DNA from: a virus
Taxonomy: Duplodnaviria > Heunggongvirae > Uroviricota > Caudoviricetes
Virus record (IMG/VR): IMGVR_UViG_3300017989_000052
DNA: 60,666 nucleotides
Direction: 5' to 3' (one strand)
Part shown: in pieces, positions 1 through 60,666 of the stretch
How positions within the stretch are numbered: the first letter of the stretch is position 1
Layout of the letters: the number at the start of each line of letters is the position of its first letter
Made by a program: the position numbers and the translations under genes
Notes under the pieces: model-generated
Databases searched by the model: none
Told to the model about the DNA's origin: nothing
Seen by the model: only the letters and a program-made list of their open reading frames with translations

Positions 1-142
1 ATTAGGGTAGCTCCTGGAGAGGGTTACCAAACAATAGAAATTGTATTTGTAATTTCGGGCCAAGAGGTTTTATTCAATCTTTCTCCCGAAGACTTTTTAC
101 CTTGCCTTGAAGACATAAGAGATAGACTCAAAGGAGGAGAAA

Positions 143-319
143 GTGTATCAGGTATCTTACAACATTACACCCAATAATCTTGTGTGCTTTGGAATTATGG
201 TTAAAAACTCGATCATTGTTGAGACCGCCCCGATTGGGAAATGGATGCGGGGGAAAAACATTGAGGGAATAAAGGGATGGGTTAAGAAAAAAGGTGGACA
301 TCTTATAAAGGTATTTTAA
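143..319 (+). CDS. small hypothetical protein (58 aa, GTG start)
   Basis: GGAGGAG RBS at ~133-139; open frame to TAA 317-319; not in ORF track. Confidence 0.5.
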   Translation: MYQVSYNITPNNLVCFGIMVKNSIIVETAPIGKWMRGKNIEGIKGWVKKKGGHLIKVF

Positions 320-320
320 G

Positions 321-665
321 ATGGATTTACGATTACATACCTTATATAGTGTTGGGGTTGAGAGTGAAGATGTATATTTTCCTTTCAACTTTTTCTATTT
401 TCTAGACCTCGATCCCTTTGCAGAGTACAGAAAACATGGGGTTGTGCTTTTTTCTGAAGGAAGCTTTTTTATCTCAGATGCTGTTAAATACTACTACGGC
501 GCCTTGAAAAATCCCTATCCTCATATACCATCGGCGAAGGTAAAGATAAAAGAAGTTCCTCTTGAAACATTACTCACTCACGAAGAACCGGGGTACAGGA
601 AAAAAGGGAAAGAGCTTTTAACTATGAAAAGGTCGCAACGACCCATAATAACTGTTAAAAAATGA
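321..665 (+). CDS. LTH-tag protein (C-terminal tag)
   Basis: PLETLLTHEEPGYRKKGKELL. Confidence 0.75.
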   Translation: MDLRLHTLYSVGVESEDVYFPFNFFYFLDLDPFAEYRKHGVVLFSEGSFFISDAVKYYYGALKNPYPHIPSAKVKIKEVPLETLLTHEEPGYRKKGKELLTMKRSQRPIITVKK

Positions 666-689
666 CATAGAATTTATTTCTCACGGTGT

Positions 690-722
690 TCCTTTGGTTT
701 TCCCCATATTTTAAATATAGGT
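690..722 (+). promoter_or_regulatory. putative phage promoter
   Basis: CATATTTTAAATATAGG; ATATTTTAAATATAGG recurs near 17775-17791. Confidence 0.5.
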
Positions 723-758
723 ACGACCAATGCCCAAACAGCAAGGAAAGAAAGACTC

Positions 759-1373
759 ATGGGAAGCCTATTCTATAACATTGCAACAGCAAACCTTGAA
801 GAAATCAAAGGTCTCCTAAAAGACTGTGGTGGGGAACAAGCCACCAAAGGAAAAATAGATCAAATGATTCAGCAGTTTTCTATCTCAAGAAAACTCATTC
901 AAAAAGGAATAACTGTTGAGCGGCTAACCGAAATAATTGCAGCGTTGCGTTATATTCAAGCTGAAAGCCCTCTTTCGGCGAAAAAGAAAAAGAAGAAAGG
1001 GTCAAAGAGCCCTTATAAGCGTTTGAGGCGGCTTACTATAGAAGAGGTCCTTCCCCACATTGGGCAAGAGGGGAAAGTTGACTTTGAGGGGCATCTCGTT
1101 AAATGTAATTCGCGTAGGCTTGTAATATTCAAGGAATCCCTTGCTTGTACTACTTGCGGCTTAAAAGGGAGTTTCTTTGCTGTGGAGACTTTTAGAAGAG
1201 GCAATCAGCAGACGCCTCATTTGAACCTTTACGCTCTTAATGACAAGGGCAACGAAGTTTTGATGACAATCGATCATATAAAGCCGAAATCTCTGGGGGG
1301 CGGCGACGAGTTTGAAAACCTACAAACCATGTGCGCTCCTTGCAATTCGGCTAAAGGGTCGATTCCAGGGTAA
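759..1373 (+). CDS. HNH endonuclease family protein
   Basis: CTTC ... TIDHIKPKSLGGGDEFENLQTMCAPCNSAKG, a canonical HNH motif. Confidence 0.85.
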   Translation: MGSLFYNIATANLEEIKGLLKDCGGEQATKGKIDQMIQQFSISRKLIQKGITVERLTEIIAALRYIQAESPLSAKKKKKKGSKSPYKRLRRLTIEEVLPHIGQEGKVDFEGHLVKCNSRRLVIFKESLACTTCGLKGSFFAVETFRRGNQQTPHLNLYALNDKGNEVLMTIDHIKPKSLGGGDEFENLQTMCAPCNSAKGSIPG

Positions 1374-1394
1374 CAGCAAGTAAGAGAGACCATC

Positions 1395-1931
1395 ATGGGA
1401 AAATACCATAACCGGCGGAACCTCTGGGCGAATGATAGGGCACTCGTAGCTGCCGTGAAGGCTGGAACAGCTGGCGCTGCCGAAACTTTTGTTGCTCGGT
1501 TTCAATCATTGCTGTTCGCTGCTACACTTCGACAGCCCACCCTCTCAGGCCAAGCAGAGGATCTAGTACAAAAAACCTTTCTAACCGCTTTTGCTTCCTT
1601 AGGAAAGCTGCGGAAGACCACTTCAGTGTGTACGTGGATACTTGGAATCCTACGGAATCACATTCGCGCCACCCGAAAAGGGGGACCCAAGGAAACTGGA
1701 ACAATAGCACGTATACTCTGCAACTTGCCCGACCCACACCGAAGCGTCCTCACATTGCGGTATCTGTGGGGGCTCGGAAATCTGGAGATTTCCCGAGAGG
1801 TGGGGTTGAAGGTTAAAGCAGTTGAGACAATCATACACCGAACCCGAAAGGTATTTGGGCAAACTGCCGAACCAAAGCTCAAGGATCTTTTGGATTCGTT
1901 TCCTACCCTATCAAAGCGGGATATAATTTAA
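1395..1931 (+). CDS. ECF-like RNA polymerase sigma factor (sigma-70 family)
   Basis: Region 2 AEDLVQKTFLTAF...TWILGILRN; region 4 LPDPHRSVLTLRYLWGL..EIS..VG....AVETIIHRTR. Confidence 0.85.
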   Translation: MGKYHNRRNLWANDRALVAAVKAGTAGAAETFVARFQSLLFAATLRQPTLSGQAEDLVQKTFLTAFASLGKLRKTTSVCTWILGILRNHIRATRKGGPKETGTIARILCNLPDPHRSVLTLRYLWGLGNLEISREVGLKVKAVETIIHRTRKVFGQTAEPKLKDLLDSFPTLSKRDII

Positions 1932-1942
1932 AAGAGGCCATC

Positions 1943-2188
1943 ATGGGAAAATACCATTTTAAGGACTTCCCAGAAAAAGGCAAATCGGGATTTATGGTTG
2001 GCACGGCCTTAGAGTGTGCCAAAGCAATTTTTCGGGCAGAAGGGTTTTCAAATGGCGCAGTCAGGCAATTAGAAGGCCCATATAATGAAATATTAGGTAC
2101 TTGGGTGTTTGGGTACTATGAGGAAAAACACCCCCGAGCTAATAAACTAACTAAAGTTGGTAGCGATTTGGTAATTACGTTTGATTAG
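1943..2188 (+). CDS. hypothetical protein
   Basis: ORF with RBS; 5' end shares 20 bp with the sigma gene start. Confidence 0.6.
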   Translation: MGKYHFKDFPEKGKSGFMVGTALECAKAIFRAEGFSNGAVRQLEGPYNEILGTWVFGYYEEKHPRANKLTKVGSDLVITFD

Positions 2189-2205
2189 CCCCAGGAGCAA
2201 AACAA

Positions 2206-3207
2206 ATGGCATCACAAAATTCAAGTTCCGACCGTTGGGAAAAGGATATTGCAGCAGCAGAGGAACTCAAAGTTGCAACCGAGCTCGCAGAAGAAATGCG
2301 AAGGAATAACGTCAACACCTATGCTGAGCTAGTAATTGCGCGAGCGAAGGGGATAGAGGAGAAACCTTCTATACCAACAGGCCCAATTGCTATCAGCCAA
2401 TGCGATCACCACGCTTATGGGTGCCCTTATTGTGGGTACCGCTCTGGTAGTTGTTCTATTTCAGGCGGTGGTGTCGGCGCTTGGAGCTGTGGCGAATGCC
2501 AAAAAACAAGCTTTATTCTAGCTGCGGGGTTAACCGTATCCCCGATGGGTATCGGAGGAAAAGACCAAGAAACAATTTATCCCAAGCTTCAAAAACACCC
2601 ACGCAAAGGTATTCCGAAGCATGGGAAGCCTGACAAACGCCCCGAAAATGGTGGCGAGTTCTTTTATTCCCGTGGGGTTGGCGTCGACTCGTTCCCCGGG
2701 TGTTTTGTTTGTGGGGAAGAAACCTTCGGCTCAAATATCGCAGCATTTGTTCAATGCAAAGCAGCGGGGGAACGAGTCGTTGAGATGTTTGATGGCCACT
2801 GTCGCCTCGACTATCGAGAGTACTCCCCAGACCGGGTACAAGTAAAACTTGGTTGCTGCAAAAAACATCTCTGCGCCTTGGAGTACCTCGCCCAACTCGT
2901 GCGCGATCATATCCTCACAGTCGAAAAGATTGAGGAAGCAAAGAAGTATAATAGTAGGGCCCACAGAATCTACGGGATACTTTATCAAGCTGTTTCTAAA
3001 ATTATACGGCCTGATAAAGAAGAGGATGATGGGGTAGAAAGAGAAGAGTATTTCCCCGAAGAAGAAGTTTTCCGTTTAATTGATGCGGGGGAAATCACAA
3101 TTGATCGAATCTCTAAAGACTTTGCAGAGATTCTAGGCCGGAAGTATAATGACTGGCTACGGCACGAGCACTGGAAGAAAGAAAGAGATGAAAAAAGGAA
3201 AACATAA
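2206..3207 (+). CDS. Cys-rich (Zn-binding) hypothetical protein
   Basis: CPYC, CGEC, CFVC, CCKKH motifs; GGAG RBS. Confidence 0.7.
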   Translation: MASQNSSSDRWEKDIAAAEELKVATELAEEMRRNNVNTYAELVIARAKGIEEKPSIPTGPIAISQCDHHAYGCPYCGYRSGSCSISGGGVGAWSCGECQKTSFILAAGLTVSPMGIGGKDQETIYPKLQKHPRKGIPKHGKPDKRPENGGEFFYSRGVGVDSFPGCFVCGEETFGSNIAAFVQCKAAGERVVEMFDGHCRLDYREYSPDRVQVKLGCCKKHLCALEYLAQLVRDHILTVEKIEEAKKYNSRAHRIYGILYQAVSKIIRPDKEEDDGVEREEYFPEEEVFRLIDAGEITIDRISKDFAEILGRKYNDWLRHEHWKKERDEKRKT

Positions 3208-3584
3208 TGGAAGACTGGAAATACCGAAAAGCTGATTTACATGAATTTTCGAGAAGGAATATAGTTAGAAAACTGCTAGAGTCCTTCTTCTATGATTCTA
3301 CCCTAGAAATGGGGGATATCTATTCCTCCATTCAAGATTTTCCACAAGAGGAGGAAGTAGCCCTAGAAACTTGGGTACAGTTTATTGGAATTCGGGCACA
3401 CGCCTTTGTCGAGGCACTTTCGGCTTTCAGAACACTTGGATGCCACGTAAAGGAACAGCCGGAAAAAGTAATGAAAATTCTTATGGCGTTGACCTCCAAA
3501 AACTATCCGGAGCTGAAAACAAATAAAATCCCGGAAAAGGTCATTGATGAAATCCTAGAGCTTCTTATTGAGCCAGAACCCTAA
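3207..3584 (+). CDS. hypothetical protein
   Basis: Translationally coupled ORF. Confidence 0.6.
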   Translation: MEDWKYRKADLHEFSRRNIVRKLLESFFYDSTLEMGDIYSSIQDFPQEEEVALETWVQFIGIRAHAFVEALSAFRTLGCHVKEQPEKVMKILMALTSKNYPELKTNKIPEKVIDEILELLIEPEP

Positions 3585-3676
3585 CCTTATTTCTTTCATT
3601 GTACAAGGCGATTTCATTATATAAAGGTTACCTACCGGAAAGGCTTAGGTTCTTAAAACTCCAAAAGGGAAAAACC

Positions 3677-3970
3677 ATGGCAAACGTCAAGCAAGTACAC
3701 CTTACAGCTCGCGTCCCTTATAATATCTCCGAATACAAGGAGATGCAACCCTTCTTGGCTCAATTTTCTGGTCCGGCCTTCGGGTTACGAATCAATTATT
3801 CGCCTGGGGGAAGCCAGGAAAATGAAAACGGAGGCAAAACATCGTTTTTTTTCGCTGAGATTTCTGGGGCAGAAGCCGTCTCCTACAAATGGGTGGATGC
3901 TCTCAAAGAAGCAATTGAGGCTTCTGGGGGTCAAGTGATTTCTGACCATATGGTTGACCTTGAGGCTTAG
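3677..3970 (+). CDS. hypothetical protein
   Basis: Start moved to ATG 3677 (MANVKQ) after AAGGGA. Confidence 0.65.
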   Translation: MANVKQVHLTARVPYNISEYKEMQPFLAQFSGPAFGLRINYSPGGSQENENGGKTSFFFAEISGAEAVSYKWVDALKEAIEASGGQVISDHMVDLEA

Positions 3971-3997
3971 CCATCCTTCTGAATAAAAGAGGATATA

Positions 3998-4675
3998 ATG
4001 AAAATTGGTTTTGTGGGCGACACCCACGGCAACTGGCTTGATCTCTACCGAGCAATGGACTTGCTTTCATCTGTCGGGGTTGAGAGAATCGTCCAAGTTG
4101 GAGATTTTGGTTTTTGGAAACAGAATCTAAGGTCTCTTAAACTTGAGATTCCTGTTTATTTTATTGATGGGAACCACGAGGAGTTTCCACTTTTACTAGA
4201 TAGGGTAAGTTCTAATAGGCTAACCCCACAAGAAGTTTTAGGAAATCTCTTTTATATCCCTCGCGGGACTGTTTTGAATTGGGGAGATACTATTTTCGGA
4301 TTCCTGGGGGGAGGCTTTTCAGTCGACTATAAACTTCGGAAAGATGGAGTTTCCTGGTTTTCAAAGGAAGAAACCCCAAAAGAGGAAGAAGCCCGAAAAC
4401 TAATTAACCACCAAGCCGAATTTATCGTAACGCACGATGCTCCTTCTGAGGCGGTTGCTTATATGCCAAAACCTCTTCGGCATACCGATACAAGGGATAC
4501 CCAGTGTAGAATGATTCTTCAAGGAATCTTGAATGAGGCCAAACCAGCACACTGGGTACATGGGCATTACCATATGCGGTATTCAACAAGAATCCAGGAT
4601 TGTAAAATTGTGGGGCTAGATTGTGCCCCGGATATAGTCGTTTTTGATACGAACGAAAAAAGATTCCTTTATTGA
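3998..4675 (+). CDS. calcineurin-like metallophosphoesterase
   Basis: GDTHG, VGDFG, GNHE, THD, GHYH motifs. Confidence 0.9.
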   Translation: MKIGFVGDTHGNWLDLYRAMDLLSSVGVERIVQVGDFGFWKQNLRSLKLEIPVYFIDGNHEEFPLLLDRVSSNRLTPQEVLGNLFYIPRGTVLNWGDTIFGFLGGGFSVDYKLRKDGVSWFSKEETPKEEEARKLINHQAEFIVTHDAPSEAVAYMPKPLRHTDTRDTQCRMILQGILNEAKPAHWVHGHYHMRYSTRIQDCKIVGLDCAPDIVVFDTNEKRFLY

Positions 4676-5022
4676 CGATGAAGTATTATCTATTCGATCT
4701 CCATCGGCAGTCCTCAGGGAATGTTTTCGAGCGCTATTACTGCTGCTTTGAGGGAGGCCGTCTCCTCTGGGTCTTTTCAAGGCTCTTTAAAAGTTTTATG
4801 AGCACCGACCCCGCTGTTTTTAGATTCTTCCAAGAAGTTATTGGGCGAGGCGGAGAATATCTTCTTTGCGAAGATAATGAAGGCGGCGCTTTTTTCTATA
4901 CGGCGAAAGAAACCATTCCAGAACTTTTTCTAGAAGAGTCGGAAATTCCATTCGGTGTGTTATTCACAATTGCTAACGAAAAAATTCGTTACTGGGCAAA
5001 AGCTTACGCAAAAAACAAATGA
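4672..5022 (+). CDS. LTH-tag protein (degenerate C-terminal tag)
   Basis: IPFGVLFTIANEKIRYWAKAYA. Confidence 0.65.
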   Translation: MTMKYYLFDLHRQSSGNVFERYYCCFEGGRLLWVFSRLFKSFMSTDPAVFRFFQEVIGRGGEYLLCEDNEGGAFFYTAKETIPELFLEESEIPFGVLFTIANEKIRYWAKAYAKNK

Positions 5023-5504
5023 GCCTTTGGTATCACGGGACAGGCTTCGGCAATGAGATCCGGGAATCTGGGACCTTTAAGGTTTCGGGTTCTGGTGGGG
5101 GTAATAGAGGGCTTAGAGGGGCGTGGTTCACCCAAGACAAGTCTTACGCAAAAGTATACGCTAATGCGTTGCGGGAAAAAAGCGGCGATCCGGAAATACT
5201 AGTGGTTGAAATCGCTGACGACTTAAAGCTGATGGATTTCCGAGAAGCGGAGGCATCCGTCACGGGACACATGGAACTATTGGCGGCACAATGGATGCTT
5301 GTTGGGGTTGACATTTACGACGCTGAAGTTTTTGGCCCGATTCGAGCAACACAACCTTTTGCTTTAACAAAGGTACTCGTCAAAAAAAGGTATCACGGGG
5401 CAATTATTCCAAATACGGTAGAAAAAGGCGATGATGCTTCGCCAGAATTAGTTATATTCAACCCACAAAATATTAATATTATCGGGAGCGAATCAATAGA
5501 CTAA
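5019..5504 (+). CDS. ADP-ribosyltransferase-like protein (H-Y-E type fold)
   Basis: WYHGT ... GAWFTQDKSYAKVYA ... ELVIFNP. Confidence 0.6.
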   Translation: MSLWYHGTGFGNEIRESGTFKVSGSGGGNRGLRGAWFTQDKSYAKVYANALREKSGDPEILVVEIADDLKLMDFREAEASVTGHMELLAAQWMLVGVDIYDAEVFGPIRATQPFALTKVLVKKRYHGAIIPNTVEKGDDASPELVIFNPQNINIIGSESID

Positions 5505-5514
5505 ATAACCTACG

Positions 5515-5548
5515 TTTTACTAGGGGATACCCTTATATAATAGGTAGG
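5515..5548 (+). promoter_or_regulatory. putative phage promoter
   Basis: TTTACTAGGGGATACCCTTATATAATAGG. Confidence 0.5.
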
Positions 5549-5633
5549 CAAGGGTGGCCTACCAGGAGTAGGCAGCGATTATTTCAGTCCTAATTTCCAG
5601 GGAGGAAACGGACATTGGGTAGAGGCTAGTTTT

Positions 5634-6023
5634 ATGAATATTTCCACTAACCAACCAAAACTTATCATGACCTGGTGGGTCCAACCATCCCTCGTTGCTG
5701 AGGCTTTTGGTTATAGGGGGCCACTTCCTCTCCGCGATTGGGTCAGTATCAAAAAATGGCCGTGGGGAGAAATGGGGTATAAGCACGAAGACGGCATTAA
5801 ATTTATAACGGATCTCACAAAAATCGCCCTCAGAGAGGTTCTCACAATTGTTGCTGATTTTCATCGGCAGCATGGGATACCCTATACTTTTTCAAGTCCT
5901 GGTCTCGCGGGTCAACCCTATTTCGAAGCCCAGGCTTCGGACAACCAGGATATTAAGATTCTGTGCGAGGGTACTCCCCTTCGCCGGAATAAAGTTTTTG
6001 GTATTGTGTACGAACTCGTGTAG
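5634..6023 (+). CDS. hypothetical protein
   Basis: ORF downstream of promoter. Confidence 0.6.
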   Translation: MNISTNQPKLIMTWWVQPSLVAEAFGYRGPLPLRDWVSIKKWPWGEMGYKHEDGIKFITDLTKIALREVLTIVADFHRQHGIPYTFSSPGLAGQPYFEAQASDNQDIKILCEGTPLRRNKVFGIVYELV

Positions 6024-6032
6024 GAGGGTATT

Positions 6033-6257
6033 ATGCGTGGCCGTCCTATTAGCTTTCAACGACGACGGGGACTTCCGCTGGCTTCCAAGTCGGATGTTTC
6101 CCCTGTTGCAGCACCTAAGAAAAAAATTCTGAGTCCGAAAGAGCTATCGAAAGAGATGCTCATTTCCTGGGCACGGCTCCAAATCAAAGCGATTGATGAC
6201 TGGTATCGCAGTAACGGGCAGTTTTACGACGGCCCCGTTTTTGAAAAGGAGGCTTAA
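6033..6257 (+). CDS. hypothetical protein
   Basis: AGGAGG RBS. Confidence 0.6.
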   Translation: MRGRPISFQRRRGLPLASKSDVSPVAAPKKKILSPKELSKEMLISWARLQIKAIDDWYRSNGQFYDGPVFEKEA

Positions 6258-6325
6258 ACATAGGGGGTTTAACTAACGTGGATAGGTTCTAGGTTACGAC
6301 ACACAAACCGAAGGAGAAGGTACAT

Positions 6326-6910
6326 ATGAAAAACTTCCCGAAGACTTTCCAGCATGGCATACTCTTTACTGGGATTTTTATCATTCTGCTTCTCTGTATC
6401 CTATTTTCCCTTGGGATAGGAACCGTAACCCCCAAACCCGACCATTTAATTGTAGTCGATTTTGATGATAATGACTATTTCGACCGAACTATCACGTTTG
6501 GGAACTCCCAATTTGCCCCTTTCGCCAAAACGGTTGATCTTGGAAAAATTTTCCCTCTCTTTAATAAGAGGGAGATAGAGGTTCTGGCAATGACTAAGGA
6601 CGGCGTAACGCTTGAGATCGAGATTCTCTTTTATTGGGGTTTCAAGGTAGATCAGGCGCATGAACTAGTCAATCGGGTTGGCACGGATATAAACGAGTGG
6701 GCACGCCTCCACGTCGATCGCCCCCTAACACAAAATATACAGGTGGTTGCTTCCAACCTCACCCTTCGTGAAATAGTTACTGACCGGGCACAGGTTCTTC
6801 AAACAATTGGGCACGCCCAATGTTCCGATCCTCGATTTTCGCTTACAGCGGTACGGGCGCTTAATATTGGAGGGTATACTGAAGAGGACATAGCAAATAC
6901 AAGTGATTAG
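6326..6910 (+). CDS. SPFH/band-7-like membrane protein
   Basis: N-terminal TM helix; TKDGVTLEIEI ... IQVVASNLTLREIVTDRAQV resembles band-7. Confidence 0.55.
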   Translation: MKNFPKTFQHGILFTGIFIILLLCILFSLGIGTVTPKPDHLIVVDFDDNDYFDRTITFGNSQFAPFAKTVDLGKIFPLFNKREIEVLAMTKDGVTLEIEILFYWGFKVDQAHELVNRVGTDINEWARLHVDRPLTQNIQVVASNLTLREIVTDRAQVLQTIGHAQCSDPRFSLTAVRALNIGGYTEEDIANTSD

Positions 6911-6935
6911 TGTCCCATAACAACGGGAGAGGAAA

Positions 6936-7238
6936 ATGCAAATCGACCTTCTTATGCTCTACCTAGCAAAGTATGAAGGGGTAGCGCGCTTACCCAAACC
7001 CCATCTTGACCCCTTGGTCGACTTGCAGTATGCTATAGGGATTGAGGATATCGACGACGACGGCCAAGCCGTCTATGTCTATAAAATCACGGGGCATGGG
7101 GTTGCCTTCCTGGCTGCGGTTCTTCGGCGTTACCCACAATTCATAGTGGAAGAATGCTTTCAAGTTGACCTAGCAAAAATTGAGCCTGGAGAAACCCCGA
7201 AACGTCGAATCAAGATAGATCCCGATCTCCTATTATAA
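6936..7238 (+). CDS. hypothetical protein
   Basis: GAGG RBS. Confidence 0.6.
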   Translation: MQIDLLMLYLAKYEGVARLPKPHLDPLVDLQYAIGIEDIDDDGQAVYVYKITGHGVAFLAAVLRRYPQFIVEECFQVDLAKIEPGETPKRRIKIDPDLLL

Positions 7239-7367
7239 TTTTCTGGAAGGCAAAGAGATGACATTTAAAAAATTCTGTGCATTCGTTTCCTTTGGTTCCC
7301 TTATTGTTGGTTTAAGTTTCTTCCTCCTCCTTTGTCTCCTGAACTCCTGTTCCTAGGAGGGGATTCT

Positions 7368-7685
7368 ATGGTAGAATCGATGGAAAACCCGGCAGGAAAA
7401 CTTTTCAGTTACAGGCATAGGTATGCCCATCGTTTGAGTTTCACACCGCATGGGAATGTTTGTTATTGGATCTTTTTTCATGAAACTTATGAAGAGGTTC
7501 TCGTAAGACACAGCGAAGCCTTTGAAGTGAAAACCTATAGGTCTAGTAAATGGAGAGAACGCTTTAAACAGGATAGGAATGATTTTCATGAAATTTGTAT
7601 ACCAGAACAACTAACAAATGGTGAGTTTCAACGGGGACCTAAACAGATTATTCGAAGATGGCTAGTTAATCTTTTAAACAAATGA
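7368..7685 (+). CDS. hypothetical protein (possible degenerate LTH tag)
   Basis: AGGAGG RBS before ATG 7368; PEQLTNGE near C-terminus. Confidence 0.6.
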   Translation: MVESMENPAGKLFSYRHRYAHRLSFTPHGNVCYWIFFHETYEEVLVRHSEAFEVKTYRSSKWRERFKQDRNDFHEICIPEQLTNGEFQRGPKQIIRRWLVNLLNK

Positions 7686-7993
7686 AGTACCTCTATACCT
7701 TTTACAAGGCAACCTTCTTATCCTCGGATGAAATAGTCTTTGTCCTGGTGGAAAATTCGAAAGGGCAGTTGTGCAGCTATTGTGCCGAGGTAGATTCTTC
7801 CCCACTAAATTTTCGGGTTGAGGGAACAGTGGAGGAATGGCTTGGCGGGCTTGTTTCATATTATGAGTTAGGAGCAGACCCCTGCGGTTATACCTATCAA
7901 AAGCTACACCCAGAACCTTTCTTGACCCATACGAACCGGACTGTTCGGAATGCCGCAAAGATAGCGACTAAAAATGAAGCTACTGAAACTTAA
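7682..7993 (+). CDS. LTH-tag protein (WxxG..TGxD subfamily)
   Basis: HPEPFLTHTNRTVRNAAKIA. Confidence 0.75.
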   Translation: MKYLYTFYKATFLSSDEIVFVLVENSKGQLCSYCAEVDSSPLNFRVEGTVEEWLGGLVSYYELGADPCGYTYQKLHPEPFLTHTNRTVRNAAKIATKNEATET

Positions 7994-8432
7994 CAATCTC
8001 CCCAAAAAGCCTAAGATGCTTCTTGGCATAGAATACGAAGATCAATATTTTATCTTGGAACATTGGGACCATAAGGATCTTTATTTCTTTGCACATCTCG
8101 ATAAGCAAGACCTGTTACGCTGGAAAGACGGGGAAATTTCCGAGAAAGACTTGGTTTCGGTTCGAGGCCGTAAACAGGTTCCAGGTTTTATAAAGATTTT
8201 CAAGCAACTTATTCTTAAAGAAATCTCTGGGAAAGAATTTCTAACCCACGATTCCCCTGTTGTTCGTCATATTGCTAGGGCATACCTTGAAAAAGATTTT
8301 GATTGGATCTATATATTTAAGCAGCTAGTGAACCTAACAGGGAAGAAGAGGATTGGCAAGAAAATGTTTCAAGACTTAAGCCGGAGACCAAGATATCAAA
8401 AAGGGAAATCTTTAAGGGTATGGCATGTCTAG
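7974..8432 (+). CDS. LTH-tag protein (internal tag)
   Basis: GKEFLTHDSPVVRHIARAYL. Confidence 0.75.
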   Translation: MKLLKLNNLPKKPKMLLGIEYEDQYFILEHWDHKDLYFFAHLDKQDLLRWKDGEISEKDLVSVRGRKQVPGFIKIFKQLILKEISGKEFLTHDSPVVRHIARAYLEKDFDWIYIFKQLVNLTGKKRIGKKMFQDLSRRPRYQKGKSLRVWHV

Positions 8433-8799
8433 AATACATATACTTTACGTTGCCGCTTCAAACGACTGTATCCTGGGGATTGAAAAACCAAAAATCGGGG
8501 AAGGCGTCGCAGCACTATTAACAGTCTTCGAGTCCCATTACGATGATCTTAGATTTAGAATCGCCGAAATCGCCCTAAAACACTTCGATTTAGACCCAGG
8601 GGTAGTAAATACCACCCAATTTAGACTAAGTCTCCCTGATGGAAAATTAGCAGGGAATTATACCCTATCTTTTTGGATTGCGGAAACAGAAGAGGAGCTG
8701 ATAAAAAAGGATAGCAGACTTCTCCAAACCAAAAAGCTAGAATCCTACTTAACATCTCAGCACCCGGGAATTCGAATCCTAGCGAAGGCCTACCTCTAA
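8425..8799 (+). CDS. LTH-tag protein (C-terminal tag)
   Basis: KLESYLTSQHPGIRILAKAYL*. Confidence 0.8.
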   Translation: MSRIHILYVAASNDCILGIEKPKIGEGVAALLTVFESHYDDLRFRIAEIALKHFDLDPGVVNTTQFRLSLPDGKLAGNYTLSFWIAETEEELIKKDSRLLQTKKLESYLTSQHPGIRILAKAYL

Positions 8800-9113
8800 T
8801 GTTTAAACACTTGAAAACCGGGGTCCCATATAAGTTTACTGCTACAACAAACAAAGGGACTAAAACGGGGTTATTCGTTTTTGATAAACATGGGGAACTA
8901 AAAATCTGTGGTAGGTGTAGTTATATAGAAACAATAGGCAAAGAGTCTTCCTCAACATGGGCACAACTTATCGAAGGGTACTTCGAAGAAAATGAAGGGG
9001 ATTTAGTAATTAAGTGCTTCTCCTATACCTTTTCTCGGGTATCAATAGAAGAACTTTTAACTGATGAAAATCTTCATGTAAGAGCTTGGGCGAAGGAACA
9101 GGCAGCTAAATGA
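8799..9113 (+). CDS. LTH-tag protein (C-terminal tag)
   Basis: SIEELLTDENLHVRAWAKEQA. Confidence 0.8.
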   Translation: MFKHLKTGVPYKFTATTNKGTKTGLFVFDKHGELKICGRCSYIETIGKESSSTWAQLIEGYFEENEGDLVIKCFSYTFSRVSIEELLTDENLHVRAWAKEQAAK

Positions 9114-9649
9114 GCCAGCTTATTATCATCTCCGGTCCGTCGGGTGTTGGCAAAACAACAATTTGCAAAGCGTTATGTTTAGAAGAAGGCTTTGTTGAAT
9201 CCGTTTCAACAACAACCCGGCCGAAGCGGTCAACAGAAGAGTATGGAAAAGATTACTATTTTATCTCCGAAAAAAGTTTCGATGGCCTTGTAAATCATAA
9301 TGCTTTTCTTGAGTGGCAGCAATTCGCGGGGTTCCGTTATGGGACAACGAAAACAGAATTGGATGAGAAATTAAGAAAAAACAATTTCATTTTTGTAGTG
9401 GTAGAACAAGAAGGCGCGGCTAATATTAGAAAAACTTATCCTAATGCGATATCTATTTTTATAGCCCCTCCGAACAAGGAAGAGTTAATACGGAGGTTAT
9501 CAGGCCGAGGAGATACTCCGGACTTAAAAGAAAGATTAGCTTTAGTTAAGCAGACTTTAGAGCTCGCTAAATGTCACGATCATATTATAGAAGCACACTC
9601 GGTAGAAGATTGTATCGCTGAAATTAAAAATATTCTAGGACTTTCCTAG
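9110..9649 (+). CDS. gmk: guanylate kinase
   Basis: P-loop SGPSGVGKTT, SVSTTTRPKR, GKDYYFIS, FLEW, YGT, IFIAPP. Confidence 0.93.
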   Translation: MSQLIIISGPSGVGKTTICKALCLEEGFVESVSTTTRPKRSTEEYGKDYYFISEKSFDGLVNHNAFLEWQQFAGFRYGTTKTELDEKLRKNNFIFVVVEQEGAANIRKTYPNAISIFIAPPNKEELIRRLSGRGDTPDLKERLALVKQTLELAKCHDHIIEAHSVEDCIAEIKNILGLS

Positions 9650-9678
9650 TACAAAAAAATATCATAATATATAAGTTA
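9645..9678 (+). promoter_or_regulatory. putative phage promoter
   Basis: GTACAAAAAAATATCATAATATATAAG (CATAATATA core). Confidence 0.5.
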
Positions 9679-9727
9679 CCTTTGGGCGCAAAAAACGCGC
9701 CTTTTCACCGCAGAGGAGACCAAACCG

Positions 9728-9862
9728 ATGGCAGGACCTTCAAAAGGCAGCGGCAGTAGTCTTGGAAAAAACCGGAAACACGACCAGGACAAAAACAGGC
9801 GGGCGCGGAAGGCCCGGAAAATCCAGAAGAGGAACGGGAACGGAAAACCCCCGAAAAAATAA
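9728..9862 (+). CDS. small highly basic protein (44 aa)
   Basis: GAGGAG RBS; MAGPSKGSGSSLGKNRKHDQDKNRRARKARKIQKRNGNGKPPKK*. Confidence 0.65.
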   Translation: MAGPSKGSGSSLGKNRKHDQDKNRRARKARKIQKRNGNGKPPKK

Positions 9863-9908
9863 TTTCCTTCTGGGATCAAAGGCAATTCATCCTATAAATA
9901 ATACCTTT

Positions 9909-10425
9909 GGGGGCGCCATTGGCCATTTGCAGCCGCCCCCGGTGCGCGCGTAGGGCGAAAAGCCCGCTGAAGCAAGCCTGCCGGACACGCTGCCGGATGG
10001 GCAAACCATTTCGGAGGTTCAACATGCATCTGATCCGAGACGGCCCTTAAGAAGGAATCGATTGGCGGGGACCCTAAAGAAGCTTGAGTCCGGTTGCCCG
10101 CAAGCAGACCCACAAAGAAAAAAGCAAGAGAAACAAAGCATCGCCTGATCCCAATAACAATAGGAAAGGTGGACAATGCTGCAATCTTGAGCGGGGTAGT
10201 TTTCCTCTGCAGGTGAGGCCTATCTCGCGATGACAGAAAAAAGTTGAGCCTGCACCTTAAAAACGGGAAGAGGGGTCGTCGCAGACACTCAACCGCTTGC
10301 ACTGGCCAGGAGCCCCAAGAAGAGACCGAATTGCGGGGGCGGCCTGATGCCGGGGAAGCGGTCATGCTGGGAAAAAGTCCGGACACGCAAGCAACCCAGC
10401 AACTCACCTCACGCGACAACCCCTT
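9909..10425 (+). ncRNA. candidate large structured non-coding RNA (~510 nt)
   Basis: GC-rich island without a credible ORF; nested helices and a long-range closing helix; TATAAAT upstream and T-run downstream. Confidence 0.6.
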
Positions 10426-10532
10426 TTTCCTTCGTTTTAAATCGGTAGGTCATGTTAATGGAACTTTTAGAAAACCTTCGAAGTTCTGGGCAGTAACATT
10501 ATATATCTATTATAGTTTTCGCTTGGTATCTG

Positions 10533-11102
10533 ATGAAAGGCGTGACTATGCAACGGAAACAAAAATGGGGGAAACCTCTTCTCAAAGAAGAAATCGATGA
10601 TTTAGTCGCCCGAGTGGGTGTTTTTGAATGGGGGAGCTGTCAGTATCAAACCGCCGCAGGGTTTTTCTACTTAATCCGTGAGATGCGAGAAGATGGGATT
10701 CCTTGGGAGCAATGCCTGTCCCTTTTAGGGATAGAGTGCAACTTTAGTAAGATTGAGAATAATTTCAAAAACTTCGGGGGCGAGGAGATTGCTGGAGGAT
10801 TCGACAAGAAAGAGTATGAAGCGCTCTTCAAAATGCCATACCCCCCACCAGACCCACCCTCGGCAGAGGCGGCTTTTGAAATGACAAAAGACAGGGCTTG
10901 GGATTTGTGGGGGGCAGCTCCCACAATTGCTGAGTGGTGTTTTAAGGACTTAAAAATTGAAGCTCCCCAAAGCCCCGGATTCGGGCCGTCAGGGAATGTG
11001 CTGGTACAAAACACGAATTATATAGTCGGTCTCTGTTGTGCCCTGCTTTACGAATATGGTTTAGTAAAAGATATTGAATGCTTTAAGGATTACGACACGT
11101 AG
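10533..11102 (+). CDS. hypothetical protein
   Basis: Long ORF with typical composition. Confidence 0.65.
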   Translation: MKGVTMQRKQKWGKPLLKEEIDDLVARVGVFEWGSCQYQTAAGFFYLIREMREDGIPWEQCLSLLGIECNFSKIENNFKNFGGEEIAGGFDKKEYEALFKMPYPPPDPPSAEAAFEMTKDRAWDLWGAAPTIAEWCFKDLKIEAPQSPGFGPSGNVLVQNTNYIVGLCCALLYEYGLVKDIECFKDYDT

Positions 11103-11143
11103 GATGAAATATTTTCTAAATATTAGAATAAGAGGCTCTTAAA

Positions 11144-11635
11144 ATGTTAGCCCTCTTTCTTGATATTGATGGGGTCTTATGCTTTGGGCGGAAGCATGCG
11201 TGCCACCTTGAGAAGAGAAAACTAAAATTTCTCAAGAAGATACAAGCTAAAACGGGCGCACGGATAATCTTAATCTCAGTCTGGCGCAAATCCGATTGGA
11301 ATCTCAAATACTTAATGCCAGCATTCAAAAAATATAAAATTGAATGGGACCCAGCAGATAAGACAGGGTCTATTCTATACCGAGAGGGCAATGAACGCCC
11401 CTTTGAGATTAGGGATTTTCTAGAGAAGCATCCTGAAATAACAAACTTCGCGGTGCTAGACGATGAAAACCATAAATCGTTTGGTCACCATATGTTTCAT
11501 GCCGACTTAATGAGAAAACCTCCTGGCATAATTATTAAAGAAGGATTAATCCACAAAGTCGGCCTAACTAAAGATTTGGCTGAGGCGATTATTACATATC
11601 TTAATCGGCCTAAACCGGAGTTTCCCTATGGGTAA
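11144..11635 (+). CDS. HAD-superfamily phosphatase (Swiss-army-knife RNA-repair-like)
   Basis: LFLDIDGVL, IILISVWR, FAVLDDE. Confidence 0.8.
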   Translation: MLALFLDIDGVLCFGRKHACHLEKRKLKFLKKIQAKTGARIILISVWRKSDWNLKYLMPAFKKYKIEWDPADKTGSILYREGNERPFEIRDFLEKHPEITNFAVLDDENHKSFGHHMFHADLMRKPPGIIIKEGLIHKVGLTKDLAEAIITYLNRPKPEFPYG

Positions 11636-12098
11636 AATTTACTACCGAAATTTTTACGATAAAGTATGCTACAGCGAAAGGGATTATACTTGGAGTTATG
11701 TTATAAGCGGGGAAAGAAAATATAGAACAAGAGCCCTGGATATTGAAATAACTCCTTGGGAGATGATCCATTTTGGGAAGTGGGTAACTGTAGCTTCCGG
11801 GTTTACTTCAGACGAAGTAGTCCCTCGGGAGGACACTCCCTTTACCTGGGTAAAAAGAAAAACAACGCTGACCCAAATTAAAAACTTCTCTTGGTTTGCA
11901 AAATGGGGGGCTAAGATTGCTTTCCTTTTTAAGAGAAAGAAATATCGGGAAATTTGTGCCTCTCAAATGAATGATCTTCGGAGGGGTTTAACGGCAAACG
12001 AAAATTTCGTGAGGTTGTTTTCAAAAGCATGCCTTACTAAATCTGCCACACAGCATAAAATTGCGGTGGAGTCGAAATTAAATGTTATCGAATATTGA
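11628..12098 (+). CDS. hypothetical protein
   Basis: Coupled ORF. Confidence 0.6.
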   Translation: MGKIYYRNFYDKVCYSERDYTWSYVISGERKYRTRALDIEITPWEMIHFGKWVTVASGFTSDEVVPREDTPFTWVKRKTTLTQIKNFSWFAKWGAKIAFLFKRKKYREICASQMNDLRRGLTANENFVRLFSKACLTKSATQHKIAVESKLNVIEY

Positions 12099-12468
12099 AA
12101 TCTACCGATACCGATACGGGCTATACGAACAATACGACTTTAAGAGGCAACTCACTTTAAGCGAGCAGCTTGGTTTTATCTTATCTTGGTCGTTTTATAA
12201 CGAAGCAATTCTTTTCTGCCGAGTACTCTCGATCGACATTACAACATGTGTGGTGAAGCTGCTTCCTTATAAATATCACTACGATAAGGAAGAGGGGGAA
12301 ATTATAAAAAGATGTGACCAAATACGAGTTTATGGATGGAAATATATTGCTGAAGGTTGGAAAAGAAATCAACAGGATAAACCCATTATTCGTCTTGAGG
12401 AGTTTTTAACCTCTCCAAGCAGAAGACAGCGGGTTTTGGCAAAAGCAATTTCGAAGAGTTTGAAGTAA
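12082..12468 (+). CDS. LTH-tag protein (C-terminal tag)
   Basis: RLEEFLTSPSRRQRVLAKAI. Confidence 0.75.
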   Translation: MLSNIEIYRYRYGLYEQYDFKRQLTLSEQLGFILSWSFYNEAILFCRVLSIDITTCVVKLLPYKYHYDKEEGEIIKRCDQIRVYGWKYIAEGWKRNQQDKPIIRLEEFLTSPSRRQRVLAKAISKSLK

Positions 12469-12499
12469 GTTTTTTTGACTTAAAAGTTTAAAGGCACAG

Positions 12500-12527
12500 A
12501 AAAAGGGAGCAGTGATGCTCCCTTTTT
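12500..12527. terminator. bidirectional intrinsic terminator
   Basis: AAAAAGGGAGC-AGTGAT-GCTCCCTTTTT between convergent genes. Confidence 0.85.
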
Positions 12528-12551
12528 CCGTAGCGGCGTTGTGAGGCTCGT

Positions 12552-12884
12552 CTAGAGCTTGGCGTCGACCTTCGCCGTCTCGAACAGCCAAGCGATGTTT
12601 TCGACCGCCCACGCCTTGCGGACGTACCACCGGCGGTTGCGCATGTACGCACCGGCGGCGTTGATGTCGTCCTCGGAGACGGGCTTGTGCGCGATCTCGC
12701 GCTCGCCGTTGTTGGTCCGCAGGGCCTTCCGGAGCTTGAAGCTCGCGGTGAACCCGGGGTCCGGGGACTGGGCGGAGGGGTCGAAATCGATCGACTTCTG
12801 CTCCTTGAGGCCCTTGAGAACCTCCATGAGCTTCATCGTCTCCTTCTCCCCGAACACCTTCTCGATCACAGTTTGCTTCGGCAT
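12552..12884 (-). CDS. GC-rich conserved basic protein, paralogue 1 of 3
   Basis: MKLMEVLKGLKEQKSIDFDPSAQSPDPGF...RRWYVRKAW; AGGAG RBS. Confidence 0.85.
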   Translation of the reverse strand: MPKQTVIEKVFGEKETMKLMEVLKGLKEQKSIDFDPSAQSPDPGFTASFKLRKALRTNNGEREIAHKPVSEDDINAAGAYMRNRRWYVRKAWAVENIAWLFETAKVDAKL

Positions 12885-13063
12885 GGCTCAACTCCTTGCA
12901 GGGATTGCCGAACAGAACAGTGGGGAAACTAACGCCCAGCCCAACTAGGGTGGGCGCCTAACCCCTTTGGTATTGGGTATATTGCTGAAACCAAAAGAGC
13001 CACGTATGAATTTATTTTTTAACGTAGCGTTTTTGGGATCACCTTTAACCCCTAATGCTAACC

Positions 13064-13110
13064 TATATATGATTGTATTCCGGCGTAAAACCGGTGTAAA
13101 TATTTTTTTT
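13064..13110 (-). promoter_or_regulatory. conserved promoter element, copy 1
   Basis: Minus strand TTTACACCGGTTTTACGCCGGAATACAATCATATATAG. Confidence 0.65.
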
Positions 13111-13151
13111 GGTTTGTATTTTGGGGTTCAGCTCTATAGTTTCAATAGAAA

Positions 13152-13253
13152 GCCCCCTATTATTAGGGGGCCAATTTGAAATTAGGCTACTTCCTTTTGT
13201 TTGCCCTTTTGTAGCTTTAATAAAATAATAAAGGGCCCCATTAATAGGGGGCC
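13152..13253. repeat. pair of related palindromes in divergent promoter region
   Basis: GCCCCCTA-TTAT-TAGGGGGC (13152-13171) and GGCCCC-ATTAATAG-GGGGCC (13234-13253). Confidence 0.6.
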
Positions 13254-13426
13254 TATGTTCCCAAAGGTAAATTAAAAACAATTAGCCAAAAATTCTCTAA
13301 GGAACCTACGAGGATCCTTATGAAATCTTTATATAAACCTTAGCAGGTTGCCCATTGGGGGTTCTGCTTTTTGGTGCTTGATTGCGCCACATCTTGGGCT
13401 AGGAATAGCCCGTCAGACAAGGAGAC

Positions 13427-13927
13427 ATGGAAATGTCGTCACTTATCTCTCCCCACGCCCGCGCAGTTTTCACGGCACTTGCCACTCAGATGTCGAATAC
13501 CGCAGACATCTCAAACGAGAAGATTGCCGAAGTCAATACTTTGCTTCGGAAGTCAGGGTACCCTGAGACCTTCATGGAACCCAACCCAATCTTCCTTTAC
13601 AAGGACAAGGACGATACTTGCGCAATCTTCCTCGTAGTGCAGAGTAAGGAACTAAAAACCGTCCCGGCGGTGATGTCCAAGTTTGATCAGAGATGGATCT
13701 ATAATTGGGGGGCTATCTCCAGCTTGACTGGACAATGTCGGGGAATTCGCCTTGCAGCAGCACAAGTGCTTGAACACTTACTTGATACGGTGGCAGTCAA
13801 AGCCCGAGACTGGTTCGAGCAATCTTTCAACTTTGACTTGTCGGCACTAGATAATGAAATCTCCCAAATCTCGGACTATGAGAAACAGATAGCACAACAG
13901 CTCTCGGAAAACTCCAGCAAAGACTAG
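13427..13927 (+). CDS. hypothetical protein
   Basis: AGGAG RBS; flanked by a promoter-like AT box and a terminator. Confidence 0.7.
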   Translation: MEMSSLISPHARAVFTALATQMSNTADISNEKIAEVNTLLRKSGYPETFMEPNPIFLYKDKDDTCAIFLVVQSKELKTVPAVMSKFDQRWIYNWGAISSLTGQCRGIRLAAAQVLEHLLDTVAVKARDWFEQSFNFDLSALDNEISQISDYEKQIAQQLSENSSKD

Positions 13928-13954
13928 GAAAACTGGGGATTAAAATAAAACTGA

Positions 13955-13984
13955 GAAAAGGAGGGTTACACAGCCCTCCTTTTC
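13955..13984 (+). terminator. intrinsic terminator
   Basis: GAAAAGGAGGG-TTACACAG-CCCTCCTTTTC. Confidence 0.8.
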
Positions 13985-14075
13985 TTTTGGTTTTAAAACC
14001 CCAGGTCAAACGTAGGTCCAAAAGAAAACGCCATATATTTAAAATGTCCAGAACCCCCTTTTAATTTCCGGAGGA

Positions 14076-14498
14076 TTGAAAGCAATGAAAATTTTAAAGG
14101 AAAGCGAAACCAAAACTTTCACGGAGTTTTCCCTTTTCTTTGTCTGGGAGGACGACCCGAATGCGGGGTTCAGTTTCCCTTGCGATGAAGACGGCAATCT
14201 TCTCGATGATGGTATGTCAGAATTAGGGAAAGAAAATTTTCGGAAATGCCAGGATGGGACTTTCGATGTTCGGTCTGAGGGCATCCAAAAAAGAGAGGAT
14301 ACCTACCAGGAACCCGCTATTGGAGAATGTGCTTGTGGAGAAAAGATTGTTTTGGGATCGTTCACAAATACGTGTGAGCGGTGTGGCCGCGATTATAACT
14401 GGAGCGGGCAAGAGCTAGCACCCCGTTGCCAGTGGGGGGAAGAGACTGGGGAAACCGCAACCGACATTTTAATGGGCGGCAATCCTTTTTCAGAGTAA
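14076..14498 (+). CDS. Zn-finger hypothetical protein
   Basis: ECACG ... TCERCGRDYNWSGQELAP. Confidence 0.7.
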   Translation: MKAMKILKESETKTFTEFSLFFVWEDDPNAGFSFPCDEDGNLLDDGMSELGKENFRKCQDGTFDVRSEGIQKREDTYQEPAIGECACGEKIVLGSFTNTCERCGRDYNWSGQELAPRCQWGEETGETATDILMGGNPFSE

Positions 14499-14505
14499 TA
14501 ATAGT

Positions 14506-14805
14506 ATGAAAATCTGGCTTGACGATATAAGACCAATGCCGGAAGGGTATGATATTCATGCCTATACGGCAGCTGAAGCGATTAAGCTTTTAGAGTCCGG
14601 CAAAGTAACAAGGATTAGCCTTGATCATGATCTAGCAGACCCTATCCGGGATGGGTATGAGGTGGCTTGTTGGATCGAAGCTCATGCCTACGATGGCACT
14701 CTTCCAAAACTCAAATGGAGCCTTCATTCTGCTAACCCTGTTGGGGTTTCGCGAATGAAGGCAGCTCTAGAACAAGCTAACAAATGGTGGAAAAAGAATG
14801 GCTAA
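14506..14805 (+). CDS. cyclic-phosphate processing receiver domain protein
   Basis: IWLDDIRP, ISLDHDL, GYEVACWI, LHSANPVG. Confidence 0.8.
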   Translation: MKIWLDDIRPMPEGYDIHAYTAAEAIKLLESGKVTRISLDHDLADPIRDGYEVACWIEAHAYDGTLPKLKWSLHSANPVGVSRMKAALEQANKWWKKNG

Positions 14806-15028
14806 AACACACCGCTTGTCCTTTGAAGGAAGTCTGAAAGAGGTCTCTACCATACTGGAGGGGCTGCACGAGCTCATCTGCTCAACTACGGAAGCTAAAG
14901 TAGATGTTGTTGCAGGAAACAAAGGCACTTGGAAAGGAAAAGAAGCGGAAAAATTCTGGCTTGATTCGCATCTCAGGTACTTAGAGAAGATTAAGAAAAG
15001 TATTCGGGTAGAGGTTATCGATGATTAA
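14798..15028 (+). CDS. hypothetical protein
   Basis: Coupled ORF. Confidence 0.55.
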   Translation: MAKTHRLSFEGSLKEVSTILEGLHELICSTTEAKVDVVAGNKGTWKGKEAEKFWLDSHLRYLEKIKKSIRVEVIDD

Positions 15029-15326
15029 AGCCTTACTAACCCGACCGGAGCCTTCATTACGAATGTTGGCGAAAGATCTTTTAAAACGTGAGATCGATAA
15101 TTTTTGTGAAATTATTTGTCTTCAGGATGAGGGCTTTAACGCCTGGTCTTTCACCCTTCTTCATATTACAGAATCATGGTGCATGGCTAAAATTTCCTAT
15201 TCTCCTCGGAAAAATAGACCCTTCTATTTTCGATTTGAAAATACAAATCTATTCTTCGAAGATTCAGAAAGTCTTTCACAAATAATACGCCTTTGGGCAA
15301 GGAATCCGGATTCTTTTGATGTATAG
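15021..15326 (+). CDS. LTH-tag protein (N-terminal tag)
   Basis: MIKALLTRPEPSLRMLAKDLL. Confidence 0.75.
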   Translation: MIKALLTRPEPSLRMLAKDLLKREIDNFCEIICLQDEGFNAWSFTLLHITESWCMAKISYSPRKNRPFYFRFENTNLFFEDSESLSQIIRLWARNPDSFDV

Positions 15327-15726
15327 AATAGTAATCTCTACCTACAATTTCACCTTTTGTAAGGAACTTAAATCTTTCCCAAAACGGGAAAATATTGTTT
15401 CTGCCTTATTAGGGTTGGCCGACGCCGCTTATACGGACTTATACAAAGGCAACCTGCTAGAGATTAAAATTGATTTTAAGAGAAAAGAGTTTAATCTTAT
15501 TGATAATGAAAAAGAGGGAGACCAGTTTAATATGCAACACTATTGGGAAATAGTTGAGAAGGGAAAGAAGGTTCCCGTACTGGCGCCAATTCTGAATTCG
15601 ATCCGAAAACAGTTTCAAATGCTTCCCTTGAAAGCTTATTTCACACATAGTGCCCCCCTCTTTCGAATGATCGCAAAGGCAGACCTTAATTCTGATTTCA
15701 TTTGCGCAAAATCTAATGATTCTTAA
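15316..15726 (+). CDS. LTH-tag protein (C-terminal tag)
   Basis: PLKAYFTHSAPLFRMIAKADL. Confidence 0.75.
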   Translation: MMYRIVISTYNFTFCKELKSFPKRENIVSALLGLADAAYTDLYKGNLLEIKIDFKRKEFNLIDNEKEGDQFNMQHYWEIVEKGKKVPVLAPILNSIRKQFQMLPLKAYFTHSAPLFRMIAKADLNSDFICAKSNDS

Positions 15727-16057
15727 TCTAAAACAGGCACTAACAAATAGAAGTCTGCTGGTACGCCAGGCGGCAAAAAAGCTGAGTATGCTGTGCCCAG
15801 AAAAGCCTATTGCTTTCTATATACATTATCCTTCTCTTGAAATCGCGTTAAAAGAAGATAAGCATCGTTTCTTTTGTATTAAGAAAATGGATTCATCGTT
15901 TTACGACGTAATGGAAGTAAGAATGATTATTTATTGGGGATATGGAGCAGCGGGGCTTCCAGAACAAGGTAAATTCTTCTCAAGGGGCTGCAAAGATTTA
16001 ACCGAACTTCTTTCTTTATTAGAAAAGTGGTATTATAAAGAAGGGAACTTTGCTTAA
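15716..16057 (+). CDS. LTH-tag protein (N-terminal tag)
   Basis: LKQALTNRSLLVRQAAKKL. Confidence 0.75.
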   Translation: MILNLKQALTNRSLLVRQAAKKLSMLCPEKPIAFYIHYPSLEIALKEDKHRFFCIKKMDSSFYDVMEVRMIIYWGYGAAGLPEQGKFFSRGCKDLTELLSLLEKWYYKEGNFA

Positions 16058-16062
16058 ATTTT

Positions 16063-16380
16063 ATGAAAATAACTGTATTCAAACCTTTAGTTGTGCGCTC
16101 CGATGATTATATTGTTTTTGTAGAATACGCAGAAGGGTGGCCCGATTTATTTTTCCTAAAAAAAGGGAAGGTCCTCCACGATATACGGGATTACACTATG
16201 TATCATGATATTATGTATCGCCCAAACGAAGTGCTTGGCGTAAAATATGCAGAAAGCTTTTTTCCTACAAACGGAACAAATTGTAGTGTTATCCCTGCGG
16301 AAGTATTATTAACTGAGAAAAAAGCAAGCTATCGAACATTTATGAAAAATCTTCTAGAATATAGCAAGGAAAGAAAATGA
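16063..16380 (+). CDS. LTH-tag protein (degenerate C-terminal tag)
   Basis: PAEVLLTEKKASYRTFMKNLL. Confidence 0.65.
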   Translation: MKITVFKPLVVRSDDYIVFVEYAEGWPDLFFLKKGKVLHDIRDYTMYHDIMYRPNEVLGVKYAESFFPTNGTNCSVIPAEVLLTEKKASYRTFMKNLLEYSKERK

Positions 16381-16547
16381 AAGTTTCAATATCTTTATTT
16401 GAATTAGAACAAGCTATTCGAGAATACGTGAGAAAGAAAGGGATCCAAGTCGACGACAATGCAAAGGTCGAAATGGAATATACTAAAGATTATGATGAAA
16501 CTTATTTAGAAGGAGCTTCTATCCAAATTAAAGAGAAGCAAACTTAA
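16377..16547 (+). CDS. small hypothetical protein (56 aa)
   Basis: ATGA overlap; fills the gap between tagged genes. Confidence 0.55.
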   Translation: MKVSISLFELEQAIREYVRKKGIQVDDNAKVEMEYTKDYDETYLEGASIQIKEKQT

Positions 16548-16550
16548 ATT

Positions 16551-16898
16551 ATGAATTTTTATCACACAACTGTGGACGGGCTACATTCCCGCTATAGCAT
16601 AATCCTTACTTCGTTACCGACAGTAAACGAGCTACTTCTCTGGGCAGCTGAAATCCTTATCGAGAAGGAAGATATCGGCAGAGTTTCTGGTAAGGCCGCA
16701 CTACATAATAATAAAGTATTTAGTAGAAAAGATTCTATTTCGATAAGTTTTTCAACTGAAAGAAACCGACTTTTCAATTTTCACGCGGCATCTTCAAAAA
16801 TTGACTTAGAGGATGTGAAAACTTTGGAGTCCTACCTAACTCACGCGGAACCTGTGATACGGCGGCTTGCAAAACAGAGGATGGAAATCCCTGAATGA
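16551..16898 (+). CDS. LTH-tag protein (PxxxE subfamily)
   Basis: LPTVNELLLWAAE; TLESYLTHAEPVIRRLAKQRM. Confidence 0.8.
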   Translation: MNFYHTTVDGLHSRYSIILTSLPTVNELLLWAAEILIEKEDIGRVSGKAALHNNKVFSRKDSISISFSTERNRLFNFHAASSKIDLEDVKTLESYLTHAEPVIRRLAKQRMEIPE

Positions 16899-16941
16899 AA
16901 TGCTTCGTCGCCTTGTTTGAAACCAGTAGGAGCACGGCAAG

Positions 16942-17460
16942 ATGAAATTCCTTAACCTCGGCGTTGTTGATGGGGCGAGACTTTCATGCTCAAGAACTCC
17001 AATTCGCCACGACAACTCATCCCTTGTTTTTGCCCTAGTCTTAAAAGAAATTGAGTCTACCCTTAAAAGGTTAAAAATCGAAATAGATTACCCCTATGAT
17101 ATTATTCGATTAGAAACCTCAACTTTCAAGGCCTTCAAATTCAAATTAAAGGAGTTAAGAGCTTCTTGGATGTGGGAACGGTCTTCCTTAGGAAATTTTC
17201 TTCGTACTATTCGAGGTTTCCTTCTAGACTTTAGGGATCAATGTTTTCAAATGGATCTTAATGAGGAGGATATGGAGAATGAGGAATTTATTTTCCTCCA
17301 AGCAAGAGAAAAAGAACTGTCTAAAAATAACTATCTTTATTTTTTCTTTTGGCACGTAGACGAGCAAGGGGAAGAAGAAGGAAAGCTTGAAACCTTCTTG
17401 ACCGCCAGCCATAAGGAGGTTCGGGATTTGGCCGTGACGTTTCTCAGGAAGAAAAAATGA
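16942..17460 (+). CDS. LTH-tag protein (C-terminal tag)
   Basis: KLETFLTASHKEVRDLAVTFL. Confidence 0.75.
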   Translation: MKFLNLGVVDGARLSCSRTPIRHDNSSLVFALVLKEIESTLKRLKIEIDYPYDIIRLETSTFKAFKFKLKELRASWMWERSSLGNFLRTIRGFLLDFRDQCFQMDLNEEDMENEEFIFLQAREKELSKNNYLYFFFWHVDEQGEEEGKLETFLTASHKEVRDLAVTFLRKKK

Positions 17461-17759
17461 AAATAACCAATAAAGTTTTTCAGATAGAACGTCATCTCTA
17501 TTGGGTCTTAAGTACTAATGAAATCCTTGCCATCTGCCTACCAGAGAAGTTGAAGTTTCAGTATCCGCCGCACCTCGTTAAATCAAACCACCCCAATTGG
17601 TATGTTCTAATTGAAAGATTCAGTAGACAGATAGAGGGGCATCCAAAAAAAGATAGCGAATTTGAAGTTAAGGAGCTCCCGCTCCATAACCTTTTAACTG
17701 TCGACGATCCACGGGTTCGCGCTTTAGCGAAAAAGGAGCTTCAAAAACTCAAACGTTAA
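17457..17759 (+). CDS. LTH-tag protein (C-terminal tag)
   Basis: PLHNLLTVDDPRVRALAKKEL. Confidence 0.8.
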   Translation: MKITNKVFQIERHLYWVLSTNEILAICLPEKLKFQYPPHLVKSNHPNWYVLIERFSRQIEGHPKKDSEFEVKELPLHNLLTVDDPRVRALAKKELQKLKR

Positions 17760-17792
17760 ACTTGGGGATACAATTATATTTTAAATATAGGA
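17755..17792 (+). promoter_or_regulatory. putative phage promoter
   Basis: TTAAACTTGGGGATACAATTATATTTTAAATATAGG. Confidence 0.5.
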
Positions 17793-17808
17793 AGGTACCA
17801 TTTAAGGG

Positions 17809-18123
17809 GTGCCAACGCGGAAACCCCAACGAAAGGCATTTGAAATGAGCTCCCGAAAATACTCCATGTTCCGCGCTTGGAAAATCCGCCGGAAACTGAA
17901 GAAGCTCGCGAAACTTCTCGCCGATCTCTCTCAAACCAAAACAAAAGATTTTGTTGAGGAATGGGCGATGTATGACACGTTCCTCGACTTCATGGAGAAT
18001 CATCTCCTTGATGACCTGCCTGCCTATGACCGTGCTGCACACTTCATTGCAGCATTACGGTCGTACGTGCAAGAGCGGAGGGAAGATAACGAGGCAGAGC
18101 TCCAGCACCGCGATCCCCGTTAA
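17809..18123 (+). CDS. hypothetical protein
   Basis: GC-richer ORF after promoter; start may be ATG 17844. Confidence 0.6.
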   Translation: MPTRKPQRKAFEMSSRKYSMFRAWKIRRKLKKLAKLLADLSQTKTKDFVEEWAMYDTFLDFMENHLLDDLPAYDRAAHFIAALRSYVQERREDNEAELQHRDPR

Positions 18124-18175
18124 AACCCCTTTCCAAAAAACCAAACTAAGTTTGCTTAAACCCAAGGAGAATACC

Positions 18176-18367
18176 ATGAGCCGTATGGTTGATTTCCGGT
18201 GCCCCCTCTGCAACCAACTTCTTCAAGGGAAAGAACAGGTTGCGCTTTTGGATGAAGAGCCGCCCAAGAAAATTCTTTGCACAAATCCGGACTGTGGGTG
18301 TGAAGCACACCTAGAACACGAGGATGACGTGTATACGGGTCGTATCTACTTCTACAACGTGGGGTAG
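18176..18367 (+). CDS. small Zn-finger protein
   Basis: AAGGAG RBS; CPLC ... CTNPDC. Confidence 0.7.
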   Translation: MSRMVDFRCPLCNQLLQGKEQVALLDEEPPKKILCTNPDCGCEAHLEHEDDVYTGRIYFYNVG

Positions 18368-18393
18368 TCCTGCGGCCAAACAGGGTAAGCTAG

Positions 18394-18419
18394 AAAAAGG
18401 GAGCATCGGCTCCCTTTTT
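18394..18419 (+). terminator. intrinsic terminator
   Basis: AAAAAGGGAGC-ATCG-GCTCCCTTTTT, same stem as at 12500. Confidence 0.85.
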
Positions 18420-18536
18420 CTTTTCTTTCATCTTTTAAGGTCGAAGTTTCTTTCGTATTACTTTTGTGCTTCTTTATATATAAACCGTAGGGCAAGTCTG
18501 CTTTTAAATACGCGAAAAAACAGGGAAACGATTTCA

Positions 18537-18932
18537 ATGCTTTGTTTTTATAGAGGAAAATTTCAACCTTCGAGTCCTGGGGGATACTATTATAGCAGCG
18601 AAATAGATTTATGCCGAAAACCAACCTCACATGAACGGGCGGCACTAGCTTTAGAGTTATTATTAGAGAAAATAGAAAAATGGAACCTTGAATTTATCGA
18701 GCTCCATTGCTTTTTAACGAAAAAAGGTTGTCTTATTAAGGGGACTACAAACCCAGACAACTACAGGGTGCCAAATGGTTTCCGTTTAACCCTGGAAAGA
18801 AAAATTTCAAAAAAAAGAAACTTAAAATTAGACTTGAAAACCCCGCCCGACCTAAAAACCTTCCTCACACACGAGTTGCCTGTAATTCGAAAATGTGCGA
18901 AAGCAGTTATCCAAAATGATGGGGAGGTTTGA
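18537..18932 (+). CDS. LTH-tag protein (C-terminal tag)
   Basis: DLKTFLTHELPVIRKCAKAVI; start set to ATG 18537. Confidence 0.7.
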   Translation: MLCFYRGKFQPSSPGGYYYSSEIDLCRKPTSHERAALALELLLEKIEKWNLEFIELHCFLTKKGCLIKGTTNPDNYRVPNGFRLTLERKISKKRNLKLDLKTPPDLKTFLTHELPVIRKCAKAVIQNDGEV

Positions 18933-18967
18933 CCTCCCTTGGTCTGCAGTTTGCTTAAGGATTAAAG

Positions 18968-19876
18968 ATGGAACTAAATTTAACGTTTGAGCTTAAAGAC
19001 GCCCATATAGTAGAGGCAATTCGGATAGAAGAAAATAGGCTAGGCCCTAAAAAGATAAAATTCTGGGCATCCCCGTGCCTTGCAAAACTTTCGTTAACAT
19101 CCGACGGTAATATAAAAGCAGGAATTCCAATCATCTACCAAGTTAATCGGGCATATTACCGGGCTGCTACTCTTGAAACCTTTTTTCTATTGCCGGAACA
19201 AGAAGATTCCCGCCTAGACAGCATCCGTCTTCGGGGGGTAAGAAAAACAAAAAGGGTAGAGGCTTTTCTTACTTCAAAAGACCGAGAGTTAGCTACACTT
19301 GTTAAACAAATATCTAGTAACGAAATTCAGCCCAAAACGGCAACACCCGATCCTTCTAAATATTTTAGGTCGGTGGGTCAAATGGCAGCAGAGCTTAAGA
19401 GCCATATAGATCAAGCTTTTATTGTTGCTTCAGCGGAAACAGAAGCCTGGGGGGAATTTGAAATGCAGCTTGCGTGGGAACTACCATCTATTAAGCTCGG
19501 GATGCAGTTCCGCCTCCCGCTAGACCCGATAAAAGAATCAGTAAAGCTTGTGAAAACTGCAAATAGGGCCTTCAAAGACCTCTTAAAAGATTTGAAACCG
19601 GTAGCAGACAAGGTAGAGACTTATTTAGATTTAGAGATGCTGCCAGACGAAGAAGAAACAAGTTTTCTAATTTCAATTGTTCCAAAAGGGCTCAACTGGT
19701 ACGCTGTTATCAGAAAGCCCAGTTGGAATGAAGTTCTGGTGCGATATAGAAAAGCTCTCCCCGTGATTATTGAAGTTTGTTCACGAAAAAAACGTGCCAG
19801 CGCCCTGCAGGGAGTAGTTGAATTTAACCTTGACACAAACAATGGGTTGGAAGGTCTTAAGAAACTTATATCATGA
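18968..19876 (+). CDS. LTH-tag protein (internal tag), paralogue of 37557-38549
   Basis: IPIIYQVN, KYFR, RVEAFLTSKDRELATLVKQI. Confidence 0.75.
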   Translation: MELNLTFELKDAHIVEAIRIEENRLGPKKIKFWASPCLAKLSLTSDGNIKAGIPIIYQVNRAYYRAATLETFFLLPEQEDSRLDSIRLRGVRKTKRVEAFLTSKDRELATLVKQISSNEIQPKTATPDPSKYFRSVGQMAAELKSHIDQAFIVASAETEAWGEFEMQLAWELPSIKLGMQFRLPLDPIKESVKLVKTANRAFKDLLKDLKPVADKVETYLDLEMLPDEEETSFLISIVPKGLNWYAVIRKPSWNEVLVRYRKALPVIIEVCSRKKRASALQGVVEFNLDTNNGLEGLKKLIS

Positions 19877-20310
19877 TAAAAATTACCGCTAAACAATATA
19901 ATCTTGGGTTGGAGGCTGCTAGTAGAAGCCCAATACAAGAAACAGTGGGGTATTTTTTGATAAAGCGAGAGGAATTCCAATCATATGGAGCCGGGTTTGT
20001 AATCTCCATTCTTGAGGAGACAATCTCCAACTGCTCAGCGACTTTTGAATTAACTTCGATAAACCTATCTGAGATCTATTTAAGTGGTATGCGTTTCGTC
20101 ACCCAAATTATAGGAAATTTTATATATGATATGTATGATAACTATAAGCTTCCCACAACAACGTTTTTCATTGTTGAAGGGGAAGAAATCCATTGGAATA
20201 GATCTCAAAAGCTTGAGCACTTTTTAACCGACGAAGATCCCGATTTAAGGCACACAGCAAAGCAGTTCCAGCAAGCTTTCAAAAATGGACCCCGAGAAAG
20301 GAACGTATGA
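19873..20310 (+). CDS. LTH-tag protein (C-terminal tag)
   Basis: KLEHFLTDEDPDLRHTAKQF. Confidence 0.8.
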   Translation: MIKITAKQYNLGLEAASRSPIQETVGYFLIKREEFQSYGAGFVISILEETISNCSATFELTSINLSEIYLSGMRFVTQIIGNFIYDMYDNYKLPTTTFFIVEGEEIHWNRSQKLEHFLTDEDPDLRHTAKQFQQAFKNGPRERNV

Positions 20311-20612
20311 TGGACCTGACCAAACTATACCAACTCATTCGTGACAGGAAGGTAGATGAAGCGTTAGACGTTATCTACGCCCAGATGGACGAGCTTTTCA
20401 AAACAGGAAAATTTAACCAGGTCGACACCATTCTCGAAAATGTGGATTTCGGGCAATTAGATCTTGACACTCAATTAGGGTTTCTCACAGCTACATTGGC
20501 TGCGAAAGAATATCTTAAGAAGCGCGAAGCTTTCTTTCAAAAAGTAAAACGATTTGTTGAAACAACGGAACCCAGAGAGACGCAAAAAGGGCTCTTAGAT
20601 GGTCTAAGGTAG
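20307..20612 (+). CDS. hypothetical all-helical protein
   Basis: Coupled ORF. Confidence 0.65.
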   Translation: MMDLTKLYQLIRDRKVDEALDVIYAQMDELFKTGKFNQVDTILENVDFGQLDLDTQLGFLTATLAAKEYLKKREAFFQKVKRFVETTEPRETQKGLLDGLR

Positions 20613-20619
20613 GAGAGGG

Positions 20620-20928
20620 ATGCTGATGGTGTTTTTCACATCGACAATAGGAACATTATTATTGACCGTAGGGGTTGGAGATGATTATTTCTTCCTATTC
20701 CGGGATACTTCTGAGAAATGGTCTTGGTGTAAATTTCGGTCCCGACCAGATTATCTAACAAAAGAATATTCTTGGGCCGAGGTTCCCCCTGAAGCCTTAG
20801 TAACCCATCGGTTTCGATTAATTCGGAACATAGCAAAGTTAGCAATCCGAAACCCCAAGGTTCTAGAGCAGCATCTTTTATGCGGAGAAGCCTACTCTGT
20901 TATGGGTAAGAATAATGGAAACAATTAA
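20620..20928 (+). CDS. LTH-tag protein
   Basis: PPEALVTHRFRLIRNIAKLAI. Confidence 0.75.
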   Translation: MLMVFFTSTIGTLLLTVGVGDDYFFLFRDTSEKWSWCKFRSRPDYLTKEYSWAEVPPEALVTHRFRLIRNIAKLAIRNPKVLEQHLLCGEAYSVMGKNNGNN

Positions 20929-21310
20929 ACTATATTTCTTCCGCCGCCGCAAAGTAAAGATCAACAAATCCGGATCTTTTCACGAATCCATTTTTGCGAT
21001 TAAACATGCAAATTGCCCCGAATTGGAACCTTATGGTTTAGACATCCCAACGATAAAAGTTTTCGAGGTGTGGGCTACCTTAAAAGGAGGAAGCCTTGAG
21101 TATGACTATAGTTGGAGAGTGCAAAGGCACTTGCCCAAATCAGTCTATACCGAATGCACCCCCGCCGAAATACTAACAAGCGAATACCCTGAAGCCCGAA
21201 AAATAATCCAATTGTTTCTTAAAGACGAGCATCGTTTCCGCGAAAAACATTTCTTGCCACCAATTCTGCAAATCGACGCCCGGATCAGCTCGAAATGGAA
21301 AAAAGTATGA
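20915..21310 (+). CDS. LTH-tag protein
   Basis: PAEILTSEYPEARKIIQLFL. Confidence 0.7.
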   Translation: METIKLYFFRRRKVKINKSGSFHESIFAIKHANCPELEPYGLDIPTIKVFEVWATLKGGSLEYDYSWRVQRHLPKSVYTECTPAEILTSEYPEARKIIQLFLKDEHRFREKHFLPPILQIDARISSKWKKV

Positions 21311-22164
21311 AAATTACGGTTAACTTAGAAGATTGTATCGATCTAGACCCGGAGGAACAAAACCTGCTTCGGGGTCTTAAATTTCTAGAATCTGTTGAGA
21401 TTGAAATTGATTCTTTTCTTGAACTTATAATCAAGCAAGGTTGGCAAAACCAGTCTATTTTTTCAAAAATTTACAAGAAGTACGCGAAGGATAACCCTAC
21501 TGTTAAAGCGAAATTCCTAAAAGTTCCTACCTTGCCTTATGAAATCTCTCAGGATCTAATTAAAAAGGCAACCATAAAACAAATAGAAGAGAACCTGCCC
21601 TTTCTTGATGGACTGATTTGGACTGCACGTGATCTTGTAAGGGAATTAGTAGAAAGAACTAAAAATAGAACAATTTTGGGAAAAGTTTATGCGGAACTTC
21701 TAAAAGACCCCCAAGCTCTTCAGCTGCGTGCCAGTGTTGTAGCGAAGTATCCAAAGATTGGGCTTACTGATCCAAATCCTTATATAAGGGCTATCGCCCG
21801 AGACACAGCAATAATAGACCAAGACCTTAGCGAGGTTGCAGCAGAAAAGATGTTTCTGTTTTTAAGAGATAAATATCCGAAGTGGATTCTTAATAAAAGG
21901 GAACGGGACAGCAATTTTCAAGTATATTCGGGAAACGTCCATTTCTACTTGCAGTCGGAAAAATTGGATAGTTTTACGTTAAGGTTTTTGATTAATACGA
22001 AAAGGAAAACAAGTATTACTCACCCTAACAAAAGTTCGGAACTTTTCCTCCACAAAAAAAATATAGTTAATGTTTTAAGGGGAAAAATGGTTTGTACCTT
22101 TGCATCATGGGAAGACGATCTGCAATGGTTTATAGATAAATGGAACAGAATCTATATTACCTAG
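21295..22164 (+). CDS. LTH-tag protein (internal tag)
   Basis: KIGLTDPNPYIRAIARDT. Confidence 0.7.
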   Translation: MEKSMKITVNLEDCIDLDPEEQNLLRGLKFLESVEIEIDSFLELIIKQGWQNQSIFSKIYKKYAKDNPTVKAKFLKVPTLPYEISQDLIKKATIKQIEENLPFLDGLIWTARDLVRELVERTKNRTILGKVYAELLKDPQALQLRASVVAKYPKIGLTDPNPYIRAIARDTAIIDQDLSEVAAEKMFLFLRDKYPKWILNKRERDSNFQVYSGNVHFYLQSEKLDSFTLRFLINTKRKTSITHPNKSSELFLHKKNIVNVLRGKMVCTFASWEDDLQWFIDKWNRIYIT

Positions 22165-22192
22165 ACCAACTGGAAACTTAATTGGATCTGCT

Positions 22193-22543
22193 ATGCTTTT
22201 TTTTCATGGAACCAAACCCGAAAATTGGGAGCGAATACAAGCAGAAGGAGTCTTATGGGGTTGGCCGTGTCCTCGGTGTTATCCAGAAACTCGCGGATGT
22301 AAAAAGCCACAATCCCGAAACGCTTGTCGCTATACCTATTTAACCCCAGACCTTGCTGTTGCTAAAACATATGGATCAATTATATTGGAAGTTGAATATG
22401 ACCCCATAGGGGCAGGAACAGGAATTGATAATTATGGCTTTGACCCTCCCCCCGGACAATATTGCTGGCAATTCTCGGTATTCAAGCCAATTCCTTTATC
22501 TCAAGTGAAAATCTATGAACTGGGACTAAAATGTACGAGGTAA
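22193..22543 (+). CDS. ADP-ribosyltransferase-like protein
   Basis: FFHGT ... TYLTPDLAVAKTYG ... ILEV. Confidence 0.5.
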   Translation: MLFFHGTKPENWERIQAEGVLWGWPCPRCYPETRGCKKPQSRNACRYTYLTPDLAVAKTYGSIILEVEYDPIGAGTGIDNYGFDPPPGQYCWQFSVFKPIPLSQVKIYELGLKCTR

Positions 22544-22896
22544 CAATCACTTTTAACAGCTCTCTGCTTTCAGAAACGCTTTTTCTTGAAGAAAAACCGG
22601 AAGAAGATGAATTACTATTAAGAATGCTAGATATGGCATCAGAGGGGGATTATTATCATCCCATAGTGAAAATCATAGAACTTAAGGTGCAGTCCAAAAA
22701 AGAAGGGAGTCTTTCAGGCAGTATAACTATCTACGAGGAAGACGACGATGCCATAGAAAATTGGGATTTCCTGGTTACCGTTGATCCCTGTATTATAGAG
22801 GAACTCAATCCATGTAAAGCTTATCTAACACATAGAGATGTAAAAATTAGGGAAATAGCAAGGCAGGCAATAAAAAATGGCACAACCCTTAGCTGA
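22531..22896 (+). CDS. LTH-tag protein (PxxxE subfamily)
   Basis: KPEEDELLLRML; CKAYLTHRDVKIREIARQAI. Confidence 0.8.
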   Translation: MYEVTITFNSSLLSETLFLEEKPEEDELLLRMLDMASEGDYYHPIVKIIELKVQSKKEGSLSGSITIYEEDDDAIENWDFLVTVDPCIIEELNPCKAYLTHRDVKIREIARQAIKNGTTLS

Positions 22897-23209
22897 TATA
22901 CTCACAAATAAAGATAGAAGTATACGTAACTTTGCGAAGCGTATATTGTCCTATACCGAATTCGGATTTGAGATTGGAAAACTCGCTAAAGGGACTTCTA
23001 TTCATGCTGTTGTAACAAGAGATTATGCTTATGTGGTCTACCCCCGATACTTTGTTGATACCTGGAAGATAGAAATTCAAAAGGGTGGAAAAGTTGTTTG
23101 GGATGCGTTTGGGAATCAAGAAACTAAAGATGTTTTTAAGGCGCTTGATGAGTTAACTTGGGAATTTGAGGGGATCGAATTCCATCGATTCATATATAAC
23201 TATATCTAA
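22877..23209 (+). CDS. LTH-tag protein (N-terminal tag)
   Basis: PLADILTNKDRSIRNFAKRIL. Confidence 0.75.
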   Translation: MAQPLADILTNKDRSIRNFAKRILSYTEFGFEIGKLAKGTSIHAVVTRDYAYVVYPRYFVDTWKIEIQKGGKVVWDAFGNQETKDVFKALDELTWEFEGIEFHRFIYNYI

Positions 23210-23219
23210 GGAGAAAGCA

Positions 23220-23513
23220 ATGGAAGCCCCTAAAGAAAAATTTGAAAGACTTGCGAGCGTCTGGGAAGAAAGAACTCAGTTTCTTAGTGATGGAGGAACC
23301 CAAGATCCGCTTTATAAAGAAATAACGGAGATGGGCGAAGACGTTGTCCCCTTAATGTTACAAGATTTTGTTCATGGGCGGTACCGACACTGGTTCAAGG
23401 CGCTTTATGACATCACAAAGGAATCCCCGATTACCAACGATATAAGGGGAAGAGTGAAGCTAATGGCGAAAGCCTGGATTGCGTGGGGAAAAGAAAAAGG
23501 GTACCTTTCATGA
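23220..23513 (+). CDS. hypothetical helical protein
   Basis: AAGGAG RBS; KFERLASVW...MGEDVVPL...WFKAL...WIAWG. Confidence 0.7.
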   Translation: MEAPKEKFERLASVWEERTQFLSDGGTQDPLYKEITEMGEDVVPLMLQDFVHGRYRHWFKALYDITKESPITNDIRGRVKLMAKAWIAWGKEKGYLS

Positions 23514-23860
23514 AATTTTATTGTGTACAAATAGAATTACAATATAACCGAGTTCGGGAATATCTCCTTGATTCCCCACCAACAGACGAAAAATTAAAAA
23601 TGTTGTTCCTTGAAGCAATTCTAAGAGACCCCTTTGACCTAGAGTGTTTGAGAAGGAATCCCCTATACCCACATTGGGAAAACATTATCATTATAGGGAG
23701 AAACCCTAAAGAGCGTGGGGAGTTTGAAGCGATTAGGGACAAATCCCCCGGAACGGTCATTGCAAGTTTCAGGATTCAAGCACTCGAACCGTATAAGGAA
23801 AAAATAGAGAGGTTTCTTACCCATAAAGAGCCCTTCGTCCGAAAGGTAGCAAGACAATGA
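23510..23860 (+). CDS. LTH-tag protein (PxxxE subfamily)
   Basis: PPTDEKLKMLFL; KIERFLTHKEPFVRKVARQ*. Confidence 0.8.
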   Translation: MKFYCVQIELQYNRVREYLLDSPPTDEKLKMLFLEAILRDPFDLECLRRNPLYPHWENIIIIGRNPKERGEFEAIRDKSPGTVIASFRIQALEPYKEKIERFLTHKEPFVRKVARQ

Positions 23861-23869
23861 TCGGATTGG

Positions 23870-24394
23870 ATGAAAAAACTTTAATTAAGCGGGCAAAAAC
23901 CCTATTGCCTTTACGTCCGCACCTTCATTTATACACCCGAACATCTTAACGGGGATCCGGAAGAAAATAATCCTACCCCTTGGTTTTATTTTGAGAGGAT
24001 TCCATCTCCCGAAGAACTTATGGCCTTTTGTCTCCAGCATGATCTTTTTGGATTTAAGGATAATTATGGTCGAATCGAAAACGTTTTTGTTATAACCTAC
24101 AAGACCCATAACGAGATCAGAAGCCAAATACTGAAAGCATATGAAAACCTAACAGGGGAAAGGCCAGCTTTCCAATTCTGCTGCATGCCTTATAAAGAAA
24201 ACGATTATGGGATATTTTTGCTTAAGGACGAGTATGGGGAAATCAGCATTGATTACCGTTTTTTAAGGGTCAAACAATTAGAAAACTGGCAATATAAAAG
24301 CAGTAAGGAGTTGCAAGCTTCTAACCCAAAACAGTTTTTAACTGACGAAAATCAGCTAATTCGAAAACTTATAAAGGGCGTCTTAGGTGCCTAA
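23870..24394 (+). pseudogene. LTH-tag gene with one in-frame TAA near the 5' end
   Basis: ATG AAA AAA CTT TAA(23882-23884), then open: ...IPSPEELMAFCL...NPKQFLTDENQLIRKLIKGVL. Confidence 0.55.
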
Positions 24395-24409
24395 GAATAA
24401 TTCTTTAGT

Positions 24410-24448
24410 TTTCCTACGTTAAACCTTGGGTTTTCATATTATAAAGGA
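24410..24448 (+). promoter_or_regulatory. putative phage promoter
   Basis: TTAAACCTTGGGGTTTTCATATTATAAAGG. Confidence 0.55.
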
Positions 24449-24487
24449 TACCCCAAATTAGGGTTTAAGGGTCCCCAATAAGAGGAG

Positions 24488-24736
24488 ATGAAAGTGGACA
24501 AGCTCACCAAATACTATGATCTGGCAGACGGGCTTCATGAAGAGATCACTCAGGCGGAGCTTAACCAGGTGGGCTCAATGTCGCAGGAAATCCATATGTT
24601 GAAGCACCGCTTCTGTGTCGCAGTTGTCCTATGGATCACGGAACTCAAAGAGTCGGACGATCCATGGGAAATGCTGCAGAAGGCAAACCCCGATCCGGAT
24701 ATGTATGTCAAATGCCGCACGGCAATGTACTCCTAA
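24488..24736 (+). CDS. hypothetical protein
   Basis: GAGGAG RBS. Confidence 0.65.
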   Translation: MKVDKLTKYYDLADGLHEEITQAELNQVGSMSQEIHMLKHRFCVAVVLWITELKESDDPWEMLQKANPDPDMYVKCRTAMYS

Positions 24737-24758
24737 CCACACTAGCCCTTAATTTAAT

Positions 24759-25097
24759 ATGCAGTGGGAAACGATTCAAGATAAGCTTGTTAGAGCAACC
24801 CCTGGACTTGTCTCATGCCTTATTCAGGAAGATGACGGGAATTTGGTCTGGACCGGGCAGTTTGATACTGCCGACAAGGCAATCTCCTTTTTGAAAAAAC
24901 AGATCGAGGAAGATCTTGATTTTGAAAAGCTTGTAAAAGAGTGGGAGTTGGTTGGGCTTGATGGAGATTGGCCCGATTGGTATGAGGCCGCTTTCGGTAC
25001 ATGTTTTCTTGAATCACATTATCTTGATGACCTTGACCTCTACGAGGTTGTCTGGATTGATGGGACACCCCAAGATTTTATGGGGGCGGCCGAATGA
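24759..25097 (+). CDS. acidic hypothetical protein
   Basis: ORF in operon. Confidence 0.6.
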   Translation: MQWETIQDKLVRATPGLVSCLIQEDDGNLVWTGQFDTADKAISFLKKQIEEDLDFEKLVKEWELVGLDGDWPDWYEAAFGTCFLESHYLDDLDLYEVVWIDGTPQDFMGAAE

Positions 25098-25423
25098 GAA
25101 AATACGAGCCTCCCCGAATTATTGAATACGCGGAGCTGTTAAAGAAAGCGACGAATAAGGTCGAAGAACTATCCGCAAGGATTTCGATACTTCCGTTGCC
25201 TGTCCCGGAGCTCCGCGATATCTCAATCGACCGAATCACGCCGTTTGCCGCACCACGCGTATTTCCCCTCTTGGAAGACTATTTGAAGTCCTTTGTAGTG
25301 GTAGACGCCAACGAAGGGCGACCGCCTAAAAAGAAAAAGGGACATATAAAGAAAAAGAAGAAGAAACTAGAGGCGAAACCAAAACTAGACGGGAAAGCAG
25401 CAAACCGAAAGAAAAGAAAATGA
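25094..25423 (+). CDS. hypothetical protein with Lys-rich tail
   Basis: Coupled ORF. Confidence 0.6.
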   Translation: MRKYEPPRIIEYAELLKKATNKVEELSARISILPLPVPELRDISIDRITPFAAPRVFPLLEDYLKSFVVVDANEGRPPKKKKGHIKKKKKKLEAKPKLDGKAANRKKRK

Positions 25424-25647
25424 TTTATTCCTTAACCTTCCACACACGGATCCTGGAGCAAATCGTTTATGCCCAGGCGAGCTCTAGGGACGAAGCGAAG
25501 GCAAAGGCGGTACACAAGGTCGAAAAAGTATTCATCCTTATAAAATGTACCGCCCTAGCAGACAACCTTGATGAACTGGACCCGGAAGAAAGAGCCCTAT
25601 TCGACACGGATGGGGTTGCAGTTTTTGCCCCCGAGGCGCTACGTTAG
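25420..25647 (+). CDS. hypothetical protein
   Basis: Coupled ORF. Confidence 0.6.
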   Translation: MIYSLTFHTRILEQIVYAQASSRDEAKAKAVHKVEKVFILIKCTALADNLDELDPEERALFDTDGVAVFAPEALR

Positions 25648-25658
25648 AAAGAACTAAG

Positions 25659-25943
25659 ATGACAGTACAAAAAATAGTTTACGTAGACCCCGAGACCTTT
25701 ATGGCGCACAAGGGAGTTGTTGTCTACCATTGTTACAAAGACGATATGGTCAATTCTGGGGAAAGGACCTATATTTACACCGTTGATAAGGAAAATGGTG
25801 GGGACAGCCACAATTCCTTTGATGTGCGGAACCTTCCTTATTTTAAGGGCCATGGCGCTCAGTTTGGTCTGGAACTTTCAGAAATCCGGATGGCGATCCG
25901 CGACGCGATCGATAAAGGGATTGATTTATTGAAAGTACGTTAG
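25659..25943 (+). CDS. hypothetical protein
   Basis: ORF in operon. Confidence 0.65.
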   Translation: MTVQKIVYVDPETFMAHKGVVVYHCYKDDMVNSGERTYIYTVDKENGGDSHNSFDVRNLPYFKGHGAQFGLELSEIRMAIRDAIDKGIDLLKVR

Positions 25944-26017
25944 GATTAACCTAAAAGAATCTCTCATATAACAAAAGGATTTCACTATATAATAATTAAC
26001 CCAAGTCTGGGGCCTCT

Positions 26018-26374
26018 TTGTTTCCTTCGGAGAAATGCATGCATCACATCGGGCACTACATCCAAGCAGAGGTTCGTGAATTGATCAGTTTCGAAGCGCG
26101 GACGGCGGAGAGGGTAGCTCACGAAGTAATAACCCGGTATGGGGGTTATTTTCATGCTGCTGTGGATACATTTTTCGAAGAGCAGGGTCGCGACCCAGAA
26201 GAAGCATTGGGCCAAGAAGTGCGCGAAGCACAGATAACGGTTCGAAAAGAATGGGAAAATAAGATCCTCAACAACCCTTCACTGACAATTCTTTATGATG
26301 GTGGAAATGACCAAGTACTCGCTGTCGGAGCAGACCTAGCCAAAGTTAGCGGCACTCTTCCAGCAGAGATCTAA
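26018..26374 (+). CDS. hypothetical protein
   Basis: ORF between an AT box and a terminator; start uncertain. Confidence 0.6.
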   Translation: MFPSEKCMHHIGHYIQAEVRELISFEARTAERVAHEVITRYGGYFHAAVDTFFEEQGRDPEEALGQEVREAQITVRKEWENKILNNPSLTILYDGGNDQVLAVGADLAKVSGTLPAEI

Positions 26375-26383
26375 AGTATAAAA

Positions 26384-26412
26384 GAAAAAGAGTTGTGACC
26401 CAGCTCTTTTTC
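26384..26412 (+). terminator. intrinsic terminator
   Basis: GAAAAAGAG-TTGTGACCCAG-CTCTTTTTC. Confidence 0.7.
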
Positions 26413-26468
26413 GCCCATGATATATAATCAGCGAGAGAAACAGGCTTACCAAGGTTTTTAGGCCAAAA

Positions 26469-26861
26469 ATGGAAAACGGTAGAGAAAGAAGATATAGGGT
26501 AATTGCTAGAGACTTAGAGGGTCTTTATAGTTATAATTATCTACGGACACACGAGCATAGTGTCGTTTATTTATGTGAAAGATATTTTCTTATTTTTAAC
26601 CTAAGCCTAAAATTCCGTCCTGCTGGATATCCAACTTGGTTCAAGCTAACTTACTATATTGGAAAAATCTTTCAACACCCACTGATAAACCCATATCCCT
26701 TTTTCGATAAACATCTTAAAAGATGGGGGTACCAAGGGCTAAAACGGATTAGGGCAGAAAGCTTATTAACAGCAAAATGCCTCCAAAGGCGTCGTTGGGC
26801 GAAAACCTATATCAGGACAAACGACCCTCTTGGACTTTTAGGGACAGGGGAAGGCGAATGA
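26469..26861 (+). CDS. LTH-tag protein
   Basis: RAESLLTAKCLQRRRWAKTYI. Confidence 0.7.
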   Translation: MENGRERRYRVIARDLEGLYSYNYLRTHEHSVVYLCERYFLIFNLSLKFRPAGYPTWFKLTYYIGKIFQHPLINPYPFFDKHLKRWGYQGLKRIRAESLLTAKCLQRRRWAKTYIRTNDPLGLLGTGEGE

Positions 26862-27520
26862 TTTACGATGCTAGCTATAAATTTAGTCCCGTAGAAGAGC
26901 TTTATATCTATTTTCTAGAAGATTATTGCTTTGTGCTCTATTGCGATTCTTCTAGCAACCCAGGGAAACCAGCGGTTATTATAGAGGCTGCAAAAAATAA
27001 AGACTATAAAGGGCGGATGGAGGAATGGTCGTATGTTGAATTTCATCTAAATTGGTATTCGATTATACGGGAGTATTGCGAGAAGGAGAAGCCAAAACAG
27101 GTAAATATAAAGAAACTCTTAACCCATAGAACTTGCCTACGGGAATTTGCTAAACATGCTATAAGAGGCACACTTATTACCGAAACTCTTGGGGAAGATC
27201 TGAAGTATTATGATAATGGTAGAATTTCGCATAACTCCTATTCTATTCGAGAAAGACTTGTGGTTGTTTTACCAATGCCGATTGAATCTGAAATACTGAG
27301 AGCTGCGAAAAAAATCACAAAACGTGTTAAAGTAGAGGACTATGATCTTAGATTTGTAGGGGTAGCCCAGAAATGGGAAAGAATATTGCTTAAAGCAAAA
27401 TGTCCTCATTTTAGCATAAGAAAGAAAGTTATGTTTGCGACAAGGCACTTAAAAGAATTAGCTATTGAACTAAATATTCCTCTATCAAAAATGCCAATTC
27501 GCCATGCAGATTACAAATAA
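26858..27520 (+). CDS. LTH-tag protein (internal tag)
   Basis: NIKKLLTHRTCLREFAKHAI; start ATG 26858 by coupling. Confidence 0.7.
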   Translation: MIYDASYKFSPVEELYIYFLEDYCFVLYCDSSSNPGKPAVIIEAAKNKDYKGRMEEWSYVEFHLNWYSIIREYCEKEKPKQVNIKKLLTHRTCLREFAKHAIRGTLITETLGEDLKYYDNGRISHNSYSIRERLVVVLPMPIESEILRAAKKITKRVKVEDYDLRFVGVAQKWERILLKAKCPHFSIRKKVMFATRHLKELAIELNIPLSKMPIRHADYK

Positions 27521-27818
27521 ACTTTGGTTAGTTACCGAAACTTACGAATCCTACGGTAACGGGATAAAAGATGAGTACTTTGTCTATCTCACAGACAATT
27601 GTGCCTTTATGATTACTGACGTAGTTGAAGATTCTCAAAATTATAAGAGCTGGTACGAAGGGATTAGGACTTTTCTTTTGACTGGGAAAGATTGCGAAAG
27701 CAATGATTATAGCTACAAAGAAATGCCCCTTCAACTACTTTTTACTCACAACTTTTCTGTTGTTCGGGACTGGGCCAAGTTTTACCTAAAAAAAGAAAAA
27801 AGCGAACTTAGGCAATAA
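27504..27818 (+). CDS. LTH-tag protein (WxxG..TGxD subfamily)
   Basis: WYEGIRTFLLTGKD...PLQLLFTHNFSVVRDWAKFYL. Confidence 0.8.
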   Translation: MQITNKLWLVTETYESYGNGIKDEYFVYLTDNCAFMITDVVEDSQNYKSWYEGIRTFLLTGKDCESNDYSYKEMPLQLLFTHNFSVVRDWAKFYLKKEKSELRQ

Positions 27819-27821
27819 ACA

Positions 27822-28214
27822 ATGAAAAGAGAAGATTTTAATAAGAAACTAAAGACTTTTGGACGGGGAAAAATCTATTTCATTAAGCTACACCCTTCCC
27901 GAGAAAGGTACCCAGACTCTTTTCAAAACTATTTTCTTTTCACTTACCGAAGTGGCTACAGGCTAGTCCGAGGACACTTCCTTTCCTATCATGGTTTTGA
28001 ATTTCCATGGCAAATTCAAAATTATAAAGATATTAAATTTATAGTTGAAGTGGATATAGAATATATTCTTCGGCAAGACACTTGGGAAAAGAAAACGGCA
28101 ATCGCAAATCTATCAAAGCCCAAGTTACTAACACATCAAAACCAGTTTTTACGAAAAACTGCGAAAGAAACACAGGCTAGATTAAAAGAGTTGAAAGGCA
28201 TTAAAAATGATTAA
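27822..28214 (+). CDS. LTH-tag protein (C-terminal tag)
   Basis: KPKLLTHQNQFLRKTAKET. Confidence 0.75.
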   Translation: MKREDFNKKLKTFGRGKIYFIKLHPSRERYPDSFQNYFLFTYRSGYRLVRGHFLSYHGFEFPWQIQNYKDIKFIVEVDIEYILRQDTWEKKTAIANLSKPKLLTHQNQFLRKTAKETQARLKELKGIKND

Positions 28215-28416
28215 GGATTCGAAAAGGCTAAAGGAGGACCTAGAAGCATACTATAGCTTAGTGGAAAAGCTAAAGGGAGAGAAGAGTTCACTTCGCCGCA
28301 CTTTGTTCAATATTCTCAGCGCATCAGGTACTATTAAGGACCAAAAGGTGCGAGAAATAATTTATGAAGAGATCGATAAAGCAATCAAGGCAACCGAGCC
28401 TAAAGAAGAATTCTAA
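28207..28416 (+). CDS. small coiled-coil hypothetical protein
   Basis: Coupled ORF. Confidence 0.55.
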   Translation: MIKDSKRLKEDLEAYYSLVEKLKGEKSSLRRTLFNILSASGTIKDQKVREIIYEEIDKAIKATEPKEEF

Positions 28417-28442
28417 ACATACCTAGATTAAAGAGATGAAAA

Positions 28443-28784
28443 ATGGGTATTTGGATAGCTACTGTCTCTTCTACTCTGCTAGAATCCACACTCGGCGTAT
28501 CACAGATTTTTAATATCCCTCCCACCGAAGAGGAACTATGGTTGTGGGCCTTAGGTAGAATTAGTGGTATGGGATGTATTATTGAAAAAATTAACCCCGA
28601 AAATGGAACTGCGCAAAATACCATGTTTAGGGTTTGGGTAAAAGGTAGTGAAAAGTGTTTTTGGGTTTTTATGGCATGTAAAGAAGCAGAAATAAAAACC
28701 CCACGATCTATAGAGGCAAGCCTCACTCACGAAGATCTCTTTATCCGTAGATTTGCGAAGCTCTTAAACAAAGACGAAGAATAA
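28443..28784 (+). CDS. LTH-tag protein (PxxxE subfamily)
   Basis: PPTEEELWLWALG; SIEASLTHEDLFIRRFAKLL. Confidence 0.8.
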   Translation: MGIWIATVSSTLLESTLGVSQIFNIPPTEEELWLWALGRISGMGCIIEKINPENGTAQNTMFRVWVKGSEKCFWVFMACKEAEIKTPRSIEASLTHEDLFIRRFAKLLNKDEE

Positions 28785-29137
28785 TGTACCAGGTAGTTGT
28801 TGGCGGTGCGCTTGATGGTGCCCCGCAAGAAAAAACTATAGTTGCAACAAAGCCTACTAGGGATATGGTGGCCTTGTTATGTCTTGATTGGGTCCAGAGG
28901 GACGACTTGTGTGATGGCGATGCGATAGTTGGGGTTAAAGAGATTAGGGTGGCGGGAAATAACTTTATAATTCTAGTACAGCTAAGATCCGAGGCGATGG
29001 GTTTAGAGCTTGCGTATTATAAAGTTGAAGTAGAAGAAATAGAAGCCTTTAAGATAGAGCCCTATCTAACACACAAAGTTGAGGCAATTCGTAAGCTCGC
29101 TAAAAGGATACGGGAAGCAGATGAAAAGGGAATTTAA
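28784..29137 (+). CDS. LTH-tag protein (PxxxE subfamily)
   Basis: KPTRDMVALLC; KIEPYLTHKVEAIRKLAKRI. Confidence 0.8.
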   Translation: MYQVVVGGALDGAPQEKTIVATKPTRDMVALLCLDWVQRDDLCDGDAIVGVKEIRVAGNNFIILVQLRSEAMGLELAYYKVEVEEIEAFKIEPYLTHKVEAIRKLAKRIREADEKGI

Positions 29138-29537
29138 TTATTGTCTAAGTGTCCCAGGACTTAAGATAAAGGTCTTCTTCTCAAGGAGACTTGATAGGGA
29201 CGAACTGGAATTGTTTATTCTTGGTCATGCCTATAAGTATTACGAAAAGCTAGGTTTAAGAATAAAAAACCCAAGGTTTTGTATAGAAGGCTACCCAAGA
29301 AAAGATACTCTATATTTTGAGATACCAGATGCCAAAAAGTTTATTGCTTCTAAGTATGAGGTATTTGCTGTTAGGAATAAGGATGAAGAAATAACCCCGA
29401 TACCATTGCCAACAGAATTCTTAACACATGGATGTAAAGAAATAAGAGACCGCGCTAAGCTTATGCTTCAGTGGGCCCCCGAGTTGAGAAGAAGGCGCGA
29501 ACTTTTTGGTGGTTATTTTAGCCCCAGGAATTGTTAA
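29121..29537 (+). CDS. LTH-tag protein
   Basis: LPTEFLTHGCKEIRDRAKLML. Confidence 0.75.
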   Translation: MKREFNYCLSVPGLKIKVFFSRRLDRDELELFILGHAYKYYEKLGLRIKNPRFCIEGYPRKDTLYFEIPDAKKFIASKYEVFAVRNKDEEITPIPLPTEFLTHGCKEIRDRAKLMLQWAPELRRRRELFGGYFSPRNC

Positions 29538-29538
29538 A

Positions 29539-29889
29539 ATGAAACCTTGGTGTATTCGCTTTTTTGAAATCGGAAAGTACCCACTCTTGTCCGATTTCAC
29601 CCGAATTATTGCAAAAAAACCAACACCAGAGGAGCTGCTACTTTGGGTAGTAGAGCAAGTACGATTGAAAAAACTGCTTATTGATTATGCAAGCATAGAG
29701 AAAGCTAAAAAGGATGGCACTTTTAAGATTTGGATTCAAATAAAAGGTCTCTCTCATCCTTCTGGTTTTTCAGTAAACTTAGAAGAAGTAACAATAGACA
29801 CATTTAGCCCTGTTGAGTCCTATCTTACTAACACAGACCCTTATGTTAGGGCACAGGCGAAAAAATGTATTAACAGATGGAGAAATTGA
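29539..29889 (+). CDS. LTH-tag protein (PxxxE subfamily)
   Basis: KPTPEELLLWVVE; PVESYLTNTDPYVRAQAKKCI. Confidence 0.8.
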   Translation: MKPWCIRFFEIGKYPLLSDFTRIIAKKPTPEELLLWVVEQVRLKKLLIDYASIEKAKKDGTFKIWIQIKGLSHPSGFSVNLEEVTIDTFSPVESYLTNTDPYVRAQAKKCINRWRN

Positions 29890-30344
29890 GAATGCTAAAG
29901 TGCCCTGAATATTATATTGATAGCTTGATTAGTCACTACTTGATTAGGGTCTTTATTGGTGCCTATCATTCGGATAATATACTTATGGTAGAAGGTAGCA
30001 CTGAACAGCTCCCACCAATAGGAGAAGCCCATTTGTGGGGTTTAAAATTGACAATACAAACAGTGCTTGTCGTAAAATATCTGGGTACCCAGATAGAGGA
30101 AGATATGCCTCTCGTAAAAGACCCCGTATGCTATTATAGAAACATCGTTAGCAATTTCGAGGTCAAGCATGATCCGCGAGACTGGTTTTTTAGATTAGAG
30201 TGGTTACCCGTTGTGGGAGGGCAGGCTCCAACAAAAATTAGTTTTCCCCGAATAGAAGAATACCTTACACATGAAAGTCCAATAATTAGGAAAGTTGCTA
30301 AAGAATATCAAGTAAGGAATAAATATGGGTTGTTTAACACATAA
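29877..30344 (+). CDS. LTH-tag protein (PxxxE subfamily)
   Basis: LPPIGEAHLWGL; RIEEYLTHESPIIRKVAKEY. Confidence 0.8.
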   Translation: MEKLRMLKCPEYYIDSLISHYLIRVFIGAYHSDNILMVEGSTEQLPPIGEAHLWGLKLTIQTVLVVKYLGTQIEEDMPLVKDPVCYYRNIVSNFEVKHDPRDWFFRLEWLPVVGGQAPTKISFPRIEEYLTHESPIIRKVAKEYQVRNKYGLFNT

Positions 30345-30507
30345 AATAACAATAGAGTTGTCAGCAGATTTTGAAAAGCATTTTAAAAATTGGGGCGTTT
30401 TTACAAAATCGATTCAAACCCCGACACCCCCCAAAAATAATAAGGTTGAGGTTACGCTTGAGGTAGACAACACGAATCTCAAAAACTTGATTAAGAATTT
30501 AAGATGA
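30325..30507 (+). CDS. small hypothetical protein
   Basis: Coupled ORF. Confidence 0.5.
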   Translation: MGCLTHKITIELSADFEKHFKNWGVFTKSIQTPTPPKNNKVEVTLEVDNTNLKNLIKNLR

Positions 30508-30866
30508 AATACCTTCTATCACTTGGAACTTCTTGGCATTCCTCTCTTAAATGGAATATTCTTTATCAAGAAAAACCTTCTAAGGATGAGGTACTTGCCG
30601 CATGCCTTAAGTTTGTAGATTCCTTGGCAAAAGAAGATAAGGAGTTGAAAAAAAGTATTAAAGAAAAACCTTCCTTTGAGATACTAGGAAGATCATACTC
30701 TGATGGGACAATTGTTTTTTATGGGACAGGAAGTTTTTGGTGGAGTGTCTCAGAAATTAAGTTCTCCGAACACAAGCTTGAATCCCTCCTAACTTCGGAT
30801 CTTCCCTGCTTGCGAGACTATGCAAAGAAAAACCTTGAGCGGAAGAAAATGACAAATGAATATTAA
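30504..30866 (+). CDS. LTH-tag protein (PxxxE subfamily)
   Basis: KPSKDEVLAAC; KLESLLTSDLPCLRDYAKKNL. Confidence 0.8.
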   Translation: MKYLLSLGTSWHSSLKWNILYQEKPSKDEVLAACLKFVDSLAKEDKELKKSIKEKPSFEILGRSYSDGTIVFYGTGSFWWSVSEIKFSEHKLESLLTSDLPCLRDYAKKNLERKKMTNEY

Positions 30867-31203
30867 AAAATTCTTAACAGATAAGCATCCTGAAAAACGA
30901 AAGCTAGCAAAACTTATAATCGGGCTTATTAATGATCATGGGTTTAGGGTTCTCAGAAATACAATAACAGATGAGATCCAAACCACTTTAACTAAGGACG
31001 AAAATCCCTTAACGATAGAACTTCGTCTTGGGTGGGCTAAAAGCAGTCGATTATTACGGGGCTTCTCCTGTGAAAAACCAAACATGAAAGTTTCTTTATT
31101 TAAGAACGGATACTATATTGGAGGCTCCGAAAGAGCCTATGGAAAGGTGAAAGAAATAGAAGAAGCCCTTGAAGAAGAAACTTGGTTTTCATTAATTTGT
31201 TAG
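30856..31203 (+). CDS. LTH-tag protein (N-terminal tag)
   Basis: NIKKFLTDKHPEKRKLAKLII. Confidence 0.75.
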   Translation: MNIKKFLTDKHPEKRKLAKLIIGLINDHGFRVLRNTITDEIQTTLTKDENPLTIELRLGWAKSSRLLRGFSCEKPNMKVSLFKNGYYIGGSERAYGKVKEIEEALEEETWFSLIC

Positions 31204-31207
31204 TTGG

Positions 31208-31579
31208 ATGAACAAAATCTATAAAACGAGTGTTATGTGTGGGGAAACACAGTATTTTCCAAAACTCCTCTATACCACAGAGTTATTACTCTGGGCGGTC
31301 CTTCGTCTTAAAAAGACTTTGCCCCCCTCTAAGATAATCCCTCTTAGCGTACACCGTGTTTATAATAAATCGAACCAGTGGTCAGAAGTATCCTTCCAAC
31401 TAAGGGCCTCAGGCAAAGTAACATATTTCATCGCTCTATGCGAATCTATGAACTCCGAAACTTCCCCCACCTCAAGTTTTGAAAAGGAAATGCTCCTGAT
31501 CGGGCGAAGCTTCCTTACAGATAGTTCCTCCTTTTTAAGGGCAAACGCACAAGTGCTTATAGAACGATATGGAAGTTGA
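31208..31579 (+). CDS. LTH-tag protein (PxxxE subfamily)
   Basis: TTELLLWAVL; GRSFLTDSSSFLRANAQVLI. Confidence 0.75.
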   Translation: MNKIYKTSVMCGETQYFPKLLYTTELLLWAVLRLKKTLPPSKIIPLSVHRVYNKSNQWSEVSFQLRASGKVTYFIALCESMNSETSPTSSFEKEMLLIGRSFLTDSSSFLRANAQVLIERYGS

Positions 31580-32001
31580 AAAAGGCAAAAACAAGGATCA
31601 GGGAATTTTTAATGACCATCTTTAAGGCAATGGGGACGAATATTATCGATGAACCGGGGCCAAAAATATTCATAGACCATTTTAACCGATTATTGATTCC
31701 GAAAGAACTATTGCTTTGGAGCTTCTTTAAGGTTAGAGAAGCTTGTAAGCCGTCCCAATTAGCGTTAGAAATGTTGCTAGAAGATTGGAATCATTGGGAC
31801 GCTTCTTCCTTAAGTCTAACAATTAGCTTAAACGAACAAATTTACTGGATGGGGTTAGAGTGTAAGGTAGACGAAGAAGCGTATCCGTTATTCACCTCCC
31901 CACACCCCACGGATGCTTATCTCAAAGATATTGCAAAAAGCTTTCTCACAAGCAATTCAAAGGAATTAAGAAAAGTAGCAAAAGAAGCATTAGAAAAGTA
32001 G
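31576..32001 (+). CDS. LTH-tag protein (PxxxE subfamily)
   Basis: IPKELLLWSFF; AKSFLTSNSKELRKVAKEAL. Confidence 0.8.
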   Translation: MKKAKTRIREFLMTIFKAMGTNIIDEPGPKIFIDHFNRLLIPKELLLWSFFKVREACKPSQLALEMLLEDWNHWDASSLSLTISLNEQIYWMGLECKVDEEAYPLFTSPHPTDAYLKDIAKSFLTSNSKELRKVAKEALEK

Positions 32002-32067
32002 CAACGAATAAGTCCTTGTGTAAATTAATTGTACTTTTAAGGACTTATTTTTAGAAAAGGATACGAC

Positions 32068-32634
32068 ATGAGAAGCATCATTGTACCAATCTTTCTATTG
32101 CTGTTTTGTAGCTGTAATGCCCTAGAATCTGATATCTTGGATGAAGGTTTTCAGGAAGTCGAACATTTTCAAGCACAAGGGCTAGATGGGGAATGGCGAG
32201 ATGCCCGAGAATATTTCGATGCTGAATATAACCCATCATCAGAAAGTGACCCTATTGAGATTTGGAGAGAGTTTCATAAGCGAACCGAGTATGTTGCAGA
32301 CGAGGCAGATGAATGGAGATTTGCCCGAGAAACATACGAAAGCCGCGAAGGAGATTGCGAAGACCAAGCAATCCTGCTTTGCTCAGCTCTATTAAAAGAA
32401 GGATACGATGCCTGGGTAGTTATAGGGCGCACATGGACAACTGGAGAAGAAAGTCTACATGCTTGGGTGATGGTCCGAGAAGACGATAAGACCTATTACT
32501 TCAATCAAACCGCCTATCCTTGGTTTTTCTGGGTAGGACTTGAAGCCTATAACCAACTCTTCCGCCCCGGCTGGAAGATCTATATGGCGATAAACAACGA
32601 AACTATTCTAATGAAACCCGGAGAATGGGACTAA
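32068..32634 (+). CDS. transglutaminase-like cysteine-protease-fold lipoprotein
   Basis: Signal peptide with lipobox-like LFCSC; GDCEDQAILL...HAWVMV. Confidence 0.75.
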   Translation: MRSIIVPIFLLLFCSCNALESDILDEGFQEVEHFQAQGLDGEWRDAREYFDAEYNPSSESDPIEIWREFHKRTEYVADEADEWRFARETYESREGDCEDQAILLCSALLKEGYDAWVVIGRTWTTGEESLHAWVMVREDDKTYYFNQTAYPWFFWVGLEAYNQLFRPGWKIYMAINNETILMKPGEWD

Positions 32635-32635
32635 A

Positions 32636-32932
32636 ATGGTAGTTGAGTATAGAATTTTCGAGTACTGCGGAGGAAATCCCCACCTTAACTTAAATTGTGT
32701 AGCATACTTCTTCCCTGGAGAAATATATATAGACCCGGGACCCGGCAAGCAAGTAATACGGGTCCCGCATTTTTGGACCCTACATACAGAGTGGAAAAGA
32801 AAAATAAAGCAGTTTCTAAGAGGAGAGAACCAGTATTTTAAGGAAATGCCTTGGGGAGCCCAACACCTTACACATAGATGCCCGAAAATAAGAAGGATTG
32901 CAAAGTGGAGACTCAAGCAATATACGAAATAA
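32636..32932 (+). CDS. LTH-tag protein (C-terminal tag)
   Basis: AQHLTHRCPKIRRIAKWRL. Confidence 0.75.
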   Translation: MVVEYRIFEYCGGNPHLNLNCVAYFFPGEIYIDPGPGKQVIRVPHFWTLHTEWKRKIKQFLRGENQYFKEMPWGAQHLTHRCPKIRRIAKWRLKQYTK

Positions 32933-33252
32933 CACTCTGGAAGCAGACCTCTTTGAGAAAAGGCTACACGTATATAAAGCATTGGCCTTCCCCCGAAGAA
33001 GGTCTGGCAATAGCATTAACCTTGCTTGAAGAGTCAAATGAATGCTTGACAGAAATCCTTGAATTGAAGGTAGAACTTAAAAAAGGTAAAATCGTTGCAA
33101 TGAGGGAAAAGGGAGATCCTTGGGTATACCATTGGGGATGGCATCCCGTATGCTATCTTCCAGAGAAAATTCCAAGACTTGAACAACATCTCACCTCCAA
33201 ATCGAAAATTATTAGGGAAGCCGTTAAAGGAGTCTTGGAAAAATGCGGATAA
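32878..33252 (+). CDS. LTH-tag protein (PxxxE subfamily)
   Basis: WPSPEEGLAIAL; RLEQHLTSKSKIIREAVKGVL; start uncertain. Confidence 0.7.
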   Translation: MPENKKDCKVETQAIYEITLWKQTSLRKGYTYIKHWPSPEEGLAIALTLLEESNECLTEILELKVELKKGKIVAMREKGDPWVYHWGWHPVCYLPEKIPRLEQHLTSKSKIIREAVKGVLEKCG

Positions 33253-33509
33253 TTTATAGAAGCGACTACAAACTTTCCAACCCTATAAAAGAAGTGCACT
33301 TTTTCATATTCGAGGATAAGACGTATGAGTTTTATGAGCAAAAGAGCGGGAAAAGATTCTCTATTATGAGACTTGGCCCCTGTAGAGAGGTTGAAGCGTT
33401 TATTAAAAGAGGTTGGCAAGAAATAACAACCTTTCGACAATTTCTAACCCACCCAGATCCAATAATAAGAAAAGCAGCAAAAAAAGGAATTGCAAAGTGT
33501 ATAAAATAA
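33243..33509 (+). CDS. LTH-tag protein (C-terminal tag)
   Basis: FRQFLTHPDPIIRKAAKKGI. Confidence 0.8.
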   Translation: MRIIYRSDYKLSNPIKEVHFFIFEDKTYEFYEQKSGKRFSIMRLGPCREVEAFIKRGWQEITTFRQFLTHPDPIIRKAAKKGIAKCIK

Positions 33510-33754
33510 TTCTATATACGGCACTAATAACAATAGTTCTACTTCTTCCCTGTTGCTTCCCAGAAACAGAAGCATATCCTAATTATATAGAACAATTACC
33601 CCCGAACGCACAGTTCTCAGTTTCCGCAGTAAATGATAGCATTATTTTGACTCTCAAAGTTGGCGATTGGCAAGATATATATGATTGTGGGGACCATGTT
33701 GAAGACGCCGAAAAAAATAGGCTTGCGGAAAGATACGTAAAAGCAAATCGGTAA
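33497..33754 (+). CDS. putative secreted or membrane-anchored protein
   Basis: GTG start; hydrophobic N-terminus IILYTALITIVLLLPCC. Confidence 0.5.
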   Translation: MYKIILYTALITIVLLLPCCFPETEAYPNYIEQLPPNAQFSVSAVNDSIILTLKVGDWQDIYDCGDHVEDAEKNRLAERYVKANR

Positions 33755-33771
33755 CAAAAGGATGGATTGGG

Positions 33772-34101
33772 ATGGTATATCTCTATGCAAAATTCGGTTT
33801 GGGGCTTGTAATACTGTTCTTTATTTATTCAACAATGAAAATGTTAAGAGCAAAAGAAGAGCATAGCAGAGCGTTATGGTGGGGTTATATGTTTTTAGCA
33901 CTAGGATGCGTTGGAGCAGCGGCCCTGGTAGGGTATTTCACAGGCACTCCCCACTATGGATATCTGCTATTGATTGGGTTTGGAATTGGAATATTAGGAC
34001 TTGCGGGAGGAACAATTTATATAGATTTCATACTGAAAGTCGCTAACTCCCTAAGCAAACTGCGAGAGAAAAATGTTCCGGAAAAAAACGATGCTGCCTA
34101 A
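33772..34101 (+). CDS. membrane protein (3 TM)
   Basis: Three hydrophobic segments. Confidence 0.7.
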   Translation: MVYLYAKFGLGLVILFFIYSTMKMLRAKEEHSRALWWGYMFLALGCVGAAALVGYFTGTPHYGYLLLIGFGIGILGLAGGTIYIDFILKVANSLSKLREKNVPEKNDAA

Positions 34102-34291
34102 GTATGAAGACTTCTGGCATCGAGAGTTAAAATCTCTCTGTCGGAGGAGAGGGGTACGAAACAGTAATGCCTCAAAAGAGCAAATGATTGAACGATTATA
34201 TGCATTTGATCTAGACCCCGCTAATCTAACCCACCACAACCCTCATCTCAGAAAACTTTGCAAGGCAAGAAGAGATGAAAAATCTTCATAA
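34091..34291 (+). CDS. SAP/HeH-like domain plus LTH tag
   Basis: ELKSLCRRRGVRNSNASKEQMIERL; PANLTHHNPHLRKLCKAR. Confidence 0.65.
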   Translation: MLPKYEDFWHRELKSLCRRRGVRNSNASKEQMIERLYAFDLDPANLTHHNPHLRKLCKARRDEKSS

Positions 34292-34673
34292 AGCAAATGA
34301 TATGTATCTATTAATAATAGAACATGACCATTACTATCCGTTTCTTGAGCCTATAACTGAAAAACTGTTTTGGAAAGCCTTTTTTGATTATGTGGCCCTA
34401 GAAACAATAGAAGACCAATATCAATATAAAACAATAGAAGTTATTCAATATGAGAAAAAGATAGGATTTAAGAAAAAGGATAAGGTTGATTTTCAGCCAG
34501 ATTGCCGTGGTAGTGTCTTAACCCGAATCTCGGCAGAAGATGGAGAAAGGTACCCACTTAATTATAGTTGGCAAATCCTTAAGCGAGAGGTGAAAGACCT
34601 AATGATAGAACCCCACCTCACTTCAAAACATAAAGCAATCCGGGAACTAGCAAAGAAATTAATAGGAGACTAA
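34275..34673 (+). CDS. LTH-tag protein (PxxxE subfamily)
   Basis: PITEKLFWKAFFDY; IEPHLTSKHKAIRELAKKLI. Confidence 0.8.
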   Translation: MKNLHKANDMYLLIIEHDHYYPFLEPITEKLFWKAFFDYVALETIEDQYQYKTIEVIQYEKKIGFKKKDKVDFQPDCRGSVLTRISAEDGERYPLNYSWQILKREVKDLMIEPHLTSKHKAIRELAKKLIGD

Positions 34674-34674
34674 A

Positions 34675-35013
34675 ATGTTTGAAATATCTCTATATTCCGG
34701 AAATAAACAACAAAGACTAGACCGGGACGTCATGAGGCCCTATATTTGGGTAGAGGCTCTGCCCAGCCCCGCTAAAATCCTACTTTTCTTCCTCAAGCAG
34801 CTCGAGGTTTGGGAGGGGGAAGAAGTAGTGATTCTAAATAAGGAGTGGGAAAAAGTAGAAGATAAATCTTCCCTATACTTCCTATTAGATGGAAGCACTT
34901 ATGAAATTAGAGCCAAAGAGGAATCGAAAATAAAATTGCCTCCGATAGAAGCATATTTAACAGAAACTAGTCGTGAAATAAGAAATATCGCAAAGAAAAG
35001 CCTAAATACATAA
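34675..35013 (+). CDS. LTH-tag protein (PxxxE subfamily)
   Basis: LPSPAKILLFFL; PIEAYLTETSREIRNIAKKSL. Confidence 0.8.
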   Translation: MFEISLYSGNKQQRLDRDVMRPYIWVEALPSPAKILLFFLKQLEVWEGEEVVILNKEWEKVEDKSSLYFLLDGSTYEIRAKEESKIKLPPIEAYLTETSREIRNIAKKSLNT

Positions 35014-35221
35014 TCTCAAATAAATCTCTATTCCTAAAGAACATACATATGTCTAGGGAGAGGTTTGAAGCACGGAATAAACTCTAAACAAAAATAGGTT
35101 ACACCTTAACATAGAATTACGCTCGTAGTACCTTTTAGTTCGATTATATATAGGGAATGCCCAGCTCCTGGAAATATAAAAAGACCCCATCAGGGGAGCG
35201 CAAGGTTTAAGAGAATCGTAA

Positions 35222-35587
35222 ATGGCCCACATATTAATAATCAAGTATGATCCGAAGATAGATTGCGCAAAAACGGATGTCACCTATACTTTTAATGAGC
35301 CCATCACAGAAAAACAGTTTTTGATAGCAATTTTTGAGTATATAGAGAAACATATACAACACACAGAGACCGCAAAAAAAATATTTATAATGTATAACAG
35401 AGAACTAGAATTCAAACCTGAAGGAAAGGGACACGTCCAATTATGGTATGGTACAGATTTTAGAGCAATTAATCTTAGTTGGCAAGTAAGTCTCGCAGAA
35501 ACTGGAGCATTGTCAAAAATAGAGACATATCTTACTTCAAGACATCCAGGGATAAGGTTAGAGGCTAAAAGATTTATCCCAGAATGA
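35222..35587 (+). CDS. LTH-tag protein (PxxxE subfamily)
   Basis: PITEKQFLIAIFEY; KIETYLTSRHPGIRLEAKRFI. Confidence 0.8.
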   Translation: MAHILIIKYDPKIDCAKTDVTYTFNEPITEKQFLIAIFEYIEKHIQHTETAKKIFIMYNRELEFKPEGKGHVQLWYGTDFRAINLSWQVSLAETGALSKIETYLTSRHPGIRLEAKRFIPE

Positions 35588-35621
35588 TATTTTTTTCCAT
35601 ACTCCACCCAGACCCAAACAA

Positions 35622-35984
35622 ATGAAAGAAACAACCGTTTTTACAGTCGTTTGGTTATTCGAAGACGATCGAGATTGGGGATGTGCATACTATAAAGGAG
35701 CACTAGCCGAAGAGGCAGCAGTAGAAGCAATTATCAAAGAAGTTGAAAGTATACTTGATGCCGAAAACTCCTTACCCTATCTTAAAATAGAACTTGATAA
35801 TTTCAATAATACAGTTGTATTGCAGCAAACAAGTAATTCAAAGGTAAGACATATAGATTGGGTAATATCCCCAGTGAGTGAAGATGAGTTATTGGAAACC
35901 AAAGGATTGAAGTCGCTGCTTACACATAAAAGAAAAGATATCAGAGCCATGGCAAAAGGGGAATTGTTCAAACAGAATAAATAA
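35622..35984 (+). CDS. LTH-tag protein (C-terminal tag)
   Basis: GLKSLLTHKRKDIRAMAKGEL. Confidence 0.8.
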   Translation: MKETTVFTVVWLFEDDRDWGCAYYKGALAEEAAVEAIIKEVESILDAENSLPYLKIELDNFNNTVVLQQTSNSKVRHIDWVISPVSEDELLETKGLKSLLTHKRKDIRAMAKGELFKQNK

Positions 35985-35985
35985 A

Positions 35986-36438
35986 ATGTATATCATATTC
36001 ACAGAAATTAAATATTGTACCCAGACAGAAGAACCCCTTAATTGCCACATCTGTATCAAAATTGATAAAGAACAGATAGCTAAGGTGCAGAAGCTAATAG
36101 GCTATGCCCAAGCCCAGAAAAGAGCAATACCCGAGATTAATAATATAGATTTGAATATCAAAGAGATTAATATACGTGAAATCGAAATAAATGCGTGGGA
36201 TGAAGGCGAAAAAGAAATCGCCGAAACATTAGTATATGATGAAGGTTTTATATATACAGAAAAGAACCCATTCCAAAGACTTATTGATGAGAGCGATTAT
36301 ATCTTAAAAGATTACAGAGTACCTAAGATTAGATTAAAGTTTGATAAGGGCCAAGTAATAGTACAACACGAAGTAGAAATCGATGGAGATAAAAGGTATA
36401 TTGATTTAGATTGGGAAAAGATAATAGCAAAAAAGTAA
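35986..36438 (+). CDS. hypothetical protein
   Basis: ORF in array, no tag. Confidence 0.65.
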   Translation: MYIIFTEIKYCTQTEEPLNCHICIKIDKEQIAKVQKLIGYAQAQKRAIPEINNIDLNIKEINIREIEINAWDEGEKEIAETLVYDEGFIYTEKNPFQRLIDESDYILKDYRVPKIRLKFDKGQVIVQHEVEIDGDKRYIDLDWEKIIAKK

Positions 36439-36439
36439 A

Positions 36440-36757
36440 ATGAAAGCATATCTAACAAATAAAATTCCTGAAATACGGAGGTTAGCAAAAAGACTTGCTA
36501 ATGCAGGGGAAAAAGAAACATTAGTAGAGCTAGAAAAAGAGTTGAAGCGCATAATAAAAGAAAGTAAAGCCACACAGGCAAGCCTAAAGCAAAATCAAAA
36601 AATAGTTGAAGCTCAGATCACTGCGGCAATAGAAGGGTGCACTCTCAGCTCAACACAAGTTATAAACATTATGAGAAAAGAAATAGCTCTTCAATTGTTT
36701 TTGAAACAGTTAATAGAATATAGAGATTTACTTGAATCTATCATAAAATCCAAATGA
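36440..36757 (+). CDS. LTH-tag protein (N-terminal tag)
   Basis: MKAYLTNKIPEIRRLAKRLA followed by a coiled coil. Confidence 0.8.
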   Translation: MKAYLTNKIPEIRRLAKRLANAGEKETLVELEKELKRIIKESKATQASLKQNQKIVEAQITAAIEGCTLSSTQVINIMRKEIALQLFLKQLIEYRDLLESIIKSK

Positions 36758-36770
36758 ACACCATTAGAAG

Positions 36771-37184
36771 ATGTATCAACTAAAACTTGAGATAACAGAG
36801 AATGCCAGGTTCTTTGTAGAAATAGTAGAACTCTTAAAAGACGATGCCAAACCCATTCTAAAGATAGAAGACTTCGTAGAACAGAAACCGAAAGAAAAAG
36901 AAGCCGTGCTTTGGATATTAGCTTTAATAGATAAAATATCCGGAAGAAACTTAGAAGCAATAAACATCACAGCCTTTCCCTTACACAGCGATGAAGAAGA
37001 TACCGAGATATTATATGTACAAGCATATTTTAAGAATGGGAATGAAAGTCTCGAGTATATAGCAGAGCTTAGAATAAGAGAAGTTGAAAAAACCATAGAG
37101 TTGAAAAAAGCAGAAACTTTTCTTACCCATAAAAGAGATTGGGTGAGAAAATATTCCAAGAAGTCTAATTGGTTTAAGCCATAA
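36771..37184 (+). CDS. LTH-tag protein (PxxxE subfamily)
   Basis: KPKEKEAVLWIL; KAETFLTHKRDWVRKYSKK. Confidence 0.8.
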   Translation: MYQLKLEITENARFFVEIVELLKDDAKPILKIEDFVEQKPKEKEAVLWILALIDKISGRNLEAINITAFPLHSDEEDTEILYVQAYFKNGNESLEYIAELRIREVEKTIELKKAETFLTHKRDWVRKYSKKSNWFKP

Positions 37185-37194
37185 GGAGAAACCC

Positions 37195-37494
37195 ATGGAT
37201 GTGAAAACACTTTTTCCCCTCACACTAAAAGAACGTCCCGCTACCGGCAAAATCTTTGCATATCAAATGGAAGTCGATGGAATTATTGAAGTCCATATTC
37301 TCCGAAAAAGACTTCCAGTGGATCGCCGGATCGCAGTTGTGAAATTCCCCACTTACGGCTCTCGAGAAAAAGCCCCTTGGGTTGAGTTCACTTCTGTAGA
37401 TCTCGAGGACGAAGCCATTCTTAAAGATGTAAACTTTGTTTCTATTAGACTGCAAAGCCGGAATATTCCATTATGCTCATTTAATCAAGATTAG
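37195..37494 (+). CDS. hypothetical protein
   Basis: AAGGAG RBS. Confidence 0.65.
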   Translation: MDVKTLFPLTLKERPATGKIFAYQMEVDGIIEVHILRKRLPVDRRIAVVKFPTYGSREKAPWVEFTSVDLEDEAILKDVNFVSIRLQSRNIPLCSFNQD

Positions 37495-37556
37495 CTTTAA
37501 GCTATATCCAAGCCTTAGTAGCTAGAAAAAAGCACTAATAGCAATAGGATAGATAA

Positions 37557-38549
37557 ATGGAAATCAATATCCCAGTTAGTCTTACCGAAGAGCGATTAAT
37601 TGAAGTGCTCCGGAAAAGAGAGATTAAAGCCAAACCCAGAAAAATTAAATATTGGATTGATCCAGAGATATACGATTATTCCCTAGGAGATAAAAGTCTA
37701 CAAATAACGATACCGATAGTATATCAAGTTAATGATAAAAATTATTGTTGCGCCCCAAACGTTACCGTCTTCATTAAGTGGAATAAAGAGATTAAGAAGA
37801 TAACGATCGGAAAAACAAGGAAAGGAAAAACGATCGCCGAATTTAGCACAGCCGAAGAACCGTTAACGAGAAGATTAATCGGCAGAATTCTTAGAAAACA
37901 AAACGTCCCAAAAATCGCAGAACTAGATAATACAAAGTATTTTAGAGATCTTAAAGAAGTTGATGCCCTAATTGAAAAACTGTACCCCGAAATCGAAACC
38001 CAAAGAGAAAATAGCTTTTTTGTATTCAGACCTAGAGGATACCCCCAAATTAAACTTACCACAAAGTTTTTAATTAGAGAAAAGCAAAGAGAAAGAGTAA
38101 TAGCAGAACTAGAGAGCATTAATAAAGTATTAACAGAATTCTCAAAAGAAATAGGAGACCTCTTTGAAGGGACAGACCAATATTTTGAGATGTGGCCATA
38201 TTTTAAGAAAGAAGTAGAAGTATCCCAAGATGTAGAGTGGTACCTCGACCTAAATAAAGATTATAAAACAAAATGTCCCTTCTCCATTTCATGGAGCAGT
38301 GAAGTAGATAAGTGGAAAGAGCTTTTTAAAGCATTCAAAAGAAGCCTTCCATATATTAAACAAGCATATGCCATAATCAAAAAAGCCCAGAAAAAGGAAG
38401 TATACGAAAATAAATATTTCATAACCTTCTCCAGAGAAGAACCCACAGTGGCAGAGGTTTGGCTAATAGCTAAAAGAAATAGTAGTCGTTTTGATTTCCT
38501 GGTAAAAGAAGACGTTGAGAAGTTTGAAAAGGTTATCAGAGAAGCTTAG
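37557..38549 (+). CDS. paralogue of 18968-19876 (degenerate internal LTH tag)
   Basis: IPIVYQVN, KYFRD, WKELFKAFKRSLPYI; AEFSTAEEPLTRRLIGRIL. Confidence 0.75.
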   Translation: MEINIPVSLTEERLIEVLRKREIKAKPRKIKYWIDPEIYDYSLGDKSLQITIPIVYQVNDKNYCCAPNVTVFIKWNKEIKKITIGKTRKGKTIAEFSTAEEPLTRRLIGRILRKQNVPKIAELDNTKYFRDLKEVDALIEKLYPEIETQRENSFFVFRPRGYPQIKLTTKFLIREKQRERVIAELESINKVLTEFSKEIGDLFEGTDQYFEMWPYFKKEVEVSQDVEWYLDLNKDYKTKCPFSISWSSEVDKWKELFKAFKRSLPYIKQAYAIIKKAQKKEVYENKYFITFSREEPTVAEVWLIAKRNSSRFDFLVKEDVEKFEKVIREA

Positions 38550-38550
38550 A

Positions 38551-39009
38551 ATGAACAAGCATCTCATAAAATACCTAACCCATAAATCAGAAAGTCTTAG
38601 AGATTGGGTTAAAGACCGTATACAGAGAACAGATCAAAGATATGATGTGATTGAAGGAACTACCCGAGAGATTCCAGAAGAACATATATATGTCCTAGGA
38701 GAGGTTAATATCTCAGTTGAAAAGTTAAGCTCCTTAAATAGAAAAGTTGTCTATTGTGAATGGCTCGATTGTTCTAACAACCGATTAGAATCCCTTCCAG
38801 AACTTCCAGTCTGTAAAATACTTTTTTGTTGGAATAATCGCCTAACCCAACTTCCAGAGCTTCCCGCCTGTAAGATACTTTATTGTTCCAACAACCTATT
38901 GACCCAACTTCCAGATCTTCCAAAATGTAGAGATCCTTATTGCACAGAAAATCCAGGATATCCATTCAAAGCAAAACGACAACCAATATCTATACAGTAC
39001 AGCTCCTAA
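38551..39009 (+). CDS. LRR protein 1 (N-terminal LTH tag, three 19-aa LRRs)
   Basis: HLIKYLTHKSESLRDWVKDRI; CxxLxCxxNxLxxLPxLPx; cap NPGYPF. Confidence 0.85.
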   Translation: MNKHLIKYLTHKSESLRDWVKDRIQRTDQRYDVIEGTTREIPEEHIYVLGEVNISVEKLSSLNRKVVYCEWLDCSNNRLESLPELPVCKILFCWNNRLTQLPELPACKILYCSNNLLTQLPDLPKCRDPYCTENPGYPFKAKRQPISIQYSS

Positions 39010-39043
39010 ATCAAAATTCATGGAAAAGAGGTAGCAAAGTAAA

Positions 39044-39316
39044 ATGAAAGACTCCTCTTTACAAAATCGAGCTTTTTGTGTCACCCTTTCTGGGGTACCT
39101 GTGGAAGTATTACTGCTCAAGGACTCTATGATTCATTTGTCAAGGTTAGGTAAATCATATCCCAAAGAGGTAAGAGATTTCTATATTACGGTTATTTCAG
39201 ATTATCAAAAGCGAAACGAGAATGTCCCCGAAATACCAATTAAATCCCTCTTGACTCATGTGAATCCCCAAGTACGAGAGGTAGCAAAGGATATCTTAAG
39301 TGGACAAGAAATTTGA
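39044..39316 (+). CDS. LTH-tag protein (EIPIxSLLT subfamily)
   Basis: EIPIKSLLTHVNPQVREVAKDIL. Confidence 0.8.
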   Translation: MKDSSLQNRAFCVTLSGVPVEVLLLKDSMIHLSRLGKSYPKEVRDFYITVISDYQKRNENVPEIPIKSLLTHVNPQVREVAKDILSGQEI

Positions 39317-39560
39317 TAATAGAGTATTTAGATTTGAGATGCCGAATTCAGAAAGATTCTGGGTTTGGTTTTTGGAAAATCCCGGTCCCGGTTTTTTGTT
39401 CTTCACCGAAACCCGCTTTGATACCTACTGGTGGCATTATGAGGTTCGGGAAGAATATAAAAGATATCCACTTAAAACTGAAATACCAATTGAATCCCTC
39501 TTAACCTTTGAGAATCCGGAAGTTAGAAAAAAAGCAAAAGAGTTTCTGAAGGACTCCTAA
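39300..39560 (+). CDS. LTH-tag protein (EIPIxSLLT subfamily)
   Basis: EIPIESLLTFENPEVRKKAKEFL. Confidence 0.8.
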   Translation: MDKKFDNRVFRFEMPNSERFWVWFLENPGPGFLFFTETRFDTYWWHYEVREEYKRYPLKTEIPIESLLTFENPEVRKKAKEFLKDS

Positions 39561-39596
39561 CCAAGAAATCTTAGAACTGATCAATTAGGAATCGTC

Positions 39597-40473
39597 TTGA
39601 ATAAACATCTTTCTAAATATTTAACCTCAGAAAATCAAAATCTTAGAAACTGGGTTAAATCTAGAATAAATCGAATCGATCAAGTCTTTGAAGTGATTAA
39701 AGGAGATATCGATTCCAGAAGAGAATCAATATGTCTGTGGAGCGGTTTGGATTTCAAGTCAAAACTTAAAATCATTAGGATTTAAGGTTATTTATTGCGA
39801 GGAACTCTATTGCGATAATAACAGATTGACTAAACTTCCAGAACTTCCTGTTTGTAAAAAACTTTGGTGTTATATTAATGAATTAAGGTCTCTTCCAGAT
39901 CTCCCAGTCTGTAAAAATCTTAATTGTCAAGATAATGAATTGACCGAACTTCCAGACCTGCCAGTTTGTGAGACATTTTATTGCAGCAATAATCGATTGA
40001 CTAGCCTTCCAGACCTGCCAGTCTATAAATATCTTTCTTGTAATAATAACAGATTGACTAAACTTCCAGAACTTCCTGTCTGTGAGTATCTTTATTGCAG
40101 CAATAACCAATTGACTAAACTTCCAGACTTACCCGTCTGTGAAGATCTTTATTGTGCTAATAATAAGTTGACTGAACTTCCAGATCTCCCAGTCTGTAAA
40201 GATCTTAGTTGTGCTAATAATAAGTTGACTAAACTTCCAGATCTCCCAGTCTGTGAAAAACTTTGGTGCAGCACTAATCAATTAACTGAACTTCCAGACT
40301 TACCAGTCTGTGAAAAACTTTGGTGCAGCAATAACCAATTAACTGAACTTCCAGACTTACCAGTCTGTGAAGATCTTTCTTGTAATAAGAACAGATTGAC
40401 AAAACTTCCAAACTTCCCAGTATGTGAAGATCTTAGTTGTGAAGATAATCCAGGATACCCATTCAATGAATAG
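39597..40473 (+). pseudogene. LRR protein 2 (11 LRRs), frameshifted by a 5-bp deletion near 39713
   Basis: ATCGATTCCAGAA versus ATCGATTATATTCCAGAA in LRR4; ORFs 39597-39785 and 39826-40473 join. Confidence 0.8.
39800..40465 (+). repeat. 57-bp coding tandem repeats (LRR units)
   Basis: Example unit CCAGACTTACCAGTCTGTGAAAAACTTTGGTGCAGCAATAACCAATTAACTGAACTT. Confidence 0.9.
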
Positions 40474-41002
40474 CCACCTTTCTAAATATTTAACCCACGA
40501 ATCAGCAGGTCTTAGAGATTGGGTGAAGTCTAGAATCCCAAGAACAGACCAAAGATATGAAGTGATCGAAGGTAATACCAACTATATTCCAAAAGAATCC
40601 CACTATGTCTATGGAGAAGTTAATGTTTCCAGCAATGACTTAAAATCTCTAAGAGTCAAAGTCCTTTATTGTGAAGCCCTTGATTGCTTTAATAATCAAT
40701 TAACATCCCTTCCGGAACTTCCAGTTTGTGAGACACTTCATTGTGGCAATAATCAATTAACACAACTCCCCAAACTTCCTGTCTGCAAAACTCTCTATTG
40801 TCGGCCCAACCAATTAGAATACCTCCCAGAACTTCCTGTCTGTGAAGAACTTGATTGTGGAAGTAATCAATTAACCCAACTCCCCAATCTTCCTGTCTGC
40901 AAAACTCTCTATTGTCGGGCCAATCAATTAGAATACCTTCCGGAGCTTCCAAAATGTGAAGATCTTAGTTGTGAAGATAATCCAGGATATCCATTTAAAT
41001 GA
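40466..41002 (+). CDS. LRR protein 3 (N-terminal LTH tag, five LRRs)
   Basis: HLSKYLTHESAGLRDWVKSRI; ends CEDLSCEDNPGYPF. Confidence 0.85.
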   Translation: MNSHLSKYLTHESAGLRDWVKSRIPRTDQRYEVIEGNTNYIPKESHYVYGEVNVSSNDLKSLRVKVLYCEALDCFNNQLTSLPELPVCETLHCGNNQLTQLPKLPVCKTLYCRPNQLEYLPELPVCEELDCGSNQLTQLPNLPVCKTLYCRANQLEYLPELPKCEDLSCEDNPGYPFK

Positions 41003-41397
41003 TCTCAAATAACCACCTCATAAAATATCTAACCCATGAATCTAAACATCTTAGAAATTGGGTAAAAGAAAGAATCCCAAGAACAGATCAAAGATTTATT
41101 GTGATAGAAGGTAACATCGATTATATTCCAGAAGAACATACATATGTCTATGGAGAAGTTTATATCTCAAATCAAAATCTCAAATCCCTAAATAGAAAAG
41201 TTATATATTGTGAAGCCCTTTATTGTTTCCATAATCAATTAATAAAACTTCCAGACCTCCCAGTTTGCGTGTACCTTGATTGTACAGGTAACCAATTAAT
41301 ACAACTCCCAAACCTTCCCGCTTGTAAATACCTTCATTGTAGAGAGAATAAATCACAGCCCTTCCAAACCTCCCAGTATGTGAAGTGATATGGCAAT
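40999..41397 (+). pseudogene. LRR protein 4, 3' frameshift and truncation
   Basis: HLIKYLTHESKHLRNWVKERI; after CRENK the repeat continues in another frame (TALPNLPVC) and there is no C-cap. Confidence 0.65.
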
Positions 41398-41415
41398 AAA
41401 GCAAGGAGAGTAAAA

Positions 41416-41739
41416 ATGAATACCTATGTAAAAGAACTGTCTGAGTTGATCCAAAAAGATTCACGTATTGAAAATTGGATGCGTGGGGGGAAAAGCGATG
41501 CAGGTATCTCCTTCCAGCAATTCAAGGATTTTGCAAAGGAAGTTGAAGGAACTCTAGTTTTTTCCAACAGTTGGGGGACCCTAGTCTTTTCCCCCACCCC
41601 AGCAGGTAAAGTGCATATGGCATGGAATTTTACAGCTTCCGGAAATAAAGGGGACCATACCTTCCCTAATGTCAAAGAGGCAGCTGAAGAAGGGGTTGGA
41701 GGTATTTGGAACGCGCTTATCCGTGGAGTGATAATGTAA
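41416..41739 (+). CDS. hypothetical protein
   Basis: AAGGAG RBS. Confidence 0.7.
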   Translation: MNTYVKELSELIQKDSRIENWMRGGKSDAGISFQQFKDFAKEVEGTLVFSNSWGTLVFSPTPAGKVHMAWNFTASGNKGDHTFPNVKEAAEEGVGGIWNALIRGVIM

Positions 41740-41762
41740 ACCCCAAGAGCAAGAGAATTTAA

Positions 41763-42110
41763 ATGTATAGCATAAAATTTTCAAATCCCCATTCCACCAT
41801 GATCAGACGTTACCATTTTGAGAAGAAACCAACTTTTAGTGATAAGTTTGGAGCCTGTTTAAGTTATCTAGAAGAGTTGATCGAAACAGGATATTCCCTA
41901 TGGGAAAGTTTAATACAAGGCCCCTATAAAATGTCCTTTACCGAGTTTTCAGAGTGGGATGGAGAACTCTTTTTTATAATAGCAGAAAGATATCGTGTTA
42001 CATATCATATTAGGAAAATGGAAACAGCCCAACCTGTCCCCGCCTTTCTAACCTCCAAGTATCCTAAGATAAGAGAGCAAGCTAAGAGAGCAAGCAAAAA
42101 GATTTATTGA
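41763..42110 (+). CDS. LTH-tag protein (PxxxE subfamily), paralogue of 44250
   Basis: RRYHFEKKPTFSDKFGACLSYLE; VPAFLTSKYPKIREQAKRA. Confidence 0.8.
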   Translation: MYSIKFSNPHSTMIRRYHFEKKPTFSDKFGACLSYLEELIETGYSLWESLIQGPYKMSFTEFSEWDGELFFIIAERYRVTYHIRKMETAQPVPAFLTSKYPKIREQAKRASKKIY

Positions 42111-42759
42111 GATAGAGTGATACAAGATATAATAGATATAGGATTAATTAAGAATATAGGATTAAGAAGTATCTCTAAATATCTACACCCTAAACAACCC
42201 TATTTCCTATCTTAACACCCAGGTTAAAAGATCCCAAATACAAACCCCTAAGCCAGAATAAGATAGCATTAAGACCCCCTTTTCTTAGATCAAGAAGGAG
42301 TTAAGGTTAAGTTAATCTTTATAGCGAAAATCGCGAATATCGGCGTGAGACCGCGAGAAGTATTTGAAAAGCAGGAAAATCACAAGAAATCGCAAGAAAT
42401 CACAGAAAGTGCTTGAGAGACCAGACCTATGTGTCTCAACAACTCCCCGTTTTCTAATCCACAAAAAATAAAAAACGGTTCGGTTTTCTAATACATCTCA
42501 ATAACTAAAAAGCATCTCAAACACTTTTTAGAAATAACTAAATATCTGAAAGAACAATCTCAATACTCCTATACTTATTATACGAATTATCCTCCCCAAG
42601 TTTAACTCTTTCTTTCTAAATCCTTTTTTGCTAAGGGTTTATCAAAATTAGTCTATGAGAAGCACATACAAATGTTGTTTATTTCGCCGGGGAAAATCTG
42701 TCCTTTTCCGGCTCATATGCTTCTCAAATACGTTTATTTCGTATAAAGATTAACCGGTT
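42111..42759. other. 650-bp non-coding region, candidate replication origin
   Basis: Strand-skew switch, clustered TCTCAA/TTGAGA sites, inverted repeat TGAGAAGCA/TGCTTCTCA. Confidence 0.45.
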
Positions 42760-43083
42760 TTGGAGATTTTCATGTATCGGGACAGGAACACTTACGAGGA
42801 CCTAATAGGGCTAGGGAAAAGGGTAAAGTCTGGAATATTTAGGTTCCTGGTCTTACCTGACGTATATCACTATATCTGGTTTTTGGATGAAACTCGGCAT
42901 ATATACTTCTCTGATACAAGGTTTGAGGAGGCTCAGGCTCTTTATACTCGATCTGTGTGGGCTTCTCAAATACTGATTAAGGCTTTACCTGGGCAAGAAA
43001 AGGTTTCACTACAATCTCTCTTAACTCATATGAATCCTCGGGTTAGGACAAAAGCAAAGGAGGTATTGGATGGCGCGGCCTAA
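42760..43083 (+). CDS. LTH-tag protein (C-terminal tag)
   Basis: SLQSLLTHMNPRVRTKAKEVL. Confidence 0.8.
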   Translation: MEIFMYRDRNTYEDLIGLGKRVKSGIFRFLVLPDVYHYIWFLDETRHIYFSDTRFEEAQALYTRSVWASQILIKALPGQEKVSLQSLLTHMNPRVRTKAKEVLDGAA

Positions 43084-43324
43084 GCTAGAGCGGACTAATA
43101 AGGTATTTAGATTCGACTTACACTCAATCGTTTTCGCTTGGTTTTTGGAAGGCCCTGTTTATATTCTTTTCACAGATACTTATTTTCAGGCTCACAGATA
43201 CGAAGATCGTGGAAATTGGCTAGCCCCCTCGGCCGAAATACCGATTAGGTCTCTCTTAACTCATGCGAATCCTCTAATTAGAGCGAAAGCAAAGGAGATG
43301 TTAGCTAAAGATGGGACTATTTAA
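43070..43324 (+). CDS. LTH-tag protein (EIPIxSLLT subfamily)
   Basis: EIPIRSLLTHANPLIRAKAKEML. Confidence 0.8.
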   Translation: MARPKLERTNKVFRFDLHSIVFAWFLEGPVYILFTDTYFQAHRYEDRGNWLAPSAEIPIRSLLTHANPLIRAKAKEMLAKDGTI

Positions 43325-43745
43325 GATGCATTATTACTTGATTACATTTTCGGAAATCTTTTATCCTTATCTTTCTTTAATGGCTAGTTGTGAGCGGACT
43401 CGGATAGAATACAAGCCGGTTCCTCTCTCTACGAAATTTGAGATAAAGGGGAAGGACATTAAATTATTGCTTGTTAAGTTATTGGGTTCTAGGGGGGATT
43501 TAAGGGAGATTCTGGACATAGAGGCTGAGATATTGGAATCTTCTAAATTCTCAAATACTTACGATTATACTACTAATCTTAGGGCGACTCTTAAGGATGT
43601 GCGGGGGGAAAGGGTTAATTTAGTTTTTGAATGTAAGGTTCTCTCGGTAGCTAAGTTTGAGGAGAATTTGGTACCGGAATCTCTCTTAACTCATGAGAAT
43701 CCTTCAATTAGGGACTATATTAAGAAGAATAGGAAAAAGTTTTAA
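43311..43745 (+). CDS. LTH-tag protein (C-terminal tag)
   Basis: VPESLLTHENPSIRDYIKKN. Confidence 0.8.
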   Translation: MGLFKMHYYLITFSEIFYPYLSLMASCERTRIEYKPVPLSTKFEIKGKDIKLLLVKLLGSRGDLREILDIEAEILESSKFSNTYDYTTNLRATLKDVRGERVNLVFECKVLSVAKFEENLVPESLLTHENPSIRDYIKKNRKKF

Positions 43746-44075
43746 GTGAAGAAACGCTTACTCAAGAAAAGGGTATTAGATTCTTTGTTGAATCGGGCTT
43801 TTATACGTTCTTTTGGTGGGGGAAAGGATCTTTTCATATTCTTGGGCTCTTTTATTCTCTGGCATAAAACTCGATTTTGGATTAAGTCTGATTTTGAACA
43901 TCTTGCGGTTCTTAAGATAGAGGGGGAAGCTTGTTATGACTGGGGAAAGATGATTTTCTATTGGGATGCTTCTGATGATCTAGTAAGTATCTCAGAGGTT
44001 CCGATTAAATCTCTCTTAACCTTTAGGAATAAAGAGGTTAGGGAAAAGGTGAAGGAGATTCTATGCAAAGATTAA
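43746..44075 (+). CDS. LTH-tag protein (EIPIxSLLT subfamily)
   Basis: EVPIKSLLTFRNKEVREKVKEIL. Confidence 0.8.
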   Translation: MKKRLLKKRVLDSLLNRAFIRSFGGGKDLFIFLGSFILWHKTRFWIKSDFEHLAVLKIEGEACYDWGKMIFYWDASDDLVSISEVPIKSLLTFRNKEVREKVKEILCKD

Positions 44076-44249
44076 CTCTTTTGATGATTTTTGAGCTGTC
44101 TTTTGAGGCAAAACACCGGAATATTTTTGTCTTTTTCAAACCTCAAAGATCTCTACGTCCTTGAAAGATATGGACTTAGATAAAGATTAACCGGTTTTAA
44201 GGTTTTTGGATGCTTAGAATTTTCTGACATACCTCTAATAGGTGGAGAT

Positions 44250-44597
44250 ATGTATAAAGTTACATTTACAAACACTCAAACTGTTGCGCTTCGTGACTAT
44301 TATTTTGAGAAGAAACCTGATGCTAATGCTAGGTTGGGTGCTGGCTTGGAGTATCTTGAATACTTATTATCTGGGGGTGGAAGTTTCTGGTCTCAAGCGA
44401 TGGTGAATGCTAAATACTTACGTTTTGTTGAGAAGCAAAAGGGTAATTGTGGTTATTTACTTATTTACATGGGGGTTTCTTGTGAGCTCCTTCTTACTTA
44501 TGAGGTTTGTAAATTAAGGATTGCTCGATCTCCGGAATCTTTCTATACATCTAAGTGGTCTGGGATACGTAAGTTTGTGAAGGAGAGGTTGGGTTAG
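44250..44597 (+). CDS. LTH-tag protein, paralogue of 41763
   Basis: RDYYFEKKPDANARLGAGLEYLE; PESFYTSKWSGIRKFVKERL. Confidence 0.8.
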   Translation: MYKVTFTNTQTVALRDYYFEKKPDANARLGAGLEYLEYLLSGGGSFWSQAMVNAKYLRFVEKQKGNCGYLLIYMGVSCELLLTYEVCKLRIARSPESFYTSKWSGIRKFVKERLG

Positions 44598-44619
44598 GGA
44601 CTTTTTTACAGGAGGTTTA

Positions 44620-45054
44620 GTGATGGAAACATCAAGGTGTCGGAAATCATTCTTCATTTTAACTTTTCTCTTCTTATCTTTATTGGGGATAGGGGTTTTG
44701 AAGGGCGTTTTTGGGTTATATCTTCTCTATGGGGGTATTGCTTTCGCTCCGGGCTTCATTATAGTTCTCATATCTTGGGGTATGAGTCTACAAAGGCTTC
44801 GGAAAGAGGAATTAGTTATTAATATGGATTCTGAGGCTAAGTGTGCTTCTTGTGATTCTATTTTGGGAAAGGGTGTAACTCGTTGTTGGCATTGCGATAA
44901 GGCATTGGAAAGGGGGATTCCTAGTTATCAACCGGACTATCAAAAACGTCCCCCGGAGACTGAATCTCAAAGACCTTTGGAAGTTAAGGTTATAGACTCT
45001 TCTCAGGAGCTTGCGAACTTTCGTAAATCATATCGAAAGGTTTTCAGGAAGTAA
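44620..45054 (+). CDS. 2-TM membrane protein with zinc ribbon
   Basis: Two TM segments; CASC...CWHC. Confidence 0.7.
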   Translation: MMETSRCRKSFFILTFLFLSLLGIGVLKGVFGLYLLYGGIAFAPGFIIVLISWGMSLQRLRKEELVINMDSEAKCASCDSILGKGVTRCWHCDKALERGIPSYQPDYQKRPPETESQRPLEVKVIDSSQELANFRKSYRKVFRK

Positions 45055-45346
45055 TTTACCATTTAAGGTATTGAAGCTATCTTTCAGGGTATAAATCATT
45101 TACAAAGGCAAAAAAGGATTTAAGATGTCAACTAAACTACTGATTTGGAATATTGCTTTATTAGGTTTTGTGTTAACAACAATTCTGCTCACTAGGAACT
45201 TTTTGGGCTTACTTGCGCTATTTCTTGTTTCTTGGAATGGGGATGATACTTGTCCTAAATGCGGTTATAAGTTTGAGGAGACTGAGGAATAGGATTTTAT
45301 AGGATCATTCTTATTACTTAATGGTTTCATAATATAAAGGTTACTA

Positions 45347-45685
45347 TTGGGAGATTTTTACTCTTACGAGGGATTTGGGATGAAACATTTTTCTGATTTT
45401 GACTCAAAGTCTCTTGTAGGGTCTTCTGATCTTGTGAAATGTTCTCGCTGTGGCTCTCCACGGATTGTGGAATTTAGCGGTCGTTGCAAGGACATGTGCA
45501 CGATTCAGTTTCATGGGGCCACTCTCAACAACGGGACGGATACTTACGAGGGCTATCCTGTGATTTTGGGAAAAGGGGATAACTTAGAGGTATCGATTTG
45601 TATTGAGTGTGGGCAGGTGCAGGGATTCGACTGGCCTCTCGACCCTGAATACTATGATTTCCTCACAACCCCAGAATCCGAATAA
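45347..45685 (+). CDS. Cys-rich Zn-binding protein, paralogue of 51221
   Basis: CSRCGS..RCKDMC..ICIECGQVQG; start may be ATG 45380. Confidence 0.75.
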   Translation: MGDFYSYEGFGMKHFSDFDSKSLVGSSDLVKCSRCGSPRIVEFSGRCKDMCTIQFHGATLNNGTDTYEGYPVILGKGDNLEVSICIECGQVQGFDWPLDPEYYDFLTTPESE

Positions 45686-45740
45686 AAAAAAGAGAGGAGA
45701 AGGTGGGATTCTGAATGGGGTCTCACCTTTTTCTCTTGAT
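45684..45740 (+). terminator. stem-loop or terminator
   Basis: AAGAGAGGAGAAGGTGGGA...TCTCACCTTTTTCTCTT. Confidence 0.55.
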
Positions 45741-45908
45741 CCTTATCATAAGGTCGGCGAGAGTTATGGCTTCTCTCGTTGAAGGGTTACTAAAAACTTA
45801 AATTTCTTACTTTTTACATAAGGGTTACGTAATATAAAAAGTAACCAATGGGGGCTTTTACCTGCTCTCTTGGTCTTTTGCGCTTTTTACTCTGAGGAGG
45901 GCTTTGAG

Positions 45909-46208
45909 ATGTCGAATCTGACATGGGAAGAATTCAAGGCGGAGTGGATGGACGACCATGATCCGGAGGGCTGGGACTACTACGTCTACAAGTTCCACGA
46001 GGGTGGAAAGCTGCCTTGCTGGCTCTATACCTTGATTGAGAAGATTCGTTTCCCTTTCCGCATGGCATGGCAATTCGTGCTTATGAAGCGGTGCGAGCGG
46101 GAGGGACATCATCTCGTCGATGACGGGAGCTGGGCGAATCCTGAGAGTGGTGGAGACGCTTACCGCTGCACTCGGTGCGGCGAATCTTGGCGACACGTTT
46201 ACTACTAG
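45909..46208 (+). CDS. hypothetical protein with C-terminal Zn motif
   Basis: GAGGAGG RBS, TTGAG-ATG start; CEREGH...CTRC. Confidence 0.7.
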   Translation: MSNLTWEEFKAEWMDDHDPEGWDYYVYKFHEGGKLPCWLYTLIEKIRFPFRMAWQFVLMKRCEREGHHLVDDGSWANPESGGDAYRCTRCGESWRHVYY

Positions 46209-46254
46209 GTCGCCTTTACCCCTTGGTTGGGGGATTTTTGCTTGGAGGTGTGTT

Positions 46255-46815
46255 ATGGAATCGACTTCTCGCGGTCAAGGCCGCACGATCATGTTCATCG
46301 ACAACAGCTACGTCTTCAGCGGGATGCTTTCCGCTGGGTGGCGTTTTTCTTGGGAGAAGCTGCTCAACCATCTCGAGGGTGAGGGGGAGATTTGGCAAAC
46401 TCATTTCTTCGCCTCGGAGCATGTCCCTCCGAAGGAGAACCAGCGCAACTTCTTCAACATGCTCTCCTACAACCTCGATTTCGAGCTGCACCTCACGAGC
46501 ACTCGTCAACGTCAAGTCAAGCTTGGGGATGAGTCGAAAACGATCTTCCTTGACAAGGGGCTGGACGTGCAGTTGGTCACTTGGATGATGATCCTGCTGC
46601 GCAACCAGGCATTTGACACGGTGATCCTGCTCAGTGGGGATGGCGATCTTTGCGAGGCTGTGCGGGAAGTCAAGCGCACTGGCTGCAAGGTCGAGGTTGT
46701 GGGGTGGCGCAATTCGGTCGCTCGGGAGTTGAATGACCTTTCTTCTCGCCGGCCTGTGCTCTATCTCGACGACATCCGCGAGCAGATCGAGAAGGACGAG
46801 GATCACCAGCTCTAG
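46255..46815 (+). CDS. NYN domain (PIN-like) nuclease
   Basis: MFIDNSYV, KGLDVQL, ILLSGDGDL...VREVKRTGCKVEVVG; GC-rich. Confidence 0.9.
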   Translation: MESTSRGQGRTIMFIDNSYVFSGMLSAGWRFSWEKLLNHLEGEGEIWQTHFFASEHVPPKENQRNFFNMLSYNLDFELHLTSTRQRQVKLGDESKTIFLDKGLDVQLVTWMMILLRNQAFDTVILLSGDGDLCEAVREVKRTGCKVEVVGWRNSVARELNDLSSRRPVLYLDDIREQIEKDEDHQL

Positions 46816-46824
46816 GTCTACGGG

Positions 46825-46860
46825 GAAAGGGGGAGTCCTTCGGGGCTCCCCTTTTTTCTT
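46825..46860 (+). terminator. intrinsic terminator
   Basis: GGGGGAGTCC-TTCG-GGGCTCCCC-TTTTTT. Confidence 0.85.
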
Positions 46861-46864
46861 TCTA

Positions 46865-46896
46865 ATTACTAGGGTATTTCATAGTATAAATAATAG
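46865..46896 (+). promoter_or_regulatory. putative phage promoter
   Basis: GGTATTTCATAGTATAAATAATAG, near-identical to 49587-49610. Confidence 0.6.
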
Positions 46897-46947
46897 CTGG
46901 GGGGACTACTCCCGGCAAGTATTGCCCTTATCAGAGGAGAGCTTGAG

Positions 46948-47199
46948 ATGAGGACACTATTCGAGCGGGTGCGGCAGGAATTGTTCGCCCTTGGATTCTC
47001 GGAAGTCGATGAGGAGTCTTACTTCTCTGATGGGAATGACCAGTTCGAGGCGACCAAGGACGGGGTTGTGTACTGCTTCTCCTGTTATTGGCAGGACTTC
47101 GTGCTGGATGGCCCCAATGTTCTGCATTGGGGGGAGGGCACAATCACTTTCCGCTGGCAAGACGAACCTGGAAAGGGTGTTTGGGCGGTCACAGAATAA
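46948..47199 (+). CDS. hypothetical protein
   Basis: GAGGAG RBS, TTGAG-ATG start. Confidence 0.65.
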   Translation: MRTLFERVRQELFALGFSEVDEESYFSDGNDQFEATKDGVVYCFSCYWQDFVLDGPNVLHWGEGTITFRWQDEPGKGVWAVTE

Positions 47200-47204
47200 G
47201 GTAT

Positions 47205-47278
<74 letters not shown>

Positions 47279-47309
47279 TTTTCCCCCAAAACATTTACGG
47301 AGTTAAAAA

Positions 47310-47525
47310 ATGGGATCCAAGCTTGACCAACTGGCTGAGATCGAGGGAATGGGAGTTATGGAGATGCTCGAGATGGGCACCTACGACTCTGTTTGCCCTG
47401 GTATCTGCACAAACCCTGATTGTTCCTATACGGTCGAGGTTGAGCCGGATTGTGATTCCGGGTATTGTGAGGAATGTCAGACCAATACGGTTAAGTCCGC
47501 TTTGAGTCTTGCGGGCATCATTTAA
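47310..47525 (+). CDS. small Zn-finger protein
   Basis: CTNPDC...EPD...CEEC. Confidence 0.75.
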   Translation: MGSKLDQLAEIEGMGVMEMLEMGTYDSVCPGICTNPDCSYTVEVEPDCDSGYCEECQTNTVKSALSLAGII

Positions 47526-47558
47526 CCGAGATCCGCCACGATTTCAGGAGGGAATCCG

Positions 47559-47816
47559 ATGCAACGTCCCTATAAGGTCAAAGTTGTGTGGCTTGATTCC
47601 AAAGAGACTGCAACGGGCGCGGTCGTTGGTCAAAATAAAGATAATCTCGTGATTGTCTTCGACCACGAAGAGGGCGAAGAGTACGAGTTTGAGCGCCTTG
47701 ATCATTCTCAAAGGCCACCGGCAGCGGAAAGCGATGTTCTCTGGTATGAAATCAACAACTCCTCGGATCTTGTCGAGATCAAAAGGGTACTCCGCGATGA
47801 ACGTGAAGGCGAGTAA
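47559..47816 (+). CDS. hypothetical protein
   Basis: AGGAGG RBS. Confidence 0.65.
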   Translation: MQRPYKVKVVWLDSKETATGAVVGQNKDNLVIVFDHEEGEEYEFERLDHSQRPPAAESDVLWYEINNSSDLVEIKRVLRDEREGE

Positions 47817-47888
47817 AGCTTTCAAGGCGGCACTCGAATCTTGCAACTAACCAAAGCCCGAGATAGGTCCCTTTCTAAGGACTTTGAG

Positions 47889-48059
47889 ATGAACCCTTTT
47901 GAACCAGATGAGCTTGATCCTTCGTATCGTCCTCCGATACAACGGCCTTTCTCGCCGACTTCTAAGGATGAAGAGAAAAAGGAATCTTCGGATCTTCCTC
48001 TTTTCCTTGTGATTGGGGCGATTCTTGTGATCTTGATGGTTTTCGGGTCGGCTTTTTAG
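47889..48059 (+). CDS. small C-tail membrane protein
   Basis: TTGAG-ATG start; C-terminal TM. Confidence 0.6.
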   Translation: MNPFEPDELDPSYRPPIQRPFSPTSKDEEKKESSDLPLFLVIGAILVILMVFGSAF

Positions 48060-48068
48060 GAGACCTGC

Positions 48069-48518
48069 ATGAGCGTTAACATCGAACCAGAAGACAATTG
48101 CCGGTTTTGTGAGAAGCATGGCACGGTCCAATATGAGACCTATTCTTGTATGTGTGCCGATTTTGGTCCGGAAGCCATGAAGGAATGTCTTGAATGTAAG
48201 GGTACGGGGGAAGTAAAGTTCCCTAAGTATCCTCATTCGGTCAATCTTTCTAATGGAAATTGGCATACCCTTCATTCTGCGCTTGCCCTCCCGGGGGATT
48301 CTTGCTGCGGATCGGTAGAGGCCGATTTTCTCATCACACAAATCAGATCGACCCCAGCGGAACTTGGGGTGCGGGCGGGGAGCGACTCTCAAGAACCTGG
48401 GAAAGCCCGAGTAATCTCGCTTGGTATTGATGAGTCCTATGTAGAAACCCGGTTTATCGCTCTTTTTGCTATTGCTAACGAAGCCAAGCGGCGAAAAGTT
48501 CTCGTAACCTGGGGATAG
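48069..48518 (+). CDS. Zn-finger-containing hypothetical protein
   Basis: CRFC; CLECKGTG (DnaJ-like CxxCxGxG). Confidence 0.7.
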   Translation: MSVNIEPEDNCRFCEKHGTVQYETYSCMCADFGPEAMKECLECKGTGEVKFPKYPHSVNLSNGNWHTLHSALALPGDSCCGSVEADFLITQIRSTPAELGVRAGSDSQEPGKARVISLGIDESYVETRFIALFAIANEAKRRKVLVTWG

Positions 48519-48731
48519 CCCCTCTGCCACAAAGTAAAATGAATTTCAAAACATCCCTCGTACTTCTTTTCATCTACAATATTTTCCGTGGGTCCCTTGC
48601 TACCTATGCTTCTGGAGACATGTCGTTCATGTTTATCTGCTCCATATGCGGCGCTATAGGTCTTGGGATGATCATCGGCGAGAAGAAAGCAGAGGACGAA
48701 AAGTCCTCGTAACCTGGTTCAGTTACACTTT

Positions 48732-48932
48732 ATGAAAGGAATAGCAATGCTTGACCACATCCGCCTTCTCCTGGCTCTTCTTGTGTACCATACCCTTTCG
48801 GCCCTGTTCTTGCTCGGCGCTGGGGGTTCGGTTTCTCACATCATCCTTGCTTGGGTCGCGTTTTCGGTTGGCCTTTTCCTGCTTGGGTTGGCCTCTGCAT
48901 GGGAGGATCGAAAGCTTGTCCAAGTAAGCTAG
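48732..48932 (+). CDS. small 2-TM membrane protein
   Basis: Two hydrophobic helices. Confidence 0.55.
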   Translation: MKGIAMLDHIRLLLALLVYHTLSALFLLGAGGSVSHIILAWVAFSVGLFLLGLASAWEDRKLVQVS

Positions 48933-48939
48933 GTTATTA

Positions 48940-49012
48940 GGGTGTGTAGCTCAGTTGGTAGAGCAACGGCCTTTTAAGCCGTAGGCCCTGGGTTCGAGTC
49001 CCAGCGCACCCA
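48940..49012 (+). tRNA. tRNA-Lys (TTT)
   Basis: Cloverleaf, ACGGC-CTTTTAA-GCCGT anticodon arm. Confidence 0.95.
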
Positions 49013-49062
49013 TCGCTAGGTTCGGGTTTCGAGTTTTGTATTTCATTTGCAAGGAGAGCAAG

Positions 49063-49170
49063 ATGAAGCGTTCCTCCGGAGCTTCCCGTAAGCAAGTTCG
49101 GCAGCATCGTCGTGATCAGCGGGTCAAGCGTACCAGGGAAAGGGTTGCCCTGAAGCGTCAGAAGAGTTAG
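49063..49170 (+). CDS. small Arg-rich peptide (35 aa)
   Basis: AAGGAG RBS; MKRSSGASRKQVRQHRRDQRVKRTRERVALKRQKS*. Confidence 0.6.
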   Translation: MKRSSGASRKQVRQHRRDQRVKRTRERVALKRQKS

Positions 49171-49184
49171 CCCTCAGAGGGCAA

Positions 49185-49258
49185 GGGCCGATAGCTCAAT
49201 TGGTTAGAGCGCTTCCCTCATAAGGAAGATGTTCTGGGTTCAAGTCCCAGTCGGCCCA
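49185..49258 (+). tRNA. tRNA with CAT anticodon, probably tRNA-Ile2 (lysidine type)
   Basis: Cloverleaf, CTTCC-CTCATAA-GGAAG; C4-G69 and C5-G68 pairs match TilS determinants. Confidence 0.85.
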
Positions 49259-49291
49259 TCCCTTTTTCCTCCTTCTTTCAGGACAAAGCCA

Positions 49292-49564
49292 ATGCAATTC
49301 AAAAAAGAGTATCTCGAAGATAAAGATGGTAAACGGGTATTCCGTATTTATACGGACACCTATGGCAGAACCCTTGCGTTCCTCGAAACACTCGCGACAG
49401 AGATCAAGAAGAGTTTCCCTCCGCTTCATCCAGAAGACCTCGCTGTTGTGAAATATGGGGGAACCCGTAACCGCCAGATCTATGGAATCGAATTCTTCCC
49501 CCCAACTGATGTTGTGCCTTCTGGTTGGGAAAGGGTATCACAATTTGACCCCCACATCTCGTAA
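49292..49564 (+). CDS. hypothetical protein
   Basis: Start moved to ATG 49292. Confidence 0.65.
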   Translation: MQFKKEYLEDKDGKRVFRIYTDTYGRTLAFLETLATEIKKSFPPLHPEDLAVVKYGGTRNRQIYGIEFFPPTDVVPSGWERVSQFDPHIS

Positions 49565-49579
49565 GGCATTTCTTTCCAA

Positions 49580-49612
49580 GCACCAAGGTATTTCATAATA
49601 TAAATAATAGCC
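49580..49612 (+). promoter_or_regulatory. putative phage promoter
   Basis: GGTATTTCATAATATAAATAATAG. Confidence 0.6.
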
Positions 49613-49667
49613 AAGGGGACTGCCCCGTTCTTTTGGGCGTATTTTCTACATCAGAGGAGAGTTTGAG

Positions 49668-49997
49668 ATGAGTCAGCCCTTTGAATCGAATCCTGCGACC
49701 CCTGAACAAATTAAGGGTTTGATTGATTCCTGCGACGGAAAGATCGTCGATTGGAAGGATCCCCAGCTGTGCCGCGTACTCCGGTTGCGGTTGCTTTCTG
49801 ATCCGGGCTTTCCCGCCTGGGATGTTAGCTACTGTTATGGGGAACTGAAGGATGGGACTGTCGTGAAGGTCGAACTTCCCTTCAGTCAACTCCTGAAAAG
49901 GGAATCGATCAACTCTCAAATCGTGCGCTTCGCGAAGAAAGACGGCGTTTTCGCGAAAGGTCTTGAAATCTTTGGTGCGATTTCCACTCTTAACTAA
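49668..49997 (+). CDS. hypothetical protein
   Basis: GAGGAG RBS, TTGAG-ATG start. Confidence 0.7.
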   Translation: MSQPFESNPATPEQIKGLIDSCDGKIVDWKDPQLCRVLRLRLLSDPGFPAWDVSYCYGELKDGTVVKVELPFSQLLKRESINSQIVRFAKKDGVFAKGLEIFGAISTLN

Positions 49998-50010
49998 GGG
50001 GTTTGACTCC

Positions 50011-50178
50011 ATGAAACCGATCAATCCCAACGAACCCAAAATCAAGTGCCCACATTGCGGAGTTACTGAGATGCCTCCCGGGTGGTCGGATGCTTCCCTA
50101 GTCGAGGACCTCTTAGACCTCAAGGCTCTCCGGGACGAAGGCGTGATTATCTGTGATGCCTGTGCGAACAAGCCCTGA
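50011..50178 (+). CDS. small Zn-finger protein
   Basis: CPHC...CDAC. Confidence 0.6.
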   Translation: MKPINPNEPKIKCPHCGVTEMPPGWSDASLVEDLLDLKALRDEGVIICDACANKP

Positions 50179-50235
50179 AATCTCTTTTTCCGATTCAGGC
50201 CCTAAGAGGCCGAACCCTTCAACCCCAGGGATAAG

Positions 50236-50535
50236 ATGAAGCTGATCCAAAAAAACCTCTATAACCAGAACCAGAGCTGGAATTATCTTGAGATCATCGA
50301 AGATACTCATGGTAACCGACTCCGGATCTCGGTACGGCGCAATGCCTATGAAGAACAGTCCCACGCAAAAGTCGAACGCTGGGATGGGAATCAGTGGCAA
50401 TTCGTAACCTCGATCCCAATCACTGAGTGCGCCTGTTATGACATCTCTTATGTGACCAAGGACCCAGACCAAACACTCTTTGAGCAGGATGCTGTAATGC
50501 TTCGGCTTTATGCGGAAGCGATCTGCAAGCCCTAG
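50236..50535 (+). CDS. hypothetical protein
   Basis: ORF in operon. Confidence 0.7.
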   Translation: MKLIQKNLYNQNQSWNYLEIIEDTHGNRLRISVRRNAYEEQSHAKVERWDGNQWQFVTSIPITECACYDISYVTKDPDQTLFEQDAVMLRLYAEAICKP

Positions 50536-50559
50536 AGAAACCCAAAAAAGGAGAGAGAC

Positions 50560-50706
50560 ATGGACCGCGAAGCCCTCAAAGAAGCCTTTCAAGAATACGT
50601 GGGGTGGATGTTGCCCGGCAAGAAGGAGTTGAAGGAGATGGCCTTCGCTGTCGGATACGTCTCCCTAATCTATCTCCTGCTCTGGGTTGCTTCCCTCTTC
50701 CTCTAA
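50560..50706 (+). CDS. small C-tail membrane protein (48 aa)
   Basis: AAGGAG RBS; C-terminal TM. Confidence 0.6.
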   Translation: MDREALKEAFQEYVGWMLPGKKELKEMAFAVGYVSLIYLLLWVASLFL

Positions 50707-50728
50707 ACACCTAAACACCCTTTTCCCT

Positions 50729-50941
50729 ATGATCATTCAATTAAGTTGTGGGAAGAAAGCTGTATCCTCTTTCAGCGAAGCTTCTAAAGAAGCCTGTGCC
50801 GATCGGGATAAAAACGGTTTTGGAGCCCGTGATCTGCCAAAACGGTGGGGGGATGTGACTGACACTGATGGCACCCCCCTCGGCCAGGTTAGTTATAATG
50901 GTCGGGTCTGGGACATTGCCAACAACGAAATCCCCACCTAG
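50729..50941 (+). CDS. hypothetical protein
   Basis: MIIQL...GQVSYNGRVW. Confidence 0.6.
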   Translation: MIIQLSCGKKAVSSFSEASKEACADRDKNGFGARDLPKRWGDVTDTDGTPLGQVSYNGRVWDIANNEIPT

Positions 50942-51040
50942 GAGATCAAGTGTCCGAGATCCTCATCTTCCTCCTCTTCTTTGCGATCCCGATTTATTTC
51001 GGAACTTGGGTACTTTGTGCCCTCTCAAAAGGAGTCCACC

Positions 51041-51151
51041 ATGAGCCGTCGACGCTACAATCCACCCGAATCCCCAATTAACCCCATCCCCGGAATCCTG
51101 ACCATGCTCGGTTTGCTTCTCGCGATCGGCCTTCTCATCTGGATCTTCTAA
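51041..51151 (+). CDS. small C-tail membrane peptide (36 aa)
   Basis: AAGGAG RBS; MSRRRYNPPESPINPIPGILTMLGLLLAIGLLIWIF*. Confidence 0.6.
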   Translation: MSRRRYNPPESPINPIPGILTMLGLLLAIGLLIWIF

Positions 51152-51220
51152 CCCCGGAACTTAAAAGACAAAACGCAACCCGGGATTAAAACGAACAACC
51201 TGCTTTTTGGAGTACATCTT

Positions 51221-51472
51221 ATGCCTTGTCTTCGCTGTGGCTCGCACCGTATCGCCGACATTAACGCAAAATGCTCGGATCTTTGTTTCGTTTCCATCCC
51301 CGGATTCTCGGAACACGATGGATACGTTCCCTCCTTCCTAGGCGGCGGAGATTATGTGAGGCTCGATATCTGTCTCGAATGCGGACAAGTGCAACAGAAC
51401 TTCCCCGTCACCGACGAGGATCTCGAAGAGTCCGGCGATTTCAAGAAAGCAGTTGAGACCGAGCTTCCCTAA
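51221..51472 (+). CDS. Cys-rich Zn-binding protein, paralogue of 45347
   Basis: CLRCGS..KCSDLC..ICLECGQVQ. Confidence 0.75.
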   Translation: MPCLRCGSHRIADINAKCSDLCFVSIPGFSEHDGYVPSFLGGGDYVRLDICLECGQVQQNFPVTDEDLEESGDFKKAVETELP

Positions 51473-51884
51473 AACTCACATCTCAAAACAGAACCCGCCC
51501 TAAATAGAATATTGGGGGGTGGTGATCGGTTTTGGACAGGGCAACGGCTATCTCTCTCTCCTCTTAGCCAAGCCCAACTCAATGTCCATGGGGTTTCCGA
51601 TTGCCACCCCCTCCATTTTGCCTACCGCATCCCTAGATTCTGAAACTCCCCCTCTAAAATTAAAAGACCCAAATCTAAAGATCGCCGCTAATTCTAATAT
51701 TAAAGTTTTGAGATGTCAAATCAGCCCCCGGAATTTAATCTCAAAACTTTAATATCCTATCCCTAAACTAAACCTACTAAACCCTAGAGATAGATATTCC
51801 AGTATAAGAGATACTTTCTATTACACCGATCTTTCTCTGAATCCTTTATATCCCGTCTTTCGATGAAACCCATTTAAAACAAGC

Positions 51885-51912
51885 AAAAAGAAAAGGGAGC
51901 CTTTCAGCTCCC
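51885..51912 (-). terminator. intrinsic terminator of paralogue 2
   Basis: GGGAGC-CTTTCA-GCTCCC with an A-run on the + strand. Confidence 0.75.
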
Positions 51913-51940
51913 TCCCCTTTCGAAAACCTATCTCAACCTC

Positions 51941-52240
51941 TTATTTGAGATTGATCGGCACGTTCGCCTGCTCGAACCATCCCTTGAGGTTCTTCTTAAC
52001 CCAGTCCTTTCGCACGTACCACCGACGAGCCTTCTGGTAATACCCGAGATCGTCCCCCTCAAGAGGGTTCGACCGAAAGACCTTTCGGAGCCGGAAGGAG
52101 TAATTGAAACCCTCATCCGGGCTCGCAGCAGAAGGATCGAATTCAATCGACCCCTTCGCTTTCAATCCCTTGAGAAGCTCCATCAACTTCATTTCCGACT
52201 TCTCGCCATAGATCGCCTCAATAACCTTAGATACCGTCAT
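51941..52240 (-). CDS. GC-rich conserved basic protein, paralogue 2 of 3
   Basis: MKLMELLKGLKAKGSIEFDPSAASPDEGF...RRWYVRKDW. Confidence 0.85.
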   Translation of the reverse strand: MTVSKVIEAIYGEKSEMKLMELLKGLKAKGSIEFDPSAASPDEGFNYSFRLRKVFRSNPLEGDDLGYYQKARRWYVRKDWVKKNLKGWFEQANVPINLK

Positions 52241-52314
52241 CTCAACAACTCCGCTTCAAACCCAGGGGAAAAGATAATAGAACCCAACAGGGATTCATTC
52301 CCACCCCCAATTCC

Positions 52315-52360
52315 TATAATTATTATATGACTGTAAAGCAGTGTAAAACCAGTGTAACCT
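52315..52360 (-). promoter_or_regulatory. conserved promoter element, copy 2
   Basis: Minus strand TTACACTGGTTTTACACTGCTTTACAGTCATATAATAAT. Confidence 0.6.
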
Positions 52361-52689
52361 ATTTTTCCCCACCGTATGGGATTCCAACCATCTTTCCAGT
52401 TTCTGAGATACTAAAAAATTTTTCGGGGTTTGAGACTAGTCTTTCGCCGAAAGGCCCAACCCCCTAACTTTCGTTGAAACCCATATTTAGTCTTTCAACG
52501 ACCTATTCAAAGTACGACCGGTAAAACCGGCCCCTATCGTTTCGCGGGGAGGAAGTGTAATTGTTCCTGTCGCCTCCGCTCCTGCTTCGACCTCCAGCTC
52601 GGCTTTAAAGGACAGTGTTTCTGGCCCTTTTGACGACAGACGTATTTCGCCGAGCAGACTACACATTCACCCTTCATCTCAATACCCCC

Positions 52690-52926
52690 CTAGCCAAGAG
52701 AACCCAAGTCAATTCGTTTGGGAGGAGAAGGAAGAGACGAACCCTTCAGCTCCCCCTGGAGCACCCTTCGCAAAGCGCCAACCCCAAACGCCCCAAACTT
52801 TTTCTGAAAGCCCTCCGAACGAGAGCACGCCCGAATCGCCTCCACTATATAGATCGCCTCCGTATGGTCGAAGCCCCGATCAGTGAAGACCCGAATCTGC
52901 CTTGTCTGTTCGTCTGTCAGTGCCAT
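52690..52926 (-). CDS. hypothetical protein
   Basis: ORF in minus-strand block. Confidence 0.6.
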   Translation of the reverse strand: MALTDEQTRQIRVFTDRGFDHTEAIYIVEAIRACSRSEGFQKKFGAFGVGALRRVLQGELKGSSLPSPPKRIDLGSLG

Positions 52927-52961
52927 CTCTTAATCCCCCTAGAAAAAGAAAAACCCAGAGC

Positions 52962-53267
52962 CTACCCCCGGAGAAAGTCATCGAGAGACATACTTATCCC
53001 CGGAGGCAGCTTCAATTCGAAACCTACCACCCCCTGCTCCTTGACCCGCTCCACCACCACCCGGTGCCCCTGCAAGATCCGGCGAGCCCGAAGCCGCTCA
53101 GCCTCCTTCTCTCCATACCGCCGGACATCGAAGTGGTATTGGCAAAGATGCCCCCCACCAACGATCTGATACTTGCCAGCCTCTTTACAGCCCGCTTCCT
53201 TACAAGGATAAGACATCTCTAAGCCCTCCAAGTCTTGAGGAACAAAAACCCCGGTATTCAAATCCAA
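52962..53267 (-). CDS. hypothetical protein with Cys/His motif
   Basis: CKEAGC...CQYH; start uncertain. Confidence 0.55.
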   Translation of the reverse strand: MDLNTGVFVPQDLEGLEMSYPCKEAGCKEAGKYQIVGGGHLCQYHFDVRRYGEKEAERLRARRILQGHRVVVERVKEQGVVGFELKLPPGISMSLDDFLRG

Positions 53268-53286
53268 AAAGCGAACCCGGGAAGAA

Positions 53287-53362
53287 GAGGAGCGGAGGGA
53301 GTCGAACCCTCAGCCATCCCAATTAAGAGACGACCTAAACCGTTACGCCCTTGACCGCACCT
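53287..53362 (-). tRNA. degenerate D-armless tRNA-Leu(TAG)-like element
   Basis: T-arm GAGGG-TTCGACT-CCCTC, acceptor AGGTGCG/CGCTCCT, loop TTTAGGT, long variable arm. Confidence 0.45.
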
Positions 53363-53549
53363 ATTTCTTATCCCTTTCGAGCAGAAGCTGAGTCCCGAAA
53401 GACCCCAAGTTGAAGCTCATCCCAATACCCAAGAATAGATGGGTAGGAGTGAGCCCCTCGATCAGCCCCGCCAAGACAATGAAGCCCAGGAAAAGAGCTG
53501 AGAGGCAGACGATCACGATATAGAAGCGTTTCAAGTTTTTGAGAGACAT
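53361..53549 (-). CDS. small 2-TM membrane protein
   Basis: GGAG RBS before MSLKNLKR; two TM segments. Confidence 0.6.
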   Translation of the reverse strand: MSLKNLKRFYIVIVCLSALFLGFIVLAGLIEGLTPTHLFLGIGMSFNLGSFGTQLLLERDKK

Positions 53550-53673
53550 AGCAATCTCCAAAAATAGAATAGAGGGTGAGAAAGGAGCATTGGGAGTTGA
53601 ACCCAATACCGGACCAGGCGAACACCTGATCCCCTCGGCCCCTGATTTACATGTGCCTTACGAGGCCGGGCCG

Positions 53674-53715
53674 AAAAGAAACCCCAGGGAAACGACCCCC
53701 CAGGGTTTCTTTTCG
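53674..53715 (-). terminator. intrinsic terminator of paralogue 3
   Basis: AAAAGAAACCCCAGGG...CCCCAGGGTTTCTTTT inverted repeat. Confidence 0.75.
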
Positions 53716-53737
53716 GATCTCGGCGCCGGCGGACCTG

Positions 53738-54136
53738 TTAGGACTTCTTGGAGTCCTTCGCATCGGTCTTCGCGTCGGCGCCCGGGAGCGCGATGTCGAC
53801 GTTCGCTTCGGCGAACCACCACGCCAGCTCGGCCAGGGCGAAGCTCTTGCGGATGTACCACCGGCGGGACTTCATGTACGCGCCAGCGGCGGCCTCGGCG
53901 TCGGCATCCTTCGGCTTGTGGTCGATCGCGCGCGAGCCGTGGTTCTTGCGGAACACAGCGCGCAGCTTGAACGACGCATTGAAGCCGGGATCGGGGGCCT
54001 GGGCGCTCGGGTTGAAGGCGATGCACCCCTCGGTCTGGAGGCCCTTCAAGAGCTCCATGACCTTGATGCAGTCCTTGTCCCCGTAGATCTGGCCCACGAG
54101 CTGCTTGACCGACGCGATCTTCTTCGAATTCGCCAT
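53738..54136 (-). CDS. GC-rich conserved basic protein, paralogue 3 of 3
   Basis: AGGAGAG RBS before MANSKK; KVMELLKGLQTEGCIAFNPSAQAPDPGF...RRWYIRKSF. Confidence 0.85.
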   Translation of the reverse strand: MANSKKIASVKQLVGQIYGDKDCIKVMELLKGLQTEGCIAFNPSAQAPDPGFNASFKLRAVFRKNHGSRAIDHKPKDADAEAAAGAYMKSRRWYIRKSFALAELAWWFAEANVDIALPGADAKTDAKDSKKS

Positions 54137-54220
54137 GCTGATCTCTCCTCTTCTCGGCACCATAACCGGAGGGGTTTCTTTAGGGTTCAAGCCCCACTAG
54201 GGCTCCCTAACCCCCCCTGC

Positions 54221-54274
54221 TTATATTTATAATATGATTGTATTTGGGTGTAAAACCAGTGTAAATATTTTTTT
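54221..54274 (-). promoter_or_regulatory. conserved promoter element, copy 3
   Basis: TTTACA-17 bp-TATAAA, with an upstream TTTACAC repeat and A-tract. Confidence 0.7.
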
Positions 54275-54359
54275 AGTGTGTAATGAGCTGGGTCTCATAT
54301 AAGCAGAAGGTCCCTATACCCCTTGAGGTCTCAAGGGAAGAAACCTTCTTTTTGAGAAC

Positions 54360-54495
54360 CTTGATCAGGTCGTCCCAAGACCAGTGAACAAGGAATCCCG
54401 AAACGCGAACCTAATTAAATGGGTTCGCCGCTCGTTACCAAGATAACATGAAACGCGATAGGTAATCGTATTGTGAAACCTATCATTGGGGTTCC
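54360..54495 (-). ncRNA. candidate small RNA behind promoter copy 4
   Basis: Hairpins GATAGGT/ACCTATC, GTTA/TAAC, GCGAACC/GGTTCGC; no convincing ORF. Confidence 0.3.
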
Positions 54496-54508
54496 GTTCC
54501 CCCCTTTT

Positions 54509-54552
54509 TATATATATGTTTGTATTGTGGTGTAAATCCGGTGTAAAGCTCT
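54509..54552 (-). promoter_or_regulatory. conserved promoter element, copy 4
   Basis: Minus strand TTTACACCGGATTTACACCACAATACAAACATATATATAA. Confidence 0.6.
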
Positions 54553-54847
54553 TTTTTAGGGTGTAAAAAAACGGTATCATATTATGAGAACTCATAGTAG
54601 AACCCCTAAATATGAGACGTGCTATAGGCGAATCTGTATCGTAGTATCATCAAGTCTTTGAGGAAGTATGATCCTTTTTAGGCGATACTATCATCAATAT
54701 TTGTCGTTACAAATGGGGAAATTAGACCGTTCTAGCCATGAGACCGTATCCGGCACATAGGTCACAAAAGACTTTTTAAAATCCAGAAATGACATATATC
54801 TCAAAAGCTCCCCTATCTTAAAAAAACGGACTATCTTATGGATATGG

Positions 54848-55007
54848 GAAATCGGATTTAAAAAAACCCAGCCAATTTTTTAAAACCCAGCTTTTGATAC
54901 CTATTAAAAATTTCCCTGGCTATGTGGGTATAAAAGGGGATTAGAAAAAACTGTGTTTTTTAAGAAAGCTTTGAAATCGGATTTTAAAAAAACCCAGCCA
55001 ATTTTTT
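54848..55007. repeat. ~34-bp direct repeat x2
   Basis: GAAATCGGATTT(T)AAAAAAACCCAGCCAATTTTTT at ~54848 and ~54973. Confidence 0.8.
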
Positions 55008-55037
55008 GGAACCTAGTTTTTGGGTCTTACGTGTCTT

Positions 55038-55355
55038 ATGGATATATACAAGGTAACTTTGCATTTAGACCTCACACATCCTTGGGCCATACTTGGGACA
55101 GTACAATCTAAGGTCTTGGGCTACTTATACCCGGAGAACGCGAGTGGGGGGACTGCGTTCCGGTATCCTTTTCTTGATTGGGGGTTTTGGGAAAAAGGAT
55201 TAAATAAGTTTTTGGAAACGGGGGATGATCGGGGAAATGCGTACTCTTATACTTACGAGGCGGCTCCTCTTCAATCTCTGCTCACACACTCAGATTCGCG
55301 TATACGCGAATCTGCGAAGTGTTTATTAAAAGAAATTGAAAGTTCGCGCACATGA
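55038..55355 (+). CDS. LTH-tag protein (WxxG..TGxD subfamily)
   Basis: WEKGLNKFLETGDD...PLQSLLTHSDSRIRESAKCLL. Confidence 0.8.
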   Translation: MDIYKVTLHLDLTHPWAILGTVQSKVLGYLYPENASGGTAFRYPFLDWGFWEKGLNKFLETGDDRGNAYSYTYEAAPLQSLLTHSDSRIRESAKCLLKEIESSRT

Positions 55356-55708
55356 CTCCTCTAGAAGATAAAACATTTTATCACATCTACGACTTGGGTT
55401 ATGATTCGGATGAGGGGTATCTCTATCTATTCAAGGATCGGGGTGCTTGGGAGGTTGCTTTTTTAGGCGACAAAAGTTTTCTTAGGGAGAACGCGAGTCT
55501 TAACAAGGCGGATAGGGAGGATTGGGTAAAGGGTATTCGTTCTTTTTATGAGACAGGGGAGGATTCGAACTACTCCTCGAGTTTTGTATATACACAGATA
55601 TCTCCGGAGGTTTTGCTTACTCACTCAAATCCTGGGGTACGGAGTTTCATCAAGGATAGGCTTAGGGGTAAAGTTTTGGATACTAGTATTTTTGGATGGG
55701 GGGACTAA
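55352..55708 (+). CDS. LTH-tag protein (WxxG..TGxD subfamily)
   Basis: WVKGIRSFYETGED...PEVLLTHSNPGVRSFIKDRL. Confidence 0.8.
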   Translation: MTPLEDKTFYHIYDLGYDSDEGYLYLFKDRGAWEVAFLGDKSFLRENASLNKADREDWVKGIRSFYETGEDSNYSSSFVYTQISPEVLLTHSNPGVRSFIKDRLRGKVLDTSIFGWGD

Positions 55709-56214
55709 TGGCTCGTAATTATGGGTATAACCCATCTTCTTATTTAAGGGGTCTAGGTCCTTTGAGCAGGGTTTCTGAATTAAAGTCAGAGATCTTAAGG
55801 GTTTTGGATTCTGAGCTTAAGTCTTTAGATGAGGATAAATTAGATCAATTTGACCCTTTTGTATATTATGGGGGCAAGGACGGTCTTAGGTCTACTCATT
55901 ACCATTTTCGTTTTAGGCTGGATACAGAGTTAGGGGATTCATTAAGGGATTTAAGGAATTCTGGTTATTCTTTTAGGGTTCCTAAGAGGATTCCTGACAG
56001 AGCAACTCTCTTTGAGTTTTTGGTTATGGCTTTAAAAAGGGTTCTTGTTGAGGATGGCCTATGGGATAATTTTGATATTTATGATGATGGCACTTTCTTC
56101 TATCTTGAATTAACTTTGGACAAATTAAGGGCTTATTTTGAATTGGGCTGTTTCCAGGGGACTTCTTATCCTATTAAGGGATATCCAATGGGAGAGGACG
56201 AGCCTCCTTTCTAA
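55708..56214 (+). CDS. hypothetical protein
   Basis: Coupled ORF. Confidence 0.65.
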   Translation: MARNYGYNPSSYLRGLGPLSRVSELKSEILRVLDSELKSLDEDKLDQFDPFVYYGGKDGLRSTHYHFRFRLDTELGDSLRDLRNSGYSFRVPKRIPDRATLFEFLVMALKRVLVEDGLWDNFDIYDDGTFFYLELTLDKLRAYFELGCFQGTSYPIKGYPMGEDEPPF

Positions 56215-56230
56215 TTATGTTTCATCTACT

Positions 56231-56761
56231 ATGTTTTATCAAAGGCGAGCTACAAAATACGAATTTATCCATATAGGGTTTAGGAAGGTGGTTCACTTCA
56301 AGCAAGGGGATGTGGATCTCCATCTTGGGGGGATTGCTAAGATATTTCTTTCTAGTTATTGGGCTACTATCTCTAGATATAAATTAATTTCTCCTTCTCT
56401 TTTATTGGACCTCCAATACTCTGGGTACAATGCGTATGCTACTTGGGCCAAATCTTATATCTTAGAGAAGCTTCGTTCTAAGGGGTCTCCTTTATTATTG
56501 GAGGCTGCTCATAAGGATTCGACTTTTCACATTCATTGGGATTTAGGCGATGGGGAATCAATGCTTTTATCGGAGCAGGAGGTACTACCTTTACGTTATG
56601 GTCTTACTGACTTATGGCTAGGGGAGATTTATGATTCTTTAATTTTTGGGAAACCGAGGGGCAAACACACTTACACAGAGGTACCTTATACATCTCTGCT
56701 GACTCATCGGAATCCTGAGGTTAGAAAGAAGGTTAAATCCTTATGGGGGCGAAAGGGATGA
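56231..56761 (+). CDS. LTH-tag protein (C-terminal tag)
   Basis: PYTSLLTHRNPEVRKKVKSLW; start uncertain. Confidence 0.75.
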   Translation: MFYQRRATKYEFIHIGFRKVVHFKQGDVDLHLGGIAKIFLSSYWATISRYKLISPSLLLDLQYSGYNAYATWAKSYILEKLRSKGSPLLLEAAHKDSTFHIHWDLGDGESMLLSEQEVLPLRYGLTDLWLGEIYDSLIFGKPRGKHTYTEVPYTSLLTHRNPEVRKKVKSLWGRKG

Positions 56762-57129
56762 TTTTATGGGAGCTTCGTATTTTTGAGATAAAGCCTCTTC
56801 CTGGGGGCTGGAATTTACTTTTATCTTATTTATTTAGGGAGAAGCCTTCTAAGGAGACAATGTATGCCTTTCTCCTTGATTACTTAGCTGAGGCATATAG
56901 TGAGGTACCTTTTAAGCTTTCTGTTTTTGGTCATTCTGTAACAGTTAAATACGATATCAATGTTTTTAGCCATGCGGATCAATTCATTTTACGTTTAGTT
57001 AAGCAGGATATTAGTCTCACGGAACCTTTACGTTTAGAGTCTATGCTGACTCATTCGAATTCTTCGATTCGGGAAGCTGTGAAATCTTTTAAGCGGGGTG
57101 CTACTATTTTGGGGGTTGAGGATTCTTAA
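56758..57129 (+). CDS. LTH-tag protein (PxxxE subfamily)
   Basis: KPSKETMYAFLLDYL; RLESMLTHSNSSIREAVKSF. Confidence 0.8.
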   Translation: MILWELRIFEIKPLPGGWNLLLSYLFREKPSKETMYAFLLDYLAEAYSEVPFKLSVFGHSVTVKYDINVFSHADQFILRLVKQDISLTEPLRLESMLTHSNSSIREAVKSFKRGATILGVEDS

Positions 57130-57499
57130 TACTTTTCATCCAGGACCTCACAATAGCTTTATCGTATGTCAATAATGCTATGGCATTTAATGCTTTAAAA
57201 AGCTCTTTAGGGTCTTTGAGAGCTTTTGGCCACCCGGATTCTTCTCTCTTATACCTATAGACAGCGTGCGTTTTATCCTCAAAAATGATGTTTTCCTCGT
57301 CCTTCTCTTCTTCTTCGAGGTCATCATACGGCCCTGCTATTTTCTCGGCTAAAACCTCGACATATTGGTCATTTAGATATATCCAGAAGGTGGTTCTAAA
57401 ATTGGGGTAGACTGCTTTTGCTGTTTCTTCGAATTGCAATGCGGATTGTTTCATGCTTCGATCAAACCAGCAATACATTTCAATATTTTCTTTTTCCAT
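57104..57499 (-). CDS. hypothetical protein
   Basis: First gene of the convergent minus-strand block. Confidence 0.7.
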   Translation of the reverse strand: MEKENIEMYCWFDRSMKQSALQFEETAKAVYPNFRTTFWIYLNDQYVEVLAEKIAGPYDDLEEEEKDEENIIFEDKTHAVYRYKREESGWPKALKDPKELFKALNAIALLTYDKAIVRSWMKSIKNPQPPK

Positions 57500-57572
57500 T
57501 TTTATTATACGTGGGGGGCTAGTTGAAATACTTTAGGTTAATTTTATTCGGGTGTTTTAAGTGGTGGGCAAG

Positions 57573-57665
57573 GTCTTTGATTATATAAGTCTTTGATTAT
57601 ATAAGTCTTTGAGATCAATATAAGTCTTTGATTATATAAGTCTTTGATTATATAAGTCTTTGAGA
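57573..57665. repeat. 16-bp tandem (iteron-like) array
   Basis: GATTATATAAGTCTTT x2, a 19-bp variant, then x2. Confidence 0.9.
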
Positions 57666-57745
57666 GAGGTGGAAAAAATCGCGCGATTGAAATAACGGGG
57701 GGTCAGGTTAAAAAACGGCGCAAACACCGAGAACAAACGTTTAAA

Positions 57746-59929
57746 TTACATGTCAGTAAAAGCTTTCCCTCGAAGAAGGAACGATAGGGCATTTGTTTTG
57801 GTTATAACTTTTATTTTCTTCCCAGCGAAATCCATTAGTCCCCTAAAGTTTTCTAAAAGCTCTAATTCTTCTTTTGTAAATTTATCTCTACCGACGTAAT
57901 TGAGAACGGCATCTCGTATTTGCTTTTCTCCTCCCTTGGCGTTTAATTCAATCAACTTATTTTTCATTTCTTGGGATAATTTTGATTTCTCTATATCAAG
58001 GGCTGTTAAATGCTTTGCTGCTGCAGAGGAGATGCCCGGCATCTTATAGGAGAATATGCTTTCTAAAAACCATATAATTTCTTTTGGGGTTACTTTCTTT
58101 ATTTTTTCTAGGTCAATATTAAAATCTTTTAAAAGGGCATCCATTTGTTTTTCAAACGTGTGCCAAGATAGGTATTTAAAGCCCTCTTGCCCAATTATCT
58201 CTCGTATTGTTTCTTTTGGCACGGCGAGCTGAAATAATTTTTCAACTCGTTCTTTTGCTTTCAACAGTTTTGGAAGGGGGAGGGAAGTGAAAAAGGCATC
58301 AAGGTGGACTCCCATTGCCAAAAATTCTTTTGGCCTTTTAGCAATTTCTTCTAATTGGCTTATTGTTGTCTTAGAGAATAATTTGCTCAGGTATGCTTCG
58401 AATGCTAATTTTGGCCCAAGTGCGGCTGTATTTTCTTCAAAACTTTCTCGGAGAGCTTTAATAACTTTAACTTTATCCATTGACCCCGGCAGGTGAAAAA
58501 ACCCGCTTAATGCCTTATATTGTTCTTCTTCGCTACCTTGCGAGAAGACATCATTAAAATAGGATTTAAGTTCATCTAACATTGTTCCTTCCTTGTTAGG
58601 GGATGGAAGGGAGTCTAACTCTGCATAATATTTTATTTTTGCTGCGGGGTCTGCTTCAATTATAGCGAGGGCTTTTTTTCCTATCTCCGTTTTTGGATTC
58701 CAAGGCTTGAGAAACGTACTTGCGTAATGAATGGCTACTGTTTTGTCTTCCACTATTACTTTTAATGCCTTTTTCCCAAACTCTGAATTTGGGTCCCAAG
58801 GTTTTCTCATTTCTTTAGCATAGTCTGTGGCGGCTCTTGCATTTTTTGTTATCTGAAATAGGGCTACTTTTCCTTCTTCGGTGTTCGGGTCCCAAGCTCC
58901 ATATTTTTGCGCGCTTTTAAGTACTCTAGCTATGTTATTAGAATAAGCTGCGGTAATTTTAATTTCTTTTATAATCTCAGGGTCTTCTGTTTTAATTCTT
59001 AAGCAGGTTTGTGGGTTTTTCGCGAGTTTTAATAAATCTTCTTTTGTAAGCTCAATAAGATCGTGCTCATATAAGGTTATTAGCACGCGGGTATCATTTT
59101 TTGCGGTTTCATAAATACGTTTAACTTCATCTTTAAAGTCTTTTACTTTGAAATCATAATTAAGGAAGAGGTATATTAGGAATCCTAATTTCTTCTCATT
59201 CGGCAAATCCGGATATATTTTTCTCATTACAGTTGGCAAGATTGAATCCATCGTTGCTTTATTAATTTCGTCGTCGTCTGGAAATTTAAACTCTGCATCT
59301 TGATTTGTAAAGCTTCCTAATATATAATTCTTCCCATCTTTAATAAAGAGATAATGTGTGCCTCTTTCTGCTATATAATCTTCTGCGGTTTCTTCGTGTC
59401 TCACACACCAATCTATGTGTACCTCAGGGTCTTGAGCGAGGATTGTTAAAGATTTAGGGTCAGATATTTCATATATAAGGAGTTGCCCTCCTTGGACTTT
59501 TTTAACTCCTGGGAGGTTGCGAGAATCAATTTTCTTTTCTCGGACTTCATTTCTAAGTTTTGGTGCTTCTTCTTCAAATCTCTTGAGTGTTTTTATTAAT
59601 TCATCTTTCGTATATTCAAGAATATTTGTAGGAAGTCCTAATTTATTGAGTCGGGGCTTAAATTTCTTGAATTCCTGAAGCCTTCTTTTGGCTGCTTCAA
59701 AGTCTTCGGGGAATCTATAATTTCCTGCGTACCATTCTCTGGCAATCCAATCAATATATTTTTGATCTATACCATAGAGAAGTTTCCAAAATTCTTCTTC
59801 TAATAGATTTTTATCTTCAAGGAATTGGTTAAAGTTCTCTTTAGATTTAAATGCCGTTTGAATTGTTTGTTGTTTAGAAACGGCGATTCTAATGATTGAT
59901 GCTATTCTAAGTAATTTATATGGTATCAT
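57746..59929 (-). CDS. large hypothetical protein (727 aa) with short helical W-x-P repeats
   Basis: YIDWIAREW, WCVR...HYLFIKDG; repeats AQKYGAWDP, YAKEMRKPWDP, YASTFLKPWNP. Confidence 0.8.
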   Translation of the reverse strand: MIPYKLLRIASIIRIAVSKQQTIQTAFKSKENFNQFLEDKNLLEEEFWKLLYGIDQKYIDWIAREWYAGNYRFPEDFEAAKRRLQEFKKFKPRLNKLGLPTNILEYTKDELIKTLKRFEEEAPKLRNEVREKKIDSRNLPGVKKVQGGQLLIYEISDPKSLTILAQDPEVHIDWCVRHEETAEDYIAERGTHYLFIKDGKNYILGSFTNQDAEFKFPDDDEINKATMDSILPTVMRKIYPDLPNEKKLGFLIYLFLNYDFKVKDFKDEVKRIYETAKNDTRVLITLYEHDLIELTKEDLLKLAKNPQTCLRIKTEDPEIIKEIKITAAYSNNIARVLKSAQKYGAWDPNTEEGKVALFQITKNARAATDYAKEMRKPWDPNSEFGKKALKVIVEDKTVAIHYASTFLKPWNPKTEIGKKALAIIEADPAAKIKYYAELDSLPSPNKEGTMLDELKSYFNDVFSQGSEEEQYKALSGFFHLPGSMDKVKVIKALRESFEENTAALGPKLAFEAYLSKLFSKTTISQLEEIAKRPKEFLAMGVHLDAFFTSLPLPKLLKAKERVEKLFQLAVPKETIREIIGQEGFKYLSWHTFEKQMDALLKDFNIDLEKIKKVTPKEIIWFLESIFSYKMPGISSAAAKHLTALDIEKSKLSQEMKNKLIELNAKGGEKQIRDAVLNYVGRDKFTKEELELLENFRGLMDFAGKKIKVITKTNALSFLLRGKAFTDM

Positions 59930-59930
59930 T

Positions 59931-60666
59931 TTACTTTTTCAGAAGTTCTTTTGGCATTGGGACACAAACTTGGGGGTTACCCATAGTTGGTTCTGGGAAT
60001 TGAATTTCTTTAAGTTCCGGATGCTGTCTAAATTTTTGATTTACCGTCTTGATAGTCTTTAAGAAGTCGTCTTGATAAAGAGTTTCAATAGGACCCTCTT
60101 CTTCAAGCGGCAAAAAGATATAATCATCTCTAAGACAAATTTGTTCTTTACTAATTATAAATCTTTCTTGGTTTAAGAATTCATAAATAAGTTGGACTTT
60201 AGTATCGTCATAGTCATATTCAACGGGCATACGGAAATCCTTAAATAACCTTTCAATAACTCCACTAACATAAGCGAGTTCCAATGGAAAACCAACTTCC
60301 TCTTGTTTAAATTTATCTGAACCAGCGGCAGCAACATAAGGAAGAGCTATAATAGTATCTAGAACTGGCTCGAGCTCTGGTATTCTTTCTTTAATTCCCA
60401 CAGCCCTAAAATAGTTTATAGCTTTTAGCCCCAAAAATATATCCATTCCAAAATTTACATCCTGTAAAAAAATCTTCTCTAATTCTGGGTACCTCTGTTT
60501 TAAGGTTTCAGCATACTCCATAAGTAAAAATTTTGCGCGATTTGAGTTAATGAAAAAACTACTTAAGAGATTTTTTTCCAGCCAAGGCCACCTTTCTGTT
60601 ATGCCTGCTTTATTGCGATAGGCTATAACCCCTTCAAATTTATCGACTAATACCTTAAATGGTAGG
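59931..60666 (-). CDS. hypothetical protein with R-(W/Y/I)-P-x-LE repeats, 5' end outside window
   Basis: Frame is open upstream of ATG 60521 to the window edge; ERWPWLEK, QRYPELEK, ERIPELEP. Confidence 0.7.
   Translation of the reverse strand, partial: LPFKVLVDKFEGVIAYRNKAGITERWPWLEKNLLSSFFINSNRAKFLLMEYAETLKQRYPELEKIFLQDVNFGMDIFLGLKAINYFRAVGIKERIPELEPVLDTIIALPYVAAAGSDKFKQEEVGFPLELAYVSGVIERLFKDFRMPVEYDYDDTKVQLIYEFLNQERFIISKEQICLRDDYIFLPLEEEGPIETLYQDDFLKTIKTVNQKFRQHPELKEIQFPEPTMGNPQVCVPMPKELLKK

What the first reader, a model, noticed from the sequence alone, without database searches (positions are those of the whole stretch)
321..57129. About 64 divergent small proteins share one ~20-aa single HEAT-like 'LTH' tag: candidate universal docking or targeting system
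Seen: roughly 64 ORFs, over 40% of the genes here, carry phi-[E/K]-x-[F/Y/L]-L-T-[H/S/D/N]-x4-[I/V/L]-R-x-x-A-K-x-x-phi (e.g. KLESYLTSQHPGIRILAKAYL, SIEASLTHEDLFIRRFAKLL, PIKSLLTHVNPQVREVAKDIL). Each has exactly one copy, and about 50 have it at or near the C-terminus. The rest of the proteins are mostly unalignable, the tag DNA is diverged so selection acts on the peptide, and none of the recognisable enzymes carry it. Known: it resembles one HEAT/PBS-lyase unit (LxxLLxDxxxxVRxxAxxAL), but these normally occur in tandem, and here Thr replaces the usual residue before Asp. Inference: a lone helical hairpin kept on so many cargos acts as an address label. It could bind a common phage partner (virion loading and injection, a compartment, a protease or adaptor in the manner of F-box tags) or co-polymerise into a mixed solenoid. 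I know of no described phage system like this.
Basis: partly seen in the sequence, partly recalled or inferred. Interest (0 to 1): 0.95.

Follow-up and report, generated by a model that had tools for sequence, protein, structure and literature searches.

The report
Solitary HEAT-like hairpin on phage proteins
About half of the genes in this stretch of a roughly 335-kb uncultured phage encode small proteins that all carry one copy of the same 25-residue helix-turn-helix, attached to several unrelated protein bodies; it looks like a shared handle for one still unknown partner.

Summary
A profile of the motif finds 59 plus-strand ORFs (E<0.1) and none on the minus strand or in shuffled proteins. 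Each ORF has one copy: 47 are C-terminal, 9 N-terminal and 3 internal. Codon use at the invariant residues matches background, so selection acts on the peptide.

- The bodies are not all unalignable. Sixteen share a real beta-alpha-beta domain (family B), about 10-16 form a looser family A, four are IpaH/YopM-type LRR proteins with the motif at the N-terminus, and one has a SAP domain.
- The A and B bodies are unrelated to each other, so this is not one paralogous family.
- AlphaFold predicts a confident helix-turn-helix, apparently fixed to the body rather than on a floppy linker.

New findings:
- Between diverged orthologues the motif is 66% identical and the rest 36%.
- The motif also occurs in an unrelated 38.6-kb phage that co-occurs in two samples, and in contigs from a third project.
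- Its best sequence matches are units of bacterial tandem HEAT proteins.

The most likely reading is a portable solitary HEAT-like module that serves as a common interaction handle. The partner is unknown and docking is not shown. This scan had already noted the same motif in two other windows of this genome.

The parts
321..57129 (+). Span holding all 59 tagged ORFs (E<0.1). They have a median length of 120 aa (range 62-289) and lie in co-directional, tightly packed arrays.
   Evidence: controls.
321..665 (+). Isolated tagged ORF of A-like type; tag at nt 546-629.
   Evidence: E 1.6e-9.
7682..9113 (+). Four consecutive tagged ORFs: 7682 (A-like), 7974 (internal tag), 8425 (family B) and 8799 (A-like).
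12082..12468 (+). Weakly tagged ORF (E 0.04).
15021..18932 (+). Seven tagged ORFs. Those at 15021 and 15716 carry the tag at the N-terminus. 15316 and 16551 are family B. 16942, 17457 and 18324 are C-terminal. A related phage contig (L054) keeps the order 16551-16942-17457.
19873..24394 (+). Eight tagged ORFs. They include 21295 (289 aa, internal tag), 22531 (family B, modelled; tag nt 22798-22881) and 22877 (N-terminal tag lying back to back with the tag of 22531).
26469..37184 (+). The densest array, with 22 tagged ORFs. Ten are family B members (28443, 28784, 29506, 30504, 31208, 32878, 34675, 35222, 36771 and others). It also holds the SAP-plus-tag ORF 34073-34291 and the N-terminal-tag ORFs 30856 and 36440.
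38515..41388 (+). LRR array with the tag at the N-terminus. Intact genes are at 38515-39009, 40424-41002 and 40999-41388; a broken copy is split into 39597-39785 (tag) and 39826-40473 (LRR). Two small C-terminally tagged ORFs (39044, 39300) lie in between.
   Evidence: Pfam LRR_4 at 2.8e-7; alignment A4; model with pLDDT 90 and pTM 0.83.
41763..44597 (+). Six to seven tagged ORFs. 41763 and 44250 are family B (the latter with a degenerate tag). 42760, 43070, 43311 and 43746 are of the A-like 'E-x-P-x3-LLTH' type.
55020..57129 (+). Four tagged ORFs: 55020, 55352 and 56138 are A-like, and 56743 is family B.
   Evidence: The region is identical in four other metagenome assemblies.
22798..22881 (+). 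Example tag in a family B protein. In the model, helix A is residues 95-100, the turn 101-103 and helix B 104-116 of the 121-aa protein.
   Evidence: pLDDT 95-98 over the tag.
38551..38631 (+). Example N-terminal tag in an LRR protein. Helices 3-8 and 14-23 are followed by a beta-hairpin and the LRR solenoid.

Best explanation
The 'LTH tag' is a real protein module of about 25 residues: a solitary HEAT/PBS-lyase-type repeat unit. It comprises a short helix ending in L-T, a 3-residue turn with an N-cap and Pro, and a basic amphipathic helix carrying R-x2-A-K.

It is neither a DNA element nor the signature of one paralogous family. It is fused, always in single copy, to at least four unrelated kinds of small body:
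- a beta2-alpha-beta3 domain (family B, 16 copies in this window);
- a second small domain (family A, about 10-16 copies);
- IpaH/YopM-type LRR arrays (module at the N-terminus);
- a SAP domain;
- about 20 orphans.

These families have expanded in a roughly 335-kb uncultured phage until they make up about half the genes in this window. The models suggest the module sits as a fixed terminal cap on each body.

The proposed mechanism is inferred, not shown. The module would be a common interaction handle that fixes many different, fast-evolving binding bodies to one invariant partner, by the same logic as F-box or PRANC adaptors. Because an unrelated 38.6-kb phage from the same samples uses the same module, the partner is more likely a host component than a structure peculiar to the huge phage.
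For: Shown:
- Strand-specific, single-copy occurrence far above chance.
- Peptide-level selection, with synonymous codons at background frequencies.
- Family B bodies are homologous without the tag. In leave-one-out profiles 9 of 26 candidates score E<=1e-5 and about 7 more score above shuffles. The core profile recovers 15 members plus one ORF with a degenerate tag, and no clearly untagged ORF.
- A and B bodies are unrelated (hhalign probability 0.05%).
- LRR_4 and SAP domains occur on other members.
- The models give a helix-turn-helix with pLDDT 92-98: family B has mean pLDDT 82 and pTM 0.66, and the LRR protein has pLDDT 90 and pTM 0.83.
- Structural neighbours of the B body cover residues 1-87 only, so the hairpin is an addition to a generic alpha/beta body.
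- Between nine orthologue-like pairs from related phages the tag is 66% identical and the rest 36%.
- The module carries a mean net charge of +2.5, while the bodies are neutral on average.
- Fifty-three family B proteins are found in 1.84 billion representatives, and about 35 of them are not from this window.
- Eight more tags lie in another 20 kb of the same genome.
- Three to four tagged ORFs lie in a complete 38.6-kb phage with its own terminase and helicase and no other similarity to the sequence held. It is present in two samples that also hold the huge phage.
- Eight tags occur on GC-32% contigs of another project.

Inferred: the common-partner role. It rests on module conservation exceeding body conservation, fusion to binding-type bodies (LRR, SAP), placement at either terminus, and sharing between unrelated phages.
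Against: - No partner was identified.
- The residues that never vary (T, H/S/D/N, P, R, A, K) also appear in single units of ordinary bacterial tandem HEAT proteins (L023, L048, L068, L026, L077). Their invariance could therefore be structural rather than a binding epitope.
- The hairpin appears fixed to its own body. Confidence is high through the linker. The split-chain test gave weak support only: ipSAE 0.38 against a best control of 0.01. That mark was reached by 58 of 80 solved complexes and 2 of 110 mismatched pairs, but scores of 0.60 or under came from only 7 of those 80 solved complexes and from both mismatches that passed. The runs agree in at least 53% of contacts, and the partner's pLDDT is at least 41.
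- The family B body never occurs without the tag.
- Tags are more alike within families than between them (0 of 1000 permutations; partly circular for family A). This points to old fusions inherited with the bodies rather than a freely exchanged label.
- The T and R invariance is partly a selection effect of the profile.
Confidence: 0.4

Rival explanations
1. The hairpin is a purely structural cap or folding nucleus. It covers an exposed hydrophobic surface (the sheet of family B, the N-terminal end of the LRR solenoid) and is the most constrained part of small, rapidly diverging proteins. There is no common partner, and each body has its own function.
For: Confidence is high through linker and hairpin, and pTM is 0.83 for the LRR protein. 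The split-chain test gave weak support for packing on the body: 0.38 against a best control of 0.01. That mark was reached by 58 of 80 solved complexes and 2 of 110 mismatched pairs, but scores of 0.60 or under came from only 7 of those 80 solved complexes and from both mismatches that passed. Run agreement is at least 53% and partner pLDDT at least 41. The invariant residues are those of ordinary HEAT units in bacterial proteins. Helix B has a wide hydrophobic arc (positions +6, +9, +10, +13, +14). The family B body never lacks the tag. The tags have family-specific flavours.
Against: The same 25 residues would have to fit unrelated folds (an alpha/beta sandwich, an LRR solenoid, a SAP motif and helical proteins) at either terminus. 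Caps are normally fold-specific. This reading does not explain the basic charge, the expansion to a large share of a genome, or the presence in an unrelated co-occurring phage.
Confidence: 0.3
2. The hairpin is a loading signal for a phage-built container, either the procapsid (for ejection with the DNA) or an intracellular compartment. It would work like the C-terminal helix-turn-helix of phage P22 scaffolding protein, encapsulin cargo-loading peptides or microcompartment encapsulation peptides. These comparisons come from general knowledge and were not tested here.
For: The module is a terminal, basic, amphipathic helical hairpin. It sits at either terminus, as encapsulation peptides do. It is attached to many different cargos. 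LRR proteins are plausible injected effectors.
Against: The genes lie in long arrays of small ORFs among nucleotide-metabolism and RNA-repair genes, with no structural genes in view. More than 60 different cargo species would be unusual. The unrelated 38.6-kb phage would need a compatible receptor in a different capsid, and its tagged genes sit beside helicase and methyltransferase-like genes. The hairpin appears packed on its body. The profile search of solved structures listed no scaffolding protein.
Confidence: 0.1
3. The basic hairpin binds nucleic acid or an acidic surface or membrane non-specifically. The families would then be diversified DNA- or RNA-associated proteins.
For: The mean charge is +2.5, the tails are rich in K and R, and R and K lie one turn apart on helix B. 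One member pairs the hairpin with a SAP domain, which is a DNA-binding motif.
Against: HEAT-type hairpins are not known nucleic-acid readers. No Pfam DNA-binding helix-turn-helix model matches consistently: one RHH_3 hit among 50 tags at 0.002. The strict invariance of T and A is not explained by charge alone.
Confidence: 0.1
4. The hairpins bind each other. Tags from different proteins would stack into a mixed solenoid or pair into four-helix bundles, giving combinatorial hetero-oligomers.
For: HEAT units normally stack on each other. Helix B has more hydrophobic surface than one helix-helix contact needs. Rare relatives carry two units in one chain (P0049, P0051).
Against: The models place the hairpin on its own body. 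The strict single copy per protein argues against any advantage of tandem stacking.
Confidence: 0.05
5. The motif is an artefact or trivial: a chance match, a DNA or RNA signal at gene ends (ribosome-binding site, recombination linker), or a single ordinary paralogous family.
For: Most tags abut the next gene's start. Family B is a genuine paralogous family.
Against: There are no hits on the minus strand or in 2340 shuffles. Codons at the invariant residues are at background frequencies. N-terminal and internal copies exist. The A and B bodies are unrelated, and LRR and SAP bodies occur too.
Confidence: 0.02

Closest known systems
HEAT / PBS-lyase HEAT-like repeats (Pfam PF02985, PF13646, PF03130)
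   Same: Both are two-helix units with the pattern L-L-x-[polar]-x2-P-x-[IV]-R-x2-A-x3-L. The best profile matches among solved structures are designed HEAT/ARM-type repeat proteins (4rzp, E 7.8e-5 summed over repeats). Near-identical units occur within bacterial tandem HEAT proteins.
   Different: The phage unit is always solitary (59 of 59), whereas HEAT units work in tandem solenoids. No full-length member matches a Pfam HEAT model at E<=1, and only 2 of 50 isolated tags reach E 0.06. Thr precedes the turn, and Lys follows the conserved Ala.
F-box proteins, and poxvirus ankyrin proteins with a C-terminal PRANC/F-box-like domain (general knowledge)
   Same: In both, one short conserved helical module sits on many divergent proteins, often joined to repeat-type binding domains such as LRR. 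The module is more conserved than the variable part, and the families are greatly expanded in a virus.
   Different: There is no sequence similarity (no Pfam hit). No Skp1-like hub is known or found. Bacteria lack the SCF system, and binding to any hub is untested.
Lineage-specific expansions of small domains in jumbo phages, for example about 35 zinc-ribbon copies in Bacillus phage G (PMC7824862)
   Same: Both are large in-genome expansions of a very small module in a giant phage, with unknown function.
   Different: This case has more copies (59 in 57 kb, and more elsewhere in the genome). The module is a helical hairpin joined to several unrelated bodies, and it also occurs in an unrelated small phage.
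Terminal targeting helices: the P22 scaffolding-protein coat-binding helix-turn-helix, encapsulin cargo-loading peptides and microcompartment encapsulation peptides (general knowledge)
   Same: These are short terminal amphipathic, often basic, helical elements that address diverse cargos to one shell, at the N- or C-terminus.
   Different: No sequence match was found, and no shell or capsid link was seen. The module here appears packed on its body rather than on a flexible linker.
IpaH / SspH / YopM-type bacterial LRR domains
   Same: The four LRR genes have 19-20-residue LPxLPxC-type repeats. They match Pfam LRR_4 (2.8e-7), and their best fold matches include the SspH1, IpaH and YopM LRR domains, though these matches are weak.
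   Different: There is no NEL ligase domain. An LTH hairpin plus a beta-hairpin forms the N-terminal part. The genes are phage-encoded and 129-192 aa long.

Membership tests
HEAT repeat proteins (PF02985 / PF13646 / PF03130) | The unit is an antiparallel two-helix hairpin with the L-L...[D/N]-x2-P-x-V-R-x2-A...L signature. | tested here: met
   The AlphaFold models give helix-turn-helix.
HEAT repeat proteins (PF02985 / PF13646 / PF03130) | A significant match to a curated HEAT model. | tested here: not met
   No HEAT family appears among the hits of 55 full-length members at E<=1. PF02985 is hit by 2 of 50 isolated tags at a best E of 0.06, below the gathering score.
HEAT repeat proteins (PF02985 / PF13646 / PF03130) | Tandem array of three or more units forming a solenoid. 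| tested here: not met
   There is one unit per ORF in all tagged ORFs. The only possible exception is ORF 21295, which may have a degenerate second unit (seen by eye).
F-box / PRANC-like adaptor families | A conserved module shared by many proteins with divergent target-binding parts. | tested here: met
F-box / PRANC-like adaptor families | The module binds one invariant hub protein. | not testable with these tools
   The host is unknown and the whole phage genome is not held.
F-box / PRANC-like adaptor families | Sequence membership in the F-box or PRANC families. | tested here: not met
   Neither family appears in the Pfam scans.
Capsid or compartment targeting peptides | A terminal amphipathic or basic helical element on diverse cargos. 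| tested here: met
Capsid or compartment targeting peptides | The cargo is found inside the virion or compartment, and a receptor shell protein exists. | not testable with these tools
   There are no proteomics data, no structural genes in the DNA held, and no RNA runs listed.
   Family B is homologous. However, the A and B bodies give an hhalign probability of 0.05%, LRR and SAP bodies are different folds, and about 20 ORFs join no family.
IpaH/YopM-type LRR proteins (for the four LRR genes) | LRR repeats of the bacterial LPxLP type. | tested here: met
   Pfam LRR_4 at 2.8e-7, alignment A4, and fold hits to SspH1, IpaH and YopM LRR domains at weak E-values.

The most novel reading that the evidence does not exclude
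A phage-borne adaptor system in bacteria. More than a hundred fast-evolving binder proteins per genome (beta-alpha-beta bodies, LRR arrays, SAP and others) would each be plugged through one solitary HEAT-like hairpin into a single hub. The hub could be a host protease, a polymerase or another central machine, or a phage-built compartment. The phage could then redirect or disable many host targets through one mechanism. Other phages of the same host, such as the co-occurring 38.6-kb phage, would share the plug.
Probability: 0.3. Interest if true: 0.9.

Novelty: new variant of a known kind. Interest (0 to 1): 0.68.

Why it matters
Most genes of huge phages are orphans with no handle for study. 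In this phage roughly half of the genes in a 57-kb stretch, and more elsewhere in the genome, share one small, sharply conserved module. One experiment could therefore assign a working principle to dozens of unknown proteins at once: find what the hairpin binds, or show that it is only a cap. If the module is a common docking handle, it would be the first phage counterpart of the F-box or PRANC strategy that eukaryotes and their large viruses use. It would also offer a compact natural tag for biotechnology. If it is only structural, it is still an unusual case: a single HEAT unit that is apparently stable outside a solenoid and has been reused as a cap by unrelated folds.

Tried and rejected
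- **Identity of the window.** There was no match in the phage record collection by DNA or with the 727-aa protein. The 727-aa protein and an exact 40-mer found nothing in viral contigs.
- **Whole genome.** No whole genome is held, and the metagenome records behind the loci cannot be searched whole. No genome-wide count and no genome-wide receptor search were therefore possible.
- **Family libraries.** Ten tagged proteins gave nothing useful in Pfam or PHROGs.
- **Fold searches.** For the family B model, the best solved-structure match had Z 6.7 and rows covered residues 1-87 only. AlphaFold DB clusters gave TM<=0.5, and the Atlas gave TM<=0.51. No fold assignment was made. Foldseek on the LRR model gave no match at E<=0.001.
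- **N-terminal-tag group.** The four non-LRR proteins with N-terminal tags (15021, 15716, 22877, 30856) look alike by eye, but leave-one-out profiles do not support a family.
- **Transcription signals.** Sigma-70-like promoters and terminators in 26-45 kb are at shuffle level. TATAAATA occurs 8 times against 4 expected, and 4 of 100 shuffles reach 8. The timing of expression could not be inferred.
- **RNA.** Rfam finds only the three tRNAs. No RNA holder is listed among the sequencing runs, and read laying was not used.
- **Reference genomes.** GTDB genomes gave 26 single pattern hits and no tag-dense contig. The good hits are units of tandem HEAT proteins.
- **Family A profile search.** The last word-index search returned only 6 proteins.
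- **Shared proteins with the small phage.** Apart from tagged ORFs, no ORF of the 38.6-kb phage resembles anything in the roughly 110 kb of huge-phage DNA held. No shared phage-encoded receptor candidate emerged, but two thirds of the huge genome was not examined.
- **Large neighbouring proteins.** The 727, 693 and 1101-aa proteins have no Pfam family.
- **Literature.** Four full-text look-ups found no description of this motif in phages.

Full report
**What is in the sequence**

The window is a 60.7-kb stretch with 35-49% GC. It consists of small, tightly packed, mostly plus-strand ORFs, with three tRNA genes.

The strict motif [LIVMF]-T-[HSDN]-x4-[IVLM]-R-x2-[AS] occurs 35 times in plus-strand reading frames and never in minus-strand frames. 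A profile built from these hits and refined on 50 tags (alignment A1) finds 53, 56, 59 and 63 plus-strand ORFs at E<1e-3, 1e-2, 0.1 and 1. It finds no minus-strand ORF at E<1, none of 2340 shuffled proteins and none of 117 reversed proteins at E<0.1.

I count 59 tagged ORFs among about 116 called plus-strand genes between 321 and 57129. Their median length is 120 aa. Each has one copy: 47 are C-terminal (41 end within 10 residues of the stop), 9 are N-terminal and 3 are internal.

The conserved core runs from about -8 to +16 around the Thr. Hydrophobic residues sit at -5, -2 and -1, followed by T, then H/S/D/N, an N-cap residue at +3, Pro at +4, I/V/L at +6, R at +7, A at +10, K at +11 and L/I at +14.

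Codons at the invariant L, T, H, R, A and K follow the genes' background usage. Both Leu and both Arg codon families are used, and third-position identity is at the expected level. Selection therefore acts on the peptide, not on a DNA or RNA signal.

**Where the window comes from**

No whole genome is held for the window. One tagged protein lies on near-identical contigs (99.8-100%) from several sediment and seawater metagenomes. The longest contigs are 335,479 and 384,251 bp.

Recognisable untagged genes in the window encode:
- an HNH endonuclease, a metallophosphatase and a NYN ribonuclease-type domain;
- a sigma-70-like factor, guanylate kinase, an RNA-repair-type HAD, an SPFH protein and a transglutaminase-like peptidase.

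Another 20 kb of the same contig carries DNA and RNA ligases, an aminoacyl-tRNA synthetase, a polynucleotide kinase-phosphatase-like protein (PNKP) and NAD-salvage genes, together with eight more tagged ORFs. This is a huge uncultured phage, as earlier notes of this scan also concluded.

**Are the bodies unrelated?**

Profile methods give a different picture.

*Family B.* I tested 26 candidates in leave-one-out fashion, with the tag and the nine residues before it removed. Nine scored E<=1e-5 and about seven more scored clearly above their own shuffles. A core profile recovers 15 members and one further ORF (44250) whose tag is degenerate. It recovers no clearly untagged ORF. This family (alignment A3) has the layout strand-strand-helix-strand-strand-strand followed by the tag.

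*Family A.* This second group is marked by a Trp-containing helix and a Y-x-Y-x-E-x-P lead-in to the tag. It is looser: two members are strongly supported and about seven modestly.

*LRR proteins.* Four genes, plus one broken copy, are LRR proteins of the bacterial LPxLP type with the tag at the N-terminus.

*Others.* One 72-aa protein pairs a SAP domain with the tag. About 20 ORFs join no family.

The tag-stripped profiles of A and B show no similarity (hhalign probability 0.05%). It is several expanded families and orphans that share one module.

**Structure**

AlphaFold2 with the family B alignment gives mean pLDDT 82 and pTM 0.66. The tag forms helix 95-100, a three-residue turn and helix 104-116, at pLDDT 95-98, with high confidence through the linker.

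With the LRR alignment the model has pLDDT 90 and pTM 0.83. Tag helices 3-8 and 14-23 precede a beta-hairpin and the solenoid.

Structural neighbours of the B model are weak and cover residues 1-87 only. The hairpin is thus an addition to a generic alpha/beta body.

A split-chain prediction of the B body (1-88) against its own tag (89-121) gave weak support. The score was 0.38 against a best control of 0.01. That mark was reached by 58 of 80 solved complexes and 2 of 110 mismatched pairs, but scores of 0.60 or under came from only 7 of those 80 solved complexes and from both mismatches that passed. The runs agree in at least 53% of contacts, and the partner's pLDDT is at least 41.

Taken together, the hairpin is probably fixed on its body rather than dangling. 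This is a prediction only.

**What the module resembles**

No Pfam HEAT model reaches significance on full-length members. Only 2 of 50 isolated tags touch PF02985, at E 0.06.

The profile's best matches among solved structures are designed HEAT/ARM-type repeat proteins. The degenerate-pattern scans turned up bacterial tandem HEAT proteins in which a single unit, in several cases the last one, reads almost like the tag consensus (L023, L048, L068, L026, L077).

The module is therefore a HEAT/PBS-lyase-type unit used singly. It fails two defining features of HEAT-repeat proteins: a curated model match and a tandem array. I describe it as HEAT-like and do not file it as a member.

**Distribution beyond this window**

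A family B profile search of 1.84 billion representatives found 53 proteins at E<=1e-3. About 35 are not encoded in the window. Some lie elsewhere on the same genome. Others are diverged orthologues at 32-49% identity on short contigs from the same and related sample sets.

In nine orthologue-like pairs the 20-residue tag is 66% identical and the rest of the protein 36%. One relative contig (L054) keeps the gene order 16551-16942-17457 with all tags intact.

Degenerate DNA patterns for the tag found three further sets:
- A complete 38.6-kb phage (IMGVR_UViG_3300029258_002841), which IMG/VR classes as having direct terminal repeats and CheckV rates 100% complete. It has its own large terminase and helicase, no nucleotide similarity to the window, and three to four tagged ORFs. 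One of these resembles window ORF 56138 beyond the tag (38% over 66 aa).
- The same small phage, 100% identical, in a second sample. Both samples also hold the huge phage.
- Contigs of another project at 32% GC, with six and two tags (L016, L017).

In one genome per prokaryote species the pattern gave only single hits, and the good ones lie in tandem HEAT proteins.

An earlier follow-up in this scan stated that the motif was not found outside the lineage (e1-1856060). These results correct that statement.

**Interpretation**

Four points are shown:
- The module is a peptide-selected, single-copy, HEAT-like hairpin.
- It is joined to several unrelated bodies at either terminus.
- It is more conserved than those bodies.
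- It is basic, with a mean charge of +2.5 against neutral bodies, and it is shared by unrelated co-occurring phages.

From this I infer that the module has a function of its own. The most likely function is a common interaction surface that fixes variable binding bodies to one invariant partner, as F-box and PRANC modules do. Rigid attachment to the body does not conflict with this, because F-box domains are also fixed to their LRR or WD40 parts (general knowledge). The presence of LRR and SAP bodies fits a layout of binding part plus handle. Sharing with an unrelated phage favours a host-encoded partner.

Several points count against this reading. No partner was found. The invariant residues are those of ordinary HEAT units and could be structural. 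The family B body never occurs without the tag. Tags also carry family-specific flavours (the family A grouping partly used residues next to the tag), which indicates old fusions inherited with the bodies.

I give the common-handle model 0.4, a purely structural cap 0.3, a capsid or compartment loading signal 0.1, nucleic-acid or surface binding 0.1, and tag-tag co-assembly 0.05. Chance, a DNA-level signal and a single-family explanation are refuted.

**Novelty and limits**

Large in-genome expansions of tiny domains are known in jumbo phages, for example about 35 zinc ribbons in phage G (PMC7824862). I found no description of a solitary HEAT-like unit used in this way.

The main limits are these:
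- Only about 110 of 335 kb of the genome could be read.
- The host is unknown and no expression data exist.
- The profile favours T and R, which inflates their apparent invariance.

Noticed in passing
L011+L012 (IMGVR_UViG_3300029258_002841, 38,644 bp); tagged ORFs at 1412-1618 (+), 23449-24072 (-), 24039-24467 (-) and 38029-38412 (+, weak): A complete small phage with its own terminase and helicase carries the same hairpin on three to four ORFs. It is found, 100% identical, in two samples that also contain the huge phage. It may share the host, or possibly depend on the huge phage.
   Followed up: partly
window 32068-32634 (+): An untagged 188-aa transglutaminase-core / CEP76-peptidase-like protein (papain-like fold) sits in the middle of the densest tag array. 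Whether it acts on tagged proteins is unknown.
   Followed up: no
window 1395-1931 (+): Phage-encoded sigma-70-like factor, matching region 2 (E 8.7e-6) and region 4 (E 2.6e-8).
   Followed up: no
window 39597-39785 and 39826-40473 (+): One LRR paralogue is split. A 62-aa ORF holds the N-terminal tag, and a separate 215-aa ORF holds eleven LRR units. This is a frameshifted or decaying copy.
   Followed up: partly
window 22798-22957, 30765-30924, 15619-15799 (+): At three gene junctions a C-terminal tag of one ORF lies directly next to an N-terminal tag of the next ORF, in another frame. This may be a trace of shifted gene boundaries within tandem paralogues.
   Followed up: no
P0049 (252 aa) and P0051 (167 aa), on short ENA contigs: Relatives carry two body-plus-tag units in one chain. 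These are the only multi-copy cases seen.
   Followed up: no
L023 2631-3296 (+), L048 6840-7430 (-), L068 2349-3623 (-): In these bacterial tandem HEAT proteins the C-terminal unit reads almost like the phage tag consensus (L-T-H-x-x-P-W-I-R-x-E-A-K-K). This is a possible cellular source of the module.
   Followed up: partly
window 44000-56000: A zone of higher GC (0.46-0.49) holds three tRNA genes (Met 47204-47279, Lys 48940-49012, Met 49185-49258), many short ORFs on both strands and no tags between 44600 and 55000. Rfam finds only the tRNAs.
   Followed up: partly
L020 422-1006 (+), L025 222-596 (+), L030 4917-5210 (+): In related contigs the N-terminal tag is joined to further body types: a different LRR-like repeat, a beta-rich domain, and a protein with a C-terminal hydrophobic (membrane-like) helix.
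   Followed up: no
window 57746-59929 (-) and the adjoining 693-aa and 1101-aa genes (L001 14894-16975 and 17117 onward): Three large proteins next to the array have no Pfam or PHROG family and no relatives in viral contigs.
   Followed up: partly

Follow-up and report, generated by a model that had tools for sequence, protein, structure and literature searches.

Genomic setting of a GC-rich island

The window analyzed here, a 60,666-nt stretch of Caudoviricetes DNA (IMG/VR record IMGVR_UViG_3300017989_000052), carries a row of small plus-strand genes that are nearly devoid of database relatives. Identical copies of its sequence are present on metagenomic contigs of 228–384 kb, and the window therefore derives from an uncultivated huge phage. 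BLAST searches of the INPHARED phage collection gave zero matches for the island described below or for a 727-aa protein encoded in the window, and no IMG/VR relatives were found for the proteins flanking the island. The neighborhood comprises the following genes.

9110–9649: guanylate kinase gene, upstream of the island
10548–11102: gene for a 184-aa protein, downstream of the island, with a fold lacking an informative match
After the 184-aa gene: HAD_SAK_2 gene

For the downstream 184-aa protein, neither Pfam nor PHROGs returned a match, and its structural model (pLDDT 74) had no informative counterpart in the PDB or AFDB clusters. Another GC-rich, foreign-looking gene is located 2 kb away (12552–12884).

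The island between the guanylate kinase and 184-aa genes is as GC-rich as a previous sequence-only reading of this DNA had claimed, with a GC content of 0.57 at positions 9903–10430 versus 0.42 for the window and values of up to 0.605 in 200-nt bins. The sequence strings quoted in that reading were all found where it had placed them; TATAAAT, put at about 9891, is present but occupies 9893–9899, and CCCCTTTTT sits at 10421–10429. Overlapping ORFs had been regarded as shadow frames, which agrees with our data on a 175-aa minus-strand ORF. This frame opens with a TTG codon, lacks Pfam matches and is not conserved in a related locus (L001, see below), where it is broken up and unrelated at the protein level. 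A search of 5.8 billion proteins retrieved as its relatives only its own near-identical cluster. Judged from these comparisons, no long ORF here is credible on either strand.

A diverged copy in a second lineage

Two short contigs from metagenomes, L001 and L002, encode a relative of the 184-aa protein with 78% identity. Upstream of its gene, the gene-free gap of these contigs holds a diverged copy of the island. Identity to L001 varies by part: 83–90% in the promoter region, 73–81% across a Shine–Dalgarno (SD) sequence and the short ORF behind it (mini-ORF), 87–90% in a core at 10183–10245 and 37–67% in the remainder of the RNA body.

Further lineages were sought with the two flanking proteins, the antisense ORF and DNA patterns in IMG/VR and JGI metagenomes, and a third lineage was not found. 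The guanylate kinase neighbor as a query likewise yielded none, and the antisense ORF, used to catch islands miscalled as proteins, retrieved its own cluster only. An exact back-translation pattern of the mini-ORF had 0 matches in IMG/VR and recovered only L002 in JGI metagenomes; a pattern of the conserved core had 0 matches in IMG/VR.

A candidate stand-alone transcript

By its sequence features, the island looks like a separate plus-strand gene extending from ~9903 to ~10441 and specifying a folded RNA of ~535 nt as a candidate stand-alone transcript. Two elements delimit it.

9849–9902, plus strand: promoter block ending in TATAAAT (9893–9899), 83–90% identical to L001 and the best-conserved stretch at this locus
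10431–10443, plus strand: U-rich tail TTCGTTTTAAA, directly 3′ of the stem termed P-term, identical in L001, likely 3′ end

Near-copies of the promoter block occur at ~46841–46895 and ~49555–49609, each followed by a short GC hairpin, and the latter precedes a protein gene. A looser copy, which shares the ACCTTTGGG start and the 5′ hairpin, stands before a conserved 44-aa basic ORF (9728–9862). The block belongs to a phage-specific promoter family trailed by a 5′ GC hairpin, and we infer that transcription starts near 9903–9909.

At the other end, an 18-bp covarying stem (10265–82/10413–30) is followed directly by conserved UUCGUUUU, as in intrinsic terminators, and we infer that P-term and the tail function as one. 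The arrangement would be atypical, as the stem closes a 130-nt three-way junction, and a simple terminator scan misses it. The 100 nt between this terminator and the 184-aa gene are 73–77% conserved and hold a separate promoter-like site. P-term and UUCGUUUU are succeeded by a conserved region that looks like a promoter of the next gene, and this order points to a stand-alone transcript of ~535 nt.

Predicted fold and covariation

Folding of the window sequence and comparison with L001 suggested the following architecture.

9909–9940, plus strand: P1, 5′-terminal G5C hairpin of 7 bp in the window minimum free energy (MFE) fold, corresponding to helix H1 of the sequence-only reading
9941–9946 with 10251–10256, plus strand: long-range helix enclosing the central domain, predicted independently in both MFE folds
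9953–9965 and 9976–10002, plus strand: two variable 5′-domain hairpins, stable in the window fold
10065–10101, plus strand: hairpin after the mini-ORF, kept in free and ribosome-constrained folds
10102–10136, plus strand: A-rich linker, followed by a variable hairpin at 10137–10180
10183–10245, plus strand: conserved core of 63 nt, 87–90% identical to L001, the most conserved part of the RNA body
10191–10199/10220–10228: core hairpin of 9 bp, free of double changes and altered once, from G-U to G-C
10265–10430, plus strand: 3′ three-way-junction domain composed of P-term and hairpins A and B
10265–10282/10413–10430: P-term closing stem, with three double and three single changes and one C-A mismatch that becomes C-G
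10292–10362: hairpin A, with one double change in its closing stem (10293–98/10356–61)
10313–16/10336–39: inner stem of hairpin A, with one double change
10365–10401: hairpin B, with one double change in its stem (10365–71/10395–401)

Compared to dinucleotide shuffles, the plus strand of the island folds with a z score of −2.6 (0 of 100 shuffles as good) and the minus strand more weakly (z −1.4), and the L001 copy reaches z −5.3. The two-sequence consensus energy over the whole alignment was −91.3 versus −65.3 ± 6.5 for column shuffles, with 24 compensatory pairs against 16.9 ± 3.4 in the shuffles, where the maximum was also 24. Evaluated block by block, the 3′ domain gave z −2.3 with compensatory pairs not above shuffles, and the 5′ domain gave nothing. 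In the consensus-fold test, the minus strand scored about equally to the plus strand. Since the strands score similarly and the block tests are weak, the strand call rests on the promoter, the SD-led ORF, the U-tract and G-U pairs, several of which, in curated helices, would read as A-C on the minus strand.

In these curated helices, which were picked from the same two sequences used to score covariation, six double and four single compensatory changes and one mismatch were counted in 44 pairs between the window and L001. As a control, sliding the 3′ partners by 1–3 nt left 0–1 double changes and broke 25–29 pairs. The long-range helix has its L001 counterpart at 1671–1680/2029–2038 and shows two double changes and one single change in a hand-set register keyed on the common GCG/UGC core. 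For the hairpin at 10065–10101, the consensus fold contains double changes such as GAC/GUC versus CCC/GGG. The core hairpin yields no covariation evidence because it contains a single change only. In the 5′ domain (9953–10002), L001 forms different, larger hairpins that are not alignable, and the block test gave no support. Across 10102–10180, composition is conserved while sequences are only 37–43% identical, and L001 carries a 35-nt insertion.

Several helices proposed in the sequence-only reading recur in L001. The first has an equivalent hairpin (H1, 9909–15/9934–40; 1612–1617/1628–1633 in L001, with a different loop), H6b (within 10304–16/10336–44) is kept and H7 (10365–71/10395–401) persists with a compensatory U-A to C-G exchange. 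The long-range pairing H2 (9947–54/10407–15) is not kept in L001, nor are H4 and H5. For H3, the CCGCTT strand does pair, but with a better, covarying partner, AAGCGG at 10356–61. That reading had named homologues with covariation as a check of its proposal; one diverged lineage and 8 compensatory pair changes in curated helices were obtained, and with two lineages the RNA structure is supported, not proven.

An eight-codon ORF under peptide-level selection

Within the 5′ third of the RNA lies a coding element that the sequence-only reading had not recorded (10013–10050).

10013–10017, plus strand: Shine–Dalgarno sequence GGAGG, 6 nt before the AUG, kept in L001 with a spacing of 8 nt
10024–10050, plus strand: mini-ORF of 8 codons, ATG to TAA, encoding MHLIRDGP with the C terminus R-D-G-P

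The peptide is identical in L001 and L002 despite five nucleotide changes, four of them synonymous and one converting TAA to TAG. In simulations, five random substitutions preserved peptide and stop with P = 2.7 × 10−4. The mini-ORF is 81% identical to L001, versus just 45–52% for its 60-nt flanks, and on both strands of the 60.7-kb window it is the sole SD-led short ORF with an R-x-[G/P]-P motif. On account of the retained SD sequence, the identical peptide amid diverged flanks and the simulated probability, the mini-ORF is evidently translated and its peptide sequence appears to matter. The label ‘non-coding’ given to this RNA is therefore not supported, as the RNA carries an SD sequence and an 8-codon ORF under clear peptide-level selection.

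No conserved alternative pairing between the mini-ORF and the rest of the fold was detected in the window and L001. A switch between mini-ORF and core, modeled by forcing the ribosome footprint to be unpaired, was rejected, having been seen in the window fold only and not in L001.

Comparison with known RNA families

We ran cmscan against Rfam 15 on the whole window at gathering thresholds and permissively on positions 9500–10700 at E ≤ 10. The first search identified three tRNAs elsewhere and nothing at the island; the second gave only one match, to an sRNA at 14 bits, on the minus strand (9791–9916). The Rfam search proposed in the sequence-only reading was thus carried out, and no family matched at the locus.

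Membership in GOLLD, ROOL or another known class of large RNAs, as had been suggested, finds no covariance-model match even at E ≤ 10. Together with the SD sequence and an 8-codon ORF that diverges in a wholly synonymous manner, this argues against membership in GOLLD, ROOL, OLE, HEARO and raiA. With GOLLD, ROOL and OLE the RNA shares a length of >500 nt, many helices, a GC-rich island and phage encoding, but it differs from them in its SD sequence and evidently translated ORF, in the lack of a covariance-model match and in being known from two lineages only. These features place it closer to translation-coupled and arrest-peptide RNAs than to ornate noncoding RNAs.

The claimed absence of hallmarks of tmRNA, RNase P and group I or II introns was borne out by Rfam and, for tmRNA, by ARAGORN. 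A tmRNA combines a tRNA-like domain with a tag ORF lacking SD and AUG. Here, the mini-ORF possesses both, ARAGORN finds no tmRNA in the window and no Rfam match exists at the locus, and this type was rejected. Group II introns are marked by a 5′ GUGYG with domain V and domain VI. The GTGCG at 9942, which had been taken as an echo of such a 5′ end, is not conserved in L001, and with Intron_gpII and D1–D4 also unmatched, this assignment was rejected. What stood of the original proposal is a discrete, conserved, structured RNA gene outside the catalogued families, as supported by the homologue, the fold and the negative Rfam result.

Similar mini-ORFs in unrelated genomes

IMG/VR and GTDB genomes were scanned with a pattern consisting of an SD sequence, M-x-x-I-R-D-G-P and a stop. 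The IMG/VR scan returned one match, in a complete 276-kb phage (G001, GC 0.295) that shares 1 of 167 ORFs with the window. Two paralogous units were found in this genome, each with a sigma-70-type promoter at its start and a strong terminator at its end, after which comes a new promoter.

G001 unit A: MNKIRDGP-stop, then MNRIRDTP… 238 nt later
G001 unit B: xNNLRDGP…, then MNKIRDTP-stop 220 nt later

SD-led short ORFs carrying R-[ADGS]-[GPT]-P number just four in the whole G001 genome, all in the two units, whereas scrambled motifs gave 0–1 matches. The ~200 nt between the ORFs have a GC content of 0.49 and are diverged, while the peptides are kept through CGA/AGA swaps. Terminator included, the units fold with z −4.1 and −5.6.

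In GTDB, the four matches are about the chance expectation by our own estimate, and three are evidently chance. The remaining one (L011) lies in a 1.45-kb ORF-free island flanked by dnaB and a HAD gene in a 1.4-Mb gammaproteobacterial metagenome-assembled genome, with a GC content of 0.50–0.62 versus ~0.37. Its SD-led ORFs encode MRYIRDGP, MPRDPP-stop 246 nt downstream and MIRAPP…. These mini-ORFs were seen in one genome as a single sequence, and the island was absent among 40 relatives searched. Relaxed patterns yielded matches that we attribute to chance: L012 and L014 fall within coding sequence, L013 and L021 have no stop, and 15 R/S-D-T-P matches are protein N termini or antisense to long ORFs.

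Neither the G001 nor the L011 islands have an Rfam match, and no sequence similarity was detectable among the RNA bodies of the window, G001 and L011 beyond the mini-ORF. Across these copies, [I/L]-R-D-G-P is invariant, accompanied by companion ORFs with R-D-T-P, R-D-P-P and R-A-P-P. The Gly codon is GGC in 5 of 5 phage-type and island copies; codons for Pro, Arg, Ile and Asp differ among copies. Two of the ORFs run on past the Pro.

Relation to ribosome arrest motifs

The mini-ORFs of the window and L001 end in an R-x-[G/P]-P core with Arg at −3 and Pro as the last position, and this core is found in G001 and L011 as well. This C terminus resembles those of SecM, ApdA, ApdP and ApcA (I-R-D-G-P here, …G-I-R-A-G-P in SecM). 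The SecM core is R-A-G-P, with Gly in place of Pro, an exchange that is partly permissive; the Arg of the arrest core is irreplaceable, and ApdA and ApdP partly tolerate Asp instead of Ala (PMC12992588). In the mini-ORF, Asp stands at position 2, where a small residue is expected, and position 3 has the Gly of SecM. R-D-G-P as a combination is absent from the cores described in that study (PMC12992588), in which R-D-P-P ranks among the most avoided tetrapeptides in proteomes. None of the papers retrieved in our literature searches dealt with IRDGP or with arrest micro-ORFs of phage RNAs.

Shared with SecM and RAPP/RGPP systems are the short ORF on a structured RNA and the companion motifs R-D-P-P and R-A-P-P. 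Other properties set the mini-ORF apart: it has just 8 residues, no tunnel-spanning N terminus and no pulling-force release, its core combines Asp with Gly, and there is no obviously controlled downstream gene, stalling itself being predicted. Known arrest peptides require the N-terminally adjacent region in the exit tunnel (PMC12992588), whereas only M-H-L-I precedes the core here, and most natural RAPP-like motifs failed to stall in vitro (PMC10987492). Arrest peptides classically regulate a downstream gene (PMC12992588); at this locus, a terminator-like stem and a separate promoter-like region precede the next gene, and no conserved switch was found.

Very short peptides can nevertheless act on the ribosome, as the 5–8-residue MsrDL, Erm, cat and cmlA leaders stall it. 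In such drug-sensing leaders, the stall needs an antibiotic and a resistance gene is controlled through an SD-hiding hairpin; neither antibiotic-dependent stalling nor such hairpin control is present here. Weighing these points, we tentatively suggest that the motif arrests the ribosome, at slightly less than even odds. Because the ORF continues past the Pro in two copies, an elongation-type pause would be favored over a purely termination-type one.

Proposed mechanism and alternatives

As the main reading, to which we assign a probability of roughly 0.5, we propose a stand-alone folded RNA of ~535 nt with a translated, ribosome-pausing mini-ORF that acts in cis. R-D-G-P would work like the R-A-G-P of SecM and the RAPP arrest cores: translation would halt while Gly-tRNA occupies the P site and Pro-tRNA the A site, or else at the stop codon that comes next. 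In ermC, a ribosome stalled near the 5′ end can stabilize the RNA. The paused ribosome may similarly act in cis as a roadblock stabilizing the phage RNA or, alternatively, tie how this RNA folds or how long it lasts to the condition of the host translation machinery. With the mini-ORF located near the 5′ third, effector function would fall to the conserved hairpin of the core and to the three-way junction at the 3′ end.

Large structured RNAs and arrest peptides are usually studied apart, and this phage would join both in one transcript. Should the 8-residue peptide indeed pause ribosomes, it would rank with the shortest arrest modules known that act independently of a drug, and an R-x-[G/P]-P core would be seen to need hardly any N-terminal context. 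Such an RNA would offer huge phages a compact means to engage or sense host ribosomes.

A broader proposal, which we consider doubtful, is that the window, G001 and L011 loci represent an undescribed class of ‘ribosome-docking’ RNAs found in unrelated huge phages and in a foreign island of a small bacterial genome. Its members would be stand-alone, GC-rich folded RNAs sharing only 1–3 SD-led micro-ORFs that end in R-[D/A]-[G/T/P]-P. A ribosome parked on the motif would serve as a built-in cofactor, and the RNA might titrate or mark host ribosomes or, during infection, report on the condition of translation factors. Because the motif recurs in unrelated systems, it offers a simple search handle for more such RNAs.

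Among the alternatives to the stand-alone, ribosome-pausing RNA, the locus could instead be a long 5′ leader of the 184-aa gene, in which pausing on the mini-ORF controls read-through of P-term. The position directly upstream of this gene in both lineages would suit such an attenuator, as would the classic control of downstream genes by arrest peptides (PMC12992588). However, the mini-ORF is 215 nt upstream of the 5′ arm of the terminator and lacks a conserved alternative pairing, a separate, conserved promoter-like region lies in front of the 184-aa gene, and such a leader is missing from the more distant relatives of this gene. The G001 units, too, finish with a strong terminator and have a new promoter after it. 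We regard a leader or attenuator role as unlikely, and as less likely than the stand-alone RNA.

We give little weight to a peptide gene, in which the free octapeptide would be an effector or inhibitor and the folded RNA a stabilizing 3′ untranslated region (UTR) with terminator. Such a gene would account for the conservation at the peptide level, seen both inside each system and from one to another in the unchanging [I/L]-R-D-G-P. The second ORFs differ from one another in the way that arrest motifs do (R-D-T-P, R-D-P-P, R-A-P-P) and two ORFs pass the Pro, and a motif read inside the ribosome therefore fits better than a fixed free ligand. Moreover, the RNA core (87–90%) is more conserved than the ORF and the helices covary, neither of which a passive UTR needs.

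Very unlikely is a minigene of the lambda bar type, where drop-off of peptidyl-tRNA would sequester tRNA and disturb host translation. Minigenes of 3–8 codons do sequester tRNA (PMC2490762), and, like lambda bar and synthetic 3–8-codon minigenes, the locus combines an SD sequence with a very short ORF (≤8 codons) unlike a normal protein gene, here on a predicted strong stand-alone transcript and with GGC as the Gly codon in 5 of 5 copies. Yet conservation concerns the peptide, its Pro, Arg, Ile and Asp codons being variable, so that the dependence on the last codon typical of bar is not observed; the ORF also continues beyond the motif in two copies and is embedded in a large conserved fold.

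A pure ornate noncoding RNA, GOLLD/ROOL-like or of a new large type, with an incidental mini-ORF would match the size, GC-rich island, multihelix fold and phage location of the GOLLD and ROOL classes (PMC12286853), but appears highly improbable given the absence of an Rfam covariance-model match at E ≤ 10 and an ORF that, with its SD sequence, synonymous-only divergence (P = 2.7 × 10−4) and recurrence elsewhere, is unlike an incidental one. Barely credible, finally, is a nonfunctional, decaying fragment captured from a GC-rich genome: although the composition is atypical and the GC-rich, foreign-looking gene at 12552–12884 lies 2 kb off, no long ORF is conserved on either strand, helix changes are compensatory and conservation is patterned, the promoter, SD-led ORF and core being kept while the linkers vary.

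Promoter-flanked cassettes

Directly upstream of the folded RNA, the window carries a cassette (9670-9862) with a promoter-like site, TATAAGT. This cassette has the ACCTTTGGG start in common with the folded-RNA unit as well as a 5' GC hairpin, 3' of which an SD precedes a very basic 44-aa ORF (MAGPSKG…RRAR…KPPKK). The ORF is kept at 1120-1251 in L001, the metagenomic contig with a diverged homologue of the folded RNA. An additional cassette in this homologue (L001:1240-1604), encoding a 64-aa ORF (1317-1511) for which a Pfam search returned no match, is inserted with a copy of the ~55-nt promoter block on either side, an arrangement suggesting that promoter-flanked cassettes are shuffled at the folded-RNA locus.

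Near-copies of the folded-RNA promoter block (…TTTCAT-NN-TATAAATAATA…) elsewhere in the window
46841-46895, near-copy, GC hairpin next
49555-49609, near-copy, GC hairpin next

One of these near-copies is located ~300 nt upstream of a tRNA-Met, and the other precedes a 109-aa gene. Together, they represent a candidate phage-specific promoter class.

Conserved AUG and bacterial micro-ORFs

The conserved core of the folded RNA contains an AUG (window 10230-10247, GCGATGA…AGAAAAAA) that is kept in L001, positioned downstream of the start of the SD-led MHLIRDGP mini-ORF by 206 nt in the window and 239 nt in L001. This spacing is close to that of the second mini-ORFs (220-246 nt) in G001, an unrelated complete phage, and L011, a gammaproteobacterial MAG. 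The peptide read from the core AUG is not conserved, being MTEKS-stop in one sequence versus a long frame in the other.

The GC-rich island of the MAG (L011:5600-7050) yielded no Rfam match and had no copy among 40 related genomes searched. Beyond its three R-x-[G/P]-P ORFs, it harbors further SD-led micro-ORFs.

Further SD-led micro-ORFs, L011:5600-7050
MDWT-stop
MYDWW-stop
15-aa ORF, Arg-rich

Other features of the window

A second GC-rich island (12500-12950, GC 0.60-0.68) contains an ORF lacking Pfam or PHROG matches.

12552-12884, minus strand, 110-aa ORF, GC-rich codon usage

Several terminator-like minus-strand hairpins follow it at 13150-13255. The ORF resembles a foreign gene acquired in the recent past.

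Weak covariance-model matches, tRNA-like or tmRNA-like (E 0.014-0.016), were obtained at 53290-53358, within the GC-rich 46-54-kb region, where three tRNAs lie. Degenerate tRNA-like elements may account for these matches. Lastly, a ~16-nt unit (TATAAGTCTTTGATTA) is repeated in tandem in five or six copies at 57584-57670, adjoining on the downstream side the 3' end of a 727-aa minus-strand gene (57746-59929). This arrangement resembles an iteron or operator array.

Follow-up and report, generated by a model that had tools for sequence, protein, structure and literature searches.

The window analysed here, a stretch of DNA of 60,666 nucleotides, contains a group of paralogous genes that probably belong to an inherited, lineage-specific birth-and-death family of tagged mini-LRR binders under moderate diversifying selection. 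Each intact protein would form one rigid domain composed of an LTH helix pair, a short beta cap, three to five (and up to 11) repeats and a C-cap. The comparisons below show a fixed framework with fast change at strand positions 3, 5 and 7, gain and loss of repeats through duplications that are mostly within-gene, occasional sequence exchange among neighbouring copies, duplication of whole genes and their frequent decay. Diversity would build up on an evolutionary time scale from point mutation and ordinary recombination, with no dedicated assembly step. We infer that the ligand of the concave face is a protein that is itself subject to change, most likely one of the host, and since no catalytic domain is present, such binders would act by stoichiometric blocking or as adaptors. 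The tag would tie the binder to a partner or destination common with ~50 other tagged proteins of the window, and would also N-cap the solenoid. In the literature searched, no description was found of such a 19-residue repeat combined with a tag that is used genome-wide; the same search, with most subscription journals outside its coverage, returned no account of a tagged, diversifying phage LRR family.

The DNA of the window is 100% identical to part of a 335-kb ENA contig and its proteins are recorded on contigs of up to 384 kb, which gives an element of 335-384 kb. Within the window, genes are short, densely packed and mostly in one orientation, and Shine-Dalgarno 4-mers precede 29 of the 68 starts as compared to 12.5% at random positions. 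Elsewhere on the contig, PHROG matches identify a T4-type polynucleotide kinase, DNA and RNA ligases and an NAD synthetase. Based on this Shine-Dalgarno excess and the PHROG-matched phage genes, the reading of the element as a jumbo phage of a prokaryote fits. A scan for promoters and terminators returned chance levels only. Other features of the window include a 16-nt AT-rich unit repeated ~5.5 times in tandem at 57573-57663, non-coding and possibly an origin or a binding-site array, which lies beside a 727-aa ORF on the minus strand (57746-59929) without a Pfam or PHROG match. At 46000-54000 the GC content is ~0.49-0.54, as compared to 0.35-0.45 elsewhere, with a lower gene density; the sign of the GC skew flips near 50 kb and an NYN-domain gene is located at 46120-46815.

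Organization of the array and the LTH tag

An array of four paralogues with 19-residue Cys-LRRs, as put forward in the original prediction, is indeed present at 38551-41400 in the form of four paralogous segments with a 57-nt periodicity. With a strict pattern, 21 intact in-frame CxxLxCxxNxLxxLPxLPx units are observed, distributed as 3, 11, 5 and 2 over copies 1-4, in agreement with the earlier counts for the first three copies, while copy 4 contains two intact units instead of about three. All genes of this region are on the plus strand. Copy 1 (38551-39009) is intact and encodes a 152-aa protein with the tag, the cap, three LRR units (38755-38925), a C-cap variant and a short tail. It is followed within the array by two genes not related to LRRs, one of 90 aa (39044-39316) with a C-terminal LTH tag and one of 86 aa (39300-39560) with a C-terminal LTH-type tag, and these separate copies 1 and 2. 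Copy 2 is divided into a 5' part (39597-39785), which encodes the tag and the first half of the cap (62 aa) before an out-of-frame stop, and a 3' part (39796-40473) with 11 LRR units (39796-40422) and the C-cap. The repeat frame is open from 39697 and has its first common start codon at 39826; the corresponding ORF (39826-40473, 215 aa) is tagless, with no Shine-Dalgarno at its start. Copy 3 (40466-41002) is intact, encoding 178 aa with the tag, the cap, five LRR units (40670-40954) and the C-cap. Copy 4 (40999-41388, 129 aa) has the tag, the cap, two intact units (41209-41322) and a shifted third unit, without a C-cap. The N-cap and C-cap sequences quoted earlier are exact in copies 3 and 4 and in copies 2 and 3, respectively, and not in the other copies, and all four quoted variable stretches (KKLWCYIN, ETFYCSNN, KDLSCANN and KTLYCRPN) are found.

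Thus, half of the array, copies 2 and 4 of the four, is broken, and for copy 2, the main one, this had escaped the initial description. Near 39711, copy 2 has 5 nt fewer than the other three copies, which places its tag and its 11 repeats in different frames. In copy 4, the third unit goes out of frame through the loss of 1 nt near 41354, and a C-cap is absent in every frame. Assembly error behind both frameshifts is unlikely, since the copy 2 lesion is present in ENA and JGI contigs and the copy 4 lesion in ENA, JGI and a Logan contig, though reads are possibly common to these assemblies. The sequence at the copy 2 lesion (39701-39714) contains AGGAGA 5 nt before an ATT codon in frame with the 11 repeats; if this rare start codon is used, copy 2 could yield a tagless product.

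A 36-nt tract at the end of copy 2 (40422-40457, plus strand) recurs without mismatch in copy 3, likewise at its end (40954-40989). It is the sole long exact match between copies and contains the AGGA preceding the start codon of the next copy. At 40447-40468 and 40979-41001, the Pro-Gly codons of the C-cap furnish this AGGA and the stop and start codons overlap, because of which copies 2, 3 and 4 look translationally coupled. At copy 1 and at both dispersed copies described below, a Shine-Dalgarno-like 4-mer is absent or weak.

The common N-terminal tag of the copies, also part of the original prediction, was examined with a profile built from 27 non-LRR tags of the window only and with 2,960 shuffled proteins as a null. 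The N-termini of copies 1-4 score 17, 9, 15 and 20 bits, against a shuffled maximum of 8.1, with copy 2 as the weakest match (9.1 bits). These scores are carried mostly by the core columns, flanking columns alone scoring low (-1 to 4). By profile match, spacing and helix-turn-helix arrangement, the N-terminal motif of the LRR copies belongs to the LTH tag family, of which 52 further ORFs in the window are detected by the profile, 44 with the tag near the C-terminus and five at the N-terminus. In the AlphaFold model of copy 3 (pLDDT 95, pTM 0.90, 10 sequences), the tag corresponds to two helices (3-10 and 14-23), after which come three cap strands and then the repeat strands. Since the best structural alignment, to YopM, covers model residues 2-178 beginning at YopM residue 34 and hence includes the tag, the predicted model suggests that the LTH tag may double as the helical N-cap characteristic of this LRR class. 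Between copies, tag codons (dN/dS 0.21) and the N-terminal region (0.2-0.5) are under purifying selection. When the N-terminal 72 residues were used in the ESM Atlas, LRR-type or unnamed leads only were obtained (0.89-0.92) and no structure above TM 0.46.

Family distribution and selection on strand positions

The tagged ~70-residue N-terminal region is rare, with 10 proteins in 5.8 billion and 10 credible matches in 1.84 billion representatives, and as judged from these sequence searches it is confined to 10-11 proteins of this lineage. Phage LRR proteins are rarely described, and no family member was found in IMG/VR, in GTDB genomes or in 50,697 GenBank phage records; JGI metagenome contigs contain one. 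Two dispersed copies are located on the same contig as the array, at distances of ~110 and ~180 kb, and the remaining members are on short contigs from other samples, at least five of which carry the family with the tag kept. Comparison of repeat number across these related sequences, suggested at the outset, revealed a range from 0 to 11. In a 1.1-kb contig, three copies follow each other in tandem, namely an upstream one, an intact one with five repeats and a decayed one, and a 633-nt contig has a tagged gene, a zero-repeat copy, in which an internal deletion fuses the cap straight to the C-cap, and the start of another copy. Since decayed or zero-repeat members are present in the arrays of two other samples, it is typical of this lineage that a tandem array includes broken members. 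On contig L005, two tandem C-tagged paralogues (22-448), with the W-V-K dialect of the LRR N-termini, are directly upstream of a family copy, and a relative follows the array in contig L012. The start of L012 (1-140) has an exact 70-nt tandem duplication, which shifts the frame of the upstream copy and reflects either an out-of-register duplication or an assembly artefact.

In the standard LRR geometry, positions 3, 5, 7, 8 and 10 of the repeat are on the concave side (see also PMC9525666). Among the 21 units of the window, entropy amounts to 3.05, 2.42, 3.18 and 2.34 bits at positions 3, 5, 7 and 8 and to 1.9 bits at position 10, as compared to 0-0.28 bit at nine framework positions and 0.9-2.2 bits at the other x positions. 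The LPxLP half had been described as nearly invariant, which is valid for its framework and not for its x positions 13 (2.2 bits) and 16 (1.65 bits). Within-gene mismatch is 0.76 at concave and 0.43 at other positions in the window, and 0.84 and 0.71, respectively, in other family members. The predicted enrichment of variation on the concave face is supported, with dN/dS above 1 at positions 3, 5 and 7. At the same time, unrelated proteins with a 19-residue Cys-type repeat have a mean mismatch of 0.81 at concave as compared to 0.59 at other positions, and as the bias is also observed in them, it is in itself generic to this repeat type.

Selection was addressed using a codon model on 46 family units, with a second version in which synonymous changes in the first half of the repeat are given a separate rate. 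Per-site dN/dS values are 2.0, 1.5 and 2.1 at positions 3, 5 and 7, 0.85 at position 8, 0.48 at position 10 and 0.2-0.5 elsewhere. When positions 3, 5 and 7 are taken as a class, which was picked after the per-site scan, dN/dS is 2.4-2.5 (LRT 27-34), or 1.6-1.8 (p 0.001-0.015) with the separate first-half synonymous rate; other x positions have a value of 0.47 and the framework 0.01. The class of positions 3, 5, 7, 8 and 10, fixed in advance, gives 1.38, or 1.09 with separate half rates. Neutral simulations, in which trees were re-inferred each time, have a mean of 1.1, and the observed 3/5/7 value was reached by 0 of 161 simulations without recombination, 0 of 72 with separate half trees and 0 of 49 with a faster first half. 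The window units alone give 1.6-1.8 at positions 3, 5 and 7 (LRT 3-5.5, borderline) and the five units of the intact copy 3 alone give 0.67; the corresponding values are 1.6 (1.2) in giant-virus controls and 0.96 at one other viral locus. In independent close pairs, pN/pS over the five concave positions is 1.1-1.2 (pN 0.26-0.41 vs pS 0.22-0.38; p ~0.2-0.5) and exceeds that of the other x positions (p 0.001-0.03). These values are to be read with the caveat that trees of 57-nt units are poorly resolved and that codon bias can lower dS. Taken together, the codon comparisons are read as a signature of moderate diversifying selection, somewhat above that in controls and of the same kind.

The near-neutral value of the advance-defined class, along with two of four copies broken here, broken copies in both other arrays, the same pattern of variation in unrelated proteins with such repeats and absent or weak Shine-Dalgarno-like 4-mers at copy 1 and the dispersed copies, could also be explained by a slippage-prone, decaying family with little current function, whose framework was fixed by past folding selection and whose exposed strand positions are unconstrained. 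This is quite unlikely, because the framework and the N-terminal region are still constrained, the family is kept with its tag in the other samples, and positions 3 and 7 exceed both 1 and the neutral simulations. Diversifying selection, on the other hand, does not name the opponent. The binders might be aimed at non-defence targets, such as rival phage or mobile-element proteins, toxins (in an Imm-LRR-like manner) or the phage's own diverging tagged proteins; the copies are placed amid dozens of unrelated tagged orphan genes, and poly-immunity loci of polymorphic toxin systems include LRR proteins with a predicted immunity role (PMC3482391). However, no toxin gene was recognised beside any copy and no PADLOC match was obtained, neither of which is a strong argument, and such targets are considered unlikely.

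Recombination and population variation

Of the closest repeat pairs, which have 2-11 differences, nearly all join units of one gene: 9/10, 7/8, 1/5 and 4/6 in copy 2, and 2/4 and 3/5 in copy 3. Framework codons, too, resemble one another more closely inside a gene than across genes (p = 0.012). Exact in-register matches run to at most 20 nt when the two units come from different genes, as compared to 30-37 nt within a gene. Recombination was evaluated by a codon-block version of PHI, which superseded the plain PHI (p < 0.001) and gave p = 0.01 for the 21 window units, 0.21 for copy 2 alone and 0.13 for the family; the window value was reached by 0.3% of recombination-free simulations. A comparison of distances in left vs right halves gave no significant sign of recombination. 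Copies 2 and 3, whose C-caps have the 36 exact bases in common, differ at two of 42 C-cap positions, as compared to 59 of 192 in their N-terminal regions, and from this comparison one between-gene exchange of the C-caps is likely, with the reservation that the synonymous contrast between these copies alone is not significant (p = 0.14) and that the tract also holds the ribosome-binding site of the next gene. Overall, the pattern is that of slippage and unequal crossing-over, as in any tandem repeat, and not of a flow from cassettes to an expression site.

A recombination-driven library of binders had originally been proposed, of which past recombination among repeats is supported and an active library with a donor pattern is not. 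In its strongest form, as a VLR or silent-cassette system, the frameshifted 11-repeat copy 2 would serve as a donor whose modules are copied often into expressed copies. This would account for 11 nearly perfect units in a copy cut off from its tag, for the recombination signal in the window with the tract common to copies 2 and 3, and for Logan contigs that end at 39390 and resume at 40960, on either side of the repeats. However, short-read contigs break at such repeats anyway, and the repeats group by gene, with longer unit matches within than between genes. The array contains no incomplete expression gene with donor cassettes, and no dedicated diversifying enzyme was seen among the genes of the window and of ~40 kb from other loci. 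Mutagenesis by a DGR was also considered and rejected, because differences between close repeats are not confined to adenine (24 of 72 differences between close pairs are without adenine).

Population variation was examined on consensus sequences, probably from one site, with identity look-ups that favour identical matches, so that rare variants could have escaped notice. On this basis, the array is 100% identical in ENA and JGI assemblies, all assemblies match the window where they overlap, and 90% protein clusters contain start-codon variants only. Cap-profile searches of 5.8 billion proteins and 1.84 billion representatives revealed no alleles with another repeat set and no intact copy 2, and among the 10-11 family matches from the two protein libraries there is no copy with the same cap and other repeats. 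VLR logic as a mechanism was thus not sustained, with no donor cassettes, grouping of repeats by gene and no allelic variant in assemblies or proteins, and an actively reshuffled library is very unlikely. A related proposal, a renewable antibody-like panel of mini-LRRs in which the tag localises to the virion or a scaffold, the face recognises fast-changing host defences and array recombination renews the faces within populations, is rather unlikely.

With the inherited birth-and-death family as the preferred reading, intact copies, if they bind host proteins, would provide ready-made probes of host defence systems, and for binder design, a stable scaffold of 19 residues whose strand positions are free could be of interest. 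The LRR copies are the most tractable members carrying the LTH tag because their cargo has a known fold. What tempers this significance is that the family is small, that some copies are broken and that concave variation is generic in LRRs.

Fold and relationship to known LRR systems

The repeats contain tandem motifs of the LxxLxLxxNxL type and are predicted, by the model and by fold searches, to form the curved parallel-beta solenoid of the LRR superfamily, and copies 1-3 match Pfam LRR_4 above its curated cut-off. The YopM/IpaH-type fold of the original prediction was supported by the AlphaFold model and by searches with Foldseek and VIA-align, in which IpaH, SspH1 and YopM are the best matches of the copy 3 model, most top matches having Z of 15-16.5 and rmsd of 1.9-3.6 across 141-153 residues. 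The LPxLP-type variable segment of the 'bacterial' LRR class is present, with positions 14, 15, 17 and 18 near invariant in the 21 units. The period of 57 nt, or 19 residues, on the other hand, is outside the 20-22 residues of that class (PMC2946307).

As in IpaH, SspH1/SspH2/SlrP of Salmonella and YopM, the phage proteins combine an LPxLP second half with a similarly placed, predicted helical N-terminal cap, and share the solenoid (Foldseek E 9e-6 to IpaH2.5 of Shigella; VIA-align Z 16.5 to YopM of Yersinia). They differ from these by the 19-residue repeats with Cys at positions 1 and 6 and by their size of 129-185 aa, ending after the C-cap without an NEL ligase domain. Scores to NCBIfam IpaH-type families are 15-100 bits, against cut-offs above 1,100, and the copies have no match to the Pfam LRR_TTSS in a genomic context that is phage-like. 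Unlike secreted effectors, they are encoded by a phage-like element with no sign of a eukaryotic target. Cys at repeat position 6 is also found in internalin J of Listeria, whose profile weakly matches copy 2 (E 4.5e-5), the score being 22 as compared to a cut-off of 1,700. InlJ differs in being a large protein of the cell surface whose repeats are 21 residues long.

Shortened viral LRRs of 19 residues were reportedly described by Matsushima et al. in 2021, and a viral 19-residue LRR on record is MSV251 (PMC2946307). Here, the 19-residue Cys-type unit is also observed in ten unrelated proteins from the set of homologues, five giant-virus loci and two other viral contigs. The best match among viral models is the Tupanvirus LRR protein A0A6N1NRA7 (E 1.7e-7, rmsd 1.1, 45% identity). 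Short giant-virus LRR proteins (GVMAG loci L016 and L018-L021) have the same unit and the same concave-biased variation, but carry N- and C-terminal regions different from those of the phage family. Contig L017 (604-2645) contains tandem viral genes of 232 and 446 aa with 19-residue Cys-type repeats and a different N-terminal domain, which is also present in P0022, and pentapeptide-repeat genes are located downstream of this pair.

Like the VLRs of lamprey and hagfish, the phage proteins have constant caps around a variable number of LRRs and a concave binding face, which is predicted in the present case, although the structural match is weak (5ufc, E 0.003). In each cell, a VLR is assembled through a conversion-like process, in which an incomplete germline gene is completed with sequence from hundreds of donor cassettes on its flanks (PMC3308329), whereas the phage copies are whole or frameshifted genes with no donor-cassette pattern. 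Thus, the LRR copies resemble small effector-type binders without a catalytic domain, and are neither members of the IpaH family nor a VLR-type system.
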